Below are positions 1-64,000 of a DNA stretch of 64,000 nucleotides, piece after piece. The notes under the pieces are model-generated. The model did no database searches. It saw nothing but the letters and a program-made list of their open reading frames with translations, and was not told the DNA's origin. Source of the stretch: Escherichia coli (lineage in GTDB: Bacteria; Pseudomonadota; Gammaproteobacteria; Enterobacterales; Enterobacteriaceae). The stretch is taken from assembly GCF_024502345.1 (NCBI RefSeq), contig NZ_JALDNN010000003.1. The stretch is one strand, 5' to 3'. How positions within the stretch are numbered: position 1 is the first letter of the stretch; each line of letters begins with the position of its first letter. The position numbers and the translations under genes are program-made.

Positions 1-816
1 ATTAATGAGTTGCCTGTAACGTCGCTGGTAAAGCCATTGACACAAGTGCATCTCAGCCTGTATCTGAAAACAACGCATTTATCTCAGTTCGTCCCTGACT
101 ACGTTGAGTCTCTGAAAGATTGTCCGGTTTCGTATGATATCGGCCTTGAACTTCAGCAGTGTATCAACAGTGCTGAATTGCTCTGTGAAGACATGGAGTC
201 ACTTGAGTTTATCTCTGTATGGATAGAGCTCTATACGTGTAATTCAAAGCAACAGCGGTTTGAGAAAAGTAACTTTTCTTTTCGAACTGAAGATATCGAG
301 CTGGCTAAGATGCTGTCTTGCTCGCATGAAATCTTAATAAGTCAGGCGGCTTGTTTCTGGCTTTTGTATTTTGAAGATTTCATGAAATATGTTCGTAATA
401 GGCTCTGTGCATTACTCAGACAGGTTTTAATTTTGATTGCAGGACTGCGAAATGTATACCTGCAACGGAATGAAGATCAGTTGATTAAGAGAGTTAAGCA
501 CGGGAATGAAATGCTGGAGGTGACTCTTAAAGCTGTTGCACTATGTTCAATGGAAAGGTATCTGAAATCATATGCCTCTTTACGAACAGAAGCGGCGGCT
601 TCTGGGTTTATCAAATGCATTCAGTCTTATATCAGTACTGGTTGGAGACATGGCTATATAGTCTGTCAATATTCAAAAAATGGACGGTCTCTTGGTAAGT
701 CATTACCACTTTTTATAAAAGAGACATCTGAGCATAATATACAGAAACGTGTCAATCGCCTTATATCTTCCACGATTTCGGGGCGAAATAAAGATTTAGG
801 TCTTTACGATTTCTGA
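1..816 (+). CDS. hypothetical protein, 5'-partial (open from window edge); first gene of same-strand array
   Basis: Frame 1 is open from base 1 (track ORF 10..816 begins at an internal TTG); AT-rich codon usage; followed 70 bp later by next array gene. Confidence 0.4.
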   Translation: MNELPVTSLVKPLTQVHLSLYLKTTHLSQFVPDYVESLKDCPVSYDIGLELQQCINSAELLCEDMESLEFISVWIELYTCNSKQQRFEKSNFSFRTEDIELAKMLSCSHEILISQAACFWLLYFEDFMKYVRNRLCALLRQVLILIAGLRNVYLQRNEDQLIKRVKHGNEMLEVTLKAVALCSMERYLKSYASLRTEAAASGFIKCIQSYISTGWRHGYIVCQYSKNGRSLGKSLPLFIKETSEHNIQKRVNRLISSTISGRNKDLGLYDF

Positions 817-886
817 TTAACATTACCCATCCGGGGATTACATCCCTGATGGGTGTAATCCCATTTTTTATTTAAGTGAGGATTAC

Positions 887-1822
887 ATGAAAATTATTGA
901 GAAAATCATTAATGCATTTCTGATATCGCGTAAACATTCAGTGAAGGTCAGTAATGTTATCTGCTTGAGTGGCACCGACGGTAAATTTACTGGAATATGC
1001 TGTGACGCCGATGTTTCATTTGATTTTCTTTATTCGTATGCCCCCGCATACAGTTCAACATTTTTAGATATCCCGTTTCCTGGGTTTGAAGACCAGGACA
1101 TCGCGGATTGTGTTAAATGTCAGTTAGATGTAGTTAAAAATAAACGGAATCGGTCTTTTTTAATTGACCATATTAGATTTCCAGTTTCCTCAAGGGAAGG
1201 ATTCACTCTGACACGCGGTGATAGTTACGACGTGACTGAATGTGAATATAATAAGGAACGATTGCTACATCTGACCCGACAAGGACGTTTTTGTGAAGAC
1301 TATCTCACGTTCAAGGATGGCCTGAGTTCCTTCTTTTCATTTGTGAATTTCGAATTACATGAAATAGTGAAGGAAGGTATACGTTTGGCACTTGATGTTT
1401 TAAACAAGATTACATCTGATCAACCAGACCGTCTTATAAAAGACTTTAAGTATCATGATTGCTTCGGCAGTTATAATGTACAAATATTTTCTAAGGGTCT
1501 GCCAGTTGATATCCTTGAAACGATGATTGCACCTGATAGGTTGTTGTCTAACTTGTCAGGTAGTCGTCAGATTATGAAAAATGCAAGTCGCTATCTTAAA
1601 GGCTTTGCCCTCAGTAATCGTGTTTACATGAAATACGGATGGCGTTTAGCAGATGTTGACACATCTGACTATGCGAAAGTTATGTCAGATAGAGAAATGC
1701 ATGCCAGAGATGATCTTAAGGCGTTTTGCAGTGTCTTTTTTAAAGAGTGTTTCGCATCCGGAAAATATGAATACGAAGCATACCTGAGTGAAAGACAACA
1801 CGCGATTCGTAACGGGTATTAA
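887..1822 (+). CDS. hypothetical protein, array member (311 aa)
   Basis: ATG preceded by GAGGA SD and conserved hairpin module; N-terminus MKIIEKIINAFL resembles next ORF (MKAIYKIIEAML); no recognised domain. Confidence 0.55.
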   Translation: MKIIEKIINAFLISRKHSVKVSNVICLSGTDGKFTGICCDADVSFDFLYSYAPAYSSTFLDIPFPGFEDQDIADCVKCQLDVVKNKRNRSFLIDHIRFPVSSREGFTLTRGDSYDVTECEYNKERLLHLTRQGRFCEDYLTFKDGLSSFFSFVNFELHEIVKEGIRLALDVLNKITSDQPDRLIKDFKYHDCFGSYNVQIFSKGLPVDILETMIAPDRLLSNLSGSRQIMKNASRYLKGFALSNRVYMKYGWRLADVDTSDYAKVMSDREMHARDDLKAFCSVFFKECFASGKYEYEAYLSERQHAIRNGY

Positions 1823-1899
1823 TACTTATTATCAACTTATCTAATCCCTGAGGGAATTCTTCCCTTGGAGAGGATTCCCTCTTAACCGAGGGCTACAAA

Positions 1900-2820
1900 A
1901 TGAAAGCGATTTATAAAATAATTGAAGCGATGCTGGTGAAAATGGGCTTTGAAGGTGCCGTGATCCAAAGTGTCAATCTGGAAACGGGTGTGATTCAGAG
2001 TCTAGTTGTTAAGGCTGATATTCCTGTCCGGACTTTAATGCCGCATTTAAGGCGATATCTGCGCGATTGTGAGCCTTTATGGGGACATGACGTGGATTAC
2101 CACCCTATAGCACAATATTGCTCAGGAGCTGCGTTGTTGAAGGCTGGGCCGGTCACTCTTGAAACCTTTCGGTTTGAGGTTTCAGTGTCAACTGCTCACC
2201 TGCGGCTTGTGGATATTGAGCCGGACTGTCTAAATGAGGGTGTGAACCGTGAAAAACTGGAGTATGTATATTACCGCTCCAGCAATGCAGACAAGGATCT
2301 AATACTTGGTATGGTTGAAAAAGGACATAATTTTATCAATCATCTGCATGAACTTTTACGCTCGCGCTTATCAACGGCTTTGCCGCTGATTTTCGCAGTT
2401 ACAGAAAAGATTGCGGAGAGTTCAGTTCCACAAGTAGTCACCAGCTTTTTCAGTGTTGACCATCAAATCAATGCCCAGATAGTAGTCGAACCTGTACCCG
2501 TTTCAGTCGCAGACCAGATAATTTCTGCTGACTGGAATGTGTGTAGTGTTTCAGGAGCGGATAAGTTCCTGAACCATGTTAATCGTTATCTGTCGGGTAG
2601 GGTGATGAAGCGGCGTATTTACGCTGTTATAGAAGCTTGCGACGGTGGATCTTTATCCCTCAATGCGAACTTAGGTTGCTTTACATCACCTCTTCTCGTA
2701 ACTGAGTATAAAATGGTTCAGTCACACTCTTCATCGCTTTATCGAAAGGCTATAAATAACTCGCTTAAGCAAGTTAATTCGTATGCTCCAGAGCATTCAG
2801 ATGACCTGCTTTCTATGTAA
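1900..2820 (+). CDS. hypothetical protein, array member (306 aa)
   Basis: ATG preceded by SD-like GAGGG and hairpin module; N-terminal similarity to 887..1822. Confidence 0.55.
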   Translation: MKAIYKIIEAMLVKMGFEGAVIQSVNLETGVIQSLVVKADIPVRTLMPHLRRYLRDCEPLWGHDVDYHPIAQYCSGAALLKAGPVTLETFRFEVSVSTAHLRLVDIEPDCLNEGVNREKLEYVYYRSSNADKDLILGMVEKGHNFINHLHELLRSRLSTALPLIFAVTEKIAESSVPQVVTSFFSVDHQINAQIVVEPVPVSVADQIISADWNVCSVSGADKFLNHVNRYLSGRVMKRRIYAVIEACDGGSLSLNANLGCFTSPLLVTEYKMVQSHSSSLYRKAINNSLKQVNSYAPEHSDDLLSM

Positions 2821-2892
2821 TTAATTTTACCCATTGGGGAAGCGTATTCCCCGTGGGGGTTGCTTCCTTTCTTCATTAAAGAGGAAGTGAAT

Positions 2893-3828
2893 ATGTTTAA
2901 TGAAAGTGATGATAAAAACTTTGTTAGTGCAATGCTTAAATGTCAACTTGGCCTGAATATAAGCCAAGAGGATATTACAATATATGACAAAGAAAATCAT
3001 TTTGAACAACTTTCTTTTAAAGCAAATGTGGCGCTTGATGATTTGTTATTTTATCTGGATTTATATATATCAGAATTGATTAAGCATAATGCGCCGTATT
3101 CTGAAACTGAAGTCCTTCGGACTAAAATCAAATACTTTCTTAAAGTATATGAAAAGTCTGGTTTTCAGAACATAAGAATTCGCGGTTATCATAACGCGCA
3201 CAGCACTATAGATATTGTCGATATCGCATCATTAATATTGGCGGGGTCTGTACCGGAGTCTGAACATGATTCAATAGATCCTGTTTTAAGAAAGGAAATC
3301 TATCAAAATCGCATGAGTGTTGAGGGTAAAGTTCTCATTGCCCGTTTTGCACTTAAGCAATTTTTCCATTCTGATTTTGGTGATTTCATCTTAGAGTTCG
3401 AGAAAAGTATCTCCAAGTGTTTGAATACTTCTCTCCAGATAATTAAATCTGTAAAGAACTCATTTAACCGTTTAGGTCAATATCAATATCAGCGTCGTGT
3501 AAAAGATGACCTGACTTTGCATCTTGATTTGAATACAGATGAATACCCGGCCTGTATGCCAGACCTTTACATCGGTTTCAAGGAGTCTGAAGGGACGACG
3601 GGAGTGTATCGCGATGATGAAAAAATCATTCGTCTTTATACTGGCGTTAGTTCCGGAAAGGATGTTCCTGTAATGATGACCGTTCGATTCACTGGCTGTG
3701 ACGGGAGTGTTTTGTCTGAATCATCGCACGGTACTTTCTGTTCCGTGGGACCTACCGGCCGAGTGCAGGTTTGTGACAGAGTTGCGTTGGTCCAAGAAGC
3801 GGTCGAAGAGTTACGGGATGTTGTTTAA
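2893..3828 (+). CDS. hypothetical protein, array member (311 aa)
   Basis: ATG at 2893 preceded by GAGGAAG SD (track ORF starts at upstream TTG 2860); shares blocks with 4005..4961 (KVLIARFALKQFFHSDF vs QVLIARFALEKFWDTHF; YQYQRRVKDDLTLHLDL vs YSYTRRITDELSLHISL). Confidence 0.55.
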   Translation: MFNESDDKNFVSAMLKCQLGLNISQEDITIYDKENHFEQLSFKANVALDDLLFYLDLYISELIKHNAPYSETEVLRTKIKYFLKVYEKSGFQNIRIRGYHNAHSTIDIVDIASLILAGSVPESEHDSIDPVLRKEIYQNRMSVEGKVLIARFALKQFFHSDFGDFILEFEKSISKCLNTSLQIIKSVKNSFNRLGQYQYQRRVKDDLTLHLDLNTDEYPACMPDLYIGFKESEGTTGVYRDDEKIIRLYTGVSSGKDVPVMMTVRFTGCDGSVLSESSHGTFCSVGPTGRVQVCDRVALVQEAVEELRDVV

Positions 3829-4004
3829 CCCTTGTTTTTTACCTCTTCATTCCAAAAAGTAACTTTGTTCTACCAAATGACCGCGCTACCTATTCTGATC
3901 AACTTGCAGGAAAGAATGGCGCAGTAGTACATATTTTTAATCCACCCACTGGGGAAGTCGCTCCCCTGTGGGGCACTTCCTTTAATAATCCTGAGGAAGT
4001 GAAG

Positions 4005-4961
4005 ATGACTAATTCTACTGATAACCAGAACTACGTTCGTGCAGTACTGGCAGGCATTGGTATTGATTTTGATGAAACAGAGATGTTTATCAGTGTCTCT
4101 CATTGCCAGAGCGACGAAGTTTCGTTTACATGCAGTATATCAGCCAGTGAGTTAAGAGAATCTGCGGGGCATTATGTGGATACTCTTAATGATACCCAAC
4201 TGGCTGGCCTGGATGCGGATGCACTCAAGAAGCGACTGGTTTACTTCCTTGAGGTTTTCGACCTGGTTTCCGGTCAATATCTGGATATTTCCGGTAAACA
4301 TTTCGCGACCAGCCGCTTTGAATACGACGATGTCTGTAGTGAGATCCTGAGTAACTCTGCGGACAGCGCCCAGCCAGGTGGCTATGATCGTGAAGAGTAC
4401 AAAAGACTGATGGAAGTTGATGGTCAGGTTTTAATCGCCCGATTTGCACTGGAAAAATTCTGGGATACGCATTTTATTGGGCTTATCAACTATGTATCAG
4501 ATGAAATAACATCCGGGCTTTATGAGGCTTATCGCACGTTCAGTGATATAAACATGGCCGGTTATACATTTAGTGAGTATTCATATACGCGTCGTATTAC
4601 CGACGAACTTAGTTTGCATATTTCACTTAAAGAGGACGATTTCGAAGAGCAATTAACCGATTGTTATATGGATGAAACAACGCTGCCGTCTGGCAAGGTG
4701 GTTTTACGCCGTAATAATGAATCAATTATTGGGATTTATGAAGGATATGCTTCAAAATCTTACTTTCCTATGGTTGCTAATGTTAGAGTCCTTGATACAG
4801 ATGGTGAAGTTGTTACTGAACTTTACCAAGGGGTGAATGTATCAGAATTAGCTGGTGGTCGGATTAAAATCCATGACCGTCAGGAATTAATTTCTGAGGT
4901 GTTCGCTAACTTACGTGAATTCATCCCAGCATCAGAGGATAAAATCTTTGATGCGGCATGA
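4005..4961 (+). CDS. hypothetical protein, array member (318 aa), paralog of 2893..3828
   Basis: ATG at 4005 preceded by GAGGAAG SD and hairpin module (track ORF starts at upstream GTG 3999); clear paralogy to preceding ORF. Confidence 0.55.
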   Translation: MTNSTDNQNYVRAVLAGIGIDFDETEMFISVSHCQSDEVSFTCSISASELRESAGHYVDTLNDTQLAGLDADALKKRLVYFLEVFDLVSGQYLDISGKHFATSRFEYDDVCSEILSNSADSAQPGGYDREEYKRLMEVDGQVLIARFALEKFWDTHFIGLINYVSDEITSGLYEAYRTFSDINMAGYTFSEYSYTRRITDELSLHISLKEDDFEEQLTDCYMDETTLPSGKVVLRRNNESIIGIYEGYASKSYFPMVANVRVLDTDGEVVTELYQGVNVSELAGGRIKIHDRQELISEVFANLREFIPASEDKIFDAA

Positions 4962-5007
4962 GTCCTGAAGGTTGAATTATATATTTTCAGGTTTTTATAC
5001 TTCTAAG

Positions 5008-5037
5008 AAGGCACGGTTATCCGTGCCTTTTTTTTTG
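5008..5037 (+). terminator. putative intrinsic terminator after the ORF array
   Basis: GC stem GGCACGG-TTAT-CCGTGCC followed by a run of 9 T, about 50 bp after the stop at 4961; coordinates approximate. Confidence 0.6.
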
Positions 5038-5697
5038 CTTTCGTCAAAACTTGCATTGATTTCACAATTTTACAACGTTCTTACTGCCCTATATGTTTTA
5101 CGGTACTGTACTCTTGGCACCGTTACATGTAAGCCTTCCATTACCTTCTTCAACCAAACCTAGCCTAATTTACATCCTTCCAGCTGTTTCCTTCTCTGCT
5201 TCTTTTACTCGAATGTTTTGCCCCTTGCTGACGTTTCCGGCAGCACACAGTCCGAATGCTGGAGCCTCCAAATTACTTTTTACTTCTTTTGTTTCGGTTT
5301 CGCGAAAATAGGTCTCTTATCTGAAAAATGGATCGTTAGAGATTTGTATACTGTTTAAAACAAAGGAGTCACTATGCCTGCCACTACAATCCTGAGCAAT
5401 AACCCTGTGAATTCGGTCTTCTCTAATGACAATAGCCATTTCACATACCGGCATATTGATTTCAGTATTGAGCTACTGCTTTCTTCAGGAACTGACTCAC
5501 AACTGGAATATCTGTTTCTCAAACCGGCGGCTGAAGTAAAGATCGATTTACAGCGCCGTTTAGCTAGTGGGGAACGTTACGTTACAACCGAGAGTTGTGA
5601 CAATTTTAGCGAAGTTGATGGCTGCATGGGACACGATTGCTGAGGACTTTATAACGGCAGGCGTCCGATTTAAAACAACACGAGACACTATCACCTA

Positions 5698-6288
5698 ATG
5701 ATGACTGAATCGTTCTTTGACTGGGTTGTGTATTGCATCACAGGCGTAATACTGGCATCTGCGTTCCTCGAAGGAAAAAGAACCCGTTTTCCGGCTGCAT
5801 TTTTTTACGGAAGCATTGTGCTGCTGGTCGTTTTGATAGTGGCCGGTGCCCTCAACTGGTGGTTCTACCGTTCTAAATTCGGCTCAGTTGTCGTTATTTT
5901 TGCCGCGACAACGCTGTTAATGACCCGATTCAGATTGGTTATTTATGCGTTCAGGTTTCGGACGCTGGTGGCAGATCTCCAATCACATGTAGCCAAGGGA
6001 TTCAGGATAATCCTTGTCTTACCCGAAAATGAAGACGAGAAGACCGTTTTGCTTAGCAAATTGTCGAAAGTGATACATTCTGGGACGTTGTTTTATACCC
6101 GAACTGCTCTGGGTCCATATTCTGGGGATCTCCTGCATGCTCTGGGACAAAAGCACCGAAATGGCGAGGGCTATCTGCTTCTTTGTGAGCAACAACTTCC
6201 GGCTCGAACCTGGCTAAGCACTGTAGAAAACGGTCAACCAGAGAAGTCTATTGCAGTTAATTTTCATTCGATCCCTGATATGGAGTGA
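5698..6288 (+). CDS. hypothetical membrane protein (196 aa)
   Basis: Long ORF with hydrophobic N-terminal segments (VLASAFLEG, IVLLVVLIVAGALNWWF, VVVIFAATTLLM); no recognised domain. Confidence 0.4.
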   Translation: MMTESFFDWVVYCITGVILASAFLEGKRTRFPAAFFYGSIVLLVVLIVAGALNWWFYRSKFGSVVVIFAATTLLMTRFRLVIYAFRFRTLVADLQSHVAKGFRIILVLPENEDEKTVLLSKLSKVIHSGTLFYTRTALGPYSGDLLHALGQKHRNGEGYLLLCEQQLPARTWLSTVENGQPEKSIAVNFHSIPDME

Positions 6289-6295
6289 TACCCCT

Positions 6296-6553
6296 ATGAG
6301 CAATACAGATTCACAGACCGTACCAGCTGATGCCCTGTGTGAAAACAGTTCTCAGGTGAAAATTCAGCTAAGTCGAAGCGCCTCACGAGCATTGACGACG
6401 GCGAAAGAAATTCTTGAAACCCGAGGGCTGGTATCCGTATCCACTGAAGACCTTGTTCAGGCCTGTCTCGAAGAAAATCAGCCACTCGACCTGGCAAGTA
6501 TCTATCTTGAGCACCGGCTAAAACAGAAGGGAACCAGTATCTGTGAATTTTAG
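6296..6553 (+). CDS. hypothetical protein (85 aa)
   Basis: ATG at 6296 with GGAG about 10 nt upstream; overlaps the end of the preceding ORF in a coupled arrangement. Confidence 0.35.
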   Translation: MSNTDSQTVPADALCENSSQVKIQLSRSASRALTTAKEILETRGLVSVSTEDLVQACLEENQPLDLASIYLEHRLKQKGTSICEF

Positions 6554-6626
6554 TGTTTTCCAACCTATTGGGGAAATTCCGGAATGTGTTTATATAGCTG
6601 TAAGTAAAGCACTCTACAGGTAAATA

Positions 6627-7163
6627 ATGAAAAGCAAAATTCACTCTTCAGGAACGTCCGGCACGAAACGAGTACTTAAAACGGATATTGCGTTGCCTCT
6701 GCTTTGTTGGGTGTTCACCAGTCCATTCAGTAACTGGACTGATAAGTTTTTTACCGGCACAGAAGTGCCGGAGGGCTCGCTGCCGGGTCTAGAACAGGCG
6801 CCTGAGGCTATCTTCCGATTTGTGCTCAATGACGAAGGTTTTGATGTTGGTTTTGACGCGGTGGGAATGGATCTCTGTTGTTTCTCTATCCCGCTTTCGA
6901 CGATGCCCACAAAGAATCTGGACGACGAAGAGACGTTGTCGAGGCTTACCGGCGACGTGATACACGGCGTCCTGCTTTCGCTTCCGGAGTACATTGAAAT
7001 GCCAGACAGGCTGGTCTATCAGCTAACTGATGAGGTCATGGCGTTCAATTCACACTGTGGCAACGGAATTCTACATGGATGGACGACGGCTCAAGAGTTG
7101 TGGCGAAACGAGATCCTGCCACGCACCACTATTTTGATGCAGCAGACATCAGTCATTCACTGA
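6627..7163 (+). CDS. hypothetical protein (178 aa)
   Basis: ORF track; same strand as neighbours; no recognised domain. Confidence 0.4.
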   Translation: MKSKIHSSGTSGTKRVLKTDIALPLLCWVFTSPFSNWTDKFFTGTEVPEGSLPGLEQAPEAIFRFVLNDEGFDVGFDAVGMDLCCFSIPLSTMPTKNLDDEETLSRLTGDVIHGVLLSLPEYIEMPDRLVYQLTDEVMAFNSHCGNGILHGWTTAQELWRNEILPRTTILMQQTSVIH

Positions 7164-7179
7164 GTTCCGGGGGCTCTGG

Positions 7180-7635
7180 ATGAAAAAGCGACTTTACCTT
7201 CTTGAATGGAAACTTCGTGAGACAAGAGCCTGGTTAGGATGGATGGTGTTCTGGATTATCATCAGTTTTATGTTTTTATCAGCGATGCTCATGACAGGTC
7301 ATTTGTTAAACAAAGTTGTCCTCCAGCCCGTTTGGCTGTGTATCTGGTCTTTACCCTGGCTGGGCTTCTTGTTGAAGGTACGCGTGACCGAGATGGATAA
7401 AGGGCTCGTGAATACACTTCAGCTCGGAGATCTGCCGGTTTTCCGCTGGAGTCGTTCTGTAGTTCCTGGCACCTGGTCTGTTGACAGAATTAATGGACGC
7501 TACCGGTTGAACCGGATTGGAACGGATGGTTTGACGGTACACTATCCGTGGCGCCTGAACTATCAGCCTTTGTTCCTGACACCGGATAAGCAGATTTCTG
7601 ATATTAACGGACGTGAACATGAACGAAAATTCTGA
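7180..7635 (+). CDS. hypothetical membrane protein (151 aa)
   Basis: ORF track; two hydrophobic segments near the N-terminus (WLGWMVFWIIISFMFLSAMLM, VWLCIWSLPWLGFLL). Confidence 0.4.
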   Translation: MKKRLYLLEWKLRETRAWLGWMVFWIIISFMFLSAMLMTGHLLNKVVLQPVWLCIWSLPWLGFLLKVRVTEMDKGLVNTLQLGDLPVFRWSRSVVPGTWSVDRINGRYRLNRIGTDGLTVHYPWRLNYQPLFLTPDKQISDINGREHERKF

Positions 7636-7846
7636 CGCAGTAGTGAGTGCCGCTACTTCCTGCCTGCTGTATGTGCGTGAAATCGAAAGGTCAGGCCCCG
7701 GTGAAATGCCGGTGTCATATTCAAATGAGCTTATCCAGAGATGGCTTAGTTCGGCTGAACGTCGTAATTTGCATTCCCGCCACAGCTTGCGTTCGATTCG
7801 TACAATTCTGAAGCACGCAAGGAAGAGCCGTCAGCCTGATTTTTAG
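7613..7846 (+). CDS. hypothetical small protein (77 aa)
   Basis: ORF track; start overlaps the 3' end of the preceding ORF. Confidence 0.3.
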   Translation: MNMNENSDAVVSAATSCLLYVREIERSGPGEMPVSYSNELIQRWLSSAERRNLHSRHSLRSIRTILKHARKSRQPDF

Positions 7847-8216
7847 AGCGTGATGCATTTGCTGGTGGAAGGGAAGGGTGTAATCCCGGATGTTTCAGTA
7901 TCGGATTTGGGCAATGTGCAGAACATACGTAATGAACTGATTGGTCTGGATTGGTGGGTGAAGTTTGGTGTAAAGCAGGACTGGCAGCGCATCAATCTGC
8001 AACGCCAGCCGGTCAGTTTTGGCCTTTTGAATGACCCTAATCGTTGTTTTCGGCATGACGGTCAGCAGGTTGAACCTCTGCCACTTTATACAACCGGCAA
8101 TCCCGGGGAATTGCGGAAGGTGCTGTAAAAGTACAACTACCGGCTGCATATCGACTCTTCAGAAGTCGTTGAAGACGTAACGGTGTTGCGCTGCTTTATT
8201 GAAACCGGAGTGATGA

Positions 8217-9176
8217 ATGGCCAGTGAAGATTTACTCTTTTACCGTGACCGGATTCTGGAGCGAATTGAAAAGCTCAGATCCTTTCTGAATGACCATCAG
8301 CCGGTGATGGCCGAGCTGATGACTGTGGGGACCGTCACACGACACGAAGAGCGGTTGAAAGAGGTGAACCCCATCGAGGTGAGTACTATTTCAGATGCCT
8401 CCGTGGATGAAATTATCCGTGTTATTCAGGATTTCTGTATCGATGACATTGATGTACTCAGCAGGAATTCGACGAAAGTGACAACCAAATACCCGGGGTT
8501 GATTATTGTTCCTGAGGGTGCCGAACAGCTGAGCGGAATTATTTGCGATATAAATGATGCCAAAAGTGACTTTGCCTCTGCAATGAAAAGGGTGAATTCG
8601 GAGAAACACATCCGGTTTAAGGAAGTTCACCGTAAGCTTCCCGGTCTGGTGACTGCGCATTCCACTCGCAAAATTCTGTTTGTGGAAGAACAGCTCAAAA
8701 AAGTTACTTTTGCCTGGCGGCTAAACCGAAACCAGGTAAAAACAAACGCAAGTGATCTCATCGCGATGCTGGATAAGCGTCGTTTAGTAGCGGTCAAATC
8801 GCCCGTGACAACTGACCTGACAGTGGTGGCGAACATCGATAGAGCGAAGGCATTACTGGAAAGAAAAGTACTGAGAGACGGCGAAGGGTATCGCCTTTGT
8901 CGAACCAATACCTTCCCGGTTCCGATAGCGCATTTGTTCACATACCGGCCTGAAGGCAAGGAGCGTGGAAGTAGCAAATATGCCGAGACTGATTACAAGG
9001 TGGTGAAAGCCTCATTACCCATTTTTGGCGTCGGACAAAAGCCAACAATTAAAAGACTTCAGGACTGGGTGCCAGCGCAGGATGAAGCACTGTCCAATGG
9101 TCGAAGGAGCAACCATAGCTACACGGAACTTGTACCCGGTGCAGATCTTGGCATTTTCATTATGAGAAAGGTCTGA
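8217..9176 (+). CDS. Tus-like (replication terminus site-binding protein family) homologue, divergent
   Basis: ATG with GGAG 7 nt upstream; 319 aa; blocks recalled from E. coli Tus: [23 protein letters not shown] vs [32 protein letters not shown] vs [18 protein letters not shown] vs VRLPGVLCY; comparison is from memory. Confidence 0.5.
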   Translation: [319 protein letters not shown]

Positions 9177-9186
9177 GGAGAAAAGC

Positions 9187-10095
9187 ATGCAATGGATTTC
9201 CACGACCAGCCAGAAACTTGATGAGAGACTTTATCGTGTCTGTGTCTGGGTGAAAAAATACCATGAGGATGCCATCAACCGTGTTGTGTTGACGGTTGAT
9301 CTCAGTAAGGCCCGCCATGACCCGATAGAGGACCAGGTACGGGCCGAGTTACTGTGTGGGCATTATTTTCTGATGCGGAAAGAGAACAACGCAAAATCGG
9401 CGCCAGCGGATCAGAACTTTGAATTTTTGCCTGACGGCCGCAACCTGAGCTGGCAGACGTCGACACCGGGGCTTCAGCACCTTCTCCTGAACAGCAATGT
9501 ACCTGAGTCCCTTAGGCCCCTGGCTGATTACATTCAGATGCGTCTGGCCAAGCTGACCATGGTCCCGATGTCGGGAACCATCATGAAAGCCGCACTGGAA
9601 GACAGCATCAGCTGGGTAAAAGTGGATCTGCGATACTACTGGCAGTATGAACTGGTTAATTCCCATCTGGGGCCTGTTCAGGTAACTCATAAGGCGCTTG
9701 TGCGATTCGGGAGGCTGGCAAAACACGATGAAAACGCTAGTGCAATTCGAATGCTTCGCCAGCGGTTGTCATCACCGTTTATTCAGGAATTTGAGATGCC
9801 TGGGGAGGAGCTGAAGCGCAAGCAGAAGATCATGAATACCGTTGATGTGAAAATGCTTTTCCACACACATTATCCGGGCCAGAAATTACTGCTGGCCCGA
9901 TATGCTAATGGTTGGGTGCTGGTGGATTGTTTCCTGTTCCACCATATCAAACCCAAAAAGAAGGCGAAAAACAAAACCAAAGCGGGTAAATCAGAAACTC
10001 AAAATATCAAATCGACGGGGAGTGAGGATCATGGAACTGGGCATTATGGTGTGCATCGTGTTGTTACTCTCACTGGCAGCGGTGTGGATCAGTAA
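9187..10095 (+). CDS. hypothetical protein (302 aa) with lysine-rich C-terminal tail
   Basis: ORF track; begins 11 bp after the Tus-like stop; no recognised domain. Confidence 0.4.
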   Translation: MQWISTTSQKLDERLYRVCVWVKKYHEDAINRVVLTVDLSKARHDPIEDQVRAELLCGHYFLMRKENNAKSAPADQNFEFLPDGRNLSWQTSTPGLQHLLLNSNVPESLRPLADYIQMRLAKLTMVPMSGTIMKAALEDSISWVKVDLRYYWQYELVNSHLGPVQVTHKALVRFGRLAKHDENASAIRMLRQRLSSPFIQEFEMPGEELKRKQKIMNTVDVKMLFHTHYPGQKLLLARYANGWVLVDCFLFHHIKPKKKAKNKTKAGKSETQNIKSTGSEDHGTGHYGVHRVVTLTGSGVDQ

Positions 10096-10375
10096 CAAGA
10101 CGGTCGGATTGCTGGAAATCCATTACTTTAAGCGGCCGCTGAGCATGGAGTATGCAGCCTGGCTGCGTGTGATGTGTGCCGGTTTGCTATTTATTTTTAT
10201 TCAGATGGTCCCGGCATTCACGTTTCTGTATACCCTGAAGCTGGTGGCACTGTTAAATCTGGGCGTGCAGACGATGAAGCTAAACGGGGTTTATAAATTT
10301 AAACGCACCGGGATGATGCCGCCGAAAGACGCCCCTCATGATCTTGGCCGCTTTAATCCATTTCGAAAGAAGTAA
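10031..10375 (+). CDS. hypothetical small membrane protein (114 aa)
   Basis: ATG at 10031 preceded by GAGGA; two hydrophobic helices; overlaps the 3' end of 9187..10095 in another frame, so one of the two may be mis-called. Confidence 0.3.
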   Translation: MELGIMVCIVLLLSLAAVWISNKTVGLLEIHYFKRPLSMEYAAWLRVMCAGLLFIFIQMVPAFTFLYTLKLVALLNLGVQTMKLNGVYKFKRTGMMPPKDAPHDLGRFNPFRKK

Positions 10376-10521
10376 TCCTCATTAGCGCCCCGAAGGAGTA
10401 TATAGTAAAAACAGTGTCTATTCGCGTGTGAGTGAGTGACAGGGCTTTACATATAACGTCAGCGGCTTTCATTTCAAACGTACATACTGTGTATAATGGT
10501 ATGTACGTTTTTTATTTGCGC

Positions 10522-10739
10522 CGAGTCCTTCGGCGGTACCCGCCCGTGAACTCTGCCGCAAGCATGCCATTTCCGATGCCACGTTTTACACCTGGCGTAA
10601 GAAGTATGGCGGTATGGAGGTGCCTGAAGTTAAGCGCCTGAAGTCGCTTGAGGAAGAGAACGCCAGACTCAAGAAGCTGCTTGCCGAAGCCATGCTGGAT
10701 AAAGAGGCGCTTCAGGTGGCTCTTGGGCGAAAGTACTGA
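10522..10739 (+). pseudogene. IS3-family orfA remnant (5'-truncated, no start codon)
   Basis: In-frame translation matches the IS3-family OrfA C-terminus (FYTWRKKYGGM motif, leucine-zipper-like region); an upstream stop lies immediately before the first in-frame codon. Confidence 0.5.
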
Positions 10740-10762
10740 CGACAGACCAGAAGCGGGAAGCC

Positions 10763-11596
10763 GTGATGTTGATGTGTGATGCGACCGGTCTGTCGCAACG
10801 TCGTGCCTGCAGGCTTACAGGTTTATCCCTGTCGACCTGCCGCTATGAGGCTCACCGTCCGGCTGCTGATGCGCATTTATCAGGGCGCATCACTGAGCTG
10901 GCACTGGAGCGCAGGCGTTTTGGCTACCGTCGTATTTGGCAGTTGCTGCGCCGTGAAGGGCTTCATGTTAATCATAAGCGCGTGTACCGGCTTTATCACC
11001 TCAGTGGCCTGAGCGTAAAACGCAGAAGACGTCGTAAAGGGCTGGCAACAGAACGTCTGCCGCTGCTCCGTCCGGCGGCGCCCAATCTGACCTGGTCGAT
11101 GGATTTCGTCATGGACGCACTTTCCACCGGTCGCAGGATCAAGTGTCTTACCTGCGTCGATGATTTCACAAAGGAATGCCTGACGGTCACTGTTGCCTTT
11201 GGGATTTCAGGCGTTCAGGTCACGCGTATTCTGGACAGCATTGCACTGTTTCGAGGCTATCCGGCGACGATAAGAACTGACCAGGGGCCGGAGTTCACTT
11301 GCCGTGCACTGGATCAATGGGCCTTTGAGCATGGTGTTGAGTTGCGCTTAATCCAGCCGGGCAAGCCAACGCAGAACGGATTTATTGAGAGCTTTAACGG
11401 ACGATTTCGCGATGAATGTTTGAATGAGCACTGGTTCAGCGATATCGTTCATGCCAGGAAAATTATTAATGACTGGCGGCAGGATTATAACGAATGCCGC
11501 CCGCACTCCACGCTGAATTATCAGACACCGTCTGAATTTGCAGCGGGCTGGAGAAAGGGTCATTCTGAGAATGAAGATTCCGACGTTACTAACTGA
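10763..11596 (+). CDS. IS3-family transposase OrfB (DDE integrase-like catalytic domain)
   Basis: 277-aa ORF with motifs TDQGPEFT and [16 protein letters not shown] typical of IS3-family OrfB; frame is -1 relative to the orfA remnant. Confidence 0.7.
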
Positions 11597-11786
11597 GTGT
11601 TGTATCTAATCGTGGGGGCAGGTCACTTGGTCGGTGCCATGACGCGACTATTTTCAGGTGATTGCTGATACAACTCACAACAGGCTTGAGCAATGTCGCT
11701 CTTTGCCGTTTCGTGGAAGTGAATAGCCCCCGTACTTAGTTTTTCAGGCACGATACCTTGATTAATGAGCTTGGAGTATTCAGGAA

Positions 11787-12606
11787 GGCACTGTTGCAAA
11801 GTTAGCGATGAGGCAGCCTTTTGTCTTATTCAAAGGCCTTACATTTCAAAAACTCTGCTTACCAGGCGCATTTCGCCCAGGGGATCACCATAATAAAATG
11901 CTGAGGCCTGGCCTTTGCGTAGTGCACGCATCACCTCAATACCTTTGATGGTGGCGTAAGCCGTCTTCATGGATTTAAATCCCAGCGTGGCGTCGATTAT
12001 CCGTTTCAGTTTGCCATGATCGCATTCAATCACGTTGTTCCGGTACTTAATCTGTCGGTGTTCAACGTCAGACGGGCACCGGCCTTCGCGTTTGAGCAGA
12101 ACAAGCGCGCGACCATAGGCGGGCGCTTTATCCGTGTTGATGAATCGCGGGATCTGCCACTTCTTCACGTTGTTGAGGATTTTACCCAGAAACCGGTATG
12201 CAGCTTTGCTGTTACGACGGGAGGAGAGATAAAAATCGACAGTGCGGCCCCGGCTGTCGACGGCCCGGTACAGATACGCCCAGCGGCCATTGACCTTCAC
12301 GTAGGTTTCATCCATGTGCCACGGGCAAAGATCGGAAGGGTTACGCCAGTACCAGCGCAGCCGTTTTTCCATTTCAGGCGCATAACGCTGAACCCAGCGG
12401 TAAATCGTGGAGTGATCGACATTCACTCCGCGTTCAGCCTGCATCTCCTGCAGCTCACGGTAACTGATGCCGTATTTGCAGTACCAGCGTACGGCCCACA
12501 GAATGATGTCACGCTGAAAATGCCGGCCTTTGAATGGGTTCATGTGCAGCTCCATCAGCAAAAGGGGATGATAAGTTTATCACCACCGACTATTTGCAAC
12601 AGTGCC
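11787..12606 (-). mobile_element. IS26-family insertion sequence, variant allele, inverted relative to the other two copies
   Basis: 820 bp bounded by 14-bp inverted repeats GGCACTGTTGCAAA / TTTGCAACAGTGCC; Tnp differs from the other two copies at three residues (EMQAERG vs EMLAERG; ALVLLK vs ALALLK; IIDATLG vs IIGATLG). Confidence 0.95.
11839..12543 (-). CDS. tnpA: IS26-family transposase Tnp26 (234 aa)
   Basis: MNPFKGRHFQRDIILWAVRWYCKYGISYRELQEM... matches the IS26/IS6-family transposase recalled from memory; start taken at the MNPFKG methionine. Confidence 0.95.
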   Translation of the reverse strand: MNPFKGRHFQRDIILWAVRWYCKYGISYRELQEMQAERGVNVDHSTIYRWVQRYAPEMEKRLRWYWRNPSDLCPWHMDETYVKVNGRWAYLYRAVDSRGRTVDFYLSSRRNSKAAYRFLGKILNNVKKWQIPRFINTDKAPAYGRALVLLKREGRCPSDVEHRQIKYRNNVIECDHGKLKRIIDATLGFKSMKTAYATIKGIEVMRALRKGQASAFYYGDPLGEMRLVSRVFEM

Positions 12607-12807
12607 GTTAATTCTGCTGGCGGTAGTCGTTTGGTTTACCCTGCCAGAGAGGAAAATACGGCAATTGGGCAAACAGCGTGCCACACCTCACTGATTAGGG
12701 TGTGGTTAACACTTCATTAATTAAACAGTCATTACTCTTACTTAACTGTGTGATATACCTATTTAGGGTTTGAAACATTAGAGTTTGAAATAGGTAAGGT
12801 CTGAGCA

Positions 12808-13953
12808 ATGACTGAGCAAACGTCCCCCGCACAACTTGATCTCGATAGCGCGGCTCAGCCCCCCAGAGTTTATATCCGGGGGGACTGGGTGTTGGCGCAT
12901 TACTGCGTTTTGGAGCCGCGCGTTGCGCAATTGCGCGCTAATATGCCCAGTGGGGGGGTATTTGATCTCAACCAACTGGGGGCGTTAGATACCGCCGGTG
13001 CAACGTTGTTAGCTCTGCTTCTGGGTGAGGACCGTGTAGCAAATTTACGCGAACTTGCGCCTAAATTGCCAGAAGAGCGGAGGATATTACTTGAAACGGT
13101 AAGCCATGTATTGCCTGACTTAACCCCTGAGTTGTCTGAAAAACCCACACGGTTTTGGCTTGAGATGCTGGCTAATACCGGCCGTTCGGTAGATAACTTA
13201 TGGCAAGATATTAAGTCACTATTGGGCTTTATTGGTCTGGCGCTGGAAACCTTGCTGGGAACACTTTTTCGCCCCTCCCGCTGGCGCATTACCTCATTAA
13301 TTGCCAATATTCAACAGATTGGCCTCAATGCTGTGCCGATCATTATGTTGCTCACCTTTTTGGTGGGGGCAGTTATCGCCTTTCTCGGTGCAACCGTACT
13401 CACTACTTTCGGCGCGGGCATTTTTACCGTCGATTTGGTGGTATTTTCTTTTCTACGTGAATTTGCGGTACTGCTTACCGCGATCCTGATGGCAGGGCGA
13501 ACAGCCAGTGCTTTTACCGCTGAAATTGGCTTGATGAAAGCCAATGAAGAGATTGATGCTATCCAAACACTGGGCTTGAATCCGGTCGAACTGTTGGTGC
13601 TACCGCGCGTCTTGGCACTATTGATCTCTCTGCCGATGCTAACCTTTATTGGCATGGTTTGCGGTATTTTCGGTGGCATGGTGGTGTGTGCCTTAACACT
13701 GGATATCTCTCCCACTATGTTTTTGTCGATTATGCAAAACAGTAATGGGTTGCAGCATTTTCTGGTGGGAATAAGTAAAGCCCCTATTTTTGCTTTCCTG
13801 ATTGCTATTATTGGCTGTCTGGAGGGGTTCAAAGTAACCGGTAGTGCTGAATCAGTCGGGGTTCATACCACCACCAGTGTGGTGCATTCGATCTTTGTGG
13901 TGATTTTGCTTGATGCCGTGGCAGCGCTATTTTTCATGGAAATGGGGTGGTGA
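12808..13953 (+). CDS. ABC transporter permease, MlaE family, with N-terminal STAS-like domain
   Basis: 381 aa; soluble N-terminal ~110 aa followed by multi-helix permease region (AVPIIMLLTFLVGAVIAFLGATVLTTFGAG...) typical of MlaE/YrbE permeases. Confidence 0.8.
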   Translation: MTEQTSPAQLDLDSAAQPPRVYIRGDWVLAHYCVLEPRVAQLRANMPSGGVFDLNQLGALDTAGATLLALLLGEDRVANLRELAPKLPEERRILLETVSHVLPDLTPELSEKPTRFWLEMLANTGRSVDNLWQDIKSLLGFIGLALETLLGTLFRPSRWRITSLIANIQQIGLNAVPIIMLLTFLVGAVIAFLGATVLTTFGAGIFTVDLVVFSFLREFAVLLTAILMAGRTASAFTAEIGLMKANEEIDAIQTLGLNPVELLVLPRVLALLISLPMLTFIGMVCGIFGGMVVCALTLDISPTMFLSIMQNSNGLQHFLVGISKAPIFAFLIAIIGCLEGFKVTGSAESVGVHTTTSVVHSIFVVILLDAVAALFFMEMGW

Positions 13954-13958
13954 GCCAA

Positions 13959-14750
13959 ATGACGCAAGATGCAATCATTCAAATTCGCGATCTGGTTAAC
14001 TGCTTTGGCGTACAGTGCGTGCATCAAGGGTTGAATCTTGATGTTAAGCGCGGCGAAGTTCTTGGCGTGGTTGGTGGCTCGGGTACCGGTAAATCTGTTC
14101 TGTTACGCAGTATTGTTGGGTTACGTCGTCCGACTGACGGGAAAATTCATGTTTTTGGCAAGGATTTAATGGCACTGTCAGGTCAATCCCGCGCCATGGT
14201 CGAGCGCCGATTCGGCGTATTATTTCAACGAGGCGCACTGTTCAGTTCTCTAACCGTGACCGAGAACGTGGCATTACCATTAATAGAAAACGCCGGATTA
14301 CCCCGGTCTGAGGCTGAGCGATTGGCTCAGGTTAAACTGGCACTGGCTGGGCTACCGCCGGGCACTGGCAGTAAGTATCCAGCATCTCTGTCGGGTGGTA
14401 TGGTCAAGCGTGTTGCGCTAGCCCGTGCCTTAGCACTGGACCCGGATATTCTGTTTCTTGATGAACCGACTGCGGGTCTTGATCCCATTGGTGCGGCGGC
14501 GTTTGACAGTTTGATCCGCACCCTGCGGGATGCCCTCAATCTAACGGTATTCTTGGTGACCCACGATCTGGATACGCTGTATACACTGTGTGATCGTGTG
14601 GCGGTGCTTTCGCAGAAAAAAGTGCTGGTGGTTGATACTCTGGATAAAGTTGCAGCGACTGATGATGGCTGGATTCAGGCGTATTTTCATGGCCCACGTG
14701 GCCGGGCTGCTTATCAGGCAGCGGCAATTAACAGTGGAGAGAGGTTGTAA
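13959..14750 (+). CDS. ABC transporter ATP-binding protein (MlaF-like)
   Basis: Walker A GGSGTGKS, ABC signature LSGGMVKRVALARAL, Walker B ILFLDEPTAGLD; ATG at 13959 follows the permease stop. Confidence 0.85.
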   Translation: MTQDAIIQIRDLVNCFGVQCVHQGLNLDVKRGEVLGVVGGSGTGKSVLLRSIVGLRRPTDGKIHVFGKDLMALSGQSRAMVERRFGVLFQRGALFSSLTVTENVALPLIENAGLPRSEAERLAQVKLALAGLPPGTGSKYPASLSGGMVKRVALARALALDPDILFLDEPTAGLDPIGAAAFDSLIRTLRDALNLTVFLVTHDLDTLYTLCDRVAVLSQKKVLVVDTLDKVAATDDGWIQAYFHGPRGRAAYQAAAINSGERL

Positions 14751-14751
14751 T

Positions 14752-15690
14752 ATGGAAACCCGTGCTCATCATGTCGTTATTGGTTTGTTCACTCTTATTG
14801 TGGTGAGTGCCGCGCTGCTGTTTTGCCTATGGCTGACAAATTCCGGTTCTGATCGCCAGTTCAGATTGTACGATATCGTTTTCAATGAGCCTGTGAGTGG
14901 CCTGTCACAGGGTAGCACCGTTCAGTACAGCGGGATTCGAGTCGGTGAGGTGACGCAATTACGCCTGGACCGAGACAATCCGAATAAGGTTTGGGCACGT
15001 ATTCGCGTTTCTGCATCTACTCCGATACGCGAAGATACCCAAGCTCGTCTCACCGTCGCGGGTATTACCGGCACCTCAAATATTCAATTCAGCAGTGGCA
15101 GCCAGACCAGCCCGTTGCTGGAGGGCAAAGATGACGAGGTTCCTATCATTATTGCTACCCCTTCGCCGATGAGCCAGTTACTGGCTAACGGTGAGAATTT
15201 CATGACCAATGCGAATGAAGTGTTGGTGCGTTTGAACCAGTTGCTGGCACCGGATAACCAGCAGCGCCTAGTAACGACACTGGATAATCTCGCGCTGGTC
15301 ACCCAAACTGTGGCTGATCAACGTGGTGATCTCCGTACCCTGTTGCAGCAGTTGGCGCAGGCCAGTAAACAGGCTAATGAGACACTGACTCAAACCAATC
15401 GCCTGCTGCGTAATGCTAACGGCTTAATGGATGGGCAGGGGAAACAACTGGTCAGTGATGCCGCCAAAACCATGGCATCGTTGCAAAATACCAGTACCAT
15501 CCTCAATAAATTGGTGAGTGAAAATAAAACCTCACTCAATAACGGGATGCAAGGGATGAATGAGCTGGGGCCGGCAGTAGATGAGCTGCGCAGAACATTA
15601 GCGACATTACGTGCCGCCGTTTCTCGTTTGGAAGAAAACCCAGCGGCCTTGTTGCGCGGCCGTGAAAGAACACAGGAGTTTACGCCTTAA
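14752..15690 (+). CDS. MCE-domain (MlaD/PqiB-like) periplasmic substrate-binding protein
   Basis: ATG at 14752 with GGAGAGAGG upstream; N-terminal single TM helix (HHVVIGLFTLIVVSAALLFCLWL) followed by an MCE-like domain and a Q/L-rich coiled-coil tail. Confidence 0.75.
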   Translation: METRAHHVVIGLFTLIVVSAALLFCLWLTNSGSDRQFRLYDIVFNEPVSGLSQGSTVQYSGIRVGEVTQLRLDRDNPNKVWARIRVSASTPIREDTQARLTVAGITGTSNIQFSSGSQTSPLLEGKDDEVPIIIATPSPMSQLLANGENFMTNANEVLVRLNQLLAPDNQQRLVTTLDNLALVTQTVADQRGDLRTLLQQLAQASKQANETLTQTNRLLRNANGLMDGQGKQLVSDAAKTMASLQNTSTILNKLVSENKTSLNNGMQGMNELGPAVDELRRTLATLRAAVSRLEENPAALLRGRERTQEFTP

Positions 15691-16331
15691 TGCTCTCTTT
15701 TAATGTGATGCGCTATGCAGGCCGCCGCGTGTGGCTATTGATGATATCCGGGGGGGCGATACTGCTCTCTGCCTGCACCATTTTACCTTCGGCCCCTGTA
15801 TCACAAGTTTATCTTCTGCCGGTGCCACCTGCAGTCAGTGTGCCACACGCGCAGACAGTAAACTGGTCATTACGGGTTTCACAACCGGCGACGAACCAGT
15901 TTCTTAATAGCTCACGCATAGCGGTGCAGCCTCAGGGCCAGGAGATTGCGGTTTATAAAAACTCCCGTTGGAGTGATTCGGCGCCGATTTTGGTGCGCAA
16001 TCGTCTTATTCAGGCGTTCCGTAGCGATGGGCGAATCCGTGCAGTCAGTAGCGACGATGATAGCTTGCAGGCTGATGTGGAGTTGAGTGGTGATCTGTCC
16101 GCGTTCCAAGGGGTATACCATGTTGGTAGCAGCGAAGTGCTGATCCGTTTTGATGCTCGGCTGGTAAGAATTTCAGATCGTAGGATTATTGCGACTCGCC
16201 AGTTTGACATTCGCCAACCGATAAAAGGTAACGAGATGAACGAGGTGGTTCAGGCCTTTGGCCTGGCCAGTGACCAGTTAGCCACTCAAGTGCTCAACTG
16301 GACGATGCAGCAATCCCCTGCGCAGGGTTGA
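15690..16331 (+). CDS. ABC-transport auxiliary lipoprotein (lipobox LLSAC)
   Basis: Start overlaps the preceding stop (TAATG coupling); signal peptide with lipobox LLSAC; position and size fit the lipoprotein partner of MCE systems. Confidence 0.6.
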   Translation: MLSFNVMRYAGRRVWLLMISGGAILLSACTILPSAPVSQVYLLPVPPAVSVPHAQTVNWSLRVSQPATNQFLNSSRIAVQPQGQEIAVYKNSRWSDSAPILVRNRLIQAFRSDGRIRAVSSDDDSLQADVELSGDLSAFQGVYHVGSSEVLIRFDARLVRISDRRIIATRQFDIRQPIKGNEMNEVVQAFGLASDQLATQVLNWTMQQSPAQG

Positions 16332-16349
16332 TATCTAAACCAGCACCGG

Positions 16350-16395
16350 TTGGTTTTATCTGAGGCGAGTTGGCAGTAGCTAACTCGCCTTTTTT
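16350..16395 (+). terminator. putative intrinsic terminator of the Mla/MCE-like operon
   Basis: Hairpin GGCGAGTT...AACTCGCC followed by TTTTTT shortly after the stop at 16331; coordinates approximate. Confidence 0.5.
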
Positions 16396-16678
16396 ATCGT
16401 CTAGTTTAATGATTCAAGGCGAATAATTGCGTCTAAGGGGAAAATATTCTCTTTATTGTTTTGTGATTAGTATCTCATTGAGTAAGGGATTAATGGTGTT
16501 TGAGTTATCTATTTCATTGTTTTTAATATGTTTTTATTTAAATTGTTCTGTGGTTATCTTTTTTGTTAAAGAGAACAATATTCTCCAAGCATTAAAAACA
16601 ACAAGAAAATAGGAAAAGTATTTCTCCCCGTAAAACCCTAAGATAAAAATAATCCAAATCACTGATTAATTACTTCAA

Positions 16679-17956
16679 ATGCAAAAAATAACACATCAAC
16701 AATTACTCGATTGGTTGAAAAAGGAAGTGAAACTTTCATTAGGTTGTACTGAGCCTATTGCTATTGCGTATGCTGCCGCAGTGGCTGCTAAATATCTCAA
16801 CGCACCGATATTAAAAATAACGGGGAATATATCGGAGAATCTGTATAAAAATGCGATGGGAGTCACTATTCCGGGAACAAGCTATTGCGGAGTCACTCTT
16901 GCGGCGGCAATAGGGGCTATTGGTGGTAACGCGGATGCCGATTTAGAAGTATTAAAAGATATTACTGCGACACAAATTACCGAAGCCTATATATTTAATG
17001 AATCAGGTAACGTGTGTCTAAACGCAGTAGATGCTACGGATTTTATTTTTATCGATATTACGCTATATAGTCTTAGTGATCAGTGCCGGGTAGTGATTCA
17101 AGGTAGCCATACTAATGTCACTGAAGTTTATATTAATAATATAAAGCAAATATTAGTCCGAGACCTAATTGCCGCCAATGATAGTGGGGTACTACCCGAA
17201 TTTTCCCTTAACGACGCATTTAAATTTGTAACCGATGTCGCCGCTAAAGACATCATGTTTATGCTGAAAAGTGCTGAGATTAATACCGCGCTTTCTGACG
17301 AGGGGCAAAGGAAGAACTATGGTTTGAACGTGAGTGGCGCGTTGTCGCAAGCCAGAAAAAATGGCTTTATCAGCACTGACTTACTGAGTCAAATGTTGAT
17401 CAACACCACTGCGGCATCAGATGCCCGTATGGGCGGCGCACCCTTACCCGCGATGTCAAATTATGGCTCTGGTAATCAGGGGATTACCGTGACAATGCCG
17501 GTAGTGACACTTGCCCGACATCTTAATACAGATGATGAAACACTGGCCCGGGCATTAGCGTTGGCCCATCTAGCCGCAATCTCAATTCATATGCGTTATA
17601 CCCGATTGTCTGCATTGTGTGCGGCGTCAACGGCAGCAATGGGGGCGGCGGCAGGTATGAGTTGGTTATTGACCCAAGATTTTCAAACTATCTCCTACGC
17701 GGTCAGTAATATGATCAGTGATATTAGTGGCATTATTTGCGATGGTGCATCAAATAGTTGTGCCATGAAAGTGTCTACCGCTACCGCCTGTGCATTTAAG
17801 TCGGTGTTGATGGCGCAACAAAATAGTGTTGCAGGGGAGCGTGATGGCATTGTTTCCTGCGATGTTGAAGGTTCTATCAATAATTTATGTAAATTAGTGT
17901 TATCGCCAATGAGGCAAACAGATAAAGAAATTATCAGTATAATGACACGTAAATAA
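16679..17956 (+). CDS. L-cysteine desulfidase CyuA/YhaM-family (serine dehydratase-like) protein
   Basis: 425 aa; N-terminal blocks LSLGCTEPIAIAYAAAVAA and GVTIPGTSYCG match the YhaM/CyuA family recalled from memory; AT-rich gene after a long AT-rich leader. Confidence 0.7.
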   Translation: MQKITHQQLLDWLKKEVKLSLGCTEPIAIAYAAAVAAKYLNAPILKITGNISENLYKNAMGVTIPGTSYCGVTLAAAIGAIGGNADADLEVLKDITATQITEAYIFNESGNVCLNAVDATDFIFIDITLYSLSDQCRVVIQGSHTNVTEVYINNIKQILVRDLIAANDSGVLPEFSLNDAFKFVTDVAAKDIMFMLKSAEINTALSDEGQRKNYGLNVSGALSQARKNGFISTDLLSQMLINTTAASDARMGGAPLPAMSNYGSGNQGITVTMPVVTLARHLNTDDETLARALALAHLAAISIHMRYTRLSALCAASTAAMGAAAGMSWLLTQDFQTISYAVSNMISDISGIICDGASNSCAMKVSTATACAFKSVLMAQQNSVAGERDGIVSCDVEGSINNLCKLVLSPMRQTDKEIISIMTRK

Positions 17957-18037
17957 ATATTACGGTTTAACCGCGTGGCCTAACGTCATTATTAATAATG
18001 ATCGGCGGGCTATCGTTAAAATTTAAAGGGACAAATA

Positions 18038-18557
18038 ATGAGCAAATCAAAATCGATCGCGACTCTGGTTATCCATGCCGGAGATCAAGTTGACCGGGGC
18101 AATAATGCTATTTTTCCACCGATTACTACCGCCAGTTCCTTCATTCAGCCAAATTTAGGCGAAGAAGGGGAGTTTTGTTATTCCCGTTGCAGTAACCCGA
18201 CAAGATATGCATATGAAACCGCCTTGGCTGAGTTGGAAGGAGGTATCTATGCTACGGCAACCGCTTCCGGTATGGCAGCAACTGCACTTATATTGGAATT
18301 GCTACCTAAGGATTCCCATGTATTAGTAATGAAAGGGGTCTATGGCGGTACTTATCGGTTGTTTGAACGTCTGCGTAAACAAACTTCAGGTACGACATTC
18401 AGTTATGTCGATCTTAATGATCTGGCGTCAGTAGAGCGCCATATTCAAGAGAATACAGGTCTAATCTGGATCGAAACGCCCACTAACCCACTGTTGGAAT
18501 TAGTTGATATTGAAGCAGTATGCCAGGTTGCCAAAAGCAGGGGCATAATGAGCTGCG
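18038..18557 (+). pseudogene. PLP-dependent cystathionine beta-lyase/gamma-synthase family gene, 3'-truncated by IS1
   Basis: N-terminal ~173 aa of a MetB/MetC-family enzyme (LVIHAGDQ..., SRCSNPTRYAYETALAELEGG, GLIWIETPTNPLL); the reading frame runs directly into the IS1 left end. Confidence 0.7.
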
Positions 18558-18612
18558 GGTGATGCTGCCAACTTACTGATTTAGTGTATGATGGTGTTTT
18601 TGAGGTGCTCCA

Positions 18613-18888
18613 GTGGCTTCTGTTTCTATCAGCTGTCCCTCCTGTTCAGCTACTGACGGGGTGGTGCGTAACGGCAAAAGCACCGCCGGACATCAGCGCT
18701 ATCTCTGCTCTCACTGCCGTAAAACATGGCAACTGCAGTTCACTTACACCGCTTCTCAACCCGGTACGCACCAGAAAATCATTGATATGGCCATGAATGG
18801 CGTTGGATGCCGGGCAACCGCCCGCATTATGGGCGTTGGCCTCAACACGATTTTCCGCCATTTAAAAAACTCAGGCCGCAGTCGGTAA
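18613..18888 (+). CDS. insA: IS1 InsA
   Basis: [43 protein letters not shown]... matches IS1 InsA. Confidence 0.9.
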
Positions 18889-19310
18889 CCTCGCGCATAC
18901 AGCCGGGCAGTGACGTCATCGTCTGCGCGGAAATGGACGAACAGTGGGGATACGTCGGGGCTAAATCGCGCCAGCGCTGGCTGTTTTACGCGTATGACAG
19001 GCTCCGGAAGACGGTTGTGGCGCACGTATTCGGTGAACGCACTCTGGCCACACTGGAGCGTCTTCTGAGCCTGCTGTCGGCCTTTGAGGTCGTGGTATGG
19101 ATGACGGATGGCTGGCCGCTGTATGAATCCCGCCTGAAGGGAAAGCTGCACGTTATCAGCAAGCGTTACACTCAGCGCATTGAGCGACATAACCTGAATC
19201 TGAGACAACATCTGGCAAGGCTGGGACGGAAGTCACTGTCGTTCTCAAAATCGGTGGAGCTGCATGACAAGGTCATCGGGCATTATCTGAACATAAAACA
19301 CTATCATTAA
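18807..19310 (+). CDS. insB: IS1 InsB reading frame (expressed as InsAB' by -1 frameshift)
   Basis: Frame encodes ...[28 protein letters not shown]... characteristic of IS1 InsB. Confidence 0.85.
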
Positions 19311-19412
19311 GTTGGAGTCATTACCAGAGTTTATTGTCAAATAAAAAGGCAGATTTCTCTGCCTTAATACACAATATACATAGTTCAAGGTACTATATAT
19401 AACGCAGGGGCG

Positions 19413-20603
19413 CTACTCATCCAGCGCCTCACGCATGAACTTCGTCATCGCTTTCTTACCTGCGTCAATGTTACGGATATAGCGGGAAACCATTTCTGCA
19501 TTGCTCCAGTTACCCATCTCCATGATCTGCAAGTGCGTGTACCCGGCATCAGCAAGTTCGATGGCGCCGCCAACCCTAACGCTGTGACCAGTCCAGCATC
19601 GGGTGCCCGCTTCCTGCGGATGAAGTTCATCCCAAAACGCTTCAAAGGCCCGGAGCAATGTGTTTTTACTGAGCATACCCTCATCATCGACAATAATGGG
19701 CTTTCCATTTTTCCCGATCGGGGGGCGGGTAGGTCGGTAAGGCATATTATGATTTTTCAGCAGCGTATTGATCTCATTCCCTTTGCTCCGGAGACCCCAT
19801 CCAGGGGGCATATATCCGCTGTCCTGAAAGTTAACTGCCTGGAAGAGATAATCCTTCGGATGGCTTTGCTGGTCCCTTTTGACCATACCCATCAGCCTGA
19901 TTAGGGTGGCAGTGAGATGAGGGGTCAGATGATAGGTAAGCAGGGTACTGACAGTGGATTTTGTCCGGTACACCGTCAGGGTAAAACTGCCTGTCTGTTC
20001 ATTCAGCACAAGGTCCTGCATCCGAATGCGCCGAAGTTCTGCTGAGCGCAACAGTGTTTCAAAACCTGTCCAGATAATGCAAAGGTCTCGGAGTTTGCGC
20101 ACCGACTGTGTCGTACCGTGGGCTTTAATCAAAGCTTTCAGGTCGGAGACTAGGAATGGCGTTGCCTGACGAGTCACTTTTTGCTCTCGGGCTTCAGCTT
20201 GTTCGAGGCTTGCAAGAATACTCTTGACCTTGGATGTGATGATCCCAGGGCGATCGAGTGCTTTCCTATGGATACTGTTCAGCGCGTGCAGACAACCTTT
20301 AATGCTGCTGTGTGACAGCGAGCCCTGAAGATAGTCCAGATAGGACAACAACGGGGGTTGAGTCACCGGGAGAGAACTGGCAGGCCAGGCTTCGTTTCCC
20401 TCCTTTCCTGCATTAGCTTGGTACCACTCGTTCCAGGAACGCAGCCATTGAAGGTAAGTTTTAGCCGTGTGGTATTTCATATGAGAAAAGTAAAAAATGA
20501 GCTCCTTAAGGTCATTATTGGGCACCTCAAACGTGACCAGTTCCTGATGGAGGTCTGAGTCTTCAAACTGTCTGGTTACTGGCTTGCTGTTCATGGTGGT
20601 CAC
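19413..20603 (-). CDS. tyrosine site-specific recombinase (phage-type integrase)
   Basis: 396 aa; C-terminal catalytic region HSVRVGGAIELADAGYTHLQIMEMGNWSNAEMVSRYIRN fits the R..HxxR..Y tyrosine-recombinase pattern. Confidence 0.85.
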   Translation of the reverse strand: MTTMNSKPVTRQFEDSDLHQELVTFEVPNNDLKELIFYFSHMKYHTAKTYLQWLRSWNEWYQANAGKEGNEAWPASSLPVTQPPLLSYLDYLQGSLSHSSIKGCLHALNSIHRKALDRPGIITSKVKSILASLEQAEAREQKVTRQATPFLVSDLKALIKAHGTTQSVRKLRDLCIIWTGFETLLRSAELRRIRMQDLVLNEQTGSFTLTVYRTKSTVSTLLTYHLTPHLTATLIRLMGMVKRDQQSHPKDYLFQAVNFQDSGYMPPGWGLRSKGNEINTLLKNHNMPYRPTRPPIGKNGKPIIVDDEGMLSKNTLLRAFEAFWDELHPQEAGTRCWTGHSVRVGGAIELADAGYTHLQIMEMGNWSNAEMVSRYIRNIDAGKKAMTKFMREALDE

Positions 20604-20808
20604 CTGAATACACTGTTTTTATTTACAGCTATTTTAGCACTGAGGTATCCACTTATGAACAGGTTCATAGCAACTAAAAAAGAGAGAGCGAGTACAACAA
20701 CGATCCGGAGATAAACATCAAATATTTGTGAAAAAAATTAGATTCTAGGGACAAAACGACATAAGATTGGGAAACCGTACTTTCGCGGGAAATAAATTAA
20801 GGTTGACC

Positions 20809-21021
20809 ATGTCCGAAACTAAGCAGGCGTATTTAATGAAATTTCGTAAGTGCTCTTCTTTCGACACACTGGAAAAAGTATTCGAACGACTCTGTGAAAA
20901 AAATGCAGGTATAGCATCACTGGAAATTTCCGGGGCATATGACCATCGAAAAGCTGAACTGACAATGAAGAAACTCTACGATAAAGTACCCGCAAGCGTA
21001 TGGACACTGGTCCGTCAGTAA
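20809..21021 (+). CDS. hypothetical small protein (70 aa)
   Basis: ATG at 20809 preceded by AAGG; sits in the integrase-adjacent accessory cluster. Confidence 0.3.
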   Translation: MSETKQAYLMKFRKCSSFDTLEKVFERLCEKNAGIASLEISGAYDHRKAELTMKKLYDKVPASVWTLVRQ

Positions 21022-21197
21022 TATGAAGATATTGGTAACCAATTTATCGCCGACTTTTCAGGAAAGGAGATTTATGAAAACGTCAGCAGTAAAATTAAAA
21101 TTTTTTAATATTCTATTAATACCTCTTCAAATAAGCTTAATTAGTAAAGTCATCACGTCATTTAAAATCCTGTTTCCGCTCCATGGTGGTAACTCGT

Positions 21198-21839
21198 ATG
21201 AGAATTAAACATCTAATATTTTTACCTGTTCCCTTCATTTCCTTTTATTTAAACGCGGCGAGCCTGGACGAAATCAATCAAAAGCTGGATGAAGGTTACC
21301 GTTACGCCTGTAACGCAACTCAGACGGGTAATGCAGAAGCCGCCTCCCTCGCGCTGGAGAACTACAGAACAAAATTCATCAACTCAGCATCACGATCTGG
21401 TTTCAGCGAGATAATGAATGTAGAAATAAACAAAGTTGTCGCGGAATTTTTCAGAAAGGGCATGATCCAGGGGAACACCAGCACTGGGGCCTGTGAGACT
21501 CCAGCGGAGCTGCTGCTCCAGACCTCTCAGGCGGTTTATTCCCGCCAGTCAAAGTCAGCACTGGCGTCAGCCCTCGATGGTGTCCGATTCACTGAATATG
21601 CGGCACAGGCCTACCCGATTTTTTATTCAATCCAAAGTACAGGTATCAGTGAGGATGAAGTAATTGAACAGATTAATAAAATAGGAAACAATGCAATAAT
21701 TAATAACCAAAATGCAATTGATGTCAGTAATGCGACAAATGCAATGAAAGAAGTAGCGAAAGTCCTTTTTTCAGCCCGAAGTGACCCGGAGCTCATGAAA
21801 TTTATGATGGATTATATTAATAACCACAAACTGCATTGA
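21198..21839 (+). CDS. hypothetical secreted protein (signal peptide)
   Basis: N-terminus MRIKHLIFLPVPFISFYLNAAS is signal-peptide-like; 213 aa; no recognised domain. Confidence 0.45.
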   Translation: MRIKHLIFLPVPFISFYLNAASLDEINQKLDEGYRYACNATQTGNAEAASLALENYRTKFINSASRSGFSEIMNVEINKVVAEFFRKGMIQGNTSTGACETPAELLLQTSQAVYSRQSKSALASALDGVRFTEYAAQAYPIFYSIQSTGISEDEVIEQINKIGNNAIINNQNAIDVSNATNAMKEVAKVLFSARSDPELMKFMMDYINNHKLH

Positions 21840-22118
21840 AGGTAATTGCGGTGTATAAAACAAAGCCATTTTCGGCCAAAAAATGAGTCAGCTGAAGAAA
21901 CGCTCGTTAATTCCGAATCCGTCCAGATTAATATGGCACACTGCTGGTGGAGGTTTTGGCAATCGGAAAAGTAACTTTTCACCCGTGTCTAATCATCATC
22001 GTTTTATCAATCCGCTCAGTTACGGTATTAAAATCTCACGAAAAATAGTCTTCTTATCGAAGTGTCATGCTGTCTTCGCCCGATATAGTGAAGGTATGTA
22101 TTCAGCGGGGCCACTGAC

Positions 22119-23192
22119 ATGCGAAAAAGCTATACCTATGGGATTCCTTTCGGACTCCATCGCGATACCGGACGGTTTCTGGACATCACGGAAGTCAGCA
22201 GAGGAAGCGCATGCAACTGCATCTGTCCTGGGTGTCGTACGGATTTGATAGCCAGACAGGGAGAGGTCAAACTCTGGCACTATAGCCACAGTACCGATCT
22301 CCTCGGTGATTGTGATGGCCTGATGGAGGCGATTCGGGGAAAAATTATTGAAGTTATTCAGGAAAAACAACTTCTAGGATTCCCGCATCTTCTGGCCGGT
22401 TACGATGGAGGCACGGTCCCACTTGATGAAGTCAGCGGCAGCGGAAGCATGTTCGGCGCAACGGCAGATCTGTTTGTGAAGGTGAACGATCTCTGCATAG
22501 CTGTGTTTCTGGACATTGACCGCAGTGTGGCCGGAAAACTGACGTTCGACCATCTCCATGCCTCGGAGATGGTAGCTGCATTGCGTATTGATCTGCCGGA
22601 TATAGAATACGAAATCAGTCAGGTTCAGCTTGGTAGACGAGATGGTACCTACAGTGAATGTATCGAGAAAATCATCATTGATGCGACGGAGTCACGCGAA
22701 TGGTTGTATCACCCCATGATGCAGGAACTGGGGACCGAGCCCCTGAAGGTATATGAGGGCCGCGAGCCAGCGGAAGCAGGACCACTTCTACAACGCCTTT
22801 CCGACAGCACCCTGAAGCTGCCGGACAACTTACCCCAGAGCATGAATGTGCTGATAAGAATGCAGCAGGCCACCATTGTGTGTTTGTGTCGGCTCACCGT
22901 CAGAGCTTCAGATATCGCCCAGACCGACGAATTCCCGCTGTTTATGCGTTACTTCCGGCTGCATTGCCTCGACACCAGTGAGCATGTGAATTACGAGAAA
23001 TTGCTTAACTGGCAGGACATGATTACAAAATCAAAGGAAGGGCAGTTACTAACGGTGGAGGAAAGGGATTATCTCCAGGAAATCGTCCGTATTGGTCTCT
23101 ATAACCACCGGCTTAAAAGTGTCTGCCTGACGGCCTGCGAAGACAATAGGGTGGGAGAATCTGAAGGACCAAAAAATTACTCATTGCTCTGA
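22119..23192 (+). CDS. CoiA-like (competence protein CoiA family) zinc-ribbon protein, putative nuclease-related
   Basis: N-terminal pattern CPGCRTDLIARQGEVKLWHYSHSTDLLGDCDG resembles the CoiA signature (CxxC ... RQG ... H.H ... DC) recalled from memory; 357 aa. Confidence 0.4.
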   Translation: MRKSYTYGIPFGLHRDTGRFLDITEVSRGSACNCICPGCRTDLIARQGEVKLWHYSHSTDLLGDCDGLMEAIRGKIIEVIQEKQLLGFPHLLAGYDGGTVPLDEVSGSGSMFGATADLFVKVNDLCIAVFLDIDRSVAGKLTFDHLHASEMVAALRIDLPDIEYEISQVQLGRRDGTYSECIEKIIIDATESREWLYHPMMQELGTEPLKVYEGREPAEAGPLLQRLSDSTLKLPDNLPQSMNVLIRMQQATIVCLCRLTVRASDIAQTDEFPLFMRYFRLHCLDTSEHVNYEKLLNWQDMITKSKEGQLLTVEERDYLQEIVRIGLYNHRLKSVCLTACEDNRVGESEGPKNYSLL

Positions 23193-23400
23193 AGAGGGAT
23201 GGGAAATTATGGGGGGGCATGGAAGCGTGAAGAGAATAAACCTGTTCGCCTTAAACAGAAACAGGCTGTTCATTTCTTACATGTGAACAGAGTACCTATC
23301 ATGATCAGACCGGTAATATAAATTGGCACAGCCATCAAAACCAATCCCAGTGGTTCTTCTTTGGTAAAAACATCCTGAATAAGTCCGTCTTCGCTTAATG

Positions 23401-23420
23401 CTAATGGACGCATACATTAG
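23401..23420. repeat. 20-bp palindrome-like site CTAATGGACGCATACATTAG, about 30 bp beyond the stop of ORF 23449..23955
   Basis: Matches the site at 23943..23962 at 17 of 20 positions in either orientation. Confidence 0.5.
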
Positions 23421-23448
23421 AATTAAGGCGTAAGGTCTAATAACTAGA

Positions 23449-23955
23449 TCAGGAGTTTCGGATTTTTGCGCGGTAGGTGTGTTTGACCCTTTCAATTGTC
23501 GCAAGAGTTGAATTCCAGTAGCGTTCAGCGTCAGAACGATAAAGATCAGCGATAGCCTCTATGGTTTTGGGGGAACAGGTTGCACTGCGATGCACACGGC
23601 CTGCCTGACCAAAGACATAGACAAGAATGGACTGGCTACCAGACCGGCCGAACAGGGAGTTGCAAAGCCGCTTCGCTGCGAGCGGTGTCAGATCGGGGAC
23701 GTCTTCCTGAGCGTTCTCGGGAACAACGAATTCCAGAATGAAGCGAAGCATCTCCGATGTCTTGAAACGCTTTACCGCCGCAGACAAACGGGCGGCACGC
23801 AGGGCAGTGTCCCAGTGGTCGCTGCTGAAATTGCGGAGCTCCGCGAGGTAATCCTCTTCCAGGCTTTCATCAGAATAATAAATGCTTTCGTAAAAGCGCT
23901 CTGCGGGTGATTGCGTCTTTTCCATTGGAGAAACCATTTTGCCTAATGTATGCAT
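23449..23955 (-). CDS. hypothetical protein (168 aa) bracketed by two related 20-bp palindromes
   Basis: ORF track; the start ATG lies within the central ATGCAT of the palindrome at 23943..23962. Confidence 0.4.
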   Translation of the reverse strand: MHTLGKMVSPMEKTQSPAERFYESIYYSDESLEEDYLAELRNFSSDHWDTALRAARLSAAVKRFKTSEMLRFILEFVVPENAQEDVPDLTPLAAKRLCNSLFGRSGSQSILVYVFGQAGRVHRSATCSPKTIEAIADLYRSDAERYWNSTLATIERVKHTYRAKIRNS

Positions 23956-23962
23956 ACGTTAG
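23943..23962. repeat. 20-bp near-perfect palindrome CTAATGTATGCATACGTTAG overlapping the start codon of ORF 23449..23955
   Basis: Self-complementary apart from 2 positions; related to the site at 23401..23420. Confidence 0.5.
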
Positions 23963-24004
23963 CATGTAGTGAAATTAAAACAAGGTAAAGACAAAGAACC
24001 GCAT

Positions 24005-24262
24005 TCAGGCGTTTCCCGGAGTAAGCAGATGGGCTGACAATTCGGCTGCGGTAATATCAAACTCAAGGTGTTTGATGAGCTCTGTTAATTGAGCGTTAAA
24101 TGCCTCCCGCTCCAGTCCGGATTGGATGAGAAAGATCAGGGCCTTTTTCAGAACGGGCGGAGTACTCGCAATGTCGAGGAGAATGTTGCCCTCAATAACA
24201 TGATCGCAATTTTCAAAAAGGTGGGCGTAACTCATTACGTGTATTCCATTTATCATTTTCAA
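24005..24262 (-). CDS. hypothetical small protein (85 aa)
   Basis: ORF track only; low coding confidence. Confidence 0.25.
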   Translation of the reverse strand: MKMINGIHVMSYAHLFENCDHVIEGNILLDIASTPPVLKKALIFLIQSGLEREAFNAQLTELIKHLEFDITAAELSAHLLTPGNA

Positions 24263-24619
24263 ATCGTGATAAAAATTAGATTACCAGAACGTCGGAAGCA
24301 AAAAAAAGCATTAAGCAGAAATGTATGGTATCCATCCTTCCTCCAGCTACCCTTGCGCCCTGATAATTTTATCCTGGGGGAGGGGGCATTGATCATTACA
24401 TACCCGATCAGAAAAGCCGGGAACCAGAATGTCACCCGGATATCGAAGATGCAACGATTCAATATTAGTGTATTTAGCGTCTCCTGGCGGCAAAGTCGGT
24501 CGGCCGGAACTGGTAAACTGTATTCCACCTCGCCCGGGCTGGCAGGCGACTGACGTCTTGTCGGTTCATAGCCGGTGGTCGCGTCTGACAATACAGGCCC
24601 CTACAGTGTAAGGATTGTG

Positions 24620-25012
24620 ATGGACGATAAAGAGCAGTTTACGAGTCTCGTGGCAAAGCATGCCTCCAGACTCACCGAAGAGCAGCTGGCCGGGTATGAT
24701 GACTGTTCCCAGTATGGTGAATGCGTCTCGCCTTCATACGAAGTATTCCGGGGGTATCGTACCCGCCACACCCTGGATGAATTTCTGGAGCTGGCCATAT
24801 CGCTGAATGCCATCCACCCGGATGAATATTTAACGGATATGCTGCTGAAGCCTCATGAGGTGATCGGTGCTCTGGCCGATGAAGGCGACCAGTTGAACAA
24901 CGCCACCCCGGTTTATATCTTCCCGGATACCGGCGTCTATGCAGCGGCCGTCAGTGAAACCCGTGTGCTCGATGCCTGGCTTTGTTGGCCATGCTACCCG
25001 GCGAACTGGTAA
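24620..25012 (+). CDS. hypothetical protein (130 aa)
   Basis: ATG at 24620 preceded by AAGGA 6 nt upstream (track ORF begins at upstream GTG). Confidence 0.35.
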   Translation: MDDKEQFTSLVAKHASRLTEEQLAGYDDCSQYGECVSPSYEVFRGYRTRHTLDEFLELAISLNAIHPDEYLTDMLLKPHEVIGALADEGDQLNNATPVYIFPDTGVYAAAVSETRVLDAWLCWPCYPANW

Positions 25013-26033
25013 TGCGTCCGTTGGAATTGCACCGGCAGGATACGAATTTAACCGACCCCGTGGCGGGAGGGTTATCACAATTGCATGTCCTCATCCCTAA
25101 AGTCCCCTGCCAGACCCATACGTGCTGTCAGGCTTCGCCTGATTTGAGATCAGTGCAAATACTTCAGCCGATAACTTTTTGTTTTCTTTTTATTTTCTCC
25201 CTGTTTCCTCAAAATTCGCGTGCGGCCTGGTCAGGGCACGATTGTCACATAGGGTGTATTGAAGCGGGCAGGATGGTCGGGTGGGCACGGCCTGGGTTTG
25301 AGTCGGACACTATGTGGGATGAGGACATGCAAAATATTCGCTTTATCTGTGAAAACTGTTGTCTACGGGCAGTCACCAGTTCAAGTTACACCATCCACGT
25401 TAGCTTTTAATAAGAGTGGTTACGATGTTCAGTACTGAGAAAAAATCAGAGCATTTAGGTCAGATCATAGTGATTGATCCCGCGCTTCTTGGGCAGGGTA
25501 TAGAGGTTGGCCCGGTCGTAGTGTTTGATTTGGGGCACGCCAGCAAAGGGGTTGCGGACTTGATGCGCGATGCTGAAAAGCTTGATGGTTTATCCCCAAC
25601 GACAATAGCAAACAGACTTTCACGATGACCGAACAAGGTCGATTCGGGCAAGGCGGCGGAGGGGCACATCTCCCAATGATAATGAGGTTATGCAACCTGT
25701 TAGTCACCGGCTTGCCTGATGTTATGATTGACATCTCTTTTGACCGGTCTGTAGTTGAGCATTAATTCGTGAGGAATACGGTATCAGCGGATAAAAGTAG
25801 CATGTTTGCTATCGCCTCCAGCTGTGAAAACCCTCGGTGGGTGCAAGAAGTTGAGAGCCGTGGGGGGATGACCCGTAAGGAATGGGCTGACTTTGTGGAT
25901 CGAAATTTTAACCCTCCTAAATAGAGTAAATTCCGATTGGCATTGTTGCAGGAATTATGGTGCCGCAGCTTATTGGGTGTTTGTCAATTGCCGGGAAGTA
26001 TTCGCTGGCATATCACTTAAACGGGAGTAGTAA

Positions 26034-26423
26034 GTGAGAGAACCTCGTCCACGCCATACATTACAGGTAGTCTGTGTCCCGTCTCTGAATATACAGGATC
26101 TGGGGCTAACCAGTTTTCATAGCTGGCTCTTATCAAAAGGCTATGACACGACCAATGCCAGGAACAACCGTACTTGCTGGGCAAGGGAAGGTGGCTGGCA
26201 CCTGAAGCGATGCAGACATCTGGCAACGGGCGAAGATCATTTCTGGTTTATCGCATTCAACGGTACCGGCGGCGACATTTTTCCTGTGAAAACCCAGCAG
26301 GACTACCGTGCTGCCTACCGCAAGCTTGAAGCGTATGGATATGCACCGGCCGTTATTGAACAATTGAACACAGGCGTTGCCTATAATCTTGCTTATTCAC
26401 GGACACCTGTGGGATGCAAATAA
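26034..26423 (+). CDS. hypothetical protein whose last codons overlap the Tn7-like right end
   Basis: ORF track; final 5 codons and stop lie inside the transposon terminal sequence beginning TGTGGG at 26408, so the native 3' end may have been replaced. Confidence 0.3.
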   Translation: MREPRPRHTLQVVCVPSLNIQDLGLTSFHSWLLSKGYDTTNARNNRTCWAREGGWHLKRCRHLATGEDHFWFIAFNGTGGDIFPVKTQQDYRAAYRKLEAYGYAPAVIEQLNTGVAYNLAYSRTPVGCK

Positions 26424-26475
26424 AGGTTCATCCGTATAAATAAAGTATCATCCGTATAAATAAAGTTTCATTCTG
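26408..26475 (+). repeat. Tn7-like right-end terminus: 5'-TGTGGGATG followed by three contiguous ~20-bp direct repeats (putative TnsB-binding sites)
   Basis: TGTGGGATG resembles the Tn7 terminus TGTGGGCGG; repeats GCAAATAAAGGTTCATCCGT / ATAAATAAAGTATCATCCGT / ATAAATAAAGTTTCATTCTG sit immediately upstream of tnsA, as in the Tn7 R end. Confidence 0.7.
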
Positions 26476-26527
26476 AGCCTGCATCCGCTATGTTGAGGTC
26501 ATCGACACAGCGGGGGCAGGCTTTCTC

Positions 26528-27355
26528 ATGTCTGGAACATTCAAGGGGCTGACCCAGGCCCAGATCGATAGAAGGCTCAAGGACGGGCGTGGTCAAGGCC
26601 AGGGATCAGACTACAAGCCGTTCATCTACACAAGGGACGTGTCCTCGCTGGGTCGCTCCCACCGCCTGCCTGGCAGCAAGACCCGGCGTTTACACCATCT
26701 TCTATCCGATCTTGAACTGGCCATCTTCCTGACCTTGGATCGGTCTCCCCATGTCACCGATATCCGTGAACAGTTTCCGATGCGGGTCGAAGATACGGTG
26801 CGCATCGCCGAGGAGCTTGGCCTGCCCCACGGTTGTTACAAGGGTACCCCGCAGGTACTGACCAGCGACTTTCTGGTGGATTTCGAAGATCCTCAGCGCC
26901 CGAGCATCGCGATTCAGGCCAAGTACAGTACCGACCTGCAGAAGCCTGAAGTTATCGAGAGGCTTGAGCTTGAAAGGCGCTACTGGCAGGAAAAAGGTAT
27001 TCCCTGGGTCATCGTTACGGAGCGCGAGGTATCCAAGGTGGCATTTGCCAATATCCAATGGCTCTATCCTGCCCATGCTGAAGGCGACATCGCTCAGGAC
27101 GATCTCGCCCATTACCAGCAGCTGTTTCTGCTCGAGTTTCAGCGTCACCCAGACCGGAAGCTGACCGCTATTGCCCAAGGACTGGATACCTCCGGCCAGC
27201 TGGAGGCCGGTCAGGCGCTCTATTGGCTACGCCAGTTGCTGGCCCGGCACTGTTTCCTTTTCGATCTTGACACTCCTTACCGGGAGCTGAAGCCGAAAGA
27301 CCTGGTTGCCAACTCTCATCAAATGCATCAGGAGCTGAGCAGTGTTGCCCGTTAA
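26528..27355 (+). CDS. tnsA: Tn7-like transposase endonuclease subunit TnsA
   Basis: Blocks RRLKDGRGQGQG, HHLLSDLELA, IREQFP, LELERRYWQEKGIPW match Tn7 TnsA recalled from memory. Confidence 0.9.
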   Translation: MSGTFKGLTQAQIDRRLKDGRGQGQGSDYKPFIYTRDVSSLGRSHRLPGSKTRRLHHLLSDLELAIFLTLDRSPHVTDIREQFPMRVEDTVRIAEELGLPHGCYKGTPQVLTSDFLVDFEDPQRPSIAIQAKYSTDLQKPEVIERLELERRYWQEKGIPWVIVTEREVSKVAFANIQWLYPAHAEGDIAQDDLAHYQQLFLLEFQRHPDRKLTAIAQGLDTSGQLEAGQALYWLRQLLARHCFLFDLDTPYRELKPKDLVANSHQMHQELSSVAR

Positions 27356-29429
27356 TCAGGTGTTCCGGATGGGGGAACTGCGAAAGCGCCTGCTTTGGTC
27401 CGGTACCGAGCAGGCAATCTGGATCGATATCGATTCGGACACGGCGTTGCCCGAACCGATATCGATTGTAGAGCTGGAGCGTCTGATCATGGAGCGGGAG
27501 CTGGAGAGCATTGCCGATCCCTTCGAGGAAACAGTCCTACGGGAGGTTGAGGAAGGTTCCCTTGATCAGCAGAAGCGTGATGAAGCTTGGGGAATGCTGG
27601 CGGATTTTGTGCACAACCCCCAGCTTTTCGTGCGGCGCCCCAGAGGGCTCATTGTCAGAGGCATCATGGAGCGCCATGGTGTCACCAATCAGACGGTGTA
27701 TAGGTTACTGAGGCGCTACTGGCAGCGAGGCATGTGCAGGAATGCCCTCTTGCCGGACTATGTCAACTCGGGCGCCCGTGGCAAGCGCAGAAAGCCGAAC
27801 CAGGCCAAGCTGGGCAGGCCCAGAGTGGTGATGGAGGGGAAAGGGAGCAATGTCACGCCGGACATCGAGCGCATTTTTCGCCGGGTCATCGAGGAACGTT
27901 TGCTCAAGGAAAAACATCCGTCCATTCCTGATGCCTACGCCGCCGGGCTGAATCTGCTCCGTGCTGTTCTGACGGAGCTGCCGACCTCCGAACTGCCTAC
28001 ATTGGGGCAGTTCCGTTACTTCTATGGGCGCGAATATCACTTCACCGACACCTTGCCATGCAGGGTGTCCGCAGTGGATTTTGCCAAGGACTTCCGACCG
28101 CTCAGCAGTACATCGACGACCGAGGCACTGGGGCCAGGATACCGCTACCAGATCGATGCCACCATCGCCGATATCTATCTGGTTTCAGAACATGATCGCA
28201 GCCTTATCGTCGGCAGGCCTGTCGTTTACATGGTGATCGACGTGTTCAGCCGCATGGTCGTTGGTATGTACGTCGGATTCGAGGGACCTTCCTGGGTCAG
28301 TGCCATGGTGGCATTGGCCAACACGGTCGCCGACAAGGTTGAGTATTGCCGCCAGTATAGCGTGGAGATCGATGCCAGCGACTGGCCGGTCAAAGGCTTG
28401 CCGGATGTGGTGCTGGCCGATAAGGGCGAACTGAATGGCACCAAGGTGGAAGCATTTTCCCAAGCCTTCGGCGTTCGCATCGAGAATGCACCGGCCAGGC
28501 GAGGAGATGCCAAGGGGATCGTCGAGCGTTATTTCCGGACGGTGCAGGAGCGTTTCAAGCCCTATGCCAGCGGTGTGGTCGAGGACACCACCAGCCGGAA
28601 GCGGGGTGGCCACGACTACAGACTTGATGCCAGTCTGACCTTGCCCGAGTTCACCCAGATCATCATTGCCGGCATCCTCTACCACAACAACTTTCATACC
28701 TTGAGCAAATACGACAGAACCTCTGGTATGCCGGGCGATCTGCCAGCCATCCCGGTCATGCTGTGGAACTGGGGCTTGGCCAACTTGACCGGCCGGTTAC
28801 GTACTGCGCCCGAGGAGCTGGTGCGGATAAATCTCTTGCCCCATGAGTCGGCCACGGTTTCGGAGCTGGGAATCAGACTGTTCGGCTGCTTCTACACCTG
28901 CCAGGAAGCAATCAGGGAGGGTTGGTTTCACCGAGGCCAGGGGCGCCGGCCGACAGGGGTAACGGTCGCATACGATCCGCGTAGCGCCGACCACATCTAC
29001 CTGCGGCCGTCCAATAGTCTCAAGGACTACTGGGTTTGCGATCTTGCCGACCGCAGTCGACGCTTCAGGGGGATGACCTTCTGGGATGTCTGGCTGCTGT
29101 CCAGAGAGGAACGGCGTAGCGATACCAACGCGGCGGCGGAAGCTTTGGTAGAGAGAGGCAATCTTCTGAAGCAGATCGAGTCCATCGTTGCCCAGGCAGA
29201 GGATGCCAGTCCGCTCAAAACGGGTATGACCACGAAGGATCTGGGAACCCAGATCCGCGAGAACAAGCAGCAGGAAAAGCGCCAGGAACGCCAGAAAACA
29301 GCATTCAAACCGGATAAAGCACAGCAGGAAAAGCCAGCCGAGGTGATCCCACTGCGGGGCGAGAAGCAGGAAGATTATGCCTTCCCAGATCTCAGTGACC
29401 TGATATTCAAGGAGGAAGAGGATGACTGA
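27342..29429 (+). CDS. tnsB: Tn7-like transposase TnsB (DDE, Mu-like)
   Basis: 695 aa; blocks TVYRLLRRYWQRG, ALLPDYVNSGARG, YQIDATIADIYLV, VVYMVIDVFSRMVVGMYVGFEGPSW match Tn7 TnsB. Confidence 0.9.
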   Translation: MLPVNQVFRMGELRKRLLWSGTEQAIWIDIDSDTALPEPISIVELERLIMERELESIADPFEETVLREVEEGSLDQQKRDEAWGMLADFVHNPQLFVRRPRGLIVRGIMERHGVTNQTVYRLLRRYWQRGMCRNALLPDYVNSGARGKRRKPNQAKLGRPRVVMEGKGSNVTPDIERIFRRVIEERLLKEKHPSIPDAYAAGLNLLRAVLTELPTSELPTLGQFRYFYGREYHFTDTLPCRVSAVDFAKDFRPLSSTSTTEALGPGYRYQIDATIADIYLVSEHDRSLIVGRPVVYMVIDVFSRMVVGMYVGFEGPSWVSAMVALANTVADKVEYCRQYSVEIDASDWPVKGLPDVVLADKGELNGTKVEAFSQAFGVRIENAPARRGDAKGIVERYFRTVQERFKPYASGVVEDTTSRKRGGHDYRLDASLTLPEFTQIIIAGILYHNNFHTLSKYDRTSGMPGDLPAIPVMLWNWGLANLTGRLRTAPEELVRINLLPHESATVSELGIRLFGCFYTCQEAIREGWFHRGQGRRPTGVTVAYDPRSADHIYLRPSNSLKDYWVCDLADRSRRFRGMTFWDVWLLSREERRSDTNAAAEALVERGNLLKQIESIVAQAEDASPLKTGMTTKDLGTQIRENKQQEKRQERQKTAFKPDKAQQEKPAEVIPLRGEKQEDYAFPDLSDLIFKEEEDD

Positions 29430-31032
29430 AGAATTCCAGCGCGGAGTCATTCCCCTGGCGCGTTACCAGGAGCAGCAGCTTCCCGAGTATCAGGACAATC
29501 CGCTCATCAGCGCATTGCCTCCGATTCCTGATCTGCAGGAGGTGGTCGATCTATTGCAGCAGCTTCCCGGTTTCGAGCCGCAGGAGGCGCTTCTGGATGG
29601 TCGGCTCAGGGCACATGCGATTGCCCGCCTGTTGCACGGCTTCTTCCAGCCGCTGAGCCATCACTTGGAGCTGGAGAGCAAGATCAGCCTGATGATCCGT
29701 CAAGGGTACATCGGTCGGAATCCGGCCAGCGGTGCCTGGTATGCGCACCTGCAGAATGGCTATCGCCGTGTCGAGGAGGAGGATCTGGATGCGGCGGTGT
29801 ACCAGAGTGTCTCCTCTACGGCCAACAGCCTGTCGCTGTTCGGCTGCTCCGGTTGCGGCAAGACGCGCACGCTGGAGCGGATTCTGGGCATGTACCCCCA
29901 AGCTCTCCATCACCCTGATTACGACATCACCCAACTGGTCTACCTGAAGATCGACTGCCCAATTGACGGTGACTTGGATGAGCTGTGCCTGAGCTTCTTC
30001 AACGAAGTAGACAAGATCCTGGGTACCCACTACAGCCGTAGCCACGGACGCAAGAAGCTGGGTACCAAACGTCTGCTGGCATCCATGTGCCAGCTGGCCA
30101 ATCTGCACACGCTCGGAGTGCTGATCATCGACGAGGTTCAGAACCTCAACGAGGCACGCTCCGGTGGTGCCGAAAAAATGCACAATTTCTTCGTGTCGCT
30201 GGTGAACACCATCGGTGTTCCGATCATTCAGGTCGGCACCCACCGGGCCAGCAAGTTCTTCCAGCGCACGTTCCGGGCTGCTCGGCGGGTCTCCGGGTTG
30301 GGCAGCATCCGCTGGGATAGGTTGCCTCGGGACGAGCATTGGAAGCGTCTGTTGAAGCGGCTTTGGAAGTATCAGTGGCTGCGAAATGCGGCGCCGCTGG
30401 ATGATGAACTGGAGGCTACGATGTACGACCTCACCCAAGGGGTCATGGACATCGTCATCAAGCTGTTCGCGCTGGCGCAGATCCGGGCGATAGTGACAGG
30501 TGTCGAGTGCATTAAGCCGCTGTTGCTGCGCAGGGTTTTCGAGGACGAGTTCAAACCGGTCCATCCGATGCTGGCGGCCTTGCGGAGCGGTAGGCCCGAG
30601 CTGATCGCCAAATATGACGACCTGCTGATGCCAGAGATCGAGGGACGGTTGCTGACCCTGACTCGCTCTCTGGATAGCGTCCCCCAACCTAAACCACCGG
30701 CCCCTCCGGCTGATGACAAGGCAAAGCGGTTGGCCGCCCTGCTCGAAGGTATGGAAATCCCGAGGGACATCGCCATTCCCATGGCCGATGAATTGTTGGC
30801 GGAGAATCCGGACATCCCGCTGGCGGCCCTGATTCACAAGGCCACGGCCTACCTCGCGCAGGACGCTCCCAAGAGGCCCGGCATTTCCAGAGTTAAGCGG
30901 ACGGAGTGGGGGTGCCTATCCGAGGAGGATCTGCGCCGACGTTATGCCGATGGGCCTGAAAGCGAGGCCTATGACAGATTCAAGCAGGCTGGCTTGATCC
31001 TCGATCTACGGCCTCTGCTGAGAGCGAGCTGA
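29422..31032 (+). CDS. tnsC: Tn7-like AAA+ regulator TnsC
   Basis: 536 aa; Walker A-like GCSGCGKTRTLERILG; operon position after tnsB with overlapping start. Confidence 0.85.
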   Translation: MTEEFQRGVIPLARYQEQQLPEYQDNPLISALPPIPDLQEVVDLLQQLPGFEPQEALLDGRLRAHAIARLLHGFFQPLSHHLELESKISLMIRQGYIGRNPASGAWYAHLQNGYRRVEEEDLDAAVYQSVSSTANSLSLFGCSGCGKTRTLERILGMYPQALHHPDYDITQLVYLKIDCPIDGDLDELCLSFFNEVDKILGTHYSRSHGRKKLGTKRLLASMCQLANLHTLGVLIIDEVQNLNEARSGGAEKMHNFFVSLVNTIGVPIIQVGTHRASKFFQRTFRAARRVSGLGSIRWDRLPRDEHWKRLLKRLWKYQWLRNAAPLDDELEATMYDLTQGVMDIVIKLFALAQIRAIVTGVECIKPLLLRRVFEDEFKPVHPMLAALRSGRPELIAKYDDLLMPEIEGRLLTLTRSLDSVPQPKPPAPPADDKAKRLAALLEGMEIPRDIAIPMADELLAENPDIPLAALIHKATAYLAQDAPKRPGISRVKRTEWGCLSEEDLRRRYADGPESEAYDRFKQAGLILDLRPLLRAS

Positions 31033-31033
31033 C

Positions 31034-32528
31034 ATGTACTTCCCCAGGCTCTACCCGGACGAACTGCTTTACAGCGGTATTGCCCGGTGCCGGGTACATC
31101 TGGGGATAGGCAGCCACAAGACCTTGCTGCACATGCTTTTCGGTGACAGCAAGGTTGCCGCGATCACCGATCTGCCCACACACCTGACTGCGTTGGCGAA
31201 CAACACGGGCTTGGATGCGGAAGGCATGATCCTGAATCACACGCTGTTCCCGCTCTATGCCCCTTTCATTCCGCCGGAGCGCCGTACCGATCTTTTTCAG
31301 GCCATGCTTGCTCCCGACCGGCCGACGATTGGTCTGTCTGGGGCCTCGACGGCCTTGGTCAAGTGGCCCGATTGGCTGCGTTACTGCCCGATCTGCTTTG
31401 AAGATATGGCTGCGCGCTACGGTGAACCCTACTGGCGGCGCAGCTGGCAGATTCAAGGGATAGATGCCTGTCCCGAGCATGGCTGTCAGCTCCTGAACTC
31501 ACCTATCCCGTTCCGTCGAGCGCAGCGGCACGAGTTTCATACAGCCTCTCCACTGTTTCTGCCCCGTGATCTTCGCGTGAGTCCCGTGGGCGAAGAGGCT
31601 ATCAGGCTCGCCAAGGCTGCTATGCAGCTGCTGGCGCTCGAAGAGGTGCAATCGCCTGGCTACGGACGCTGGACCAACCTGTACCGGTACCTGGCTACAG
31701 AGTGCGGCGCCAGGCGAGGCCGGCAGGTCAGGGCTGAAGTCATCTGGGAGAAGATCCTGGCATCCCATCAAAGGGATTGGCTTGCTGCGAACGGTCTGCT
31801 GACATCCGGAGAGCCTCCACCTTGGCTGTTGGCGATGTTCAGGAAGCATCGCAAGGGATTCAGTGCGCTGCAGCATCTGATCGTCTGGACCAGCCTGCGC
31901 CCTGGCCAGCATGCTGGCGAGCTGATCAGCGAGGCGAAGACTCGCCAGGTCGACCTTGCCTCCGAGCGGTCAGTGCAGCTGCTCCCTGCTGAGTTTGAGC
32001 AAAAGCAGCAGTACCGAGCCATTTGGCTGCAAGCACTGGCTAATCACGGTGGAGCCAAGGCAGCCAGGCAAGACGGAGCAGGGGCATGTTACGCCTGGCT
32101 CTATCGTCATGACCGACACTGGCTGATGGTTGCGAACCAGGTCAGGCAGCGCCGACAGGGCAACAACAGCCACATCGACTGGCGAGCGCGTGACATAAGG
32201 TTGGTGCGCCTGCTGATCCGGATTGGTAGAGGTAGCGAAGAAGACCTGGGCCTTCCGCGCAGGAGTCGCAACTGGTTCCTGCAGCAGCTACCCCATCGGG
32301 CATCAGTCGAGCACCGTCTCGATCAATTGCCTCTTTGCTGCACCTTCCTGGATCGCTATGCCGAGTCCGTCGGCGAGTATCAGATCCGTCGCCTGACTGC
32401 AGCGATGCTGAAGGATGTACAGACAGGCATAACGTCTAGGCGCTGGGAGCTGGAAAAGCGTTGTGGATTGGAAAAAAGCAGGGTGGCACCACTGACCACT
32501 GCGTTCATTCGATTGATAGGAAGATGGA

Positions 32529-32536
<8 letters not shown>
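31034..32536 (+). CDS. tnsD: Tn7-like target-selection protein TnsD (TniQ family)
   Basis: 500 aa; blocks HTLFPLYAPF, FRKHRKGFSALQH, YAWLYRHDRHWL, YAESVGEYQIRRL parallel Tn7 TnsD (HTLFPLYAPF, FRKHRKAFSYLQH, YAWLYRHDRDWL, YSESVEDYQIRRI). Confidence 0.85.
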
Positions 32537-34380
<1,844 letters not shown>

Positions 34381-34634
34381 GGGCATCCCGGCTGGCTTGA
34401 CCCCGCCAAGCTAAGAGATGGTGGCAGTTCGTGGATGCCGTTTCCCGGGTGCACGCGATCCGAGACCACGCGATCAAGCAGGAAAACAAGCACCTGGGCT
34501 TGCCTGACTGACCGCAGGCCGGCGACGACAAGGTGGAAAAGTTCGGCGTGTGGCTCTGGCGGCAACGATCCCGCGAAGGGCGGACGGTGCTTGAGCTGTT
34601 GAACGTAAGCGTGCGGGCAGACCGTCTTGCGCGA

Positions 34635-34800
34635 CTATGCCGGATGCCACCTATGCGGCAGCAGCTCTGCAATCTCACTCGCCCGCTGCGTCGGCAACCG
34701 TGTCAGCACATCCTTGAGATAGGCATACGGATCGTGCCCATTATTACGGGCCGACTGGATCAAACTCATGATCGCAGCAGCGCACTTGAGCATGCGATCC
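34635..34800 (-). pseudogene. IS66-family TnpC C-terminal remnant
   Basis: C-terminal ...IMSLIQSARNNGHDPYAYLKDVLTRLPTQRASEIAELLPHRWHPA matches the IS66-family transposase C-terminus; followed on that strand by a GTAAGCG-type terminal repeat near 34605. Confidence 0.5.
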
Positions 34801-35007
34801 CGCGCCGAGCATTTGAGAAGGCAACGGGATGAACGCTGGCTGGATAGCCGTGGTTTTCTGGGTATGCAGCCGAATCCATTTGTGGACGAGGTTGGCATTG
34901 AGGCTGTAGCCCAAGGCGATGTTTGCGATGGAGGCACCGGGTTCAGAACACTCCTGAATGACCTGGGCCTTGAAAGATTTGCTGTAGGTACGGCGCTGAG
35001 GGGGCAT
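34744..35007 (-). pseudogene. IS66-family TnpA-like accessory ORF remnant (element internally deleted; tnpB and most of tnpC missing)
   Basis: MPPQRRTYSKSFKAQVIQECSEPGASIANIALGYSLNANLVHKWIRLH... matches the IS66-family TnpA N-terminal HTH region. Confidence 0.5.
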
Positions 35008-35512
35008 GGAAAATCCGCTTGATGGGCCATGGCCTTCGGCGGCGGTGTCGGGAAGGTGTGTTGGCAGGACGGATACTGTTGAACTACGTTGTCTGGGGCA
35101 ACGGAGGTTTTTCGGCCCGACTCTGGAACGCGATCCGCAGCGACGACTGGGCAATTCCGCACATTGGCCTGAGCAGCCTCGGGGAAATCGTCGGCTGGGC
35201 GCGCCCAGACGAGTTTCCGCCAAGGAACATGCGCACGAGCAAGGGGCTGCGGGCGCTCGGTTACAACGTGAGGATCGGTGTTTGATCTGCGGCCGTGGGC
35301 GGCGCCCGCAAGGTCCCGATCAACCCACCGTCCCCTGCGCCGGACCGGCCCGCCCTGGCATACCGTCCTTGAAGATTTGAGTCACATCAATCGGCCAGCA
35401 GATCGCTGGATGTTGACTCTTGACTTTTGGCATATTAGGCGCAATATCTTGCAAAGTCTTGCAAGAACTTCCTCAGGCGAGGCCGCGTGACGACGGAACT
35501 TGTGGGGGTGGT

Positions 35513-35794
35513 ATGACAGCGCGCCAGCAGGCGATCTTCACACTCGACGAGTTGGCTACCTACTTAAAGGTCGGCAAGCGGACGCTCTACCGGCTCGCCG
35601 CGCACGGGGAGATTCCGGCCTTCAAGGTCGGCGGGACGTGGCGGTTTCGTCAAAGTGAAATCGATCGATGGATCAATGATCAGATCCAAGCAGGCAGAAA
35701 GAAGGAGGTGATACGTACAGATGAGCAGCCGAAGTCAGCGAAACATCCCGTGTTGCCTGGGCGCGCTATCCATAGCCGCAGGCAAACGGAGTGA
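35513..35794 (+). CDS. HTH DNA-binding protein (excisionase/MerR-like), first gene of the LHR/tLPQC-like island
   Basis: MTARQQAIFTLDELATYLKVGKRTLYRLAAHGEIPAFKVGGTWRF: excisionase-family HTH; ATG at 35513. Confidence 0.65.
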   Translation: MTARQQAIFTLDELATYLKVGKRTLYRLAAHGEIPAFKVGGTWRFRQSEIDRWINDQIQAGRKKEVIRTDEQPKSAKHPVLPGRAIHSRRQTE

Positions 35795-35829
35795 GCGAGA
35801 GTCTTCAATTTTTGTTCTGGAGGTGTGAC

Positions 35830-36399
35830 ATGGACATTGATTTCAAGAAGTTGGCTCCCTGGAACTGGTTCAAGAAGGAGCAGGAAGAACAACAGAGCAC
35901 TGCCTCGCTGCCGGTGCAGCGCAATGACCTGCCGGTAGCGGGTGGGCCCGTCAGTCCCATCCTGCAATTGCACCGCGAGATCGACCGCCTCTTCGACGAC
36001 ACGTTTCGAGGCTTCGGCTTTCCGGCGCTGGCCATGCCACGCTGGCCGTCGGACTGGCCGGGCCTGCTGAAGCCGGCGCTGGACATCCAGGAGACCGACA
36101 AGCAGTACAAGATTTCTTTGGAGGTTCCCGGCGTCGAGGAAAAAGACATCCATATCACGCTCGACAACGACGTGCTGCTGGTTCGCGGTGAAAAGCGTCA
36201 GGAGCAGGAAAGCAAAGACGGCGGTTTCCACCGGGTGGAGCGCTCCTACGGCAGCTTTCAGCGCGCTCTGAACCTGCCGACCGATGCCAACCAGGACACG
36301 ATCAAGGCCGCTTTCAAGAACGGCGTACTCACGATCACAATGGAAAAGCGCGAGGCCAGTGCGCCCAAGCAGGGCCGCTCGATCCCGATCAACGGCTGA
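35830..36399 (+). CDS. small heat-shock protein (Hsp20/alpha-crystallin family)
   Basis: ATG at 35830 with GGAGG upstream; alpha-crystallin-domain blocks (ALDIQETDKQYKISLEVPGVEEKDIHITLDNDVLLVRGEK ... GVLTITMEK). Confidence 0.8.
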   Translation: MDIDFKKLAPWNWFKKEQEEQQSTASLPVQRNDLPVAGGPVSPILQLHREIDRLFDDTFRGFGFPALAMPRWPSDWPGLLKPALDIQETDKQYKISLEVPGVEEKDIHITLDNDVLLVRGEKRQEQESKDGGFHRVERSYGSFQRALNLPTDANQDTIKAAFKNGVLTITMEKREASAPKQGRSIPING

Positions 36400-36496
36400 C
36401 GCCGATCGGCTTGTTCTCTACAGAAAAACCAAGTGAATGGCGAGGCGCCGTGACCTTCGGCGCCTCGTCAAATCAGTCCTCTCAAGGAGCATGAGC

Positions 36497-39346
36497 ATGG
36501 CCAGAAAACAATGCCAGGTCTGCGGCCAGCCCGCCACGGTGCGGGTGGAAGCCAATCTCAATGGTCGCCACAGCACCATGCTGTTGTGTGACGATCACTA
36601 TCGCCAACTGGCGCGCCAGCAAAAGCGCACCGTCTCGCCGCTGGAAGCCTTGTTTGGCTCGCGCAGCGGCTTGTTCGAAGACTTCCTCGGCAGCGACTTC
36701 TTCCGCATCGGTGACGATTCGCCGTCCATGGCGGCCGATACCGACGAGGTGGTCGATGCCTCGTTCGGCGAACCCGCCCCGGCCGGTACGGGCACTGCGC
36801 GCCGTCGCGGCAGTGGGCTCGCCAGCCGTATCAGCGAACAGTCCGAGGCCCTATTGCAGGAGGCCGCCCGACACGCTGCAGAGTTCGGGCGCGCCGAAGT
36901 CGATACCGAACACCTGCTGCTGGCGCTATCCGACAGCGACGTGGTGAAGACCATCCTGGGACAGTTCAAGATCAAGGTCGATGACCTCAAGCGACAGATC
37001 GAATCCGAAGCCAAGCGCGGCGAGAAGCCGTTCGAGGGCGAAGTCGGCGTGTCGCCCCGGGTCAAGGACGCGCTCAGCCGCGCTTTCGTGGCCTCCAACG
37101 AACTCGGCCACTCTTATGTCGGGCCGGAGCATTTCCTGATCGGGCTCGCTGAGGAAGGCGAAGGTTTGGCGGCCAACCTGCTGCGCCGTTACGGCCTCAC
37201 GCCGCAAGCGCTGCGCCAGCAGGTAAGCAAGGTGGTCGGCAAAGGGGCCGAGGATGGCCGCGCCGAGACGCCGACCAACACGCCCGAGCTGGATAAATAC
37301 TCGCGCGACCTCACCAAGATGGCGCGCGAGGGCAAACTCGATCCAGTCATCGGCCGTGCGCAGGAGATCGAGACCACCATCGAGGTGCTGGCCCGGCGCA
37401 AGAAAAACAACCCGGTGTTGATCGGTGAGCCCGGCGTCGGCAAGACCGCCATTGTCGAAGGGCTGGCGCAGCGCATGGTCGCCGGTGAAGTGCCCGAGAC
37501 GCTGCGCGACAAGCGTCTGGTCGAGCTCAACATCAACGCCATGGTGGCAGGCGCCAAGTATCGCGGCGAGTTCGAGGAGCGCGTGCAGAAGGTGCTCAAG
37601 GAAGTGACCGAGCACCAGGGCGAGATGATTCTCTTCATCGATGAAGTGCACACCATCGTCGGTGCAGGCCAGGGTGGCGGCGAAGGCGGGCTGGACGTGG
37701 CCAACGTGTTCAAGCCGATGATGGCGCGCGGCGAACTGAACCTGATCGGCGCCACCACGCTCAACGAGTATCAGAAGTACATCGAGAAGGACGCCGCGCT
37801 GGAGCGTCGTTTCCAGCCGGTGATGGTGCCCGAGCCGACGGTAGCGCAGACCATGATGATCCTGCGCGGCCTGCGCGACACCTTCGAGGCGCACCACAAG
37901 GTCAGCATCACCGAGGATGCGATCATCGCCGCCGCCGAGTTGTCGGACCGCTACATCACCGCGCGCTTTTTGCCTGACAAGGCCATCGACCTGCTTGACC
38001 AGGCGGCCGCACGCGTGAAGCTGTCGGCCACGGCTCGCCCGGTGGCGGTGCAGGAGCTGGAGTCCGAACTGCACCAGTTGCGGCGTGAGCAGGACTACAT
38101 GGCCTCGCGCAAGCAGTACGACAAGGCCGCCGAGCTGGGCAAGCGCATCGAGGCCAAGGAGACTGAACTCAAGCAGCTCGTCGAGGAATGGGAACGCGAG
38201 CGCGCCTCGGGCAGCGCCGAAGTCAAGGCCGAGCATGTCGCGCAGATCGTCTCGCGCCTGACCGGCATTCCGGTCAACGAGCTGACGGTGGAAGAACGCG
38301 AGAAGCTGCTGCATCTGGAGCAGCGGCTGCATGAGCGCCTGGTGGGCCAGGACGAAGCGGTGCGCGCGGTGGCCGATGCCGTGCGGTTGTCGCGCGCGGG
38401 CCTGCGCGAAGGCGACAAGCCGGTGGCGACTTTCCTGTTCCTTGGGCCGACCGGCGTGGGCAAGACCGAGCTCGCCAAGGCGCTGGCCGAGTCCATCTAT
38501 GGCGATGAAGGTGCGCTGCTGCGCATCGACATGTCCGAGTACGGGGAACGCCATGCCGTGGCACGCCTGGTGGGCGCGCCTCCGGGTTATGTGGGCTATG
38601 ACGAGGGCGGCCAGCTCACCGAGAAGGTGCGTCGCAAGCCCTACAGCGTGTTGCTGCTCGATGAGATCGAAAAAGCGCACCCCGACGTCTACAACATCCT
38701 GCTGCAGGTGTTCGACGACGGGCGGCTCACCGACGGCAAGGGCCGGGTGGTGGATTTCACCAATACCATCATCATCGCCACCTCGAACCTGGGCTCGGAC
38801 ATCATCCAGCGTCGGCTGAAGGCCGGTGGCGCCGCCGGCGAGGAATACGAGAAGACCAAGTCCGAGGTGATGGACGTGCTGCGCGGACACTTCCGCCCCG
38901 AGTTCATCAACCGCATCGACGAGATCATCGTCTTCCATGCGCTGGGCAAGGAGGAAATCCGCCATATCGTCGGCCTGCAGCTTGATCGTGTGGCCCGCAA
39001 CGCCGCCAGCCAGGGCGTGACGCTGACCTTCGATCAGACCTTGATCGACCACTTCGCGGAGGAAGGCTACAAGCCCGAGTTCGGCGCGCGTGAGCTCAAG
39101 CGGCTGATCCGCAGCGAGCTGGAAACCGCGCTGGCGCGCGAGATGCTGGGTGGCGGTATCGGCAAGGGTGATCACGCCAACGCCCGCTGGGACGACAAGG
39201 CCGAACGGGTGGTCTTCGAGCGCCAGGAGCCACCCGCGAAGTCGGCTGAGCCTGAAAAGCCCGATGCCGCGGACGTGGCCGAGGCACCGCCTGGCGACGC
39301 GAGCAAGCCTGCGCGCAAGAAGAAGTCAGCGGATGGCGAATCTTGA
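36497..39346 (+). CDS. clpK: ClpK/ClpG-type Clp ATPase (stand-alone disaggregase) with N-terminal zinc-ribbon-like motif
   Basis: ~950 aa; N-terminal CQVCGQPA...CDDHY; two AAA+ modules ([15 protein letters not shown] and [15 protein letters not shown]); matches the LHR ClpK / tLPQC ClpG architecture. Confidence 0.85.
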
Positions 39347-40793
39347 GCGATGGGAGGCTGTCGTGTCCGACCCCAATGGGCTGACATGGGCAGCCACCCT
39401 CGTGTCGCTGGCGGTCGCTATCCCCACAGCGGGGCATGCGGTCATCTACAAGCGTGACCCTCGATCGGCCACGCTGTGGGTACTGCTGATCGCCTTGCTG
39501 CCGCTGGGCGGTTCGCTGCTGTATGGGCTGTTCGGCATCAACCGTTACCAGCGGCGGGCGCGGCGGCTCTTCCCGGGGGCAGATCCTGCTGTTCGGCAGG
39601 ATCTCTCGCCCACGATACCCGAGGCTGTATCGCCGCCACTTGCCGGTCTGGCCCACCTGGTGGGACGCGCCACCGGCCAGTCGCTGACCGGCGGCAACCG
39701 CATCGAGCCGCTTGTCGATGGCGAGCAGGCCTACCCGGCCATGCTCGCCGCCATCGAATCGGCGCGGTACAGCGTCGCCTTGACCTCGTACATCTTCGAC
39801 AGCCAAGGTATCGGGGCGCAGTTCGTCGATGCGCTGCGCCGGGCTCATGAGCGCGGCGTGCAAGTGCGGGTGCTGATCGACGACGTGTATGCCCGCTGGA
39901 CGCCCCGCAGCGCCTACCGCGCCTTGCAGCGCGCCGGCGTTCCGGCGGCGACGTTCAACCCTACATTGATTCCCGCGCGCCTGCATGCCGCGCATCTGCG
40001 CAATCACCGCAAGCTGCTGGTGATCGATGGCGAGACGGGTTTCACCGGCGGATTGAACATCTTCAGCCCGTACTGGCGGCCCGATGCGCCGGACCAGGCC
40101 TGTCACGATTTGCACTTTCGTCTGCGCGGGCCGGTGATTGCGCATCTGATGCGGTGCTTCACCGATGATTGGTGCGATACCACGGGCGAGCGGCTCAGCA
40201 AGGGTTACTGGGGCGAACCGCCCGTAACGGCTGATGAGCAAGGAACCTCTTGGGCGCGCGGCATCGAGGCCGGTCCCGATGAGGCCCTGGACCGGATGCG
40301 CTGGACCTTCATGGGCGCTTTGAGCGCCGCGAAGCATTCGGTGCGCATCTGGACACCTTACTTCGTCCCCGATCAGCCGATGATCGCGGCGCTAAGCACG
40401 GCCGCGTTGCGCGGCGTGCGTATCGACGTGCTGACGCCCGCAAACGGCGACCATCCCACGGTGCAATGGGCCGCGCGCGCCCACTACTGGCAGGTGCTGG
40501 AGCACGGTGTGCGCATCTTCGAACGGCCTGGCCCGTTCGACCACAGCAAGCTGATGCTGGTAGACGGAGCGTGGTGCTGCCTGGGTTCGGCCAATTGGGA
40601 TGCACGCAGTTTGCGCCTCAACTTCGAGTTCAATGTGGAGGTGTACGACACCGCGTTGTCTACGCGGCTGTCATCCCTTTTTGATGCCGCTCGTGATGCG
40701 TCGGGCGAGATATCGGCGAAGGCGTTGCGCGCCCGCCCGCTGGCCATCCGCTTGCGCGACGGGGTGGCCCGTCTGTTCACCCCCATTCTCTAG
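39333..40793 (+). CDS. phospholipase D / cardiolipin synthase-family protein (two HKD motifs)
   Basis: HKD motifs HRKLLVIDGETGFTGGLN and HSKLMLVDGAWCCLGSANWDARS; N-terminal TM segments; start (ATG 39333 or GTG 39363) overlaps the clpK 3' end. Confidence 0.8.
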   Translation: MANLERWEAVVSDPNGLTWAATLVSLAVAIPTAGHAVIYKRDPRSATLWVLLIALLPLGGSLLYGLFGINRYQRRARRLFPGADPAVRQDLSPTIPEAVSPPLAGLAHLVGRATGQSLTGGNRIEPLVDGEQAYPAMLAAIESARYSVALTSYIFDSQGIGAQFVDALRRAHERGVQVRVLIDDVYARWTPRSAYRALQRAGVPAATFNPTLIPARLHAAHLRNHRKLLVIDGETGFTGGLNIFSPYWRPDAPDQACHDLHFRLRGPVIAHLMRCFTDDWCDTTGERLSKGYWGEPPVTADEQGTSWARGIEAGPDEALDRMRWTFMGALSAAKHSVRIWTPYFVPDQPMIAALSTAALRGVRIDVLTPANGDHPTVQWAARAHYWQVLEHGVRIFERPGPFDHSKLMLVDGAWCCLGSANWDARSLRLNFEFNVEVYDTALSTRLSSLFDAARDASGEISAKALRARPLAIRLRDGVARLFTPIL

Positions 40794-40820
40794 CGACACG
40801 ACTTGCGAGGAACATTGCCC

Positions 40821-42650
40821 ATGGAAAAGAAAGATCAATGGAACATAGGCTACTGGATCGTCGCCGGCCTGTTGCTGCTGACGCTGCAGAACTACTGGCA
40901 GGCGGCCAAGACCGTCGAGCCCGTGCCCTACAGCGAATTCGAGAAGGCGCTGGCCGAGGGGCGCGTCGCCGAAGTGCTGGTGTCGGACCGCACGGTCACC
41001 GGGCACCTGAAATCGCCGGACAGCCGGGGCAAGACCACCATCGTGGCCACCCGTGTCGAACCCGACCTGGCCGAGCGGCTGTCCAAGTACGACGTGCCCT
41101 ATGCGCGGGTGGTGGAAAGCACCTGGCTGCGTGATGTGCTCTCCTGGATTCTGCCGGCGGTGGCCTTCTTCGGCGTCTGGTTCTTCCTGTTCCGCCGCTT
41201 CGCCGAGAAGCAGGGCATGGGTGGCTTCCTGAGCATCGGCAAGAGCCGTGCCAAGGTATTCATGGAGAAGAACACTGGCGTGACCTTTGCCGATGTCGCT
41301 GGCGTCGATGAAGCCAAGGCGGAGTTGGTTGAGATCGTCGATTTCCTCAAGAATCCGCAGGAGTATGGACGGCTCGGGGCGCGCATTCCCAAGGGCGTGT
41401 TGCTGGTCGGCCCACCGGGCACCGGCAAGACATTGCTGGCCAAGGCTGTTGCCGGCGAGGCGGCGGTGCCCTTCTTCTCCATCTCCGGATCAGAGTTTGT
41501 CGAGATGTTCGTCGGCGTGGGTGCAGCGCGCGTGCGCGACCTGTTCGAGCAGGCCCGCGGGCAGGCGCCGGCCATCATCTTCATCGACGAGCTCGATGCG
41601 CTGGGCCGCGCGCGCGGCGTCGGCGGCCCCATCGGCGGCCACGACGAGCGCGAGCAGACCCTCAACCAGCTGCTCACGGAGATGGACGGCTTCGACAGCT
41701 CGGTCGGGCTGATCATCCTCGCCGCCACCAACCGCCCCGAAATCCTCGACCAGGCGCTGCTGCGCGCCGGTCGCTTCGACCGTCAGGTGCTGGTGGACCG
41801 GCCCGACAAGAAGGGACGGCTGGACATCCTGAAAGTCCACGTCAAGAAGGTGACGCTGGCTCAGGATATCGATCTCGAACAGGTGGCTGCGCTGACCACG
41901 GGCTTTTCGGGTGCAGACCTCGCGAACCTGGTCAACGAGGCCGCGCTGGCCGCGACCCGGCGCAAAGCGTCCGCCGTGGAGTTGCAGGATTTCACCGCCG
42001 CCATCGAGCGCATCGTGGCGGGCCTGGAGAAGAAGAACCGCGTGCTCAATCCCAAGGAGCGGGAAACCGTGGCCTATCACGAGATGGGCCATGCGCTGGT
42101 GGCGCTGGCGCTGCCCGGCACCGACCCCGTGCACAAGATCTCGATCATCCCGCGCGGCATCGGCGCGCTGGGCTACACGCTGCAACGCCCCACCGAAGAC
42201 CGCTTCCTGATGACGCGCGCCGATCTGGAACACAAGATCGCCGTGCTGCTGGGCGGTCGTGCGGCCGAGAAGCTCGTGTTCGGCGAGCTGTCCACCGGGG
42301 CTGCCGATGACCTCGCACGGGCCACCGACATTGCCCGCGACATGATCACCCGCTTTGGCATGGACGAAGGACTGGGCTACATCGCCTTCGAGGCGCAGCG
42401 GCCACGCTTTCTCGATACACCGGAACTGGCCCACGGCGGCTGCCGGGTGGCCGAATCGACCCAGGCGCGCATCGATCAGGCCATCCGCGACATCGTGATG
42501 GGCGTGTTCGAGCGCGCCTACCGGATCCTCGACACCAACCGCGCGGTGCTGGAGCGTTGTGCGCGCGAACTGCTGGCGCGGGAAACGCTCGACGAGAACG
42601 ACATCCTTCAATTGACCCAAGGACTTGTTCTAGATAGAAACGAAAAGTAG
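40821..42650 (+). CDS. ftsH: FtsH-family ATP-dependent zinc metalloprotease
   Basis: AAA module [23 protein letters not shown], Walker [10 protein letters not shown], zinc-binding HEMGHALVA; two N-terminal TM helices. Confidence 0.85.
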
Positions 42651-42728
42651 TAGGCGCTATTCAGAGTGAGCCGGCGGCTCTGTTCGGTGCGTCATCCAAT
42701 TCGCCGGCATTGTTCAAGGAGAACCGAT

Positions 42729-43187
42729 ATGTCTGCATTGACTCCGTGGGACCCCTTCCGGGAACTGGATGAATTGCAAAACCGCCTGGCGACGATGTTG
42801 GGACGGACACCCCAGCGACAGGGCGCCCGTACCGGCAACGAAGCCCTGACCACGGCGGACTGGGCACCAATGGTGGACATCAGCGAGGATGAGAACGCAT
42901 TCCTCCTCAAGCTGGATCTGCCGGAGGTCCCCAAGGATGCCGTGCGCGTCAGCGCGGAAAACGGCGTGCTCACCATCAGCGGCGAGCGCAAACTGGAAAA
43001 AGAGGAGCAGGGCAAGAAATTCCACCGCATCGAACGTGCGTATGGCCGCTTTGTGCGCAGCTTTGTCTTACCTGACAACGTTGATCCGACCAAGGTGACG
43101 GCTTCGATGAAAGACGGCGTGCTGGAAGTGCGGCTTGTCAAGGCCGAGCAAGCCAAGCCGAAGCAGATTGAAATTTCAGTCAATTAA
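42729..43187 (+). CDS. small heat-shock protein (Hsp20 family), second copy
   Basis: ATG at 42729 with AAGGAG upstream; alpha-crystallin blocks (AFLLKLDLPEVPKDAVRVSAENGVLTISGER ... GVLEVRLVK). Confidence 0.8.
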   Translation: MSALTPWDPFRELDELQNRLATMLGRTPQRQGARTGNEALTTADWAPMVDISEDENAFLLKLDLPEVPKDAVRVSAENGVLTISGERKLEKEEQGKKFHRIERAYGRFVRSFVLPDNVDPTKVTASMKDGVLEVRLVKAEQAKPKQIEISVN

Positions 43188-43208
43188 CTTCAATTGGAGT
43201 CCAACATC

Positions 43209-44117
43209 ATGAATATCAAACAGCCCCAATACATCCGTTCCGCACTTGCCCTGGCGGTCTGCATCGGACTGAGTGGACCGGTTTTGGCCCAATCGGCGGC
43301 AAGTCCAAGCGCTGCAGCGCCCTCTGTCGCACCCAAGGCGGCGCAGCCACAAGTAGACGACAAGGCCGCCCAGGAAGCCGAAAAAAAGCGTTCCGAGCTC
43401 ACTCAGGACGCCATCACGGCGCTCACCAAGACCCAGGAGGCTTTGACCCTCCTTGATGCAAATAAGACCAAGGAGGCGCTCGCTGCGCTGGAACTGGCCA
43501 CCGGAAAGCTGGAACTGGTATTGGCACGCGACGCCAAACTTGCTTTGGCGCCGGTCGATGTACGCGTCATCACCCATGATATCCACGCCAACGTGGAATC
43601 GGTAAAGAAAGCGGTCAAGTTGTCTCGGGAGTTGTTGGGTGATGGCGAGGTGCAAAAGGCCCGGCCCATCGTTGCCAATCTGGCCAGCGAAATCGTGATC
43701 GAAACCGACAACCTGCCCATGGCAACGTACCCGGCAGCGATCAAGTCGGCTGCACGGCTCGTCGACAGCGGCAAGATCGACGAAGCCAAAGCAGAGCTCG
43801 CCCGAGCACTGAACACGCTGGTGGTCACCCAAGTTGTACTCCCTCTGCCCGTGCTACGGGCCGAAGCCGCGATAGCAAAAGCTGAAAAGCTGGCCGAGAC
43901 TGACAAGCGCGATGCCAAGCAGAACGAGGAGCTCAGCACCTTGCTGTCGTCCGTGCGCACGGAGATCGAGCTGGCGCAAATCCTGGGTTATGGCAAGAAG
44001 GAGGACTTCAAACCCATCTTCGATCAGGTGAAGTCCATTGAGCAAAAGTCGGCTGGTGGCAAAAGCGGCAATGGATGGTTCGACGAGTTGAAGACGCGCA
44101 TCCAAAAGCTGTTTTGA
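43209..44117 (+). CDS. yfdX: YfdX-family periplasmic protein (copy 1)
   Basis: Signal peptide; paralogous to the next ORF (shared blocks LALAPVDVR..I.HD, LASEIVI, IDEAKA/IEEAKA, VLPLPVLRA, ILGYGKKEDF/LLGYGKRKDF); arrangement matches the yfdX1-yfdX2 pair of LHR-type loci. Confidence 0.7.
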   Translation: MNIKQPQYIRSALALAVCIGLSGPVLAQSAASPSAAAPSVAPKAAQPQVDDKAAQEAEKKRSELTQDAITALTKTQEALTLLDANKTKEALAALELATGKLELVLARDAKLALAPVDVRVITHDIHANVESVKKAVKLSRELLGDGEVQKARPIVANLASEIVIETDNLPMATYPAAIKSAARLVDSGKIDEAKAELARALNTLVVTQVVLPLPVLRAEAAIAKAEKLAETDKRDAKQNEELSTLLSSVRTEIELAQILGYGKKEDFKPIFDQVKSIEQKSAGGKSGNGWFDELKTRIQKLF

Positions 44118-44219
44118 GGTGATGAAGGGGCCGACTGCTCCATCGGTCAGTCTCGCGATATTCGCAGTCGGCCCCAATAGATTCCCCTATTTTCACTATC
44201 TCATACGAGGCATATCACC

Positions 44220-45107
44220 ATGAATGAGCAAACATCGAATCCCAACGCGATCAACGAAGGCACGAACGAACAGGCCGCGGTAAGCAGCCTTCCTGCCAGA
44301 CCAGAGCCCAAGCCTGAAGTCGTCACGGAGGTACAGCCTGAGGTTCAGAAGGAAACGGACTCGCAGGCGGCAGACAAACGTAAACAAGTCCTCGATGAGG
44401 CCGTCTCGGCCTTGGCGCTGACCAAATCAGCGCTGGCGGCCCTGGACGAAAAAGAATCCGCGCGAGCACTGGCAACGCTGGCCGAAGTGACGGGAAAGCT
44501 GGAGCTGATCGTTGCACGCGAACCCACGCTCGCCCTGGCCCCCGTTGATGTGCGCACCATCGTGCACGACTTGTTCGCCAACACGGAAACCATTGAGGCG
44601 ATGACCGACGAGGCGCTGGATGCCCTCAAACATGGCGAGGTGCAACAGGCTCGCCACGTGCTGGCTTTGCTGGCCAGTGAAATCGTGATCACGGTCACCA
44701 ACATCCCTCTGGCGTCCTATCCCGCAGCCGTGAAGGCAGTCGTGCCGCTGATCGATCAGGGCAAGATCGAAGAAGCCAAAGCCGCGCTGCAGTCAGCGCT
44801 CAGCACGCTGGTCGAGGAGCGCAGCGTGCTTCCGCTGCCCGTCCTGCGTGCGAAGCTGCTCCTGAAGCGCGCCGAGCCTCTGGTAGAAGATGGTCAGCGC
44901 AGCGAAGCATCCAATGAGCGCCTGGAGACATTGTTGAACGAAGCCCGGCAGCAGTTGGAAATGGCAGAACTGCTGGGCTATGGAAAAAGGAAGGACTTTG
45001 AGCCCCTGTACGCTGAACTCAAGAAAATCAAGGAAAAGACGGGAGGGGGAGGCTTCGGAAAAGGCTGGCTCGATGAAGTCAAGGCAAAACTGTCCAGGTT
45101 GTTCTGA
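44220..45107 (+). CDS. yfdX: YfdX-family protein (copy 2)
   Basis: Paralogue of 43209..44117 with the same conserved blocks. Confidence 0.7.
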   Translation: MNEQTSNPNAINEGTNEQAAVSSLPARPEPKPEVVTEVQPEVQKETDSQAADKRKQVLDEAVSALALTKSALAALDEKESARALATLAEVTGKLELIVAREPTLALAPVDVRTIVHDLFANTETIEAMTDEALDALKHGEVQQARHVLALLASEIVITVTNIPLASYPAAVKAVVPLIDQGKIEEAKAALQSALSTLVEERSVLPLPVLRAKLLLKRAEPLVEDGQRSEASNERLETLLNEARQQLEMAELLGYGKRKDFEPLYAELKKIKEKTGGGGFGKGWLDEVKAKLSRLF

Positions 45108-45196
45108 AACCGCTGGAGAGGGGGCGCATAGTGCCCCCTCTCTTGTCCCATGAGTGTTTGATTTTTTATTTTGTATAGATCTTTAGGAGATATTGC

Positions 45197-45808
45197 ATGA
45201 ACACAGACACCATCACCGATTCCAGTGCGGATGACCCCACCAAAGCACTGTGTTCGCTTAGCCAAAATTGGTGGCTTTTTGTGCTGCGCGGTGTCTTGGC
45301 ATTGATTTTTGCAGCCCTCGCGTTCTGGATGCCACAATCGGCTCTGTTGGCCATGACCATCATGTTCGGCGCATTTTCCTTGGTCAATGGCGCGTTCAAC
45401 TTGTTTGCAGCGGTGCGCCATATCCAGAAAAAAGAGCGCTGGGGCTGGTTGTTGTTCAGCGGCATTGTCGGCATACTTACGGGCGTCGTCGTCCTGGTTG
45501 CTCCTTGGGTCGCCACGATAGTCCTGGCTTCTTTTTTATGGGCTAGCGTGGGCTTCTGGGCGATTTTCACCGGTGTGCTGGAGATATCTGCCGCCGTTCG
45601 GCTGCGTCGGGAAATCAAGGGTGAAATCTGGCTTGCCCTCAGTGGACTGCTCTCGATTATCCTTGGTGCTATCGTCTTGTGGATATTTTTTACCCGCCCG
45701 GTCGAGTCATTCGTGGCCGCAGGCTGGCTGTTGGGTTTCCATGCGGCAGTCTATGGCGTCACGCTTTTGTTCTTGAGTTGGAGTCTTCGCAAAACGCGCC
45801 AGGGGTAA
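45197..45808 (+). CDS. hdeD: HdeD-family acid-resistance membrane protein
   Basis: 203 aa, multi-TM (WWLFVLRGVLALIFAALAFWMP..., GWLLFSGIVGILTGVVVLVAPW...); position after yfdX as in LHR-type loci. Confidence 0.7.
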   Translation: MNTDTITDSSADDPTKALCSLSQNWWLFVLRGVLALIFAALAFWMPQSALLAMTIMFGAFSLVNGAFNLFAAVRHIQKKERWGWLLFSGIVGILTGVVVLVAPWVATIVLASFLWASVGFWAIFTGVLEISAAVRLRREIKGEIWLALSGLLSIILGAIVLWIFFTRPVESFVAAGWLLGFHAAVYGVTLLFLSWSLRKTRQG

Positions 45809-45887
45809 GAGCGTGCCAAACCAAAATCTATGGATATGAGCATCCTCGATTCATGCCTCCATAGAAATGACATCGAAGGAGTCATAC

Positions 45888-46562
45888 ATGCAGATACAAT
45901 ATAGCTATCGAGCTATCGACAAAGAGTTTCATGAACCTTGGCAGAGAGCTTTGGGAAATGTGATCGAGCACGCCCTCAAGCCATTGCTCGACAAACACAC
46001 TAAAGATTCAGCGCGACTTCAAATCGTCCTTGATCGCGACAAGATCAAGCGGCAATTTCTGGCCAGTGGCTATATGCACCTGCCCGGCAAAAAGATTGTC
46101 AGTGTTACTGCATCACATGACGAGCTGACGCCCCTCGCGCAGATGCTCGCAAAGTCGTTGTTCCGTCAGGCCAAGAAGCATTTTGACCGACTGCATGCTC
46201 AGGATCAAATCAAGCGCAAAGCACGACGCGAGCGCTTGCGCGAGCTCAAGGTGCGGATTGCCGCAAAACCCGCATCAGCCGCCCATGAGGCCGAGGTGAT
46301 CCGAATGCCTCTACTGTCGAAACTTGAGGCTGTCGCAAGGCGTGAGCTGGCTTATCTGCGGGCCGTCGGCGATTTACCGCGCGATTATCCGACGCTGCGC
46401 GACGTGGTGGATGAAGCGATTGTCCAAGCTGAGGTGGAATGGCAATCCGTGCCGGAAGAAAAAGCGGTTCGGTATAAGACATGGGGGCAGCACCGTACCG
46501 GAAAGGTCAGGTGTTGCACTCAGTTTTTGCCGCCGCCAAGCATCAACCAGATAATCCGATGA
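45888..46562 (+). CDS. hypothetical protein (224 aa)
   Basis: ATG at 45888 with AAGGAG 6 nt upstream (track ORF begins 21 nt earlier); no recognised domain. Confidence 0.5.
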   Translation: MQIQYSYRAIDKEFHEPWQRALGNVIEHALKPLLDKHTKDSARLQIVLDRDKIKRQFLASGYMHLPGKKIVSVTASHDELTPLAQMLAKSLFRQAKKHFDRLHAQDQIKRKARRERLRELKVRIAAKPASAAHEAEVIRMPLLSKLEAVARRELAYLRAVGDLPRDYPTLRDVVDEAIVQAEVEWQSVPEEKAVRYKTWGQHRTGKVRCCTQFLPPPSINQIIR

Positions 46563-46645
46563 GATGCCGGTCTGTCTCACTCTCATGCAAAGGTAAGATC
46601 AACCATTTAATCCGCTTACCCCAGAATAATAGGGAGTGCATATAA

Positions 46646-47557
46646 ATGCATTTTTTGAATTTGCAGGTCACACAGGCAGAGCTCCTATCCGGCCTTATTT
46701 CCGTTTCCCAAACAGTTGCACAGATTGTGCTCGTCATGACCGTGGCGTGGCTCGTGTCCGCAGTGCTTTCGCGGGCCATCACACGCATCAGCAAAAGAAC
46801 CCGCACTTCCAAGAGATCTGCAGATGAGGTCAAACGCATTGAAACATCTCTTCGTCTGATCCGTTTCGTCAGTCGGCTGGTCGTGTGGGCCTTGGCCGTG
46901 ACCATTTCCCTCTCAATCCTTGGCATTTCTGTGGCACCGATCCTGACGACTGCGGGGGTAAGCGGCATCGCAGTGGGGTTTGCTGCGCAGAGCCTGATAA
47001 AAGACTATTTTTCGGGTTTGGTCTTGTTGCTGGAAGGGCAACTCCGCATCGGGGATATCGTGGATATTGGCGGTGTGGCAGGCCAAGTCGAAGAGATGAC
47101 GTTGCGCTATGTGCGCCTGCGTCAACTCAATGGTGACGTGGTCTATGTGCCCAACGGAGCCATCACCAATCTGACAAATAAGACAACGGACTATTCGATG
47201 GCCGTAATCGATGTCGGTGTCGCCTATCGCGAAAACCTTCAGGAGGCATTGAACGTTATGGAGAGTGTCGCCCGTGAGCTAGCTTCGGAAACAACCTGGT
47301 CAACGAGAATATTAGCCGAGCCAGAGGTCTTTGGGGTCGAAACGTTGGGTGACTCTTCGGTTATCCTGCGTCTTCGCCTCAAGGTCTTGCCAGGTGAGCA
47401 ATGGTCAATCCGGCGCGAATATCTGCACAGGATAAAACAGCGCTTCGACGAACTTGGCATCGAAATCCCTTATCCGCATCTGACGCTTTATGCCGGCCAG
47501 GACAAGGATGGAAAAGCCCCTGCCTTTCGGATCGAAGCTCCGGCTGGTGCCCAATGA
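46646..47557 (+). CDS. MscS-family small-conductance mechanosensitive channel
   Basis: 303 aa; TM helices followed by the MscS-type block GDIVDIGGVAGQVEEMTLRYVRLRQLNGDVVYVPNGAI; stop lies 11 bp before IS26. Confidence 0.7.
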   Translation: MHFLNLQVTQAELLSGLISVSQTVAQIVLVMTVAWLVSAVLSRAITRISKRTRTSKRSADEVKRIETSLRLIRFVSRLVVWALAVTISLSILGISVAPILTTAGVSGIAVGFAAQSLIKDYFSGLVLLLEGQLRIGDIVDIGGVAGQVEEMTLRYVRLRQLNGDVVYVPNGAITNLTNKTTDYSMAVIDVGVAYRENLQEALNVMESVARELASETTWSTRILAEPEVFGVETLGDSSVILRLRLKVLPGEQWSIRREYLHRIKQRFDELGIEIPYPHLTLYAGQDKDGKAPAFRIEAPAGAQ

Positions 47558-47568
47558 CACGGCCAAAA

Positions 47569-48388
47569 GGCACTGTTGCAAATAGTCGGTGGTGATAAAC
47601 TTATCATCCCCTTTTGCTGATGGAGCTGCACATGAACCCATTCAAAGGCCGGCATTTTCAGCGTGACATCATTCTGTGGGCCGTACGCTGGTACTGCAAA
47701 TACGGCATCAGTTACCGTGAGCTGCAGGAGATGCTGGCTGAACGCGGAGTGAATGTCGATCACTCCACGATTTACCGCTGGGTTCAGCGTTATGCGCCTG
47801 AAATGGAAAAACGGCTGCGCTGGTACTGGCGTAACCCTTCCGATCTTTGCCCGTGGCACATGGATGAAACCTACGTGAAGGTCAATGGCCGCTGGGCGTA
47901 TCTGTACCGGGCCGTCGACAGCCGGGGCCGCACTGTCGATTTTTATCTCTCCTCCCGTCGTAACAGCAAAGCTGCATACCGGTTTCTGGGTAAAATCCTC
48001 AACAACGTGAAGAAGTGGCAGATCCCGCGATTCATCAACACGGATAAAGCGCCCGCCTATGGTCGCGCGCTTGCTCTGCTCAAACGCGAAGGCCGGTGCC
48101 CGTCTGACGTTGAACACCGACAGATTAAGTACCGGAACAACGTGATTGAATGCGATCATGGCAAACTGAAACGGATAATCGGCGCCACGCTGGGATTTAA
48201 ATCCATGAAGACGGCTTACGCCACCATCAAAGGTATTGAGGTGATGCGTGCACTACGCAAAGGCCAGGCCTCAGCATTTTATTATGGTGATCCCCTGGGC
48301 GAAATGCGCCTGGTAAGCAGAGTTTTTGAAATGTAAGGCCTTTGAATAAGACAAAAGGCTGCCTCATCGCTAACTTTGCAACAGTGCC
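47569..48388 (+). mobile_element. IS26 copy 2
   Basis: 820 bp with 14-bp IRs GGCACTGTTGCAAA / TTTGCAACAGTGCC; Tnp identical to copy 3 in translation. Confidence 0.95.
47632..48336 (+). CDS. tnpA: IS26 transposase Tnp26
   Basis: 234-aa IS6-family transposase beginning MNPFKGRHFQRDIILWAV. Confidence 0.95.
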   Translation: MNPFKGRHFQRDIILWAVRWYCKYGISYRELQEMLAERGVNVDHSTIYRWVQRYAPEMEKRLRWYWRNPSDLCPWHMDETYVKVNGRWAYLYRAVDSRGRTVDFYLSSRRNSKAAYRFLGKILNNVKKWQIPRFINTDKAPAYGRALALLKREGRCPSDVEHRQIKYRNNVIECDHGKLKRIIGATLGFKSMKTAYATIKGIEVMRALRKGQASAFYYGDPLGEMRLVSRVFEM

Positions 48389-48709
48389 GAAGAAACAACC
48401 GCGTACTGGATGATTACCCCACCAAAAGGGAAAATATTAGGCGTTGTCAAAGGGAAACCTGCGTGGGTTGATATTCCTCCGCCAACACAGGAAGAGCTGA
48501 TCCAGGTCGCTGAGCGTGAGAAAAAGCGACTAATTAATGTGGCTAACGACTTCATTAATAGTAAACAATGGCCTGGTAAAGCGGCAATCAAACGACTGAA
48601 AGACAATGAACTGGTGCAATACAATCTGTGGCTTGATTATCTTGATTACCTTGAATCAACAGACGCATCAACAGCACCTGATATTGACTGGCCTGAGATG
48701 CCAATATAG
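48389..48709 (+). pseudogene. phage tail-fibre assembly protein (Tfa) C-terminal fragment, 5' end removed by IS26
   Basis: C-terminal ...LWLDYLDYLESTDASTAPDIDWPEMPI matches the conserved Tfa C-terminus (..VDTSTAPDIEWP..) recalled from memory; reading frame abuts the IS26 end. Confidence 0.6.
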
Positions 48710-48819
48710 GAACCTTTTGTGGATTGAGATTTTTAATGTCAGCGAAGCTCTTCGTCAAAAGTGAAACTCTGATAACCTGGTTCTACTGACGAACAGAAGG
48801 ATAAGCAGGAGATCGCTTT

Positions 48820-49380
48820 ATGATTATTGGGTATGCACGAGTATCAAGTAACCATCAGGACACCGAGCTTCAGATGCAGGCGCTCAGAGCTGCTGGCTGT
48901 AAGTTAATTTTTGAGGAAAAGGCTTCTGGCCGTAAGACGAACCGACCAATTTTGAAGAAAGTGGTTGAGATGCTTGAACCCGGTGACGAGCTGGTCATCT
49001 GGAAGCTGGATCGTATCGGTCGCAATGTGCTGCACGCATTATTGACGTTTCAGAGCCTCGCAGAACGCAATGTTAACATCCGTTCTATTACTGATGGCGT
49101 TGACCTGAGTACCGCCAGTGGGCGCTATAACTTCCGTAATATTCTCTCTGCGGCACAATATGAGTCTGATCTGAATAGTGAACGCACTTTGGCGGGGTTA
49201 GCGGTTGCCCGCGCTAAGGGGAGGATTGGCGGACGTAAGCCTAAGTTCACTAATGAGCACTGGGATGCGTTTGAACGGGAAATTAAGTCCGGCTGCTCAC
49301 ATCGTGATATAGCTCTCAAATATGGAGTCGGCCTGTCGACTCTCTACAAACGTTATCCGGCTCAGCAAGAGCATCAGTAA
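48820..49380 (+). CDS. serine recombinase, DNA invertase family (Gin/Hin/Pin-like)
   Basis: 186 aa; MIIGYARVSSNHQDTELQ ... GRIGGRKPKF ... LSTLYKRYPA parallels Mu Gin (MLIGYVRVSTNDQNTDLQ ... GRIGGRPPKL ... LSTLYKKHPA). Confidence 0.85.
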   Translation: MIIGYARVSSNHQDTELQMQALRAAGCKLIFEEKASGRKTNRPILKKVVEMLEPGDELVIWKLDRIGRNVLHALLTFQSLAERNVNIRSITDGVDLSTASGRYNFRNILSAAQYESDLNSERTLAGLAVARAKGRIGGRKPKFTNEHWDAFEREIKSGCSHRDIALKYGVGLSTLYKRYPAQQEHQ

Positions 49381-49389
49381 ACACTCTTT

Positions 49390-49500
49390 GCGTTCATTTT
49401 TGCACTGTGCAGAATGTGTCTTTTTGGCACCTTCCGACAGTGCAAAATTTATCGCGTTTTTGTGCAAAAAAAATCGCCGCGCTACAAAACGTGTGCTATA
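49390..49500. repeat. cluster of TTTTGCAC-containing repeats in both orientations (possible Mu-like transposable-phage end sites)
   Basis: TCATTTTTGCACTGTGCAG, CGACAGTGCAAAATTT and GTTTTTGTGCAAAAAAAATCGC lie just downstream of the invertase gene; related motif recurs near 52410-52475; coordinates approximate. Confidence 0.35.
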
Positions 49501-49622
49501 CTTGTGCTCATGCGGTTGGATTTCCTATCCCCCCGACCCGCGCTGCGGCGGGCCGAAAAATCCCAGGGATGGGTTTTTTCGGTGTTTTCCTCGTTGGCAC
49601 ATTCAAGAGTAAGGAGCGTTCC

Positions 49623-50231
49623 ATGAAGCTGTATTACACCCCCGGCGCCTGTTCCATGGCCCCGCACATCGCCCTGCGCGAAGCCGGCCTGAAATTCGAC
49701 CTGGAAAAGGTCGACCTGATGACCAAGAAAACCGAATCGGGCGCCGACTTCACCGCCATCAATCCCAAAGGCTACGTGCCGGCGCTGCAGCTCGACAACG
49801 GCCAGGTGCTGACCGAGGTCGGCGTGGTGCTGCAATACATCGCCGACCAGAAGCCGGGCAGCGGACTGGCCCCGGCCGCCGGCACGCTCGAGCGCTACCG
49901 CCTGATGGAGATGCTGAATTTCATCTCCACCGAGCTGCACAAGAACTTCGGTCCGCTGTTCAACCCGGCGGCCGGCGACGACGCCAAGAAAGCAGCCATC
50001 GAGATGATCGGCAAGCGCCTTGGCTACCTCGACCAGCAGCTGGCCGGCAAGCAGTATCTGCTCGGTGACACCTTCACGGTGGCCGACTGCTACCTCGCCA
50101 CCATGCTCGGCTGGTGCCAGTACGCCAAGCTCGACCTGTCGGCCTGGCCGAACATCGGCGCTTACGCCGGCCGCGTGATGAGCCGCCCGGCGGTGATCGA
50201 GACGATGAAGGCCGAAGGCCTGATGGGCTGA
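49623..50231 (+). CDS. glutathione S-transferase
   Basis: ATG at 49623 with AAGGAG upstream; 202 aa; GST N- and C-terminal domain blocks (MKLYYTPGACSMAPHIALREAGL..., DTFTVADCYLATML); high GC. Confidence 0.8.
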   Translation: MKLYYTPGACSMAPHIALREAGLKFDLEKVDLMTKKTESGADFTAINPKGYVPALQLDNGQVLTEVGVVLQYIADQKPGSGLAPAAGTLERYRLMEMLNFISTELHKNFGPLFNPAAGDDAKKAAIEMIGKRLGYLDQQLAGKQYLLGDTFTVADCYLATMLGWCQYAKLDLSAWPNIGAYAGRVMSRPAVIETMKAEGLMG

Positions 50232-50314
50232 GGGCCACCTGCCGATGCGGCGCGGGTCACGCCCGCGCCGCACGGCGTCAATCCATACCCCCCATCGATT
50301 CCCCAGGAGCCCCC

Positions 50315-51106
50315 ATGCTCGTCGAACGCATCTGGACCGGTAATTCGTACCGCAACTTCAACTACCTGATCGCCTGCCCCGAGACCGGCGAAGCGCTGGC
50401 GATCGATCCGCTGGACCATGAAAAAACCCTGAACACGGCCAGGGTCAAGGGCTGGCAGATCACGCAGATCCTCAACACGCACGAGCACCACGACCACACC
50501 GGCGGCAACGCGGCCGTGGTGGCGGCCACCGGCGCCAAGGTGATCGCGCACCACAAGGCCGCGGGCAAGATCGAAGGCATGGACCGCGGCGTGAAGGCCG
50601 GGGACGTGATCAAGGTCGGCCGGCACATCGAACTGGAATGCCTGGACACGCCCGGCCACACGATGTGCCACATCTGCCTGCGCTCGCACACCGACGAGCC
50701 GGCGCTGTTCTCCGGCGACACGCTGTTCAACGCGGGCGCGGGCAACGTGCACTACGGCGGCAGCGTGGACGAGCTCTACACCACCTTCGTGCAGCAGCTC
50801 GCGAAGCTGCCGGAGAACACCCGCGTCTACCCGGGGCACGACTACATCGAGAACAACCTGCGCTTCACGCTCGCGCGCGAGCCCGGCAACGCGGCCGCGC
50901 AGGCATTGCTGCCGCGGGTGACCGGGCATGACCCGGCCACTTCGGTGGTCACCACGCTGGCCGAGGAGAAGCGCTTCAACACCTTCTTCCGCCTGGCCAG
51001 CCCCGAGGTGATCGCCAAGCTGCGCGAGAGCTTTCCCGAGCTGCCGGAACAGCCCGACGCGAAGACCGTGTTCACCAAGCTGCGCGAGCTGCGCAACCAG
51101 TGGTGA
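50315..51106 (+). CDS. MBL-fold metallo-hydrolase (hydroxyacylglutathione hydrolase / glyoxalase II-like)
   Basis: ATG at 50315 with CAGGAG upstream; metal-binding motif THEHHDHTGG; ~263 aa; high GC. Confidence 0.75.
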   Translation: MLVERIWTGNSYRNFNYLIACPETGEALAIDPLDHEKTLNTARVKGWQITQILNTHEHHDHTGGNAAVVAATGAKVIAHHKAAGKIEGMDRGVKAGDVIKVGRHIELECLDTPGHTMCHICLRSHTDEPALFSGDTLFNAGAGNVHYGGSVDELYTTFVQQLAKLPENTRVYPGHDYIENNLRFTLAREPGNAAAQALLPRVTGHDPATSVVTTLAEEKRFNTFFRLASPEVIAKLRESFPELPEQPDAKTVFTKLRELRNQW

Positions 51107-51151
51107 GCAGCGGCCGGCGCCGGCCCCTTACTTCAGCGTGAACCGCACGGT

Positions 51152-52165
51152 GTGCACTTCCATGTCTGCGCAGTCGATGGCGTGTTTGAGGAAGTGGCGG
51201 GCGAGGAGGGCGATGCTGCTGATGCAGCTTCTCAAAGCTCACCATCGCGCATCATCTTCCACCCCGCCACCGGCGTGACTGCGGATGCCGTGGGTCAGGT
51301 GCAGGCCAGCTTACGCAAACGCATCCTGCGCGCCTTTGTCGGACGGGGCCTGCTGGAGAGTTTCGAGGCCCAAGAGATGCTGGGCTACAAGCACAGCGGG
51401 TTTTCGGTGGACACCAGCGTGTGCATAGCGGCGCACGACCGCGCCGGGCTGGAGCGGCTGCTGCGCTACTGCGCCCGCCCGCCGTTTGCCATGGAGCGGC
51501 TGCGCAAAGCGGGCAGCGAGCTGGTCTACCGCTGCGCCAAGCAGCACAGCGAGCCCGGCAGCCTGCCTCACAACAAGCGCGGCGTAAAGGCCGATGAGAT
51601 CACCCTCACCCCGCTGGAGCTGATTGAACGTATCGCCAAGCTGGTGCCCCCGCCGCGCACGCACCGCCACCGCTACTTTGGCGTGCTGGCACCGAACTCA
51701 CCCTTGAGGCCTGCCGTCACGGCGCTGGCGCGTGATGCAGCGGTGAAACCGGCGCAGGTGCAAGCCGAGCCAGCCAGCACGGCTGCAGGCGAGGGCGCAC
51801 TTGGGGTAAGAAGCCCACTGCCAACCCAGACCGAGCCCGCCCAGCCGGTGCCACCCAAGCGCCCGGCGCACTATTTGTGGGCGGTGCTGATGGCCCGTAT
51901 CTACGAGGTGTTCCCGCTGCTGTGCCCCATCTGCGGCGGGCAAATGCACATCATCGCCTTCATCACACACAGTGCCGATATCCGCCAAATACTGGAGCAC
52001 ATCGGGGTGGAGACGGAGCCGCCGCACATCACCCCGGCACGCGGGCCGCCACTGTGGGACGAGTGCGACGCGCAAGCCGCAGAGGGCGTGGAGCCAGCCC
52101 CAGACTGGGATGAAGCGACCCAACCGGCCCCGGACTTCGAGGTCGATCAGCGCGTCAGTTGGTAG
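51152..52165 (+). pseudogene. IS91-family (rolling-circle, HUH) transposase, C-terminal fragment
   Basis: No credible N-terminus; retains blocks HFHVCAVDGVF, RYFGVLAPNSPLR and zinc-ribbon-like LCPICGGQMHIIAFIT followed by ILEHIGV..PP, as recalled for IS91-family transposase C-termini. Confidence 0.55.
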
Positions 52166-52399
52166 GGTGGCAACAGCGGTTAACAGTGGTTTTGCCAACG
52201 TTGCGAGGCAGCGCTGCGCCTGTCACCGCCAAAAACGGGTCATACCGAAAAATCTCGGGCAACTGGCTTTGAGAAATCAACCCAGCAGTCCCCTGTGTGC
52301 ATGCCTGAGACGCCCCAAACTGTGGGGAGGTGATCGTTTTTGCATGGGGGAGAGGTCTTGATAAAATGCCGGGAGGGCTTGCGGTAAGCGAGATTGAGA

Positions 52400-52480
52400 G
52401 AAAAACTGAGTTTTGCACTACTAAAAAAGAAATGAGAAAAAATAGCTATTTTTGCGTTTAATTTTGCACTTTTATGAAAG
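52400..52480. repeat. TTTTGCAC-containing direct repeats upstream of the Mu-like c/ner module (possible transposable-phage left-end sites)
   Basis: GAGTTTTGCACTACTAAAAAAGAAA and TAATTTTGCACTTTTATGAAAG about 45 bp apart; same core motif as the 49.4-kb cluster; coordinates approximate. Confidence 0.3.
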
Positions 52481-52582
52481 TCTTTAGATCCGTTTTAAAG
52501 ACCGTTTAAGCATTTATCAATGCCAGGCACTATACCGTATAGTAGGTTGGTATGTAAGAAGTTGGCTCTGACACCATCTAGC

Positions 52583-53215
52583 TTAAACGGCCTTCTTGTC
52601 TTCACTTGTTAGGCCAGATTCGGCTGCCTTCTGATCAAGTTCAGATGACCCTTTTTTCATCTGCTCATGTATTCGAAGTAAGCGCTCTTGTTCTGCTTGT
52701 GGTAGTTCTACCAGTACGCTGAGCGTATCGTTATATTTCGAGAGAAGATCTAGTACACCTCTAACCCCCATCCTTGCATAGATATCGATGAGTTTCTTTT
52801 TCTCATCGTGGTCTAATGCTTCAAAAAACATTGCCCATGTTAGAGATAAAAATTTGTCATCCTTAAGTGGCACTGCTGTAAATGCGAAAGGACTTGAGCC
52901 ATCGGTTAAACCATTCTCTATGATTGGTTGAGCCTGTCCATTGCTGCTATGAGCTTCATCCAACATGTAGACGCCATCCTTACCGGTCGCTAGCCACGCA
53001 AGGCTCACGTTTTCTATCTCTGAAATTTTCACCAGGATTTCCACACTCGGAGTGGCTGAACGTGCGAAGTAGTTGTTCAGCGTCGAGTATGGCAGGTCCC
53101 AATCTAGAGAAACTTTCCTGAGACTTCTCCCTTTGAAAAGAGACTTCATCCTATCGCGAATACTTTCTTTTCCTGATTGAGCAAAAGAAACATTCTCTTT
53201 CTTTACTGTATTCAT
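52583..53215 (-). CDS. Mu-like phage repressor c homologue (HTH)
   Basis: 210 aa; divergent from and adjacent to the ner-like gene as in phage Mu; C-terminus ...DKKAV as in Mu Repc (...KKAV); HTH-like N-terminal region. Confidence 0.55.
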   Translation of the reverse strand: MNTVKKENVSFAQSGKESIRDRMKSLFKGRSLRKVSLDWDLPYSTLNNYFARSATPSVEILVKISEIENVSLAWLATGKDGVYMLDEAHSSNGQAQPIIENGLTDGSSPFAFTAVPLKDDKFLSLTWAMFFEALDHDEKKKLIDIYARMGVRGVLDLLSKYNDTLSVLVELPQAEQERLLRIHEQMKKGSSELDQKAAESGLTSEDKKAV

Positions 53216-53397
53216 TTTCTTTTCCTTTTAACTGGTTGAAATAATTAATTAAAATTGATTTTCTCACCTGAGTTTTCTCACATGAGAAAAGAAAGAGCTT
53301 TATTTGCTTTACTCTTTCTCAAATTGGATCAATACTTATCCCAACGGATAACCCCTGCGGATTATCCGCCCGGTTAACTTTTTAGGGTAATCGAAGT

Positions 53398-53625
53398 ATG
53401 GAAATAAATGAAGTACAGCGTGACTGGCATCGCATTGATATTGTCGCCGAGCTGCACAAGCGTGGCGTCACTATGCGCGGCCTTTCCGCCAGCGCGGGAC
53501 TAAAACCCGACACGCTGAAAAATGCGCTGGCACGCTCTTATCCAAAAGGAGAGCGCATTATTGCAAATGCTCTCAATTTAGAACCCGCCAGTATCTGGCC
53601 AAGCCGTTACAACAAGGACCTGTGA
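53398..53625 (+). CDS. Ner-like DNA-binding protein (Mu Ner / Nlp family)
   Basis: 75 aa; RDWHRIDIVAELHKRGVTMRGLSASAGLKPDTLKNALARSYPKGERIIANALNLEPASIWPSRY parallels Mu Ner (RDWHRADVIAGLKKRKLSLSALSRQFGYAPTTLANALERHWPKGEQIIANALETKPEVIWPSRY). Confidence 0.75.
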   Translation: MEINEVQRDWHRIDIVAELHKRGVTMRGLSASAGLKPDTLKNALARSYPKGERIIANALNLEPASIWPSRYNKDL

Positions 53626-53742
53626 CATGTTCGTGACTGTTAACGAATTAGTTGGCGTCCCTGGACTGCCAACAACACAACAAGGACTGCGATACAGCCT
53701 TAAAAAAAGTGCAGGCAACTCCCCTGAACTGGTTCGCAAACG

Positions 53743-54562
53743 GGCACTGTTGCAAATAGTCGGTGGTGATAAACTTATCATCCCCTTTTGCTGATGGAGC
53801 TGCACATGAACCCATTCAAAGGCCGGCATTTTCAGCGTGACATCATTCTGTGGGCCGTACGCTGGTACTGCAAATACGGCATCAGTTACCGTGAGCTGCA
53901 GGAGATGCTGGCTGAACGCGGAGTGAATGTCGATCACTCCACGATTTACCGCTGGGTTCAGCGTTATGCGCCTGAAATGGAAAAACGGCTGCGCTGGTAC
54001 TGGCGTAACCCTTCCGATCTTTGCCCGTGGCACATGGATGAAACCTACGTGAAGGTCAATGGCCGCTGGGCGTATCTGTACCGGGCCGTCGACAGCCGGG
54101 GCCGCACTGTCGATTTTTATCTCTCCTCCCGTCGTAACAGCAAAGCTGCATACCGGTTTCTGGGTAAAATCCTCAACAACGTGAAGAAGTGGCAGATCCC
54201 GCGATTCATCAACACGGATAAAGCGCCCGCCTATGGTCGCGCGCTTGCTCTGCTCAAACGCGAAGGCCGGTGCCCGTCTGACGTTGAACACCGACAGATT
54301 AAGTACCGGAACAACGTGATTGAATGCGATCATGGCAAACTGAAACGGATAATCGGCGCCACGCTGGGATTTAAATCCATGAAGACGGCTTACGCCACCA
54401 TCAAAGGTATTGAGGTGATGCGTGCACTACGCAAAGGCCAGGCCTCAGCATTTTATTATGGTGATCCCCTGGGCGAAATGCGCCTGGTAAGCAGAGTTTT
54501 TGAAATGTAAGGCCTTTGAATAAGACAAAACGCTGCCTCATCGCTAACTTTGCAACAGTGCC
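53743..54562 (+). mobile_element. IS26 copy 3
   Basis: 820 bp with the same 14-bp IRs; interrupts a molybdoenzyme gene on its right side. Confidence 0.95.
53806..54510 (+). CDS. tnpA: IS26 transposase Tnp26
   Basis: Identical in translation to copy 2. Confidence 0.95.
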   Translation: MNPFKGRHFQRDIILWAVRWYCKYGISYRELQEMLAERGVNVDHSTIYRWVQRYAPEMEKRLRWYWRNPSDLCPWHMDETYVKVNGRWAYLYRAVDSRGRTVDFYLSSRRNSKAAYRFLGKILNNVKKWQIPRFINTDKAPAYGRALALLKREGRCPSDVEHRQIKYRNNVIECDHGKLKRIIGATLGFKSMKTAYATIKGIEVMRALRKGQASAFYYGDPLGEMRLVSRVFEM

Positions 54563-55246
54563 GTTTTACTTTCCCGCACAATCAACAAGCTGGAGCCGGG
54601 TTCTTGCACATTCCCGCAGGAGTTCAATCATAAGCGTTGGCTGGACCAGGAATTCAATGACGGAATGGCCAAAATGTTTGGCATCTCCTCATGGGATGAC
54701 TTACTGGATGGCCCGAAAAAAGCCATTTTGCCGAGTTCTGCGGCCTGGTATGACCGCAAATTTAAAACCCCCTCAGGAAAGTTTGAGTTCAGATCTGAGC
54801 TGTGTGAGAAAAATGGCCATACGGCGCTGCCGGAATACAAACCGGAGGCGAAAAGCACGCTGCCATTCCACTTGTTTACACCGCATGTGCAGTTCGGTAT
54901 CCATTCCCAATTTATCAACCTTGACTGGATGCAGGTCTTCTATCCGGAGCCGTTTGTCTATATGCATCCGATTTCCGCAGAAAAAAGAGGCATTGCCGAA
55001 AACGACCTGGTGAAAGTGTTTAACACCGTAGGTGAAGTAGAACTGCGTGCGAAGGTGACCGCTAACGTTCCGGAAGATTTCCTGGTGATGTACGAGGCGT
55101 GGTTCCCGAAAAGGAAATACAACGTTCAAAACGTGGTGGCAGATACCCCAGCCGATATGGGGTTGATGAAAACCGGTGCGCCAGGTGCGGCTATCCACAG
55201 TCAGTTTGCGGACATCATTTTGATCAGTAAAGGAGCAGCGGCATGA
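54563..55246 (+). pseudogene. DMSO-reductase-family molybdopterin oxidoreductase catalytic subunit, 3' fragment (5' part removed by IS26)
   Basis: Frame encodes the C-terminal molybdopterin-dinucleotide-binding region (...VKVFNTVGEVELRAKVTANVPEDFLVMYEAWFP...); followed by Fe-S and anchor subunit genes. Confidence 0.65.
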
Positions 55247-55800
55247 GACGCGCGTTTTTAGTTAATAGCGATAAATGCATCGGCTGCCGTGGCTGTGCAA
55301 TGGCGTGTAAGAGTTTTAACCAGTTGGAACCTGAACGTTTCTGGCGCTATGTCTACCCGCTGGATAAAGAAATTTATCCGCATGAAGAGCGGGCGTTCTA
55401 TTCGCTGGCCTGTAACCACTGCGAAAACCCGGCCTGTCTGGCGGCGTGTCCGGTAGAGGCGTACACCAAGCGTGAAGATGGTGTCGTGGTGCATAACCCA
55501 GAGCGCTGTATTGGATGCAAAAACTGTATCCGCAACTGCCCATACGGTGCGCCGCGTTTTAATGAGGAGACGAAGAAAGCGGAAAAATGCAGCATGTGCT
55601 ACGAGCGCCTTGATGTTGGTATGCAACCGGCTTGCGTGAATGCCTGTCCGGTAGGTGCGCTGACGCTTATCGATCTGGATGCCGATCCTATACCTGACAA
55701 TGCCGTACAGTATCCGCCGGGATTCCCGCGTATGCCGCAGCTTAATCCTGGCACGCGTTTTATCCTTGCGCGTCAGCCGAAGCAGCCGGAGGGTAATTAA
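55243..55800 (+). CDS. 4Fe-4S ferredoxin-type electron-transfer subunit (DmsB-like)
   Basis: Four Cys clusters (CIGCRGCAMAC, CNHCENPACLAACP, CIGCKNCIRNCP, CSMCYERL...CVNACP); start overlaps the upstream stop. Confidence 0.8.
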   Translation: MRRAFLVNSDKCIGCRGCAMACKSFNQLEPERFWRYVYPLDKEIYPHEERAFYSLACNHCENPACLAACPVEAYTKREDGVVVHNPERCIGCKNCIRNCPYGAPRFNEETKKAEKCSMCYERLDVGMQPACVNACPVGALTLIDLDADPIPDNAVQYPPGFPRMPQLNPGTRFILARQPKQPEGN

Positions 55801-56567
55801 TGGAAAAGTATGAACTTCCGCTGGTCATTTTTACCGTATTGAGCCAGATGTCGGTTGGGATCACGCTCATTCTGACGCTACGCACGCTGCAAGGAAAACT
55901 GGAAAGCAAACGCCTGTACTGGCTGGTAAGTGGGCTGGTTCTGGCGGTGGCGTCCGTTGCAGCGATCCTGCACCTTGCGCATCCGGATCGCGCCTACGAT
56001 GCCCTGATTAACCTGCAGCACGCCTGGCTGAGCCGTGAAATTCTTGGCGCCACCTTATACGGTGCGGCGGTCGGGGTGACGTTTTTGGCAAAAGGGCACA
56101 AAGCGCCAGCTGTTCTGGCCTCTGTTCTCGGTATCGCGCTGGTGGCGGTGCAGGGGATGACCTATGCTGCCCCGGCAATGGTGGCGATCGCCAACGGTCT
56201 GACAATGCTGTTGTTCTTTATCACGGTGTGGGTGATGGGGTGTGCGGCGATTCCACTGCTTAACCTTGCACCTGCCGTTGCCGCATTACGCCAGGGGATT
56301 GTTGTGTGTATGGCGGTCATGATCGCCGCGCCCATTATCTGGCTAAGCGGCGGCACCATCATGCAGATGACGGCGCATGCCTGGCTGACGTCGCCGCTTT
56401 ATCTGGCGAGTCTGGTGTGTCTGGCGGTGGCCTTTGTGCTAAGCCGTCAGGGAGAGCGTCGCGCAAAAGCGCTTTTTGTCCTGCTGTTTGTTGGCATATT
56501 CCTGAGTCGTCTGACGTTCTTTGGCGATACGATCAGCACCATCGTGAATATCGGTCATTTGTATTGA
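55800..56567 (+). CDS. DmsC-like membrane anchor subunit
   Basis: 255 aa, about eight hydrophobic helices; translationally coupled to the Fe-S subunit gene. Confidence 0.7.
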   Translation: MEKYELPLVIFTVLSQMSVGITLILTLRTLQGKLESKRLYWLVSGLVLAVASVAAILHLAHPDRAYDALINLQHAWLSREILGATLYGAAVGVTFLAKGHKAPAVLASVLGIALVAVQGMTYAAPAMVAIANGLTMLLFFITVWVMGCAAIPLLNLAPAVAALRQGIVVCMAVMIAAPIIWLSGGTIMQMTAHAWLTSPLYLASLVCLAVAFVLSRQGERRAKALFVLLFVGIFLSRLTFFGDTISTIVNIGHLY

Positions 56568-56636
56568 TCGTGAGGTAATAAAAACCCCTGTCAGGCGTTA
56601 ACCTGACAGGGGTTTTCTTTAGCGAATCAGTGGCTG

Positions 56637-57065
56637 TTAACGAACAACCAGCACTGGCAAAGTCGCGTGGCGGACAACGCTGGAAGCGTTTGAGCCGAGC
56701 AGATGGGTGCTGATTGATGGGTTACGCGACCCAATGACAACGACATCTGCATTCAACTCTTCACCCAACTCGTTGACCACATCACGGACACTGCCAAAGC
56801 GGACGTGTTGCTTAATACGGGAAGGATCGATGCTGAAGTGACCGACCATCGTTTGCAGACGGGTTTCCGCTTCGTGTTGCAGATGCTCTTCAAAACGACG
56901 GACATCGGCCGCAAAGCGGTGCAGGCTTAAGCTCGCTGAGCCTGGCAGCACATGCAGCAGATGGATAACCCCTTTATCCTGGGCCAGAAATTCTGCATGG
57001 CGAATAGCCTTGTCGCTCAGTTCCATTTCGAATACATCAACAGGCATTATGATTGTGTTGTACAT
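56637..57065 (-). CDS. uspG: universal stress protein UspG
   Basis: [30 protein letters not shown]...[18 protein letters not shown] closely matches E. coli UspG (YbdQ); AAGGAG 7 nt upstream of this ATG; synteny with rnk. Confidence 0.85.
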
Positions 57066-57248
57066 AAACATTCTCCTTGTCATTACATGAACACATAACA
57101 GCATAGTATTAAAAATGATTCTGTCAGTCACGACACAGATTTATGTTTTGCGAACAGGAAAGAAAGCGAGGAGCAGGGAGATCTAACCGGAAAGAGGATG
57201 CAGATGCATCCTCTGTAAGATAAAGCGAGTGGCTTTGATAAGACAGAG

Positions 57249-57659
57249 TTAGCGCAGGTAGTCGCCTGCAGCTTCAGGCTGGTACTCAAGCTCAATAACT
57301 TCGAGGTGCGTTGAGGTCCCGCCTGGCAGTTCCCAGTGAATGGTATCACCAACGCGCAGCCCCAAAAGTGCAGCGCCGACAGGTGCCATTACCGAAAGCT
57401 GTGTGCTGCTGTCAGTCATAGTGGCCGGATACACCAGGGTACGCACACGGACTTCGCCATCACTCAGATTGCGGAATTTCACGCGGCTGTTCATGGTCAC
57501 GACATCGTGCGGCATGGTTTCTGGAGAACACATTTGGGCACGATCCAGCTCGGCGTTAAGGGCGTCGGCAATCGGTAAACCAGCAAACGCAGGTTGCTCC
57601 AACAGGCGGTCAATGCGTTCCGCATCGAGGTCGTTAATGATGATAGTTGGTCTGGACAT
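57249..57659 (-). CDS. rnk: regulator of nucleoside diphosphate kinase Rnk (GreA/GreB family)
   Basis: 136 aa; [44 protein letters not shown] closely matches E. coli Rnk. Confidence 0.9.
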
Positions 57660-58238
57660 TTATTACTCCATGTCGTCGATACTGCGGGTGCGCAGGTAAA
57701 TAATCCCAAAAGAAAACCCTCACCGTCAGGCGGCAAGGGTTTAGCTTTTATGATGATACTGAGACTTACCCCATGTTTGAAGTGATTTAGTTCACATTCA
57801 GGCAAATCATCAATATTGTCGCGTATGGTGTAATGTCAGTCAGTTAACGAACCTAAGGTAATAAATCTGTTGCCTCCGTCGCATTGCTACGTTCACCTTA
57901 TGTTATTCACTTCTCTGAAACCATCCTACCTGTGAACGTGTTAAGGGTACTATCGCCGTACCCTTAACAATCCCGGCGGGAGCCTGGGTTGCAAGGGAGG
58001 CGGCGGTGAGCCTCCCTTGCTCGTTCACGGGTATCAGTGCTTCAGAGAAGTGATACCGCTGAGGTGAACGGAACCCTGAGCCGGGATCACATGTTCCCTA
58101 TAATGCTTAACTGACAAGCATTACGCGTATGGTGTGATTTTAGCCGAAAAACGTGATCGTTCTCCAATTTGCATTATGCTTTTTAAGCGCTCGCTGCGGG
58201 CGCGTCAAACAACTCAGTGTTCCGCGACAGGAGATCTC

Positions 58239-59069
58239 ATGAGCCAGTACGACAAACTTACCTTGAAAGACGGCAGCTATTTGCATTTTAAAGATTGGGG
58301 AAGTGGACAGCCCATTGTCTTCAGTCATGGTTGGCCGCTGACGGCAGATGCGTTTGAGGATCAGATGTTATTCCTCGGGTCGAAAGGATTTCGTGTGATC
58401 GCCCATGACAGGCGTGGGCATGGGCGTTCGGCCCAACCCTGGGATGGTCACAATATGGAGCAGTATGCTGACGATCTGGCTGAACTTACCGCGCATCTCA
58501 ATCTTAAAGATGCCGTCCATGTCGGACACTCTACCGGCGGCGGGGAAGTGGCGCGGTATATTGGCCGCCATGGAACGCAGCGGGTCGCAAAAGCGGTGTT
58601 AATTGGCGCGGTGACGCCCATTATGATCAAGACTGACTTTAATCCAAATGGCGTGCCGAAAGAGGTATTCGATGGCATCCGTGAGGGGGTTGTGAACGAT
58701 CGCGCCGCCTTTTTCTATGAATTGACCGCTGCATTCTATGGCTACAACCGTCCTGGCGCAAAAGAGTCGAAAGCCGTCAGGGAAAGTTTTGTTGAACAGG
58801 GTTTACAAGGTTCCATCAAAGCGTTGTACGACTGTATCCACGCGTTTTCGGAAACAGATCTGCGTGAGGATCTCAAAAAGATGACCATCCCGACGCTGGT
58901 GATCCACGGTGATGACGATCAGATTGTCCCGTTTGAAACCTGCGGAAAGGTCGCGGCGGAAATACTGCCTGATTCGCAGTTGAAGGTATATGTCGGCGGC
59001 TCGCATGGCATTTGCACCACCCATAAACAACAGATCAACGGTGACCTGCTCAACTTTATTCAGTCGTAA
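58239..59069 (+). CDS. alpha/beta-fold hydrolase (non-haem haloperoxidase/esterase-like)
   Basis: ATG with AGGAG upstream; nucleophile elbow GHSTGGG; ~276 aa. Confidence 0.7.
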
Positions 59070-59165
59070 TCGTTGGCAGATTGTTCTACGCTGATCTTCT
59101 TTTTCCAGGGGGATGAGCGAAGCATAATTTGTGCTGCGCTGACGTTAACTTCAACAGGGAACGCT

Positions 59166-59789
59166 ATGTATTTCTATCAACCGTCACAGGGACACGGCTT
59201 ACCGCATGACCCGCTAAATGCCATCATTGGACCGCGCCCGATTGGTTGGATTGCGTCGCGTGACGGCAATGGTCGGCACAATCTGGCACCATACAGTTTC
59301 TTTAACTGTTTTAACTATCATCCGCCGATTATCGGTTTCGCCAGCAGCGGCTGGAAAGACAGCGTGCAGAATATTATTGAAACCGGTGAATTTGTCTGGA
59401 ACCTGACGACTCTTGAGCTGGCCACTGCGATGAACGAAACGTCAGCCAGCTTGCCGCACGGTGAGGACGAGTTTTTTGCCGCCGGGCTTAGCAAGGCAGA
59501 TAGCCGGATAGTCAACGTGCCGCGCGTGGCGCAAAGCCCGGTCAATTTTGAGTGTCGCTTATCGCAAAGCCTGCAACTAACTACCGCTGATGGCTCACCG
59601 GTTGATACCTGGCTGGTATTGGGGGAAGTGGTGGGCATCCACATCGATGAAACGCTCCTGGAGGACGGCATCTATCAGACGGCGAAAGCGAAGCCGGTAC
59701 TGCGCGCAGGTGGGCCAACGGCATATTATTCGATCAGTGAAACACACCGTTTTGATTTAGTTCGCCCGGACGCCCGAGCAAAACGCTAA
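59166..59789 (+). CDS. flavin reductase-like domain protein
   Basis: 207 aa; N-terminal region IGPRPIGWIASRDGNGRHNLAPYSFFN typical of flavin-reductase-like FMN-binding proteins. Confidence 0.6.
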   Translation: MYFYQPSQGHGLPHDPLNAIIGPRPIGWIASRDGNGRHNLAPYSFFNCFNYHPPIIGFASSGWKDSVQNIIETGEFVWNLTTLELATAMNETSASLPHGEDEFFAAGLSKADSRIVNVPRVAQSPVNFECRLSQSLQLTTADGSPVDTWLVLGEVVGIHIDETLLEDGIYQTAKAKPVLRAGGPTAYYSISETHRFDLVRPDARAKR

Positions 59790-59830
59790 GCTTACGGACC
59801 GACGCCAGCTTGCAGCGTCGGTCGCAAGTT

Positions 59831-60637
59831 TCAATATCCCACTTTGTCGATAATAAACTGTTTACCGCAGATACCTGGATGCGGTTGCGGTAAGAATGAC
59901 TGTGCAGATAACGTCTGGTTGATGTTGTCGGCTTTCAGGGATAACTGGATCTCAGTGAGATACGCCGGATTGCCGTGGCAGCTTAGCTTCACAGCTTTGA
60001 CGTTCTCTTTGCCCCAGCTTTTGGCAACTGCGGCGTCAAATGCGTTACGGCTGACAGTTTTGCCGTAGTTTTCCGCCAGGAATTTGCCCACCTCGCTGTT
60101 CTTAACCTCATTATTCAGCCGTACCATCGTGCCAAAGTACGCGTCGGGATCAAAACCGAAACACGCGCCATGTTTGGCATACTCGTAACGTTCCAGACAG
60201 GATCTCCCTCCAGCGCCGGGCATTACGGCGCTGAGTTTTGCTGCGCTTTCCAGCGACAGCCCGGTTTCGGGGGCCGCGCATTTACGGCTGGCACGTGCTT
60301 CAGGCAGGTTGGGAATAGGGCGAGTCGCGCAGCCAAAACGCATCCAGCGGCGGTTGTCGACTCCACGGGCGGCAATGGATTTAGGCAGGCTGGGCCATAA
60401 ACCGTGAACGGTCAGGAAATCCGCTTTGTCTGCGCTCTCTTTTTGTAAACGACATTCGTCAGGCTCCTGACGATTACGCTCGTGTTGGCTCTGACAAAAT
60501 CCGGTTTGCCAGGAGAGGGCCAGCACGTAGCTGTCAAAATCAGTGTATTGTTTTGCCTGAAGTTCATCGGCCTGAGCTGCAGAAACTGGCAGCAGAAGCG
60601 CTGCCAGTAATGAAGAATAACGCCATGTTGATGTCAT
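59831..60637 (-). CDS. rna: ribonuclease I (RNase T2 family)
   Basis: 268 aa with signal peptide; RNase T2 catalytic block FLTVHGLWP; synteny rnk ... rna-citT as in E. coli. Confidence 0.85.
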   Translation of the reverse strand: MTSTWRYSSLLAALLLPVSAAQADELQAKQYTDFDSYVLALSWQTGFCQSQHERNRQEPDECRLQKESADKADFLTVHGLWPSLPKSIAARGVDNRRWMRFGCATRPIPNLPEARASRKCAAPETGLSLESAAKLSAVMPGAGGRSCLERYEYAKHGACFGFDPDAYFGTMVRLNNEVKNSEVGKFLAENYGKTVSRNAFDAAVAKSWGKENVKAVKLSCHGNPAYLTEIQLSLKADNINQTLSAQSFLPQPHPGICGKQFIIDKVGY

Positions 60638-60747
60638 GATGATTTCGGATACTTATATAAATTCTGAATATCATCTATTTAATCATAAAAAATGCCAGTC
60701 AGGTTTAGCTGACTGGCATCATTTTCATCAGGTGTGAACCGAAATGA

Positions 60748-62211
60748 TTAGCTCCACATCGCCAGAATCGGCCAGCCGACCAGCAGAAGCATAGAGATGT
60801 AGATAACGCCGAAGATAGCACCCAGACGCCAGTAGTCTTTGGACTTCACATAACCACAGCCGTAGATGATAACGCCAGGGCCTGTTGCATATGGAGTCAG
60901 ACAGCCCATGATACCGATGGACAGTACCAGCAGGATACACAGGTGTTCCATCGGCACGCCCGGGATACCTTTACCGACAGCCAGAATAACCGGCAGCATG
61001 GTGGCAGTGTGTGCAGAAAGGCTGGCAAACAGGTAGTGAGCAAAGTAGAACACCAGCACCAGCACGATTACGGTCGCGTTAGGCGAGAAGCCTTCCAGGT
61101 GCGTGCTCATGGTGTTGGCGAACCAGTCGATGAAGCCTGAACGGGTTAAACCATTCGCCATAACGACCAGCGTGGCGAGGTTAACCAGGGTGTTCCATGC
61201 GCTGTTATAGCGGGTAATGTCTTTCCACGGTACCACATGCAGCGCCAGCATCAGGGAGACAGCAAGCAAACCCACTGCGGTTGCATCAATCAGTTTACCA
61301 CCGAAGACCCACAGGCCCAGGCTGAGCAGAACCAGACCGATCAGCGTTATCTCTTTACGGGTCAATTTACCCATGCCTTTCAGTTCATCACCGGCCCATG
61401 CGGCAACTTCAGCACTGTGAGTGACCTCTGGTTTGTACAGAACGTATGACAACCACGGAGCAACGATCAGCAAAATAATACCAACCGGCAGGAAGCTGAG
61501 GAACCATTGCAGCCAGCTGATTTGAATACCGGCAATTTTGTTGACGAATTCCAGACCCAGTACGTTTGGCGCAGCGCCGGTCACGAACATAGAGGAGCTC
61601 AGGCTGGTACTGATTACCATCATCCACATCAGGTATCCGCCGATACGGCGCGCGGAAGGATCGTTCGGGAATGATTTAAACAGCGGCGGCAGGTTTTTGA
61701 TAACCGGGAATACGGTACCACCGGTACGCGCGGTGTTAGACGGTGTAAACGGCGCCAGCAGAATGTCGATGATAACAATCGCATAGCCCAGCGTCAGGGT
61801 GCGTTTACCCATGAATTTCACCAGGAACAGCGCGATACGACGACCCAGACCGGTGACTTCATAACCCAGTGCGAAGATAAACGCACCAAACACCAACCAC
61901 ACGGTGGTGCTGGAGAAGCCCGCCAGACCCCATTTCAGCGCTTGCTTACCCGCTTTAAATGCCGGGTCGGCCAGTTCTGAAGCATCAAACAGCAGATAGT
62001 TGCTGCCGATAACGCAGATCGTTACGGCGATAAAGCTGATCGCTGTTGCCGGAATTGGCTCCAGGATCATACCGACGATCATCGCCACAAACACGGCAAA
62101 GTAGTGCCAGGCCTGTGGAGGCATTCCATCAGGGACGGGGATAAGAAACATGACGCCCATTACGACCAATGGGGCCAGTAACTTCCATATTTTATCTTTT
62201 GCTAAAGACAT
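60748..62211 (-). CDS. citT: citrate:succinate antiporter CitT
   Basis: 487-aa polytopic transporter; N-terminus and overall pattern match CitT; adjacent to citG/citX/citF. Confidence 0.9.
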   Translation of the reverse strand: MSLAKDKIWKLLAPLVVMGVMFLIPVPDGMPPQAWHYFAVFVAMIVGMILEPIPATAISFIAVTICVIGSNYLLFDASELADPAFKAGKQALKWGLAGFSSTTVWLVFGAFIFALGYEVTGLGRRIALFLVKFMGKRTLTLGYAIVIIDILLAPFTPSNTARTGGTVFPVIKNLPPLFKSFPNDPSARRIGGYLMWMMVISTSLSSSMFVTGAAPNVLGLEFVNKIAGIQISWLQWFLSFLPVGIILLIVAPWLSYVLYKPEVTHSAEVAAWAGDELKGMGKLTRKEITLIGLVLLSLGLWVFGGKLIDATAVGLLAVSLMLALHVVPWKDITRYNSAWNTLVNLATLVVMANGLTRSGFIDWFANTMSTHLEGFSPNATVIVLVLVFYFAHYLFASLSAHTATMLPVILAVGKGIPGVPMEHLCILLVLSIGIMGCLTPYATGPGVIIYGCGYVKSKDYWRLGAIFGVIYISMLLLVGWPILAMWS

Positions 62212-62236
62212 GTGTGTGATTCTCCGGAAAGGATCT

Positions 62237-63142
62237 TTAATTGTGATAATGATGAACTTGTGAAATCTGAGCTAAGAACCAGGTGACGATCAGCAGATCG
62301 GCGCAGCCTCCGGGACTGAGGTTGCGTTCAATGCACTGTTGGTCGAACTGGTGTAGGTATTCGAGATCGGCAGGGGTACGAATCCCCCCTTGCTGCATCA
62401 GGGCAGTGGCCTGCTGCTGTAGCCAACGCAGACCTTCTGCGCCGCCACGTGAAGCCACGTTGGTGTCGCCGTTGATAGACATCAGCAGCAATAAAGTGTC
62501 GAGTAACGCCAGTTCAGGGTCGCGGCCCTGAGTCAGCAGTGCGCGGTAGTGCGGCAGGGCATGCTGGATGACTAGCGGGTATCCCGCTTCGGCTTCGCCC
62601 CGTGCGCCGGTTAATCCCAGTTGCTTATAAAGACGTTGGCCTGCCGTGAGTTGTTGATTGTTCTGGCGCAGTTCGCGCTCGGTCAGACCACGGCAAAATG
62701 TCGCTGCCGTAGAGCAAATGGTTTCAGCGGTAACAGTTAGTTGGAGCTGGTGCAGGCGGCCAATGGCGGCGCACAGCAGGCCCAGAGAAAAGATGCTTCC
62801 TTTATGAGTGTTCACCCCGGCGGTGGCGCGGAACATATCAGCTTCGCAGGCCATGCCCAGCGGGCGCAGTCCTTTCAATACATCCTCAGGCGACAGCTGT
62901 GCGCTAAACGCCCCATATTCAATAAAACGTGGCAGCCAGGCCTGAATAGCCTCGGCGCTGCGATGAAAATCTTCCAGCGCCATATCTTTATGCGCGCCGT
63001 TGTTAATACGATCTACCAGACCGGGTTTGGGTGACAGGTTGACTTCAGTCAGCATGGCGCGCCACGCGAGCGTTGCGTAAGCATCAGGCAGATCCAGAGG
63101 AAGGACTGCATTATTGGTTGATGTTGCGGGAATCGGCATCAT
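62237..63142 (-). CDS. citG: triphosphoribosyl-dephospho-CoA synthase CitG
   Basis: Start taken at [11 protein letters not shown] (track ORF extends 24 codons further upstream); blocks [48 protein letters not shown] match E. coli CitG. Confidence 0.85.
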
Positions 63143-63665
63143 GCAGCAGTGCCTCCATCTGAGTGAGTAAGTCGGAAAGTGCGTGGGTTTTACCCCGCGC
63201 ACAGTCGGCAGCACTTTGCTCGCACAGCAGACAGCGGCGGGCAGGGAGTGCGAAATGACGCCGGGACAGAATTTCCCCTTCAGGGGTCAGGACATCGATG
63301 TCCCATAGCCGTCCCAGCGGGTGTGAATGCTCAAGTTCAATCGTGGCGAGCTTGAGGTCGTGGGCCGGAGCCTCAATAGACAAAAGACCTTCTGGACCGC
63401 TGGCAGAAACCAGCGCTGTTTGCTCCCTGACAATCCAGGCTGATTGTTCCGCCAGCGCGAGCAAGGCGGTTACGCCGTGATTAAAGATGCGACGGGTTAA
63501 TGCGCTGTCTTTAATCGGACCCGGTGCGACTACGGTGAACGAGACCAGTGGCGCAGAGTGGCGTGTCAGCCAGTCCTGTTGCCTTGCTTGTCTCTTATCG
63601 CGGCTGGCGAGCAGCTCGGGAATCGAAACCGCGTGTTGGGTGGCGAGTTCAGGGAGCAGGTGCAT
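63111..63665 (-). CDS. citX: apo-citrate lyase phosphoribosyl-dephospho-CoA transferase CitX
   Basis: 184 aa between citF and citG, overlapping the citG start; position and size fit CitX. Confidence 0.85.
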
Positions 63666-63668
63666 GGC

Positions 63669-64000
63669 TTATTCCTTCACCTGATGCACAACGTCAATCA
63701 CTGAACCGTCGCGATAACGCACAACGGCAATCACGCGGTCAGTGAATTCGATAGCGCGTGGCTGACCGGTGAGTTGCTGTGTACGTTCGCGCAGCCATTC
63801 AATGGACACCACTTTCATACCGGCTTCTTTCAGTCGTTCTGCCAGTTCCGGACGTGCAGGGTTGACGGCGATACCATGGTCAGTGACCAGAATGTCAACG
63901 CTGGAGCCAGGGGTTACGCAGGTCAGCACGTTATCAACCAGCGTCGGGATGCGTCCGCGAACCAGCGGTGCGACGATGATGGAAAGCGCTGCGGCCACAG
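63669..64000 (-). CDS. citF: citrate lyase alpha subunit CitF, C-terminal part (5' end beyond window)
   Basis: Open to the window edge on the minus strand; stop at 63669 just upstream of citX; C-terminal sequence consistent with CitF. Confidence 0.8.
   Translation of the reverse strand, partial: VAAALSIIVAPLVRGRIPTLVDNVLTCVTPGSSVDILVTDHGIAVNPARPELAERLKEAGMKVVSIEWLRERTQQLTGQPRAIEFTDRVIAVVRYRDGSVIDVVHQVKE

Follow-up and report, generated by a model that had tools for sequence, protein, structure and literature searches.

Coupling of translation by RNA unfolding has been described for E. coli rpmI-rplT, for genes VII-IX of phage f1 and for the MS2 coat-lysis/replicase cistrons (PMC12548453). 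In these systems, the downstream ribosome site is silenced by pairing and is opened when the upstream cistron is translated, with an effect that extends over tens of nucleotides; the sequence that pairs with the site is part of the upstream ORF itself and is melted directly by ribosomes. Such coupling is documented at +52 nt for rpmI-rplT (PMC12548453), and structure just 3′ of the stop codon is reported to lower coupling (Chemla et al., as cited in PMC12548453). In translational attenuation of the ermC/cat type, four segments form two hairpins in the off state, the last segment containing the SD; a ribosome positioned on the first segment leads to an alternative middle pairing (segments 2:3) that releases the SD. 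Attenuators of the trp type also use mutually exclusive hairpins, set by ribosome position near a stop codon, with release of RNA polymerase as the output. Finally, series of same-strand genes whose spacers each contain a conserved hairpin are represented by the RNase III sites of the T7 early region, REP/BIME elements and the puf operon.

The spacer leaders described here were found in a 64,000-nucleotide stretch of Escherichia coli DNA (GCF_024502345.1, NZ_JALDNN010000003.1), referred to as the window. As in RNA-unfolding coupling, the SD/start region is predicted to be sequestered in a stable structure; opening by upstream translation is here a proposal. By contrast with the known examples, the locking hairpin (H2) lies wholly in the spacer, a separate hairpin (H1) carrying a decoy segment (seg1) would relay the signal, and the unit is repeated at at least 10 junctions in one operon. 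As in ermC/cat leaders, consecutive segments have alternative pairings with the SD last, and both resulting folds (A and B) are conserved. However, the plasmid leaders lack a dedicated stalling peptide and an inducer, a full-length upstream gene would take the place of the “leader ORF”, and the rearrangement joins the 5′ arms of hairpins 1 and 2 instead of segments 2 and 3. Fold B of one spacer (IG1) is terminator-like, as in trp-type systems, but most modules lack a U-tract and the output would be the SD. The T7, REP/BIME and puf hairpins involve neither SD pairing nor a leader-specific decoy, and REPs are near-identical repeats, whereas the plasmid leaders differ in sequence and have only architecture in common.

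Plasmid setting and the array genes

IncHI plasmids rank among the main carriers of resistance to multiple drugs and to colistin; for two thirds of the genes on these plasmids no function is known. Plasmid typing and a 100% match to R27 identified the window as the backbone of an R27-type IncHI1 (IncHI1A) resistance plasmid. The operon adjoins Tra2 (trhI) rather than a mapped oriT. The transcription unit containing the array begins with g10 and ends at an intrinsic terminator at 5005..5041 on the plus strand (GGCACGG-TTAT-CCGTGCC then a T9 run).

The four plus-strand ORFs noticed initially and the partial gene with its 3′ end at 816 were confirmed and correspond to CDSs listed as “hypothetical protein” by RefSeq in pMAK1 and R27. 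They comprise three type I genes, A0 (1..816, the 3′ part of a 292-aa gene; R27 R0202), A1 (887..1822, 311 aa; R0201) and A2 (1900..2820, 306 aa; R0200), and two type II genes, A3 (2893..3828, 311 aa; R0199) and A4 (4005..4961, 318 aa, pI 4.4), the last being interrupted by IS2 in R27 itself. The paralogous pairs recognized at the outset were borne out by BLASTP and hhalign, respectively, for A3/A4 (E = 3e-38 and E = 9e-50) and A1/A2 (E = 6e-8 and 94% probability), and HMM comparison joined A0 to A2 via L014a. The proteins fall into two old paralog types, A0/A1/A2 and A3/A4. The array proteins are confined to IncHI-like elements.

In line with the initial annotation, which recognized no domain in these proteins, A0–A4 gave no significant Pfam, NCBIfam, PHROG, PADLOC or PDB fold match, and none of the defence-system HMMs matched them. 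The AF2 model of A4 (pLDDT 88.6, pTM 0.83) had no PDB fold match, and its AFDB matches were all uncharacterized, orphan proteins of ∼300 aa from Enterobacterales. Weak sub-domain fold similarity was seen to small α+β binding modules, namely CesT/SycN-type chaperones and the TriX immunity protein, at identities of 3–15%; no solved structure matched an array protein as a whole, so that no function is transferable. These similarities and a failed R27 deletion (see below) are the sole hints bearing on the effector or immunity-like role that was suggested at the outset as a possibility. The other ∼300-aa operon proteins (g1, g3 and post-Ter) gave no signal of relationship to the array proteins. The array does not qualify as a set of integron cassettes: direct reading of the four spacers gave no GTTRRRY, their hairpins have the SD as pairing partner, and the closest integrase, encoded ∼6 kb downstream on the other strand, is a tyrosine recombinase.

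Among 19 regions of R27 for which deletion has been attempted, the sole one never obtained comprises A3–A0, g10, toprim and g8. A comparative-genomics preprint on R27 (10.1101/334409) contains nothing on the array genes or hairpins. The protein family is of interest as a plasmid-restricted group with a confidently predicted fold, located in the single R27 segment that resisted deletion.

Two alternative folds of the spacer leaders

The four palindromes quoted in the initial annotation occur in the sequence as written. Each is real and constitutes a conserved alternative fold (fold B), but is not the MFE fold, which consists of two adjacent hairpins, H1 and H2 (fold A). The ACCCAY sequence, previously taken for a lead-in, is the 5′ arm of the GC-rich H1, and the T-rich stretch, previously listed as a separate element, is the H2 loop. 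In H2, an anti-SD segment directly 3′ of H1 (seg2) pairs with the SD/start region (seg3), and the SD is predicted to be paired with a probability of about 0.9 in IG1, IG3 and IG4. In fold B, seg1 pairs with seg2, the inner CCC pairs with GGG, and the SD is freed. Sequestration of the SD combined with a conserved alternative fold is the key feature of these leaders, and had been missed in the first reading.

All four spacers lie on the plus strand. The MFE fold of IG1 contains H1 at 825..854 (ACCCATC.GGGGAT...ATCCCTGATGGGT), which is 91% paired compared with 25–53% in slid controls, and H2 at 855..886, which has a U-rich loop and a P(SD paired) of 0.88. The SD mimic seg1 (GGGGATTACA) is at 833-842, and the anti-SD seg2 (GTAATCCC, 855-862) pairs with seg3 (GAGGATTAC, 878-886), which includes the SD at 878-882 and directly precedes the start codon (887-889). 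The H2 helix is 100% paired in eight orthologs, with one compensatory pair. Fold B spans 834..862 (ΔG −19.5) and is followed by ATTTTTTATT; it is 94.8% paired across orthologs versus 44–57% when slid. The IG2 module occupies 1845..1892, with seg1 GAGGGAAT at 1850-1857, seg2 CCCTC at 1877-1881 and the SD GAGGG at 1888-1892. In IG3, H1 (2830..2857) contains seg1 GGGGAAGCG (2836-2844), and H2 (2860..2890; P(SD paired) = 0.97) contains seg2 TTGCTTCC (2860-2867) and the SD GAGGA (2881-2885) ahead of the start codon at 2893-2895. In IG4, H1 (3945..3972), separated by 116 nt from the stop codon of A3, contains seg1 GGGGAAGTCGC (3951-3961), and H2 (3974..4001; P(SD paired) = 0.89) involves seg2 GCACTTCC (3973-3980) and the SD GAGGA (3993-3997), with the start codon at 4005-4007. 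Covariance-model matches cover 2829-2893 (E = 0.004) and 3944-4004 (E = 0.001) for IG3 and IG4, respectively.

Within the window, IG1 alone resembles an intrinsic terminator, its fold B being flagged as 12 bp then ATTTTTTATT. Such a structure is what would be expected if the spacers were transcription attenuators, in which fold B plus a U-tract is an intrinsic terminator, H1 is the antiterminator, and graded read-through is set by ribosome-RNA polymerase spacing. The U-tract after fold B in the A0>A1 spacer is kept in all lineages, and fold-induction in R27 declines along the operon from 22.9 to 5.25, both of which favor attenuation. However, of 50 modules only 18 have five or more U residues within 8 nt 3′ of fold B, and 22 have three or fewer; H1 is transcribed in full ahead of seg2 and would consequently be expected to win; and seg2:SD pairing is not needed for attenuation. 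Attenuation is very unlikely as an account of the leaders in general, and the partial terminator or attenuator role suggested at the outset fits the minority of modules with a U-tract after the palindrome, not to the remainder.

Structure in the spacers is unusually strong, with MFE z-scores of −4 to −9. The median z was −5.0 for operon leaders and 0.0 for 25 other genes of the same plasmid (p = 1.7e-6), and the predicted P(SD paired) was about 0.87 (median) versus 0.52 for other plasmid genes. H1 plus H2 were found in 60 of 76 spacers from seven lineages, the two hairpins being separated by 0–2 nt in 51 of 53 modules, with the 3′ end of H2 (mean −10.3 kcal/mol) 0–3 nt from the start codon. 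Rfam covariance models gave no match to the spacers, the best unrelated matches being far below threshold. An RNA thermometer of the ROSE or fourU type is not indicated, as in silico none of the ten L001 modules shows a change in predicted P(SD paired) between 20 and 50 °C, and an H-type pseudoknot joining the H1 loop to seg2 is disfavored by the geometry (a 12-bp stem with a 0–1-nt linker).

Conservation and distribution of the leader module

Formal pair counts were made per spacer, with slid controls. A combined alignment of paralogous leaders was mis-registered by MAFFT in the 3′ segment, and RNAalifold retrieved the GGGG/CCCC core alone; per-spacer alignments and a covariance model were used instead. 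Among orthologs, fold A comprises 167 pairs, with two-sided changes in 18 and none lost, and fold B comprises 107 pairs, with two-sided changes in 10 and none lost. Given that the orthologous sets are small (4–8 sequences), the covariation statistics for each spacer are modest. A single alignment position covaries across all three segments. The hairpins do persist in orthologous loci, both folds being retained across lineages with compensatory changes. Pairing of seg1 with seg2 is leader-specific (−10.5 versus −6.3 kcal/mol; 0 of 5000 permutations), and the leader's own partner ranked first in 33 of 53 leaders, where seven were expected.

Across these structures, 109 G·U pairs were counted against 12 A·C mismatches, and the MFE of the sense strand was below that of the antisense strand, which points to structure in the mRNA. 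The same asymmetry bears on the idea of DNA-level elements, whether palindromes bound by protein, cruciforms or hairpins formed by single-stranded DNA during transfer. The sequences are indeed palindromic and the plasmid is conjugative, but the asymmetry and the strand bias point away from DNA; pairing involves the SD/start region, the modules all run up to a coding-strand start codon, and the operon adjoins Tra2 and is not shown to lie beside oriT. We consider a DNA-level function highly improbable. A leading-region or single-strand promoter identity was rejected for similar reasons, the structure being on the sense strand, pairing with the SD and lying beside trhI. Taken together, folding and ortholog comparisons support the view that the hairpins are conserved and probably functional RNA-level elements tied to the SD.

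The module precedes 11 of the 14 operon genes, including five orphan ∼300-aa genes. With a covariance model built from one spacer, ∼26 paralogous leaders were retrieved at E ≤ 0.1, all of them running up to a start codon, and the remaining ∼59 kb of the window yielded no match under E = 1. The leader had been presented as peculiar to the array; it is also found 5′ of unrelated genes, among them DUF3150, VWA, g8 and g10, and the same design occurs in Klebsiella and Vibrio MOBH plasmids lacking the array. The leader module is operon-wide and older than the gene array. A duplicated gene-plus-leader unit is suggested by IG3/IG4 alone (leaders 72% identical, proteins 28%) and is not supported as the organizing principle, as leaders precede unrelated genes. 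We propose that the ∼300-aa genes are cargo of the leader system and form a two-type, plasmid-restricted family.

Leaders that otherwise diverge, from Salmonella to Vibrio, have retained four G/C triplets and an ACCC boundary on the 5′ side. This would be consistent with recognition of the CCC..GGGRA..UCCC..GGG hairpin by a trans-acting factor (a plasmid or host RNA-binding protein, helicase or sRNA) that flips fold A to fold B, or stabilizes A, and so exerts operon-wide post-transcriptional control; the modules at g10 and IG4, which have no nearby upstream ribosome, also fit such a factor. However, both folds make use of the triplets (1:4 + 2:3 versus 3:4), which already accounts for their conservation, and no candidate RNA-binding domain was found among the small operon proteins (no Pfam matches). 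A trans-acting factor is quite unlikely.

A possible relay of translation between cistrons

The favored reading, to which we assign somewhat less than an even chance, is that each spacer is a bistable lock on the ribosome site, tying translation of a cistron to ribosomes finishing the previous one. In ground state A (about −29 kcal/mol), GC-rich H1 would stack on H2 and seg2 would pair with the SD up to the start codon, so that de novo initiation would be strongly disfavored. In state B (about −18 kcal/mol), seg2 would be captured by seg1, which resembles the SD and is located in the 5′ arm and loop of H1; the 3′ half of H1 would self-pair (CCC:GGG), and the SD would be single-stranded. A ribosome ending the upstream cistron may occupy or melt H1 at its 5′ base; A would then lose its advantage of roughly 10 kcal/mol, and B would form. 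Translation might in this way be relayed over 60–80-nt spacers, the cistrons being expressed as a chain by long-range translational coupling. Such chaining of neighboring genes by two-state leaders appears to be undescribed.

With 4–8 nt of the 5′ side of H1 masked in silico, the mean P(SD paired) was 0.61 instead of 0.79, and the SD opened in 21 of 53 modules; when masking was extended over seg1 itself, the SD closed again. The stop codon is a median of 10 nt from H1, and lies within 9 nt in 21 of 44 modules, and the operon's first gene lacks the lock, all of which is consistent with the proposed trigger; the +52-nt coupling of rpmI-rplT offers a further precedent in its favor. H2 itself is never reachable by ribosomes on the upstream ORF. 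Against the lock, the stop codon is >15 nt from H1 in 13 of 44 modules and over 90 nt away in nine more, and such distant modules, including IG4 and the g10 leader, exceed the reach of a terminating ribosome. Moreover, the equilibrium model opens the SD in only ∼40% of modules and never at g1>g2, g10>A0 or A3>A4, and the reported lowering of coupling by structure close to a stop codon also speaks against the lock. A leader peptide of the ermC type is not indicated: most modules follow full-length genes, and the mini-ORFs that might bring a ribosome to the distant modules have no SDs and are not consistently conserved across lineages.

The distant modules would, on paper, work equally well if the leaders were constitutive dampers with a role in processing or stability, H2 keeping translation low and fold B having no function. 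H1 would then be a nuclease barrier, or a 5′ cap-like hairpin left after an RNase E cut in the upstream A/U-rich stretch; alternatively, the stacked H1/H2 helix might be an RNase III site. H1 is stable (mean −16 kcal/mol) and always follows A/U-rich single-stranded sequence, and R27 microarrays record low array transcripts that differ from gene to gene. Neither the leader-specific seg1 copy of the SD-proximal sequence nor the upkeep of fold B by compensatory changes is explained by constitutive damping, which we judge unlikely. The processing, stability and protein-binding roles suggested initially are possible, but leave the three-way complementarity unexplained.

The bistable lock has a broader and more doubtful extension, in which the leaders would constitute a new class of cis-regulatory RNA: a ribosome would be sensed at the 5′ base, the next site 50–60 nt downstream unmasked by strand exchange, and a domino chain propagated over at least 10 junctions of a whole plasmid operon, with conservation from IncHI to Vibrio MOBH plasmids. 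Coupled to this would be a two-type family of proteins with a new fold, the loss of which would not be tolerated by the plasmid or its host; the R27 deletion that was never obtained would then reflect that intolerance. If the relay operates, coupling across long spacers, an open point in the coupling field, would be demonstrated, and a portable part for operons with fixed expression ratios would become available. Irrespective of the array first noticed, which it predates, the compact motif is predicted to govern translation of at least 10 backbone genes, and the coordinates above give the exact nucleotides to mutate.

A natural variant of the proposed switch is found in IG2. The window carries the minority allele A at 1869 (13 of 221 plasmids), for which fold B is the best fold, and in pMAK1 the H1 + H2 fold of IG2 has a value of −27.6. 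In the folding model, this natural single-base change flips IG2 to fold B.

Organization of the operon and spread of the leader motif

R27 is the archetype of the IncHI1 plasmids. More than 200 large conjugative plasmids match window positions 1-6000 at 99.9% identity. The partial gene A0 (1-816) and the four ORFs A1 (887-1822), A2 (1900-2820), A3 (2893-3828) and A4 (4005-4961) coincide with annotated "hypothetical protein" genes and form the end of a long same-strand run whose start follows trhI, the gene of the Tra2 helicase. The genes of this run are, in order, g1, g2, g3, AAA ATPase, g5, DUF3150, VWA, g8, toprim, g10 and A0-A4, with an intrinsic terminator after A4 (5005-5032). The DUF3150 gene is 100% identical to its R27 counterpart (NC_002305.1), and gene order is unchanged across IncHI1A, IncHI1B, IncHI2 and four more distant lineages. 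Plasmid pMAK1 (L001) served as the reference locus, a window position being the L001 position minus 15000.

The initial annotation treated the structured spacer as a property of the array. This view could not be maintained: the motif precedes 11 of the 14 operon genes, was found in 60 of 76 spacers from seven lineages and is present in relatives that lack the array. At E ≤ 0.1, a covariance model trained on orthologs of the A0>A1 spacer only recovered ∼26 paralogous leaders, including those in the spacers before A3 (IG3, E = 0.004) and A4 (IG4, E = 0.001); every one lies on the sense strand and ends at a start codon. Elsewhere in the window (∼59 kb), no match fell below E = 1. On a MOBH plasmid of Klebsiella (DUF3150 41% identical), the homologous operon lacks the array but carries the same leaders, as does, recognizably, that of a Vibrio plasmid. 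Thus, the leader system is older than the array. A duplicated gene-plus-leader unit, as originally suggested, seems to fit IG3 and IG4 alone (leaders 72% identical, as against 46 ± 3% for shuffled sequences; proteins 28%). The leaders had no match in Rfam. Upstream of the window, the toprim start codon as annotated is overlapped by a different element (L001 12753-12807; also L019 ∼17396-17455), a ∼60-nt near-perfect hairpin (-53.7 kcal/mol, z = -9) that shows compensatory changes and is kept in every lineage, including Klebsiella.

Two alternative folds of the leader RNA

The lead-in, palindrome, T-rich stretch and Shine-Dalgarno (SD) sequence initially listed for the spacers before A1-A4 (IG1-IG4) are all present, and these spacers are much more structured than shuffled sequences (z = -4 to -9). 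Over the full set of 39 annotated gene starts of L001, a median z of -5.0 was obtained for operon leaders and 0.0 for other genes (p = 1.7e-6), and the probability that the SD is paired was 0.87 and 0.52, respectively (p = 5e-4). The minimum-energy structure is not the palindrome but two adjacent hairpins, H1 and H2 (fold A), the palindrome being an alternative, fold B.

The GC-rich hairpin H1 has the "ACCCAY" lead-in as its outer 5' arm and GGGGA/UCCC as its inner stem. Hairpin H2, separated from H1 by 0-2 nt in 51 of 53 modules, is formed by an anti-SD segment directly 3' of H1 (seg2) and its partner seg3, which comprises the SD and continues to the start codon; the T-rich stretch is its loop (79% A/U). 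Mean energies are -16.2 kcal/mol for H1 and -10.3 kcal/mol for H2. In fold B, seg2 instead pairs with seg1, the inner 5' arm and loop of H1, which resemble an SD (GGGGATTACA versus GAGGATTACA, for example); the 3' half of H1 forms a CCC:GGG stem of its own, and the SD becomes free. Four G/C triplets serve both states, pairing 1:4 and 2:3 in fold A and 3:4 in fold B. Fold B can form in 50 of 53 modules, with a mean of -18.1 kcal/mol compared with -28.9 kcal/mol for fold A.

The motif is real, conserved and previously uncatalogued, with two selected conformations, and is linked to an orphan family of proteins. In eight orthologous spacer sets, 91% of cells are paired in either fold and no pair is lost, both sides having changed in 18 pairs of fold A and 10 pairs of fold B. 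Pair counting gave 82-95% paired versus roughly 25-74% with slid partners, and seg1, seg2 and seg3 covary together at one position (U/A/U to C/G/C in IncHI2). With 7-8 related sequences per set, these counts and this covariation lend modest support. A stronger test of fold B compares the paralogous leaders, which are divergent, lineage by lineage. The seg1:seg2 duplex of a leader averages -10.5 kcal/mol versus -6.3 kcal/mol for mismatched partners, the own partner being the best one in 33 of 53 cases (7 expected), and none of 5000 permutations reached the observed sum.

G·U pairs greatly outnumber A·C mismatches in the leaders (109 versus 12) and folding is more stable for the sense than for the antisense strand, from which it follows that the structure acts in mRNA. 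A DNA-level element was rejected on the same grounds, and an RNA thermometer was rejected in silico. A minority allele, G>A at window position 1869, weakens H1 of IG2 and makes fold B the best fold; 13 of 221 IncHI1A plasmids share the 60-mer of the window. As modeled, this allele is a natural point test of the two-fold design.

The leaders are thereby shown, at the level of predicted structure, to combine a stable structure that would lock the ribosome site with a conserved, leader-specific alternative fold that would open it. Two other roles are possible, namely that the hairpins act as dampers and nuclease barriers or that a trans-acting factor works on the leaders, but both leave fold B unexplained. 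The earlier proposal of partial terminators or attenuators is consistent with IG1 but not with most modules, a U-tract being found in only 18 of 50.

A proposed relay between cistrons

The motif is predicted to control ribosome access at each junction of this IncHI/MOBH backbone operon. In the reading we prefer, a relay, a ribosome ending the upstream cistron would cover the 5' base of H1 and cancel the advantage of fold A (about 10 kcal/mol); seg1 would then capture seg2, opening the SD of the next cistron. In silico masking of 4-8 nt on the 5' side of H1 lowered the mean probability of SD pairing from 0.79 to 0.61 and opened the SD in 21 of 53 modules, and masking further, over seg1, reclosed it. 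H1 lies a median of 10 nt from the stop codon (within 9 nt in 21 of 44 modules), and no lock precedes the first operon gene. Coupling by RNA unfolding has been accepted over +52 nt in rpmI-rplT (PMC12548453).

Against the relay, the stop codon is >15 nt distant in 13 modules and >90 nt distant in a further 9, IG4 and the g10 leader among them, and three L001 modules stay shut at all maskings in the model. Mini-ORFs are unconvincing as a ribosome source for the distant modules. A 16-codon ORF, MTALPILINLQERMAQ (3877-3927), precedes the IG4 leader in IncHI1 lineages only, and a conserved ATG within GACATGGT precedes the g10 leader (L001 ∼14240-14275), opening ORFs of 4-10 codons that end -6 to +11 nt of its H1 in five lineages; none of the small ORFs upstream of these two leaders has an SD. 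In kind, the leaders are akin to known SD-sequestering coupling and attenuation devices; they are new in their built-in decoy, modular repetition and evolutionary spread.

Array proteins and evidence from R27

The reported pairing of paralogs was borne out (A3/A4, E = 3e-38; A1/A2, E = 6e-8), as was the lack of a recognizable domain, with no matches in Pfam, NCBIfam, PHROG or PADLOC. Only 44 relatives, about a dozen of full length and all on IncHI-like elements, were recovered when 1.84 billion cluster representatives were searched by profile. Hidden Markov models of distant lineages bridge A0 with A2, A1 with A2 and A3 with A4, and there are therefore two old protein types. In the smallest array (L014), each type is represented by a single gene; other arrays comprise four or five genes. 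A1 and A4 share many weak matches (type III chaperone-like, actin-capping alpha, PsbP) and have secondary-structure elements in similar order, which suggests one fold; AFDB added only uncharacterized ∼300-residue enterobacterial proteins (TM 0.6-0.68). Residues invariant in A3/A4 are mostly hydrophobic, and A4 is very acidic (pI 4.4). A non-enzymatic binding role is conjectural.

In R27 (L021), A4 is split by IS2 (L021 1479-2030 and 162-1390), and in a Photorhabdus relative the array is degraded (L007 8812-10552); A4, at least, is therefore dispensable. In a published R27 deletion series, Del17 and Del19 were obtained with no stability defect (PMC4853401); they correspond to the downstream genes plus the A4 remnant and to VWA to g3, respectively. 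Del18, "unsuccessfully attempted several times", was the sole failure among 19 deletions (PMC4853401). It spans exactly R0199-R0205, which by coordinates are A3, A2, A1, A0, g10, toprim and g8 (R27 168,601-175,050; window ∼2900-3900 back through A0, and upstream to g8). The cause of the failure may be technical or biological.

R27 microarrays identified a "cluster of 9 genes, from R0204 to R0002" up 5- to 23-fold at 25 °C, with the transfer genes (PMC7366339). By position and count this cluster is toprim back to g1, R0210, R0001 and R0002 being placed by count alone. Among array genes, only R0200 (A2) was listed, at 3.6-fold with low signal (PMC7366339). This pattern agrees with the terminator-like sites located after toprim and with the array as a separate, weakly expressed unit starting at g10.

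The 397-nt trhI-g1 gap (L001 4958-5354) is unusually structured (-117.8 kcal/mol), contains an inverted AAGTAACTTT pair and probably serves the cold-induced operon as promoter and control region. A palindromic 11-mer, AAAGTWACTTT, is ∼7-fold enriched on the backbone (20 matches versus 2.9 expected, L001). It occurs as an inverted pair upstream of the first operon gene (L001 5035-5058), as a single copy inside the long A3>A4 spacer (window 3856-3866) and at 266-276, 8563-8573, 8700-8710 and 21968-21978, and may function as an operator or be recognized by the plasmid's Tus-like protein. The next same-strand run (5374-10375) includes the gene for this Tus-like Ter protein; its spacers are short or overlapping and its leaders ordinary and unstructured, a built-in contrast to the g1-A4 operon. 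At ∼10700-33000, an accessory region bounded by IS3/IS26, with Tn7-like transposition genes and an ABC transporter, interrupts the IncHI1 backbone; it is also carried by a 454-kb E. coli plasmid (NZ_CP034659.1).

What the first reader, a model, noticed from the sequence alone, without database searches (positions are those of the whole stretch)
8217..9176. Divergent Tus-like gene inside the AT-rich accessory segment
The 319-aa product carries blocks parallel to E. coli Tus (VHRKLPGLV..., TFAWRLN) but is highly diverged and embedded among hypothetical membrane proteins rather than in a chromosomal terminus context. A stand-alone Tus homologue suggests this segment derives from a plasmid or other replicon with its own Ter/Tus-type fork trap, or that it has been co-opted for another DNA-binding role.
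Basis: partly seen in the sequence, partly recalled or inferred. Interest (0 to 1): 0.45.

Follow-up and report, generated by a model that had tools for sequence, protein, structure and literature searches.

The report
Plasmid R27-type Tus replication terminator gene
The ORF is a genuine, full-length but highly diverged relative of the E. coli replication-terminator protein Tus; it is a known, already annotated backbone gene of IncHI1 (R27-type) resistance megaplasmids, and the DNA site it binds is still unidentified.

Summary
Window 8217-9176 (+) encodes a 319-aa protein that passes Pfam's Tus/Ter family cutoff (71.8 bits against 22). Its predicted structure matches E. coli Tus over its whole length and matches no other PDB chain significantly. 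It is not in accessory DNA. The protein is 100% identical to the gene on R27, the IncHI1 reference plasmid, RefSeq already calls it a "DNA replication terminus site-binding protein", and papers on IncHI2 plasmids and on "mobile" plasmid-borne tus mention such genes. The whole window is IncHI1 plasmid; the AT-rich part is backbone and the GC-rich part is accessory. The cytosine-lock pocket (F140/H144/G149 in E. coli numbering) and E49 are invariant in this clade, but R198 and the base-reading strand residues are replaced. No E. coli-type Ter site exists on the IncHI1 plasmid, and four unbiased comparative searches found no candidate site. tus sits in a module conserved down to 34% Tus identity: tus, an orphan ORF with an RNase H-like fold, a small ORF, a tyrosine recombinase, hha. 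On R27 the module lies about 12 kb from the GC-skew-inferred terminus. The most likely role is a plasmid-specific polar fork barrier with its own Ter, but this is untested. Verdict: already known, modest interest.

The parts
8217..9176 (+). tus: a 319-aa divergent Tus-family protein, identical to R27 WP_000135563.1
   Evidence: ORF. Pfam PF05472 71.8 bits. AF2 model pLDDT 81.3. Foldseek matches only Tus chains, TM 0.65-0.70 over 333 columns. 100% identity to R27. Lock-pocket residues conserved.
7619..8224 (+). DUF2913-family pseudogene directly upstream, overlapping the tus start; in-frame stops at 7844-7846 and 8126-8128
   Evidence: tblastn of the intact 202-aa orthologue (L018) aligns 71% over 202 aa in one frame. 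The ORF listing shows it split into 77-aa and 92-aa ORFs. The intact gene overlaps the tus start in L015, L017 and L018. The L015 copy hits PF11140 DUF2913 at 30.1 bits. It is absent from IncHI2.
9187..10095 (+). ORF-X: a 302-aa orphan protein that always follows tus by about 10 bp; RNase H-like fold with a disordered K-rich tail
10058..10375 (+). ORF-Y: a small conserved ORF of about 105-114 aa that ends the co-directional gene run
   Evidence: Annotated in RefSeq records. Present in all lineages. No family hit.
10376..19412 (.). About 9 kb of IS-flanked accessory DNA (IS3-family fragment, IS26, mla-like ABC transporter operon, serine ammonia-lyase, IS1) inserted between ORF-Y and the recombinase
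   Evidence: ORFs. Annotation of the identical plasmid. In R27 ORF-Y and the recombinase are 24 bp apart. The conserved terminator hairpin of that gap is missing from the window.
19413..20603 (-). Tyrosine recombinase convergent with the tus operon; a conserved module member and a candidate multimer resolvase
   Evidence: ORF. PF00589 43.8 bits. Conserved position in six lineages.
20611..20628 (+). CACTGTTTTTATTTACAG, a CTG-N10-CAG (LexA-box-like) element beside the recombinase start
   Evidence: Unique exact match in the window. Block conserved in IncHI1, IncHI1B, IncHI2 and L018.
20809..21021 (+). hha (Hha/YmoA family), divergent from the recombinase; the last conserved module member
   Evidence: PF05321 69.9 bits. 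Conserved position.
8700..8710 (.). AAAGTTACTTT, a copy of the plasmid-wide 13-bp palindrome inside tus (codons K-V-T-F), conserved in six of six lineages; a second copy lies at 8563-8573

Best explanation
The ORF is the tus gene of the IncHI1 (R27-type) plasmid backbone. Shown: it belongs to the Tus family, it has the complete two-domain Tus fold, it keeps the residues that hold the flipped C6 base in E. coli Tus, and it has replaced the residues that read the Ter bases. Inferred: it acts as a monomeric, sequence-specific, polar replication-fork barrier on the plasmid itself. It would use the same strand-separation-triggered 'mousetrap' lock as E. coli Tus, but on a plasmid-specific Ter sequence unlike the E. 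coli consensus. Also inferred: together with the linked RNase H-like ORF-X and the convergent tyrosine recombinase, it forms a terminus-proximal module. That module would confine fork meeting and allow dimer resolution on a large, low-copy plasmid with more than one replicon.
For: Family membership: Pfam Ter 71.8 bits against a cutoff of 22. Fold: only Tus chains match, E about 6e-17, TM 0.65-0.70, full length. C-terminal motifs outside the Pfam match are conserved within the clade. Mechanistic residues listed in the review PMC10331603 Table 1 map as F140->F134, H144->H138, G149->G143 and E49->E45. The first three are invariant and E45 is kept in 8 of 9 IncHI-clade sequences. Scaffold residues K89, R232, W172, P238 and P258 are retained. 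Different specificity is expected because R198->V, A173->R168, K175->N170, V234->N231, K235->T232 and Q237->V235, mostly as clade-invariant replacements. That fits the absence of E. coli-type Ter sites. Purifying selection is implied by conservation from 100% down to 34% identity with 55 invariant columns. The gene neighbourhood is identical in six lineages. Position: tus ends a run of about 60 kb of co-oriented genes leading away from the rep genes, and orientation flips at the recombinase. On R27 the cumulative GC skew has its minimum across the rep genes (40-56 kb) and its maximum at about 150 kb, 12 kb from tus. Precedent: plasmid-borne 'mobile' tus genes and the proposal that chromosomal tus was domesticated from plasmids (PMC6549158).
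Against: No cognate Ter was found. There is no E. coli-like site on IncHI1 and no conserved element upstream of tus. What looked like an intergenic gap there is the end of a pseudogene. Searches for non-coding words conserved across lineages, for words that are multi-copy in both IncHI1 and IncHI2, and for inverted pairs flanking the module (84 hits against 86 in the null) produced no asymmetric candidate. E47 and R198, two of the six residues listed as important for fork arrest, are not conserved. tus is 12 kb from the skew maximum rather than at it, and skew is confounded with gene orientation. No experiment on any IncHI Tus was found in the searchable literature.
Confidence: 0.55

Rival explanations
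1. The protein keeps the Tus fold and binds DNA but has been co-opted for something other than fork arrest. It could be a transcriptional roadblock or regulator, or a factor in plasmid maintenance or conjugation.
For: No Ter-like polar sites were found by any search. R198 and E47 are not conserved. tus lies in a long co-directional run that follows the Tra2 transfer genes. An abundant backbone palindrome shares GTAACT with the Ter core and has a conserved copy inside tus.
Against: The C6 lock pocket (F, H, G) and E49 are invariant or nearly so in the clade. That is hard to explain unless strand-separation-dependent locking still matters. The palindrome is symmetric, is present about 50 times and shows no polarity, which does not suit a monomeric asymmetric binder. 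About 50 barriers would block replication of the plasmid.
Confidence: 0.27
2. The plasmid Tus acts in trans on the host's chromosomal Ter sites, or on an E. coli-type Ter carried by the plasmid. In that case it would supplement or compete with host Tus.
For: IncHI2 carries one borderline E. coli-like site, AATATTTAAGTTGTAACTAATAT, at 160,813, scoring 19.3 bits against a shuffle maximum of 18.8. A paper on an IncHI2 plasmid mentions a 'potential ter site' (PMC5923156). R1 and R6K are precedents for plasmids that use host-type Ter (PMC10331603).
Against: The residues aligned with the base-reading strand positions of E. coli Tus are replaced. The IncHI2 site has T instead of G at position 6. It is not conserved at the orthologous IncHI1/R27 position, where the core reads TTTGTAGTTAA. 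IncHI1 and R27 have no site above the shuffle range.
Confidence: 0.08
3. The gene is a decaying relic with no current function.
For: The DUF2913-family gene immediately upstream is a pseudogene in IncHI1 and is deleted in IncHI2. The region is a hot spot for insertions.
Against: tus is intact and full length in all lineages, at 34-100% identity, with 55 invariant columns that include functional residues. It is 100% identical across 218 or more plasmid records. The model is confident.
Confidence: 0.03

Closest known systems
E. coli chromosomal Tus (PDB 1ECR, 2I06; Pfam PF05472) with Ter sites
   Same: Same family and the same two-domain fold. The C6-pocket residues F140, H144 and G149 and residue E49 are conserved, as are K89, R232 and W172. 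The gene lies in the terminus-proximal part of its replicon.
   Different: Only 15-17% identical. It fails the NCBIfam equivalog cutoffs. R198, E47 and the β-strand base-reading positions differ. There is no E. coli-type Ter on the replicon and no Ter-like operator upstream of the gene. It is plasmid-borne and embedded in an operon-like run.
IncHI2 tus (R478 / pSTM6-275; WP_012006603.1)
   Same: An orthologue at about 60% identity in the same syntenic position. It is named tus in the literature (PMC5923156).
   Different: IncHI2 lacks the upstream DUF2913-family gene. It has one borderline E. coli-like Ter-like site near oriT that IncHI1 lacks.
'Mobile' plasmid-borne tus genes and the Pseudoalteromonas chromid tus (Galli et al. 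2019, PMC6549158; Xie et al. 2021, PMC7858055)
   Same: A Tus homologue on a plasmid-type replicon. The cognate Ter could not be found with the E. coli consensus there either.
   Different: In Pseudoalteromonas, tus sits next to the origin and is linked with unidirectional replication. Here tus is about 60 kb from the rep genes, near the skew-inferred terminus.
Ter sites of plasmids R1/R100 and R6K
   Same: Plasmid replication controlled by a Tus-Ter barrier (PMC10331603).
   Different: Those plasmids carry E. coli-type Ter sites and no tus gene is described for them; on established knowledge they rely on host Tus. The IncHI plasmids are the reverse case, with their own tus and no host-type Ter.

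Membership tests
Tus / Ter protein family (Pfam PF05472) | Profile-HMM score above Pfam's gathering cutoff | tested here: met
   71.8 bits against 22, E=6.7e-20, covering aa 15-196 and profile positions 11-193 of 296.
Tus / Ter protein family (Pfam PF05472) | Complete two-domain Tus fold with interdomain β-strands | tested here: met
   AF2 pLDDT 81.3, pTM 0.73. Foldseek on PDB: 1ecr, 4xr0, 4xr1 and 4xr2 at E=6e-17 to 1e-15, TM 0.65-0.70, 333-336 aligned columns. The next hit has E=0.3.
Tus / Ter protein family (Pfam PF05472) | C6 'mousetrap' pocket residues (F140, H144, G149) | tested here: met
   They map to F134, H138 and G143, invariant in 9 of 9 IncHI-clade sequences. The residue list is from PMC10331603 Table 1.
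Tus / Ter protein family (Pfam PF05472) | Residues implicated in slowing or arresting the helicase (E47, E49, R198) | tested here: inconclusive
   E49->E45 is conserved. E47->H43 is variable. R198->V193 is not conserved, and R occurs in only 6 of 50 superfamily sequences.
Chromosomal Tus equivalog (NCBIfam TIGR02648 / NF002810) | Score above the equivalog cutoff, meaning the same function as enterobacterial chromosomal Tus | tested here: not met
   52 bits against 323, and 27 bits against 178.3.
Tus-Ter fork-trap system | Cognate asymmetric Ter sites on the same replicon, in opposed orientations | tested here: inconclusive
   E. coli-type Ter is absent: best PWM score 13.7 bits on the 230-kb IncHI1 plasmid and 17.3 on R27, shuffle maxima 19.2-19.4, real Ter sites 21.8-30.1. 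Unbiased searches found no candidate. A divergent Ter could be invisible to these methods.
Tus-Ter fork-trap system | Ter operator in the tus promoter (autoregulation, as at TerB) | tested here: not met
   The sequence upstream of tus is not conserved between IncHI1 and IncHI2, and it is the 3' end of a pseudogene.
Tus-Ter fork-trap system | Location in the replication terminus region | tested here: inconclusive
   On R27 the GC-skew maximum is at about 150 kb and tus is at 162 kb, while the skew minimum spans the rep genes at 40-56 kb. tus lies at the end of a run of about 60 kb of co-oriented genes. Skew and gene orientation are confounded.
Tus-Ter fork-trap system | Polar arrest of DnaB-driven forks | not testable with these tools
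   Needs 2-D gels, marker-frequency analysis or in vitro helicase assays.

The most novel reading that the evidence does not exclude
IncHI plasmids carry a self-contained terminus module made of a divergent Tus with a conserved C6 lock but a novel Ter specificity, a tightly coupled RNase H-like protein (ORF-X), and a convergent tyrosine recombinase. This would be a plasmid form of the fork trap that uses a Ter sequence unrelated to GTTGTAAC. Finding that Ter would make the hypothesis that tus was domesticated from plasmids directly testable, and would show how Tus specificity evolves.
Probability: 0.3. Interest if true: 0.55.

Novelty: already known. Interest (0 to 1): 0.3.

Why it matters
IncHI1 and IncHI2 megaplasmids are major carriers of multidrug, colistin (mcr-1) and carbapenem resistance in Salmonella, E. 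coli and Enterobacter. About 2,750 of 72,556 PLSDB plasmids encode a Tus relative. Reviews propose that the chromosomal Tus-Ter trap was domesticated from plasmids, yet no plasmid-encoded Tus has a defined Ter site or a demonstrated function in the literature I could search. This gene is a convenient test case because the protein is confidently modelled, its lock pocket is intact and its DNA-reading residues differ. As a scan finding, however, it only re-identifies an annotated gene.

Tried and rejected
1. GTTGTAAC core at window 5581-5588 (minus strand). It lies inside an 89-aa ORF and its flanks are not Ter-like. Orthologues read GTGACAAC, GTTACAGC, ATAACAAC and ACGACTAA, so only the encoded V/I-T-T tripeptide is constrained. 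Rejected as a chance match (3 hits in the window against 1.2 expected).
2. E. coli Ter matrix on the window, the 230-kb IncHI1 plasmid and R27. Nothing scored above the shuffle range.
3. A TerB-like operator upstream of tus. The region is not conserved and is the tail of a pseudogene. The partial match AGTTGTAC at 8130-8141 (minus strand) was seen by eye; it is altered in IncHI1B and absent in IncHI2.
4. Conserved non-coding 14-mers across six lineages. These were only a palindrome, a terminator, promoter-like blocks and a LexA-like box.
5. Non-coding 13-mers that are multi-copy in both IncHI1 and IncHI2. These were iterons, centromere repeats, oriT repeats, IS ends, the palindrome, and a CTGGCTAATAACC element whose orientation follows the local genes.
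6. Inverted asymmetric pairs around tus..hha. The count equals the null, 84 against 86.
7. The IncHI2 Ter-like site at 160,813. It is not conserved in IncHI1/R27.
8. The palindrome AAAAGTWACTTTT as the Tus site. Rejected because it is symmetric, non-polar and present about 50 times.
9. The original R27 genome paper could not be retrieved. The R478 paper was not in the searchable library.

Full report
**Observation.** The ORF exists exactly as described: window 8217..9176 (+), ATG start, 319 aa. In a phmmer alignment to PDB 1ecr they align with VHRHLPGLI and RFGWANK of E. coli Tus. Pfam's Ter/Tus family PF05472 is hit at E=6.7e-20 and 71.8 bits, against a gathering cutoff of 22.

The Pfam match covers only the N-terminal 60% of the profile, and NCBI's equivalog models for chromosomal Tus are hit far below their cutoffs. 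I therefore tested whether the protein is a complete Tus.

**Is it a complete Tus?** Thirteen clade members at 35-100% identity align over their full length and share conserved C-terminal motifs. An AlphaFold2 model built on that alignment (pLDDT 81.3, pTM 0.73) matches the four E. coli Tus entries in the PDB at E of about 6e-17 to 1e-15. TM-scores are 0.65-0.70 over 333-336 columns, and the next hit has E=0.3. It is a full-length, two-domain Tus, only 15-17% identical to the E. coli protein.

**Where it is.**
- The 5.6-10.45 kb stretch is 100% identical to about 290 conjugative plasmids of 180-450 kb typed as IncHI, MOBH and MPF_F.
- The protein is 100% identical to the one on R27 (NC_002305.1), the IncHI1 reference plasmid. 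RefSeq names it "DNA replication terminus site-binding protein".
- The rest of the window runs contiguously with the same plasmids. The GC-rich 26-48 kb part is a Tn7-like element with a clpK/ftsH heat-resistance island.
- IncHI2 plasmids carry an orthologue at about 60% identity, a Citrobacter IncHI1B-type plasmid one at 86%, and over 2,400 mostly Klebsiella plasmids a relative at about 23%.

[quoted passage not shown] Galli et al. describe plasmid-borne "mobile" tus genes and propose that chromosomal tus was domesticated from a plasmid gene (PMC6549158), and a 2023 review repeats this (PMC10331603). I found no experimental work on any IncHI Tus. The original R27 paper could not be retrieved.

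**Mechanistic residues.** I confirmed that my recalled E. coli Tus sequence is 100% identical to 1ecr chain A. I then aligned 50 superfamily members and used the residue list in Table 1 of PMC10331603.
- Lock pocket: F140, H144 and G149 map to F134, H138 and G143, invariant in the IncHI clade.
- E49 maps to E45 and is conserved.
- K89, R232, W172, P238 and P258 are retained.
- E47 becomes H and is variable. R198 becomes V.
- The interdomain strand positions differ: A173->R168, K175->N170, V234->N231, K235->T232, Q237->V235 and R241->H239, mostly as clade-invariant replacements. That these positions read the Ter bases in E. coli Tus is my recollection of the crystallographic literature, not a tool result.

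This is the pattern expected for a protein that keeps the locking mechanism but recognises a different DNA sequence.

**Search for the cognate site.**
- E. coli-type Ter is absent. GTTGTAAC occurs three times in the window against 1.2 expected. The one backbone copy (5581-5588, minus strand) lies in a gene, has non-Ter flanks and is not conserved at the DNA level.
Its best hit is 13.7 on the 230-kb IncHI1 plasmid and 17.3 on R27, with shuffle maxima of 19.2-19.4.
- IncHI2 has one borderline site, AATATTTAAGTTGTAACTAATAT, at 19.3 bits against a shuffle maximum of 18.8. It lies near oriT and has T at position 6. The orthologous IncHI1/R27 sequence reads TTTGTAGTTAA in place of the core.
- There is no conserved operator upstream of tus. 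That stretch is the 3' end of a DUF2913-family pseudogene, which is intact in three other lineages and absent in IncHI2.
- Three unbiased searches turned up no asymmetric candidate: conserved non-coding 14-mers across six lineages, words that are multi-copy in both IncHI1 and IncHI2, and inverted pairs around the module (84 against a null of 86).
- The same failure with the E. coli consensus was reported for Pseudoalteromonas chromids (PMC7858055).

**Context.** Even at 34% Tus identity the neighbourhood is the same. It runs: a toprim gene, several paralogous ORFs of about 300 aa, small ORFs, tus, ORF-X, ORF-Y, a convergent tyrosine recombinase, then hha.
- In the window the module is split by about 9 kb of IS-flanked accessory DNA between ORF-Y and the recombinase. 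That insertion removed a conserved terminator hairpin.
- In an IncHI2 plasmid, IS1-mcr-1-pap2 sits between ORF-X and ORF-Y.
- On R27, about 60 kb of co-oriented genes run from the rep genes to ORF-Y. The cumulative GC skew has its minimum across the rep genes (40-56 kb) and its maximum at about 150 kb, 12 kb from tus.
- tus is therefore terminus-proximal but not exactly at the skew switch, and skew is confounded with gene orientation.

**Explanation.** The best-supported reading (about 0.55) is a plasmid-specific polar fork barrier that uses the conserved C6 lock on an unidentified, non-E. coli Ter. It would form part of a terminus-proximal module together with an RNase H-like protein and a recombinase.

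The rivals are:
- co-option to another DNA-binding role (about 0.27);
- action on host-type Ter sites (about 0.08);
- a decaying relic (about 0.03).

**Verdict.** The feature is real, the homology call is correct and the plasmid inference is correct. The "accessory" label is wrong, the fork trap is unproven, and the gene is already annotated and mentioned in the literature. Novelty: already known. Interest: 0.3.

**By-product.** The most striking by-product is a 13-bp palindrome, AAAAGTWACTTTT. Its 9-bp core occurs 50-52 times per IncHI plasmid against about 4 expected, and only in backbone DNA. Its binding protein is unknown, and the motif does not appear in the searchable literature.

Noticed in passing
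window 266, 3856, 8563, 8700, 21968 (11-bp AAAGTNACTTT starts); plasmid-wide on L002-L006, L010-L014, L019-L022: A 13-bp perfect palindrome, AAAAGT-W-ACTTTT. Its core AAGTNACTT occurs 50 times on a 230-kb IncHI1 plasmid, 52 times on a 232-kb IncHI2 plasmid and 50 times on R27, against about 4 expected from Markov shuffles (maximum 8). All five window copies are in backbone DNA and none are in the accessory DNA. There is no information outside the 13 bp and no polarity. Roughly 40% of copies lie in the 17% of the plasmid that is non-coding, including next to the rep genes, oriT and the boundaries of tra operons. One copy inside tus (codons K-V-T-F) is kept in six of six lineages. It resembles the operators of a global regulator of the KorB/ParB type. 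The binder is unknown, and the sequence gave no relevant literature hit.
   Followed up: partly
[not shown]
   Followed up: partly
window 20611-20628 (+), next to the recombinase start at 20603: CACTGTTTTTATTTACAG fits CTG-N10-CAG, the LexA SOS-box spacing. It is conserved in IncHI1, IncHI1B-type, IncHI2 and a Photorhabdus lineage. The tyrosine recombinase may therefore be SOS-regulated.
   Followed up: no
window 10376-19412: The junction between ORF-Y and the recombinase is 22-31 bp long and holds a conserved GC hairpin in R27, IncHI2 and L018. In the window it holds about 9 kb of IS3-family fragment, IS26, an mla-like ABC transporter operon, a serine ammonia-lyase gene and IS1, and the hairpin is gone. 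In an IncHI2 plasmid, IS1-mcr-1-pap2 sits one gene away, between ORF-X and ORF-Y. This terminus-proximal junction looks like a hot spot for insertions.
   Followed up: partly
window 7619-8224 (+): A DUF2913-family gene upstream of tus is a pseudogene here, with in-frame stops at 7844-7846 and 8126-8128. It is intact and overlaps the tus start in three other lineages, and it is absent from IncHI2. RefSeq annotates only a 92-aa fragment.
   Followed up: yes
L013 10813-10835 (IncHI2 NZ_LC511657.1 160813-160835, +): AATATTTAAGTTGTAACTAATAT is the only E. coli-like Ter-like sequence found on any IncHI plasmid examined (13-bp core identical to the TerI/J type, T at position 6). It lies in a Tra1 intergenic gap about 2 kb from the oriT repeats. 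Read as a Ter, it would block forks that arrive after crossing the tus side. The IncHI1 orthologous position is degenerate.
   Followed up: partly
window 26000-48400: A Tn7-like element (tnsD and tnsE, Mu-type transposase) carrying a clpK/ftsH heat-resistance island. It is 100% identical to segments of IncHI1-type plasmids such as NZ_LR890350.1.
   Followed up: no
window about 1-5000, and L015/L017/L018 upstream regions: A run of four or five paralogous ORFs of about 300-320 aa with no known family (for example window 3999-4961) follows a toprim/DUF7146 gene in every lineage. A conserved rho-independent terminator lies at window 5005-5032, and conserved promoter-like blocks lie at about 5341 and 6583.
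   Followed up: no
L015 14645-15727; R27 156848-157603: In two lineages a Rep3-family initiator gene lies within 1-2 kb of hha, so about 3.6-4.4 kb from tus: RepFIA repE in R27 and a Rep3_N gene in L015. Other IncHI plasmids lack it. It is unclear whether this is a coincidental insertion or a remnant of an arrangement with tus next to an origin.
   Followed up: no

Follow-up and report, generated by a model that had tools for sequence, protein, structure and literature searches.

A remnant of a GMT-island RecD2-like helicase gene between ISSen4 and IS26 in Escherichia coli

The fragment and its parent gene

The window, the whole stretch of Escherichia coli DNA that was analysed, is 64,000 nucleotides long (NCBI RefSeq assembly GCF_024502345.1, contig NZ_JALDNN010000003.1). 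Between an IS3-family element and IS26 it contains a short coding-like sequence, with the following features:

10541..11625, plus strand: ISSen4 (IS3 family), 5'-truncated, about nt 143-1227 of 1227, annotated ISSen4 in relatives
11626..11786, minus strand: internal remnant of a GMT-island RecD2-like helicase gene, nt 1499-1659 of 2166, that is codons 501-553 of 721 plus 2 nt of codon 500
11787..12606, minus strand (tnp26): IS26, 820 bp, its tnp26-distal end GGCACTGTTGCAAAGTTAGCG abutting helicase nt 1499
11623..11799, minus strand: chimeric 58-codon ORF reading MQQCLPEYSKLINQGIVPEKLSTGAIHFHETAKSDIAQACCELYQQSPENSRVMAPTK, from the ORF list and the junction sequences

A preliminary description of the locus, given for 11597-11786, noted a stop-free minus-strand frame at about 11640-11786. 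The frame is there, since ORF 11623..11799 contains the peptide that had been read from it, and the interval was right as far as 11626-11786 is concerned, these 161 bp of the minus strand being the gene-derived DNA. The other part, 11597-11625, is the last 29 bp of ISSen4, ending ...GGGGGCAGGTCA at 11625, and on the opposite side IS26 begins at 11787 with GGCACTGTTGCAAA. The IS3-family neighbour named in that description is present as ISSen4, with the refinement that the element is itself truncated and lacks about its first 140 nt.

Comparison by BLAST with the Shewanella IncC plasmid NZ_CP096164.1 (L003) showed that window 11786-11626 is identical at 161 of 161 nt to plasmid positions 7999-8159 (E = 2e-79), which lie inside an intact gene of 2166 nt and 721 aa (6501-8666), and alignment placed the fragment in the reading frame of this helicase gene, at codons 501-553 of the parent. 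A database match had been proposed as the check on the fragment, and one was also found at the protein level, where tblastn of the peptide against plasmid records returned matches with 100% identity (E = 6e-30) that are annotated 'AAA family ATPase' or 'ATP-dependent RecD-like DNA helicase'. The parent protein contains the domains HHH_RecD2, AAA_30, SH3_13 and UvrD_C_2, all of them shared with Deinococcus radiodurans RecD2 (PDB 3E1S/3GP8), and its residues 343-714 align to structure 3E1S with E = 2.5e-31, whereas the window fragment covers residues 501-553 only. The best NCBIfam model for the parent is RecD2 (E = 8e-111), and its score of 371 bits is below the 500-bit cut-off of the equivalog, so the protein is called RecD2-like here rather than a RecD2 equivalog. 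The helicase family is large, with 1532 matches at E <= 1e-20, mostly from marine Gammaproteobacteria, and other plasmids carry scattered pieces of the parent gene (nt 1-1454, 1-1506 and 1656-2011).

When the fragment was tested as a functional SF1B helicase it failed, as every motif located in the parent (Walker A at 362, DEASM at 433, GDPDQLPP at 460, KRQK at 492, HKAQGSQF at 652 and a further motif at 679) falls outside residues 501-553, and 53 of the 721 codons are left. Having no helicase motif within it, the fragment cannot encode a helicase. It is almost certainly a dead internal piece of a GMT-island RecD2-like SF1B helicase gene, a non-functional relic.

The gutted GMT island and its insertion site

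Gamma-Mobile-Trio (GMT) islands, of which VPaI-6 of Vibrio parahaemolyticus is a named example, carry gmtYZX at the 5' border, insert at naive inverted-repeat sites, form a circular intermediate and transfer replicatively (Mahata et al., bioRxiv 10.1101/2023.03.28.534373). In islands with GMT annotation the parent helicase directly follows gmtY-gmtZ-gmtX-VPA1267 and is the fifth gene of a module consisting of gmtY, gmtZ (VPA1269 family), gmtX, a VPA1267-family gene and the helicase. This module was found in the Shewanella IncC plasmid L003 (1273-8666), Citrobacter plasmid pCFR-4109 (L007), a Providencia IncC plasmid (L012) and Vibrio MAO6 (L013), and the cargo of these islands is entirely different. 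In V. vulnificus (L011), again with different cargo, the VPA1269-family gene and the helicase are present and no gene is annotated gmtY or gmtX. Recombinase genes likewise precede the pair of VPA1267-family gene and helicase in a marine metagenome contig and in Endozoicomonas (L016/L017). The reading frames of the VPA1267-family protein (Pfam PF28121) and the RecD2-like helicase overlap or adjoin after the GMT recombinase genes in seven records (L003, L007, L011, L012, L013, L016 and L017). Given that GMT islands transfer replicatively, the pair may be part of the transfer machinery; the main text of the GMT preprint (bioRxiv 10.1101/2023.03.28.534373) does not mention 'helicase', 'RecD', 'ATPase' or 'VPA1267'. 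The helicase was also considered as defence cargo on the strength of generic RecD-like PADLOC matches (typeIV_RecD, PDC-S68), and this was dropped because the gene keeps its position after gmtX-VPA1267 though the cargo differs completely.

A BLAST comparison of L003 with the whole window gave three colinear, reverse-oriented matches, to the sequence upstream of gmtY (window 19403-19329), to the helicase fragment and to the far end of the island (10541-10384). The fragment thus lies within a gutted GMT island of about 9 kb, window 10396-19403, in reverse orientation and with both conserved termini present, the remaining parts of which are as follows:

10384..10395: left half of the insertion site, inverted-repeat arm AGCGCCCC and spacer GAAG, from alignment
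10396..10540, minus strand: right-end relic of the island, 145 bp, starting at the conserved terminus GAGTATATAGTAAAAAC
12607..18555, plus strand: passenger segment with MlaE/MlaF/MlaD-like ABC transporter genes and L-serine ammonia-lyase, from ORFs and the annotation of relatives
18556..19325: IS1 truncating the left end of the island, from BLAST against IS1 in L010 and L014, with terminal repeat GGTAATGACTCCAACTTA and an IS1 family transposase annotated in L008
19326..19403, minus strand: left-end relic of the island, 78 bp, cut by IS1 and ending at the conserved terminus ...GGTACTATATATAAC
19404..19414: right half of the insertion site, spacer GCA(G) and inverted-repeat arm GGGGCGCT, from alignment

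The island order from left to right is right-end relic, truncated ISSen4, helicase fragment, IS26, Mla-like/L-serine ammonia-lyase segment, IS1 and left-end relic. The fragment had been described as an orphan, which is correct in that it is an isolated scrap of a gene and incorrect in that two colinear relics of the same island, its termini at 10396-10540 and 19326-19403, accompany it. In a five-way alignment that sets the window beside islands from Citrobacter, from an E. coli chromosome and from the IncC plasmids of Shewanella and Salmonella, the right-end relic matches the Citrobacter and E. coli versions at every position as far as the deletion joint. The left-end relic aligns with the sequence upstream of gmtY in L003 and L007 and is 172 bp long in a Citrobacter plasmid (L014). 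The conserved termini themselves, GTTATATATAGTACC... on the left and ...GTTTTTACTATATACTC on the right, were aligned with those of L003, L007, L014, L002 and the chromosome of E. coli 873.10 (L018). BLAST identities of 95-97% had raised the possibility that the ends represent a divergent variant, which was rejected as the mismatches fall in the arms of the insertion site and the termini are identical to the Citrobacter/E. coli version.

Compared with other GMT islands, the window copy keeps both conserved termini in an inverted-repeat site and retains only 161 bp of the helicase. The genes gmtY, gmtZ and gmtX are absent, as the two gmtY-gmtX carriers L003 and L007, compared with the whole window by BLAST, match only the termini, the helicase fragment and IS26. 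The place of gmtYZX, VPA1267 and the 5' part of the helicase is filled by the passenger segment, which is 100% identical to positions 6087-12805 of L014. The window island is a gutted derivative that cannot be autonomous. IncFII, IncHI and Citrobacter-type plasmids share this junction of IS26 with the Mla-like segment, in their case with a further 159 bp, and it is suggested that the segment travels with IS26.

The island lies in an IncHI-type backbone, with a small ORF (9902-10375) on its left and a tyrosine recombinase gene (19413-20603) on its right. Its flanks, TTAGCGCCCCGAAG on the left and GCAGGGGCGCTA on the right, form an inverted repeat, and the uninterrupted empty site TTAGCGCCCGCAGGGGCGCTA is found in pHCM1 (L009) and pHCM1-type IncHI1 plasmids, an artificial join of the empty site being covered to at least 80% in 271 plasmid records. 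Inverted-repeat arms around the island and an empty site in relatives are the picture of a naive GMT site. Each of the five insertion sites compared (window, L003, L007, L014 and L018) is a short, GC-rich inverted repeat that follows the pattern (A/C)GCCC(C)-spacer-(G)GGGC(G/T) and resembles a terminator hairpin at the downstream side of a gene; that of the E. coli chromosome is located just downstream of pykF. A relaxed site preference of this kind, the comparison suggests, lets the island enter many replicons.

The IS26 and ISSen4 junctions

At the right-hand break of the fragment, the 14-bp terminal repeat of IS26, GGCACTGTTGCAAA, starts directly after helicase nt 1499. The reciprocal junction was found in Klebsiella pneumoniae plasmid CP110759.1 (L005), where nt 1-1506 of the gene are joined to the opposite end of IS26 (GGCACTGTTGCAAATAGTCGG) and overlap the window fragment by exactly 8 bp, TTCCTGAA. 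In the chromosome of E. coli 873.10, IS26 is still in situ between helicase nt 1128-1506 and 1499-1659, with TTCAGGAA on both sides. These reciprocal junctions with their 8-bp duplication show that IS26 made the right-hand cut by simple insertion, of which the window preserves one half. Within the window the IS26 flanks, TTCAGGAA and GTTAATTC, differ and there is no 8-bp duplication, indicating that the far side of the element has been rearranged. IS26 inserted into the helicase gene at nt 1499-1506 and duplicated TTCCTGAA, and in the window the DNA beyond its far side has been replaced by the Mla-like/SdaA segment. Compared with other plasmids, the window also misses 159 bp adjoining IS26. 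An apparent 18-bp extension of the helicase past IS26 in L014, seen by BLAST, was rejected as noise, the 159 bp there being unrelated.

Two further IS26 copies are present in the window (47569-48388 and 53743-54562), and the copy next to the fragment differs from both by 3 nt, altering Tnp26 residues. None of the three copies has matching 8-bp flanks, so all of them have been involved in rearrangements. The cut resembles that of IS26-bounded remnants in the multiresistance regions of plasmids in the 14-bp repeat at the break, in an 8-bp duplication that can be recovered from reciprocal junctions and in the deletions on the other side of the IS. It differs in that the gene cut here is a mobile-island helicase instead of a resistance or transposon gene, and there is otherwise nothing unusual about it.

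At the other break, the intact right inverted repeat of ISSen4 abuts helicase nt 1659, while the left inverted repeat and the start of orfA are missing with the first ~140 nt. The element was recognised by its terminal repeat ...GGGGGCAGGTCA at 11625 and by an IS1222-type frameshift element, both shared with ISSen4 / IS1222-like elements, the latter matching the Rfam ribosomal frameshift family IS1222_FSE at 10706-10823 (156.6 bits); the window copy differs in lacking the first ~140 nt, and a full-length ISSen4 of 1227 bp is present in L014. The deletion joint to the last 145 bp of the island shows GGTA microhomology. No reciprocal junction or flanking direct repeat of ISSen4 was found in any copy examined. 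The left end of full ISSen4 copies (L014, L018 and L019) is flanked by ATAG or ATGG, not by CAAG/CTTG, and by unrelated DNA. With no target duplication and with unrelated DNA at the left end, a simple ISSen4 insertion cannot be proven. The sequence does show that an ISSen4 copy is joined through its right inverted repeat to helicase nt 1659, that the 161 bp between ISSen4 and IS26 survived, and that ISSen4 has lost its first ~140 nt by the deletion that joined it to the last 145 bp of the island. A literature search on ISSen4 returned nothing relevant to the helicase junction.

A junction related to the one at window 11621-11629 is present in Klebsiella oxytoca plasmid CP056500.1 (L006, 3990-4010), in which the right end of an IS 87.8% identical to ISSen4 is joined to the helicase in the opposite orientation at the same CAAG. 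This junction, again a right end, overlaps the window fragment by the 4 bp CAAG, nt 1656-1659, and a flanking direct repeat was found neither at ISSen4 in the window nor at the L006 element. The presence of two related IS at the same CAAG could reflect a target hot spot or an unreconstructed rearrangement. They were also considered as the two arms of one composite transposon at CAAG, an idea that is not supported, as the DNA next to the left end of ISSen4 (L014 3441-3730) has no match in L006. The view that a real gene had been cut on both sides by insertion sequences is borne out by the parent gene, by the reciprocal IS26 junctions with their 8-bp duplication and by the ISSen4 terminal inverted repeat at the other edge.

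History of the block and coding capacity of the fragment

The exact junction was found in at least 76 plasmid records (coverage of at least 80%) and, among 5426 complete E. coli genomes, in 16; identity is 99% or above in nearly every case, a pattern that suits recent spread better than selection. An interior 99.8-100% identical to that of the window occurs in large Citrobacter and Enterobacter plasmids at another inverted-repeat site (AAAACGCCCC...GGGCGTTTT), in copies that have a full-length ISSen4 and longer end relics, and the right half of the island is also present in the chromosome of E. coli 873.10 (NZ_CP061754.1), between pykF and lpp. The helicase in that chromosome is interrupted, its pieces still colinear, by IS66 (8-bp overlap, nt 580-587), an IS3/IS629 cluster (3-bp overlap, nt 1128-1130), IS26 (8-bp duplication) and ISSen4; the island there keeps gmtX and VPA1267, gmtY and gmtZ are absent, and IS1B adjoins gmtX.

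It is an even call whether the fragment decayed in place or arrived already trapped between ISSen4 and IS26, either because copies of the island or of an IS on different replicons recombined or because an already damaged island transposed; the question concerns the history of the fragment only, not its identity. Arrival is favoured by the ISSen4-fragment-IS26 block itself, which occupies a different insertion site in each of the Citrobacter plasmids (L010 and L014) and the E. coli chromosome and is 99.7-99.8% identical there, and by the further stretch IS26-Mla-SdaA-IS1, which is 100% identical in Citrobacter plasmids only. In addition, no IncHI record among the matches listed has gmtY at the site, all four of the listed E. 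coli plasmids with the shortest relic have only a 75-bp aligned left-end relic (at least two of them, NZ_CP061755.1 and NZ_CP049968.1, sharing the IncHI backbone), and E. coli 873.10 holds both a chromosomal and an IncHI plasmid copy of the island. However, the window has three further deletions relative to the Citrobacter version, of 709 bp at ISSen4, 159 bp by IS26 and 94 bp by IS1, indicating that some decay occurred in the lineage of the window plasmid.

There is a smaller chance that the gutted island, which has lost gmtYZX and kept both termini, was moved in trans as a non-autonomous derivative by the recombinases of a second island. This somewhat improbable course would explain how the same gutted interior came to lie at different sites in Citrobacter and IncHI plasmids and the right half with a disrupted helicase at a third, in the E. 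coli chromosome; if true, it would mean that destruction of the helicase does not stop the island from moving. A simpler alternative, equally open, is that copies of the island or of an IS recombined between co-resident replicons, and homology for recombination between resident islands is available in IS26, IS1 and up to 172 bp of the island end.

In the 58-codon ORF, the TTG start and the first 4 codons are supplied by the IS26 terminal repeat, 53 codons by the helicase and the TGA stop by the ISSen4 terminal repeat. That it is expressed as a small protein, or that its transcript acts as a functional RNA, is very unlikely. The frame is intact, PGAP calls it in some genomes as the 'hypothetical protein' WP_156174661.1, and the identical junction recurs in many plasmids; however, most annotations of matching records leave the fragment uncalled, and the sequence is the same because the block, with 99.8-100% identity over kilobases, spread clonally. 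A scan of 11400-12000 found no sigma-70-like promoter and no terminator-like site, and an Rfam scan of 10000-20000 found no family besides the IS frameshift element. The start codon is a TTG within the IS26 repeat, the peptide is a 53-residue slice between helicase motifs, and the 90% protein cluster to which the 58-aa product belongs is made up of other truncated pieces of helicase, named hypothetical protein, AAA ATPase (partial) or RecD-like helicase. The missing promoter, terminator and RNA family, the start and stop supplied by IS termini and the cluster of truncated pieces all support an absence of function. The fragment, reduced to residues 501-553 with no helicase motif and no detectable promoter, probably does nothing, and its persistence would be due to its being locked between two insertion sequences and travelling in a recently spread block.

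The least tenable reading, already refuted, is that of a chance open frame with no gene behind it: 58 open codons are expected at (61/64)^58 = 0.06 per frame in random sequence, so that openness is unremarkable and the case for a gene origin rests on homology, which is given by the in-frame identity at 161 of 161 nt to the annotated 721-aa helicase gene, the tblastn match at E = 6e-30 and homologues with 49-85% amino-acid identity in Vibrio, Photobacterium and Providencia plasmids.

The fragment is an ordinary pseudogene remnant that is already explained, as the gene family, the island type and the IS borders are all known. Annotators should label it a helicase pseudogene remnant instead of a 'hypothetical protein' and should count it as a GMT-island relic instead of plasmid backbone. 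The ISSen4-161 bp-IS26 junction is a lineage marker of the block in IncHI plasmids, large Citrobacter and Enterobacter plasmids and some E. coli chromosomes. In the wider context, GMT islands reach the plasmids of clinical Enterobacterales and are then dismantled by IS26, IS1, IS66 and IS3-family elements.

What the first reader, a model, noticed from the sequence alone, without database searches (positions are those of the whole stretch)
11787..54562. Three IS26 copies delimit the accessory block; copy 1 is inverted and a different allele, and no copy has flanking 8-bp duplications
Copies 2 and 3 are in direct orientation with identical Tnp translations and bracket a 5.35-kb segment (48389-53742). 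Copy 1 is inverted and differs at three Tnp residues, consistent with independent acquisition. The 8 bp flanking each copy do not match each other (ttcaggaa / gttaattc; ggccaaaa / gaagaaac; cgcaaacg / gttttact), indicating IS26-mediated cointegration or deletion rather than simple insertions. Copy 3 abuts a truncated chromosomal molybdoenzyme gene, marking one junction between accessory DNA and backbone.
Basis: seen in the sequence. Interest (0 to 1): 0.45.

Follow-up and report, generated by a model that had tools for sequence, protein, structure and literature searches.

The report
IS26 mosaic on an IncHI plasmid
Three copies of the well-known insertion sequence IS26 stitch together foreign DNA blocks on a large IncHI-type plasmid, including a captured piece of Citrobacter chromosome; this is the usual way IS26 builds mosaic plasmids, so the finding is real but ordinary.

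Summary
There are three complete 820-bp IS26 copies, at 11787-12606 (-), 47569-48388 (+) and 53743-54562 (+). Copy 1 encodes Tnp26 with L35Q/A148V/G184D. Copies 2 and 3 differ only at non-coding position 789. None of the six 8-bp flanks match each other, directly or as reverse complements.

- **Replicon.** The window is not a chromosome with an island. It is a close relative (99.9-100%) of the IncHI1A-typed E. coli plasmid NZ_LR890350.1.
- **"Backbone" right of copy 3.** This is Citrobacter freundii-complex chromosomal DNA (95-96% identity to Citrobacter, 79% to E. coli). In the sibling plasmid it is a 16.5-kb passenger closed by a further IS26, which would lie about 7 kb beyond the window.
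- **Left edge.** Accessory DNA already starts about 1.4 kb left of copy 1.
- **Copy 1.** It sits at a junction shared by at least 27 plasmids. The five relatives I inspected carry canonical Tnp26 there and a sixth carries a C533T allele, so independent insertion is unlikely. The window has lost 159 bp next to this copy.
- **Copy 2.** Copy 2 plus 3.9 kb of the 5.35-kb segment is contiguous in an IncL/M plasmid. The segment is a circularly permuted Mu-like prophage remnant, which fits arrival as a one-IS26 circle.

Known biology; low interest.

The parts
1..10385 (.). IncHI-type plasmid backbone, with a Tus-like terminus-binding protein gene at about 8216-9175 and 13 hypothetical genes
   Evidence: 99.9% identical over its full length to IncHI1A/IncHI1B-typed plasmids of 250-450 kb; 281 records cover at least 80% of window 1-12000. 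Gene positions mapped from the NZ_LR890350.1 annotation using the offsets.
10386..11786 (.). Start of the accessory DNA: a left-truncated ISSen4-like IS3-family element (about 10535-11625), then a 160-bp fragment of a RecD-like helicase gene cut by IS26 copy 1
   Evidence: This module is shared with MOBH/MPF_T plasmids that have a different backbone, such as pCFR-4109. ISSen4 hits end at about 11625. Bases 11626-11786 match a helicase gene in CP082740.1.
11787..12606 (-). IS26 copy 1, a variant allele (T167A, C506T, G614A) giving Tnp26 L35Q/A148V/G184D. Flanks TTCAGGAA / GTTAATTC.
   Evidence: The exact protein is WP_256632887.1 (E. coli), seen on a single 198-kb contig in the 15-billion-protein collection.
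12607..47568 (+). 34,962-bp block between copies 1 and 2. It holds an Mla-like ABC transporter (12808-16331), L-serine ammonia-lyase, IS1, a tyrosine recombinase, hha, Tn7-like tnsABCDE (26528-34151), a heat-resistance cluster (hsp20, clpK, cls, ftsH, sHSP20-GI, yfdX1/2, hdeD-GI; 35830-45805) and an MscS-family channel gene (46646-47557).
   Evidence: 99.98% identical to NZ_LR890350.1 54238-89199. Annotation taken. The block starts 159 bp further in than in related plasmids.
47569..48388 (+). IS26 copy 2, canonical sequence (789G). Flanks GGCCAAAA / GAAGAAAC.
   Evidence: The left junction (mscS|IS26) is shared with many plasmids and with E. coli chromosomes. The right junction and the 789G allele are shared with the IncL/M plasmid OW968028.1.
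48389..49486 (+). Right end of a Mu-like prophage: truncated tail-fibre assembly gene (48410-48709), Gin/Hin-type invertase (48820-49380), terminus ...GCGCTACA ending at 49486
   Evidence: Pfam Caudo_TAP and Resolvase+HTH_7. 97% identical to the right end of an intact Mu-like prophage in NZ_CP056853.1.
49487..52320 (+). 2,834-bp GC-rich spacer of betaproteobacterial/pseudomonad type: glutathione S-transferase (49623-50231), hydroxyacylglutathione hydrolase-like gene (50315-51106), IS91-family Y2 transposase fragment (51152-52165)
   Evidence: 99.6-99.9% hits in Azonexus, Burkholderia, Pseudomonas, Comamonas and Acidovorax plasmids. Pfam GST_N/GST_C, Lactamase_B+HAGH_C, Y2_Tnp. GC 0.61-0.67.
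52321..53742 (.). Left end of a Mu-like prophage: terminus TGTGGGGAGG..., c-type repressor (52583-53215, - strand), Ner-like regulator (53398-53625, + strand); cut by IS26 copy 3 before the transposase gene
   Evidence: Pfam Phage_CI_repr and HTH_35. Hits at 71-82% identity lie next to Mu transposase genes. The terminus is shared with NZ_CP056853.1 and an IMG/VR contig.
53743..54562 (+). IS26 copy 3 (canonical Tnp26, G789C). Flanks CGCAAACG / GTTTTACT.
   Evidence: The right junction and the 789C allele are identical to IS26 at 95128-95947 of NZ_LR890350.1.
54563..64000 (+). Captured Citrobacter freundii-complex chromosomal segment: 3' 227 codons of a DmsA-family molybdoenzyme gene (54563-55246), DmsB-like 4Fe-4S subunit (55243-55800), DmsC/YnfH anchor (55800-56567), uspG, rnk, a hydrolase, a flavin reductase, rna, citT, citG, citX... 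The segment runs off the window.
   Evidence: One mismatch in 10,259 bp to NZ_LR890350.1 95127-105385. 91-96% identical and collinear to chromosomal contigs of four named Citrobacter species (87-88% to a fifth, unnamed Citrobacter sp.), about 79% to E. coli. Pfam results. The intact gene in C. youngae is shown.

Best explanation
The window is part of a large IncHI-type conjugative plasmid whose accessory region is an IS26-built mosaic. All three IS26 copies are junction-makers between unrelated DNA blocks, not simple insertions.

(1) Copy 1 is an old resident at a junction (helicase fragment | IS26 | ABC-transporter module) that many plasmids share. In this lineage the 159 bp next to its IRL end were lost, most simply by an IS26 intramolecular 'in cis' adjacent deletion. 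Its sequence also came to differ at three bases, probably by exchange with another IS26 allele.

(2) Copy 3 is the resident IS26 that joined the plasmid to a Citrobacter chromosome. IS26 copy-in cointegration into a DmsA-like gene, followed by a second IS26 event about 16.5 kb downstream, would release a plasmid carrying the dmsBC-uspG-rnk-rna-citTGXFEDC-dpiBA segment between two direct IS26 copies. This is R-prime-like capture. The second IS26 is expected about 7 kb beyond the window.

(3) Copy 2 arrived together with the 5.35-kb segment as a 6,174-bp circle containing one IS26 (a translocatable unit or equivalent). The circle was incorporated at the resident IS26 either by the Tnp26 targeted conservative reaction or by homologous recombination within IS26. 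The result is two direct copies and no target duplication.

What is shown: the structures, the shared and unique junctions, the alleles, the Citrobacter origin, and the circular permutation of the segment. What is inferred: the order of events and which enzyme (Tnp26 or RecA) made each join.
For: Replicon identity. Window 1-12606, 12607-48388 and 53742-64000 align at 99.9-100% to NZ_LR890350.1 (IncHI1A, MOBH, MPF_F; 300,631 bp) at 32018-44622, 54238-90019 and 95127-105385.

Copy 1.
- 29 records and 27 hold the same left flank, IS26 and right neighbour, with 159 extra bp.
- None has the window's exact right junction, and none has an IS-free 'empty site'.
- The relatives carry canonical Tnp26 WP_001067855.1 at this site or a C533T allele.
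- Differences from the sibling plasmid are 3 in 820 bp inside copy 1, against 0 in the adjacent 7.2 kb and 7 in the 35 kb to the right. My Poisson estimate for this excess is about 5e-4.

Copy 3 and the Citrobacter DNA.
- Alignment to Citrobacter chromosomal contigs (up to 1.57 Mb) starts exactly at 54563, the first base after copy 3, and is collinear.
- In the sibling plasmid the segment ends at a sixth IS26 in the same orientation at 112430, itself interrupted by an IS66-family element.

Copy 2 and the 5.35-kb segment.
- IS26 plus the first 3,936 bp is contiguous at 99.9% in the IncL/M plasmid OW968028.1, whose IS26 has the same 789G. Copy 3 and the sibling's resident copies have 789C.
- The segment has the Mu-like right end, a 2,834-bp spacer and the Mu-like left end. 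Both junctions carry AAAC and together rebuild the uninterrupted site CCCCAAAC^GTGTGCTATAC seen in OW968028.1. That is a circular permutation.

Literature.
- Targeted conservative IS26 incorporation gives direct copies without a target duplication (PMC4196232).
- Intramolecular IS26 transposition gives deletions without tell-tale duplications, and more than half of 70 IS26 copies surveyed had unmatched 8-bp flanks (PMC4471558).
Against: - The window ends before the predicted fourth IS26, so the closed IS26-bounded structure of the Citrobacter segment is inferred from one sibling plasmid only.
- No reads are available, so the two junctions unique to this window (copy 1 right, copy 3 left) are not independently verified.
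- RecA-dependent recombination between IS26 copies gives the same products as the Tnp26 conservative reaction, so the enzyme cannot be assigned.
- The 159-bp loss could instead come from a larger deletion in a sibling-like ancestor (record 44623-54237, which includes two more IS26 copies).
- The circular permutation could also arise from recombination between repeated IS91-like sequences, or from two prophage copies flanking the spacer.
- The three base changes in copy 1 occur in only one public assembly and could be errors.
Confidence: 0.78

Rival explanations
1. One reading: a bacterial chromosome carries an accessory island delimited by IS26, and copy 3 marks the island/chromosome junction inside a native molybdoenzyme gene.
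For: The DmsA-like gene and its neighbours are chromosomal genes in Citrobacter and are collinear with Citrobacter chromosomes. If the source organism were a Citrobacter with an IS26-integrated IncHI plasmid, the window would look the same up to base 64000.
Against: The segment has one mismatch in 10,259 bp to an E. coli plasmid, where a further IS26 closes it after 16.5 kb. It is only 87-96% identical to the Citrobacter species representatives. The only public protein identical to the copy-1 transposase is from E. coli, on a 198-kb contig. The left end of the window is IncHI plasmid backbone, not chromosome.
Confidence: 0.07
2. The joins at IS26 were made purely by host homologous recombination. 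All present arrangements, including the allele differences, would then come from RecA-dependent crossovers or gene conversion between IS26 copies on co-resident plasmids, with no recent Tnp26 activity.
For: IS26 copies are 820-bp near-identical repeats. The allele pattern (789G on the copy travelling with the segment, 789C on the resident copy, a variant allele at a conserved junction) only requires a crossover somewhere within the IS.
Against: Homologous recombination between IS26 copies cannot remove the 159 bp of unique DNA next to copy 1. It also cannot create the original IS26|Citrobacter junction inside a gene. Those steps need transposase-type events. For the 5.35-kb segment the two routes cannot be told apart from sequence.
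Confidence: 0.3
3. Assembly or sequence artefact: one or more IS26-spanning joins are mis-assemblies, and/or the three copy-1 substitutions are errors.
For: Two junctions (copy 1 right, copy 3 left) and the copy 2/copy 3 combination are not found in PLSDB or in complete E. coli genomes. The triple-variant Tnp26 is seen in one assembly only. All three changes are non-synonymous.
Against: Four of the six junctions are independently present in other complete assemblies. The DNA on both sides of copy 1 is the same pair of neighbours as in at least 27 plasmids. The copies carry copy-specific SNPs, which collapsed or duplicated repeats would not show. 614A (G184D) exists independently in an IS26 of OW968028.1.
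Confidence: 0.08

Closest known systems
IS26 (IS6/IS26 family) and IS26 pseudo-compound transposons / translocatable units (Harmer, Moran & Hall 2014, PMC4196232; He et al. 2015, PMC4471558)
   Same: 820 bp, perfect 14-bp terminal repeats, and a 234-aa Tnp26 with D78/D138/E173. Direct copies bracket a unique segment. There are no 8-bp duplications. A deletion lies adjacent to one copy. The IS copies sit at the boundaries of unrelated DNA blocks.
   Different: The bracketed segment carries no antibiotic-resistance gene. It holds a Mu-like prophage remnant plus gst/gloB. Copy 1 is a rare triple-substitution allele (L35Q/A148V/G184D).
E. coli MSB1_9D plasmid 2 (NZ_LR890350.1; IncHI1A, 300,631 bp)
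   Same: Same backbone, the same 35-kb Tn7-like/heat-resistance block, the same mscS|IS26 junction, the same IS26|Citrobacter junction and the same Citrobacter segment (99.9-100% identity).
   Different: The sibling has 9.6 kb more DNA, with two extra IS26 copies, to the right of copy 1. It carries a different 5.1-kb segment (ferritin-like gene, IS5, relE/parE) between the copies that correspond to copies 2 and 3. It has canonical IS26 at the copy-1 site and 789C at the copy-2 site.
IS26 variant with Tnp26 G184N (IS26-v1 / IS26*), reported to have raised cointegration activity (Pong et al. 2019, as cited in PMC9019673)
   Same: Copy 1 is changed at the same residue, G184. GGC to GAC is the one-step intermediate on the way to AAC.
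   Different: The residue here is Asp, not Asn, and it comes with L35Q (inside the HTH domain I13-R53 defined in PMC8477213) and A148V. Activity is unknown.
R-prime / F-prime-type capture of chromosomal DNA by plasmids, and IS26-mediated mobilisation of chromosomal genes
   Same: A chromosomal segment from another genus sits on a conjugative plasmid between direct IS copies, with one end inside a truncated gene.
   Different: The cargo is a citrate-fermentation and DMSO-reductase-like locus rather than a resistance gene. The formation pathway is inferred, not observed.

Membership tests
IS26 (IS6/IS26 family insertion sequence) | 820-bp element bounded by perfect 14-bp inverted repeats GGCACTGTTGCAAA | tested here: met
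   Three 820-bp copies. Six exact terminal-repeat matches, at their ends only, against 0.07 expected.
IS26 (IS6/IS26 family insertion sequence) | Single 705-bp tnp26 gene encoding a 234-aa DDE transposase (D78, D138, E173) | tested here: met
   Copies 2 and 3 encode the canonical 234-aa Tnp26, the same protein as WP_001067855.1 annotated at an identical IS26 in the sibling plasmid. Copy 1 encodes a 234-aa variant that keeps D78, D138 and E173 (residue roles from PMC8477213).
IS26 (IS6/IS26 family insertion sequence) | 8-bp target-site duplication after copy-in transposition to a new site | tested here: not met
   No matching flanks, direct or reverse-complement, in the window or against 10 IS26 copies of the sibling plasmid. 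This is expected for conservative incorporation, deletion or recombination, and is common for IS26 (PMC4471558). It does not argue against IS26 identity.
IS26 pseudo-compound transposon / translocatable unit | Two IS26 copies in direct orientation bracketing a unique segment, with no duplication of the IS or of a target | tested here: met
   Copies 2 and 3 are both on the + strand and bracket 5,354 bp. The outer flanks GGCCAAAA and GTTTTACT are unrelated.
IS26 pseudo-compound transposon / translocatable unit | The same IS26-plus-segment unit found in another context | tested here: inconclusive
   IS26 plus the first 3,936 bp is contiguous in IncL/M plasmid OW968028.1, but the last 1.4 kb is absent there. 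The segment is circularly permuted relative to a single Mu-like insertion site.
IS26 pseudo-compound transposon / translocatable unit | Detectable circular form (one IS26 plus the segment, 6,174 bp) | not testable with these tools
   Needs outward-facing PCR or long reads from the source strain.
IncHI-group conjugative plasmid | Backbone homology to plasmids typed IncHI (replicon, MOBH relaxase, MPF_F) | tested here: met
   Window 1-10385 is 99.9% identical to plasmids typed IncHI1A or IncHI1B / MOBH / MPF_F by MOB-suite.
IncHI-group conjugative plasmid | Replication initiator and transfer genes present on the same molecule | not tested
   These genes lie outside the 64-kb window.
DMSO-reductase-family (DmsABC/YnfEFGH-type) molybdoenzyme operon of Citrobacter | Catalytic subunit with a molybdopterin dinucleotide-binding domain, a 4Fe-4S subunit and a DmsC-type anchor, in chromosomal synteny | tested here: met
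   Pfam Molydop_binding, Fer4_11 and DmsC. Collinear with Citrobacter chromosomal contigs at 87-96% identity. The intact 756-aa gene with a twin-arginine signal is present in C. youngae, and copy 3 removes its first 529 codons.
Mu-like transposable prophage (remnant inside the 5.35-kb segment) | TG...CA termini; c repressor and ner at the left end; tail-fibre and invertase genes at the right end | tested here: met
   Termini TGTGGGGAGG... and ...GCGCTACA are shared with an intact 34.7-kb Mu-like prophage in NZ_CP056853.1. Pfam Phage_CI_repr, HTH_35, Caudo_TAP and Resolvase. The transposase genes themselves are absent here.

The most novel reading that the evidence does not exclude
Two readings remain open. 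First, the IS26-bounded 5.35-kb segment may be a natural 'fossil' of a circular one-IS26 intermediate. Its two Mu-like prophage junctions are the two sides of a single insertion site, placed inside-out, which would be sequence-level proof that the unit passed through a circle before being incorporated at a resident IS26. Second, copy 1 may be a functionally altered transposase. Its G184D change is at the residue where G184N raises activity, and it also has an HTH-domain change, L35Q.
Probability: 0.2. Interest if true: 0.4.

Novelty: already known. Interest (0 to 1): 0.2.

Why it matters
This is a textbook example of how IS26 assembles mosaic regions on large conjugative plasmids, so it adds no new principle. 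Three details are useful.
- The 'chromosomal' genes are Citrobacter DNA riding on an E. coli-associated IncHI plasmid. That changes how the locus should be annotated and shows non-resistance metabolic cargo (a citrate fermentation and DMSO-reductase-like operon) being moved by IS26.
- The conserved junction with changing IS26 alleles shows that IS alleles turn over at fixed sites, so allele differences are poor evidence for independent insertions.
- The circularly permuted segment gives a testable candidate for translocatable-unit movement in nature.

Tried and rejected
- **Matching 8-bp flanks.** I looked for direct and reverse-complement matches, allowing one mismatch, among the three window copies and the 10 IS26 copies of the sibling plasmid. 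Only the three shared junctions matched.
- **IS-free 'empty site' for copy 1.** I searched its two flanks joined together. No record has them adjacent without IS26.
- **Source record.** No PLSDB plasmid or complete E. coli genome contains the copy 2 - segment - copy 3 arrangement. The last 1.4 kb of the segment has no megablast match in E. coli genomes and only 71-82% hits in plasmids.
- **Exact-protein contig look-up.** The look-up for the variant Tnp26 found no contig on record, so I could not read the source contig beyond the window.
- **Mu-like left terminus.** An exact-pattern scan of viral contigs found nothing with 27 nt and two relatives with 20 nt. Neither was inserted at the same site.
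- **TSD of the Mu-like element.** I considered a 5-bp duplication and rejected it. Both here (AAAC) and in NZ_CP056853.1 (CCAC) only 4 bp are repeated if the ends are TGT...ACA. This is left unexplained.
- **IS15DI.** I considered that copy 1 might be IS15DI or another named isoform. I could not confirm any named isoform with L35Q/A148V/G184D. An IS15-labelled cluster member has Y143N/G184N instead.

Full report
**1. The observation**

A self-comparison of the window finds one 820-bp sequence three times: 11787-12606 inverted relative to 47569-48388 and 53743-54562. Direct extraction confirms three full-length copies that begin GGCACTGTTGCAAATAGTCGG and end CTTTGCAACAGTGCC. The 14-bp terminal repeat occurs exactly six times, at these ends only, against 0.07 expected by chance, so there are no solo ends or partial copies.

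Copy 1 differs from copy 2 at IS26 positions 167, 506 and 614. Copy 3 differs from copy 2 only at position 789, downstream of tnp26. Translating the copies gives identical canonical Tnp26 for copies 2 and 3, and L35Q/A148V/G184D for copy 1.

No pair matches, directly or as reverse complement, even with one mismatch allowed.

**2. What replicon this is**

The first 12 kb matches IncHI-typed plasmids of 250-450 kb at 99.9%. The features under the match are a Tus-like terminus-binding protein and 13 hypothetical genes.

The closest relative is E. coli MSB1_9D plasmid 2, NZ_LR890350.1 (300,631 bp; MOB-suite IncHI1A, MOBH, MPF_F). The alignment between window and record is as follows:

| Window | Record NZ_LR890350.1 |
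|---|---|
| 1-12606 | 32018-44622 |
| 12607-48388 | 54238-90019 |
| 48389-53741 | absent from the record |
| 53742-64000 | 95127-105385 |

The window is therefore a sibling of this plasmid, not the same molecule.

The exact copy-1 transposase sequence exists once in the 15-billion-protein collection. It is WP_256632887.1 / MCQ7034504.1 from E. coli, on a 198-kb contig. That is very likely the source, but the contig could not be retrieved.

**3. The DNA right of copy 3 is captured Citrobacter DNA, not backbone**

Window 54300-64000 has one full-length plasmid match, the sibling. Otherwise it matches only E. coli chromosome-like DNA (including chromosome-sized records filed in the plasmid collection) at about 79% across the rna-cit region.

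A protein-guided scan of species-representative genomes found the locus in Citrobacter youngae, C. portucalensis, C. werkmanii and other Citrobacter. These contigs reach 1.57 Mb. Nucleotide identity is 87-96% (91-96% to the four named species) and collinear, and the alignment begins exactly at 54563, the first base after copy 3.

In C. youngae the interrupted gene is a 756-codon DmsA-family gene with a twin-arginine signal. Copy 3 removes its first 529 codons. The remaining product has a Molydop_binding domain and is followed by Fer4_11 and DmsC proteins.

In the sibling plasmid the Citrobacter segment runs 16.5 kb, through citTGXFEDC and dpiBA. It ends at another IS26 in the same orientation, which is itself split by an IS66-family element. 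That IS26 would lie about 7 kb beyond the window.

The sibling's accessory region runs for about 170 kb. It has 10 IS26 copies and several chromosome-like metabolic modules (cit, glg, scr, malT).

**4. Copy 1**

Its left flank is a 160-bp helicase-gene fragment preceded by an ISSen4-like remnant. This module begins near 10386 and also occurs on plasmids with a different backbone, so accessory DNA starts left of copy 1.

Twenty-nine records and 27 records hold the same left flank, an IS26 and the same right-hand ABC-transporter module, always with 159 extra bp next to the IS. No record has the window's exact right junction. No record joins the flanks without an IS.

In the five relatives inspected, the IS26 at this site encodes canonical Tnp26. 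In pCFR-4109 it carries C533T.

Differences between the window and the sibling plasmid are distributed unevenly:

| Region | Differences |
|---|---|
| 4529-11786 (7.2 kb left of copy 1) | 0 |
| Copy 1 (820 bp) | 3 |
| 34,962 bp to the right of copy 1 | 7 |

At the flanking rate, 0.15 differences would be expected in 820 bp. My Poisson estimate for seeing three or more is about 5e-4.

My reading is that the IS at this site is ancient and shared. Its allele was replaced or mutated, and 159 bp were removed by an adjacent deletion. Adjacent deletion is the 'in cis' intramolecular outcome described for IS26, and it leaves no diagnostic duplication (PMC4471558).

The single change G614A (G184D) occurs on its own in an IS26 of the IncL/M plasmid OW968028.1. 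That same plasmid shares the copy-2 unit described below.

G184 is the residue whose G184N change is reported to raise activity (Pong et al. 2019, as cited in PMC9019673). [quoted passage not shown] The functional effect of the triple variant is unknown.

**5. Copies 2 and 3 and the 5.35-kb segment**

The mscS|IS26 junction to the left of copy 2 is widespread. It is found on plasmids and on some E. coli chromosomes.

Copy 2 plus the first 3,936 bp to its right is contiguous at 99.9% in OW968028.1. The IS26 there has 789G, like copy 2. Copy 3 and both corresponding copies in the sibling plasmid have 789C. The allele pattern fits copy 2 arriving with the segment and copy 3 being the resident copy.

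The segment has three parts.
- **Right end of a Mu-like prophage.** It holds a truncated tail-fibre assembly gene and a Gin/Hin invertase, and its terminus ...GCGCTACA ends at 49486.
- **A 2,834-bp GC-rich spacer.** It carries gstA, a gloB-like gene and an IS91-family transposase fragment. Its best hits are in Azonexus, Burkholderia, Pseudomonas and Comamonas plasmids.
- **Left end of a Mu-like prophage.** Its terminus TGTGGGGAGG starts at 52321, followed by a c-type repressor and ner. Copy 3 cuts it before the transposase gene.

An intact 34.7-kb relative of the phage sits in C. freundii plasmid NZ_CP056853.1 and has the same termini.

The sequence left of the left end (...CCCCAAAC) and the sequence right of the right end (AAACGTGTGCTATAC...) together rebuild a site that is uninterrupted in OW968028.1. 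The segment is therefore circularly permuted. The two sides of one phage insertion face outwards towards the IS26 copies, and the phage's flanking DNA lies in the middle.

The simplest route is a 6,174-bp circle carrying one IS26 that was incorporated at a resident IS26. That is exactly the translocatable-unit model, which predicts direct IS copies and no target duplication (PMC4196232). Recombination between the repeated IS91-like sequences, or two phage copies flanking the spacer, are alternatives I could not exclude.

**6. Comparison with what is known, and verdict**

Everything here matches established IS26 behaviour:
- cointegrate formation;
- conservative incorporation next to an existing IS26;
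- adjacent deletion;
- frequent absence of matched 8-bp flanks, seen for more than half of 70 copies surveyed in PMC4471558.

The 'chromosome/backbone' reading and the 'independent acquisition' of copy 1 are not supported.

The items that are new in detail are a rare triple-variant Tnp26, two junctions not seen in PLSDB, and a circularly permuted Mu-like remnant. They do not amount to a new kind of element. Interest is low. The main practical value is correct annotation: an IncHI plasmid carrying Citrobacter-derived cargo.

Noticed in passing
window 48389-53742: The IS26-bounded segment is an 'inside-out' Mu-like prophage remnant. The right end (tail-fibre assembly gene, gin, terminus at 49486) and the left end (terminus at 52321, c repressor, ner) flank a 2,834-bp GC-rich spacer. 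The two junctions rebuild one uninterrupted site (CCCCAAAC^GTGTGCTATAC) seen in OW968028.1. Only 4 bp (AAAC) are duplicated, as also in the intact relative (CCAC), not the 5 bp expected for Mu.
   Followed up: partly
window 26528-45805: Tn7-like tnsABCDE (26528-34151) is followed directly by a heat-resistance cluster (hsp20, clpK, cls, ftsH, sHSP20-GI, yfdX1, yfdX2, hdeD-GI; GC up to 0.67). This suggests a Tn7-like transposon carrying a locus of heat resistance. Its ends were not mapped.
   Followed up: no
window 49487-52320: The gstA, gloB-like gene and IS91-family transposase fragment are 99.6-99.9% identical to DNA on Azonexus, Burkholderia, Pseudomonas, Comamonas and Acidovorax plasmids. 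This is environmental betaproteobacterial/pseudomonad DNA now on enterobacterial plasmids. A 46-bp sequence (AAACGTGTGCTATACTTGTGCTCATGCGGTTGGATTTCCTATCCCC) is repeated at the module boundaries in OW968028.1.
   Followed up: partly
window 10386-11786: An ISSen4-like IS3-family element lacks its left end (homology to intact copies starts near 10535; right end at about 11625). It sits in a RecD-like helicase gene fragment. The module is shared with MOBH/MPF_T plasmids that have a different backbone.
   Followed up: partly
L001/L002/L020/L021 (NZ_LR890350.1 42-214 kb): The sibling plasmid has about 170 kb of accessory DNA with 10 IS26 copies and several chromosome-like metabolic modules (citrate lyase/dpiAB, glgBCAP-pgm, a sucrose PTS, malT). 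Its sixth IS26 (112430) is interrupted by an IS66-family element. Two IS26 copies (136887 and 186507) share the same left flank, TACAAAAG.
   Followed up: partly
L018 (OW968028.1) 575-1394 and about 5179-6000: The IncL/M plasmid that shares the copy-2 unit also has an IS26 with G614A alone (Tnp26 G184D). The IS26 next to the shared segment has a damaged left terminal repeat (GCCCTGTTGCAAA).
   Followed up: no
window 1-4528: All 10 backbone differences from the sibling plasmid (9 substitutions and 1 indel) lie in the first 4.5 kb, and there are none in 4529-11786. This is an uneven divergence pattern that could mark a recombination boundary in the backbone.
   Followed up: no
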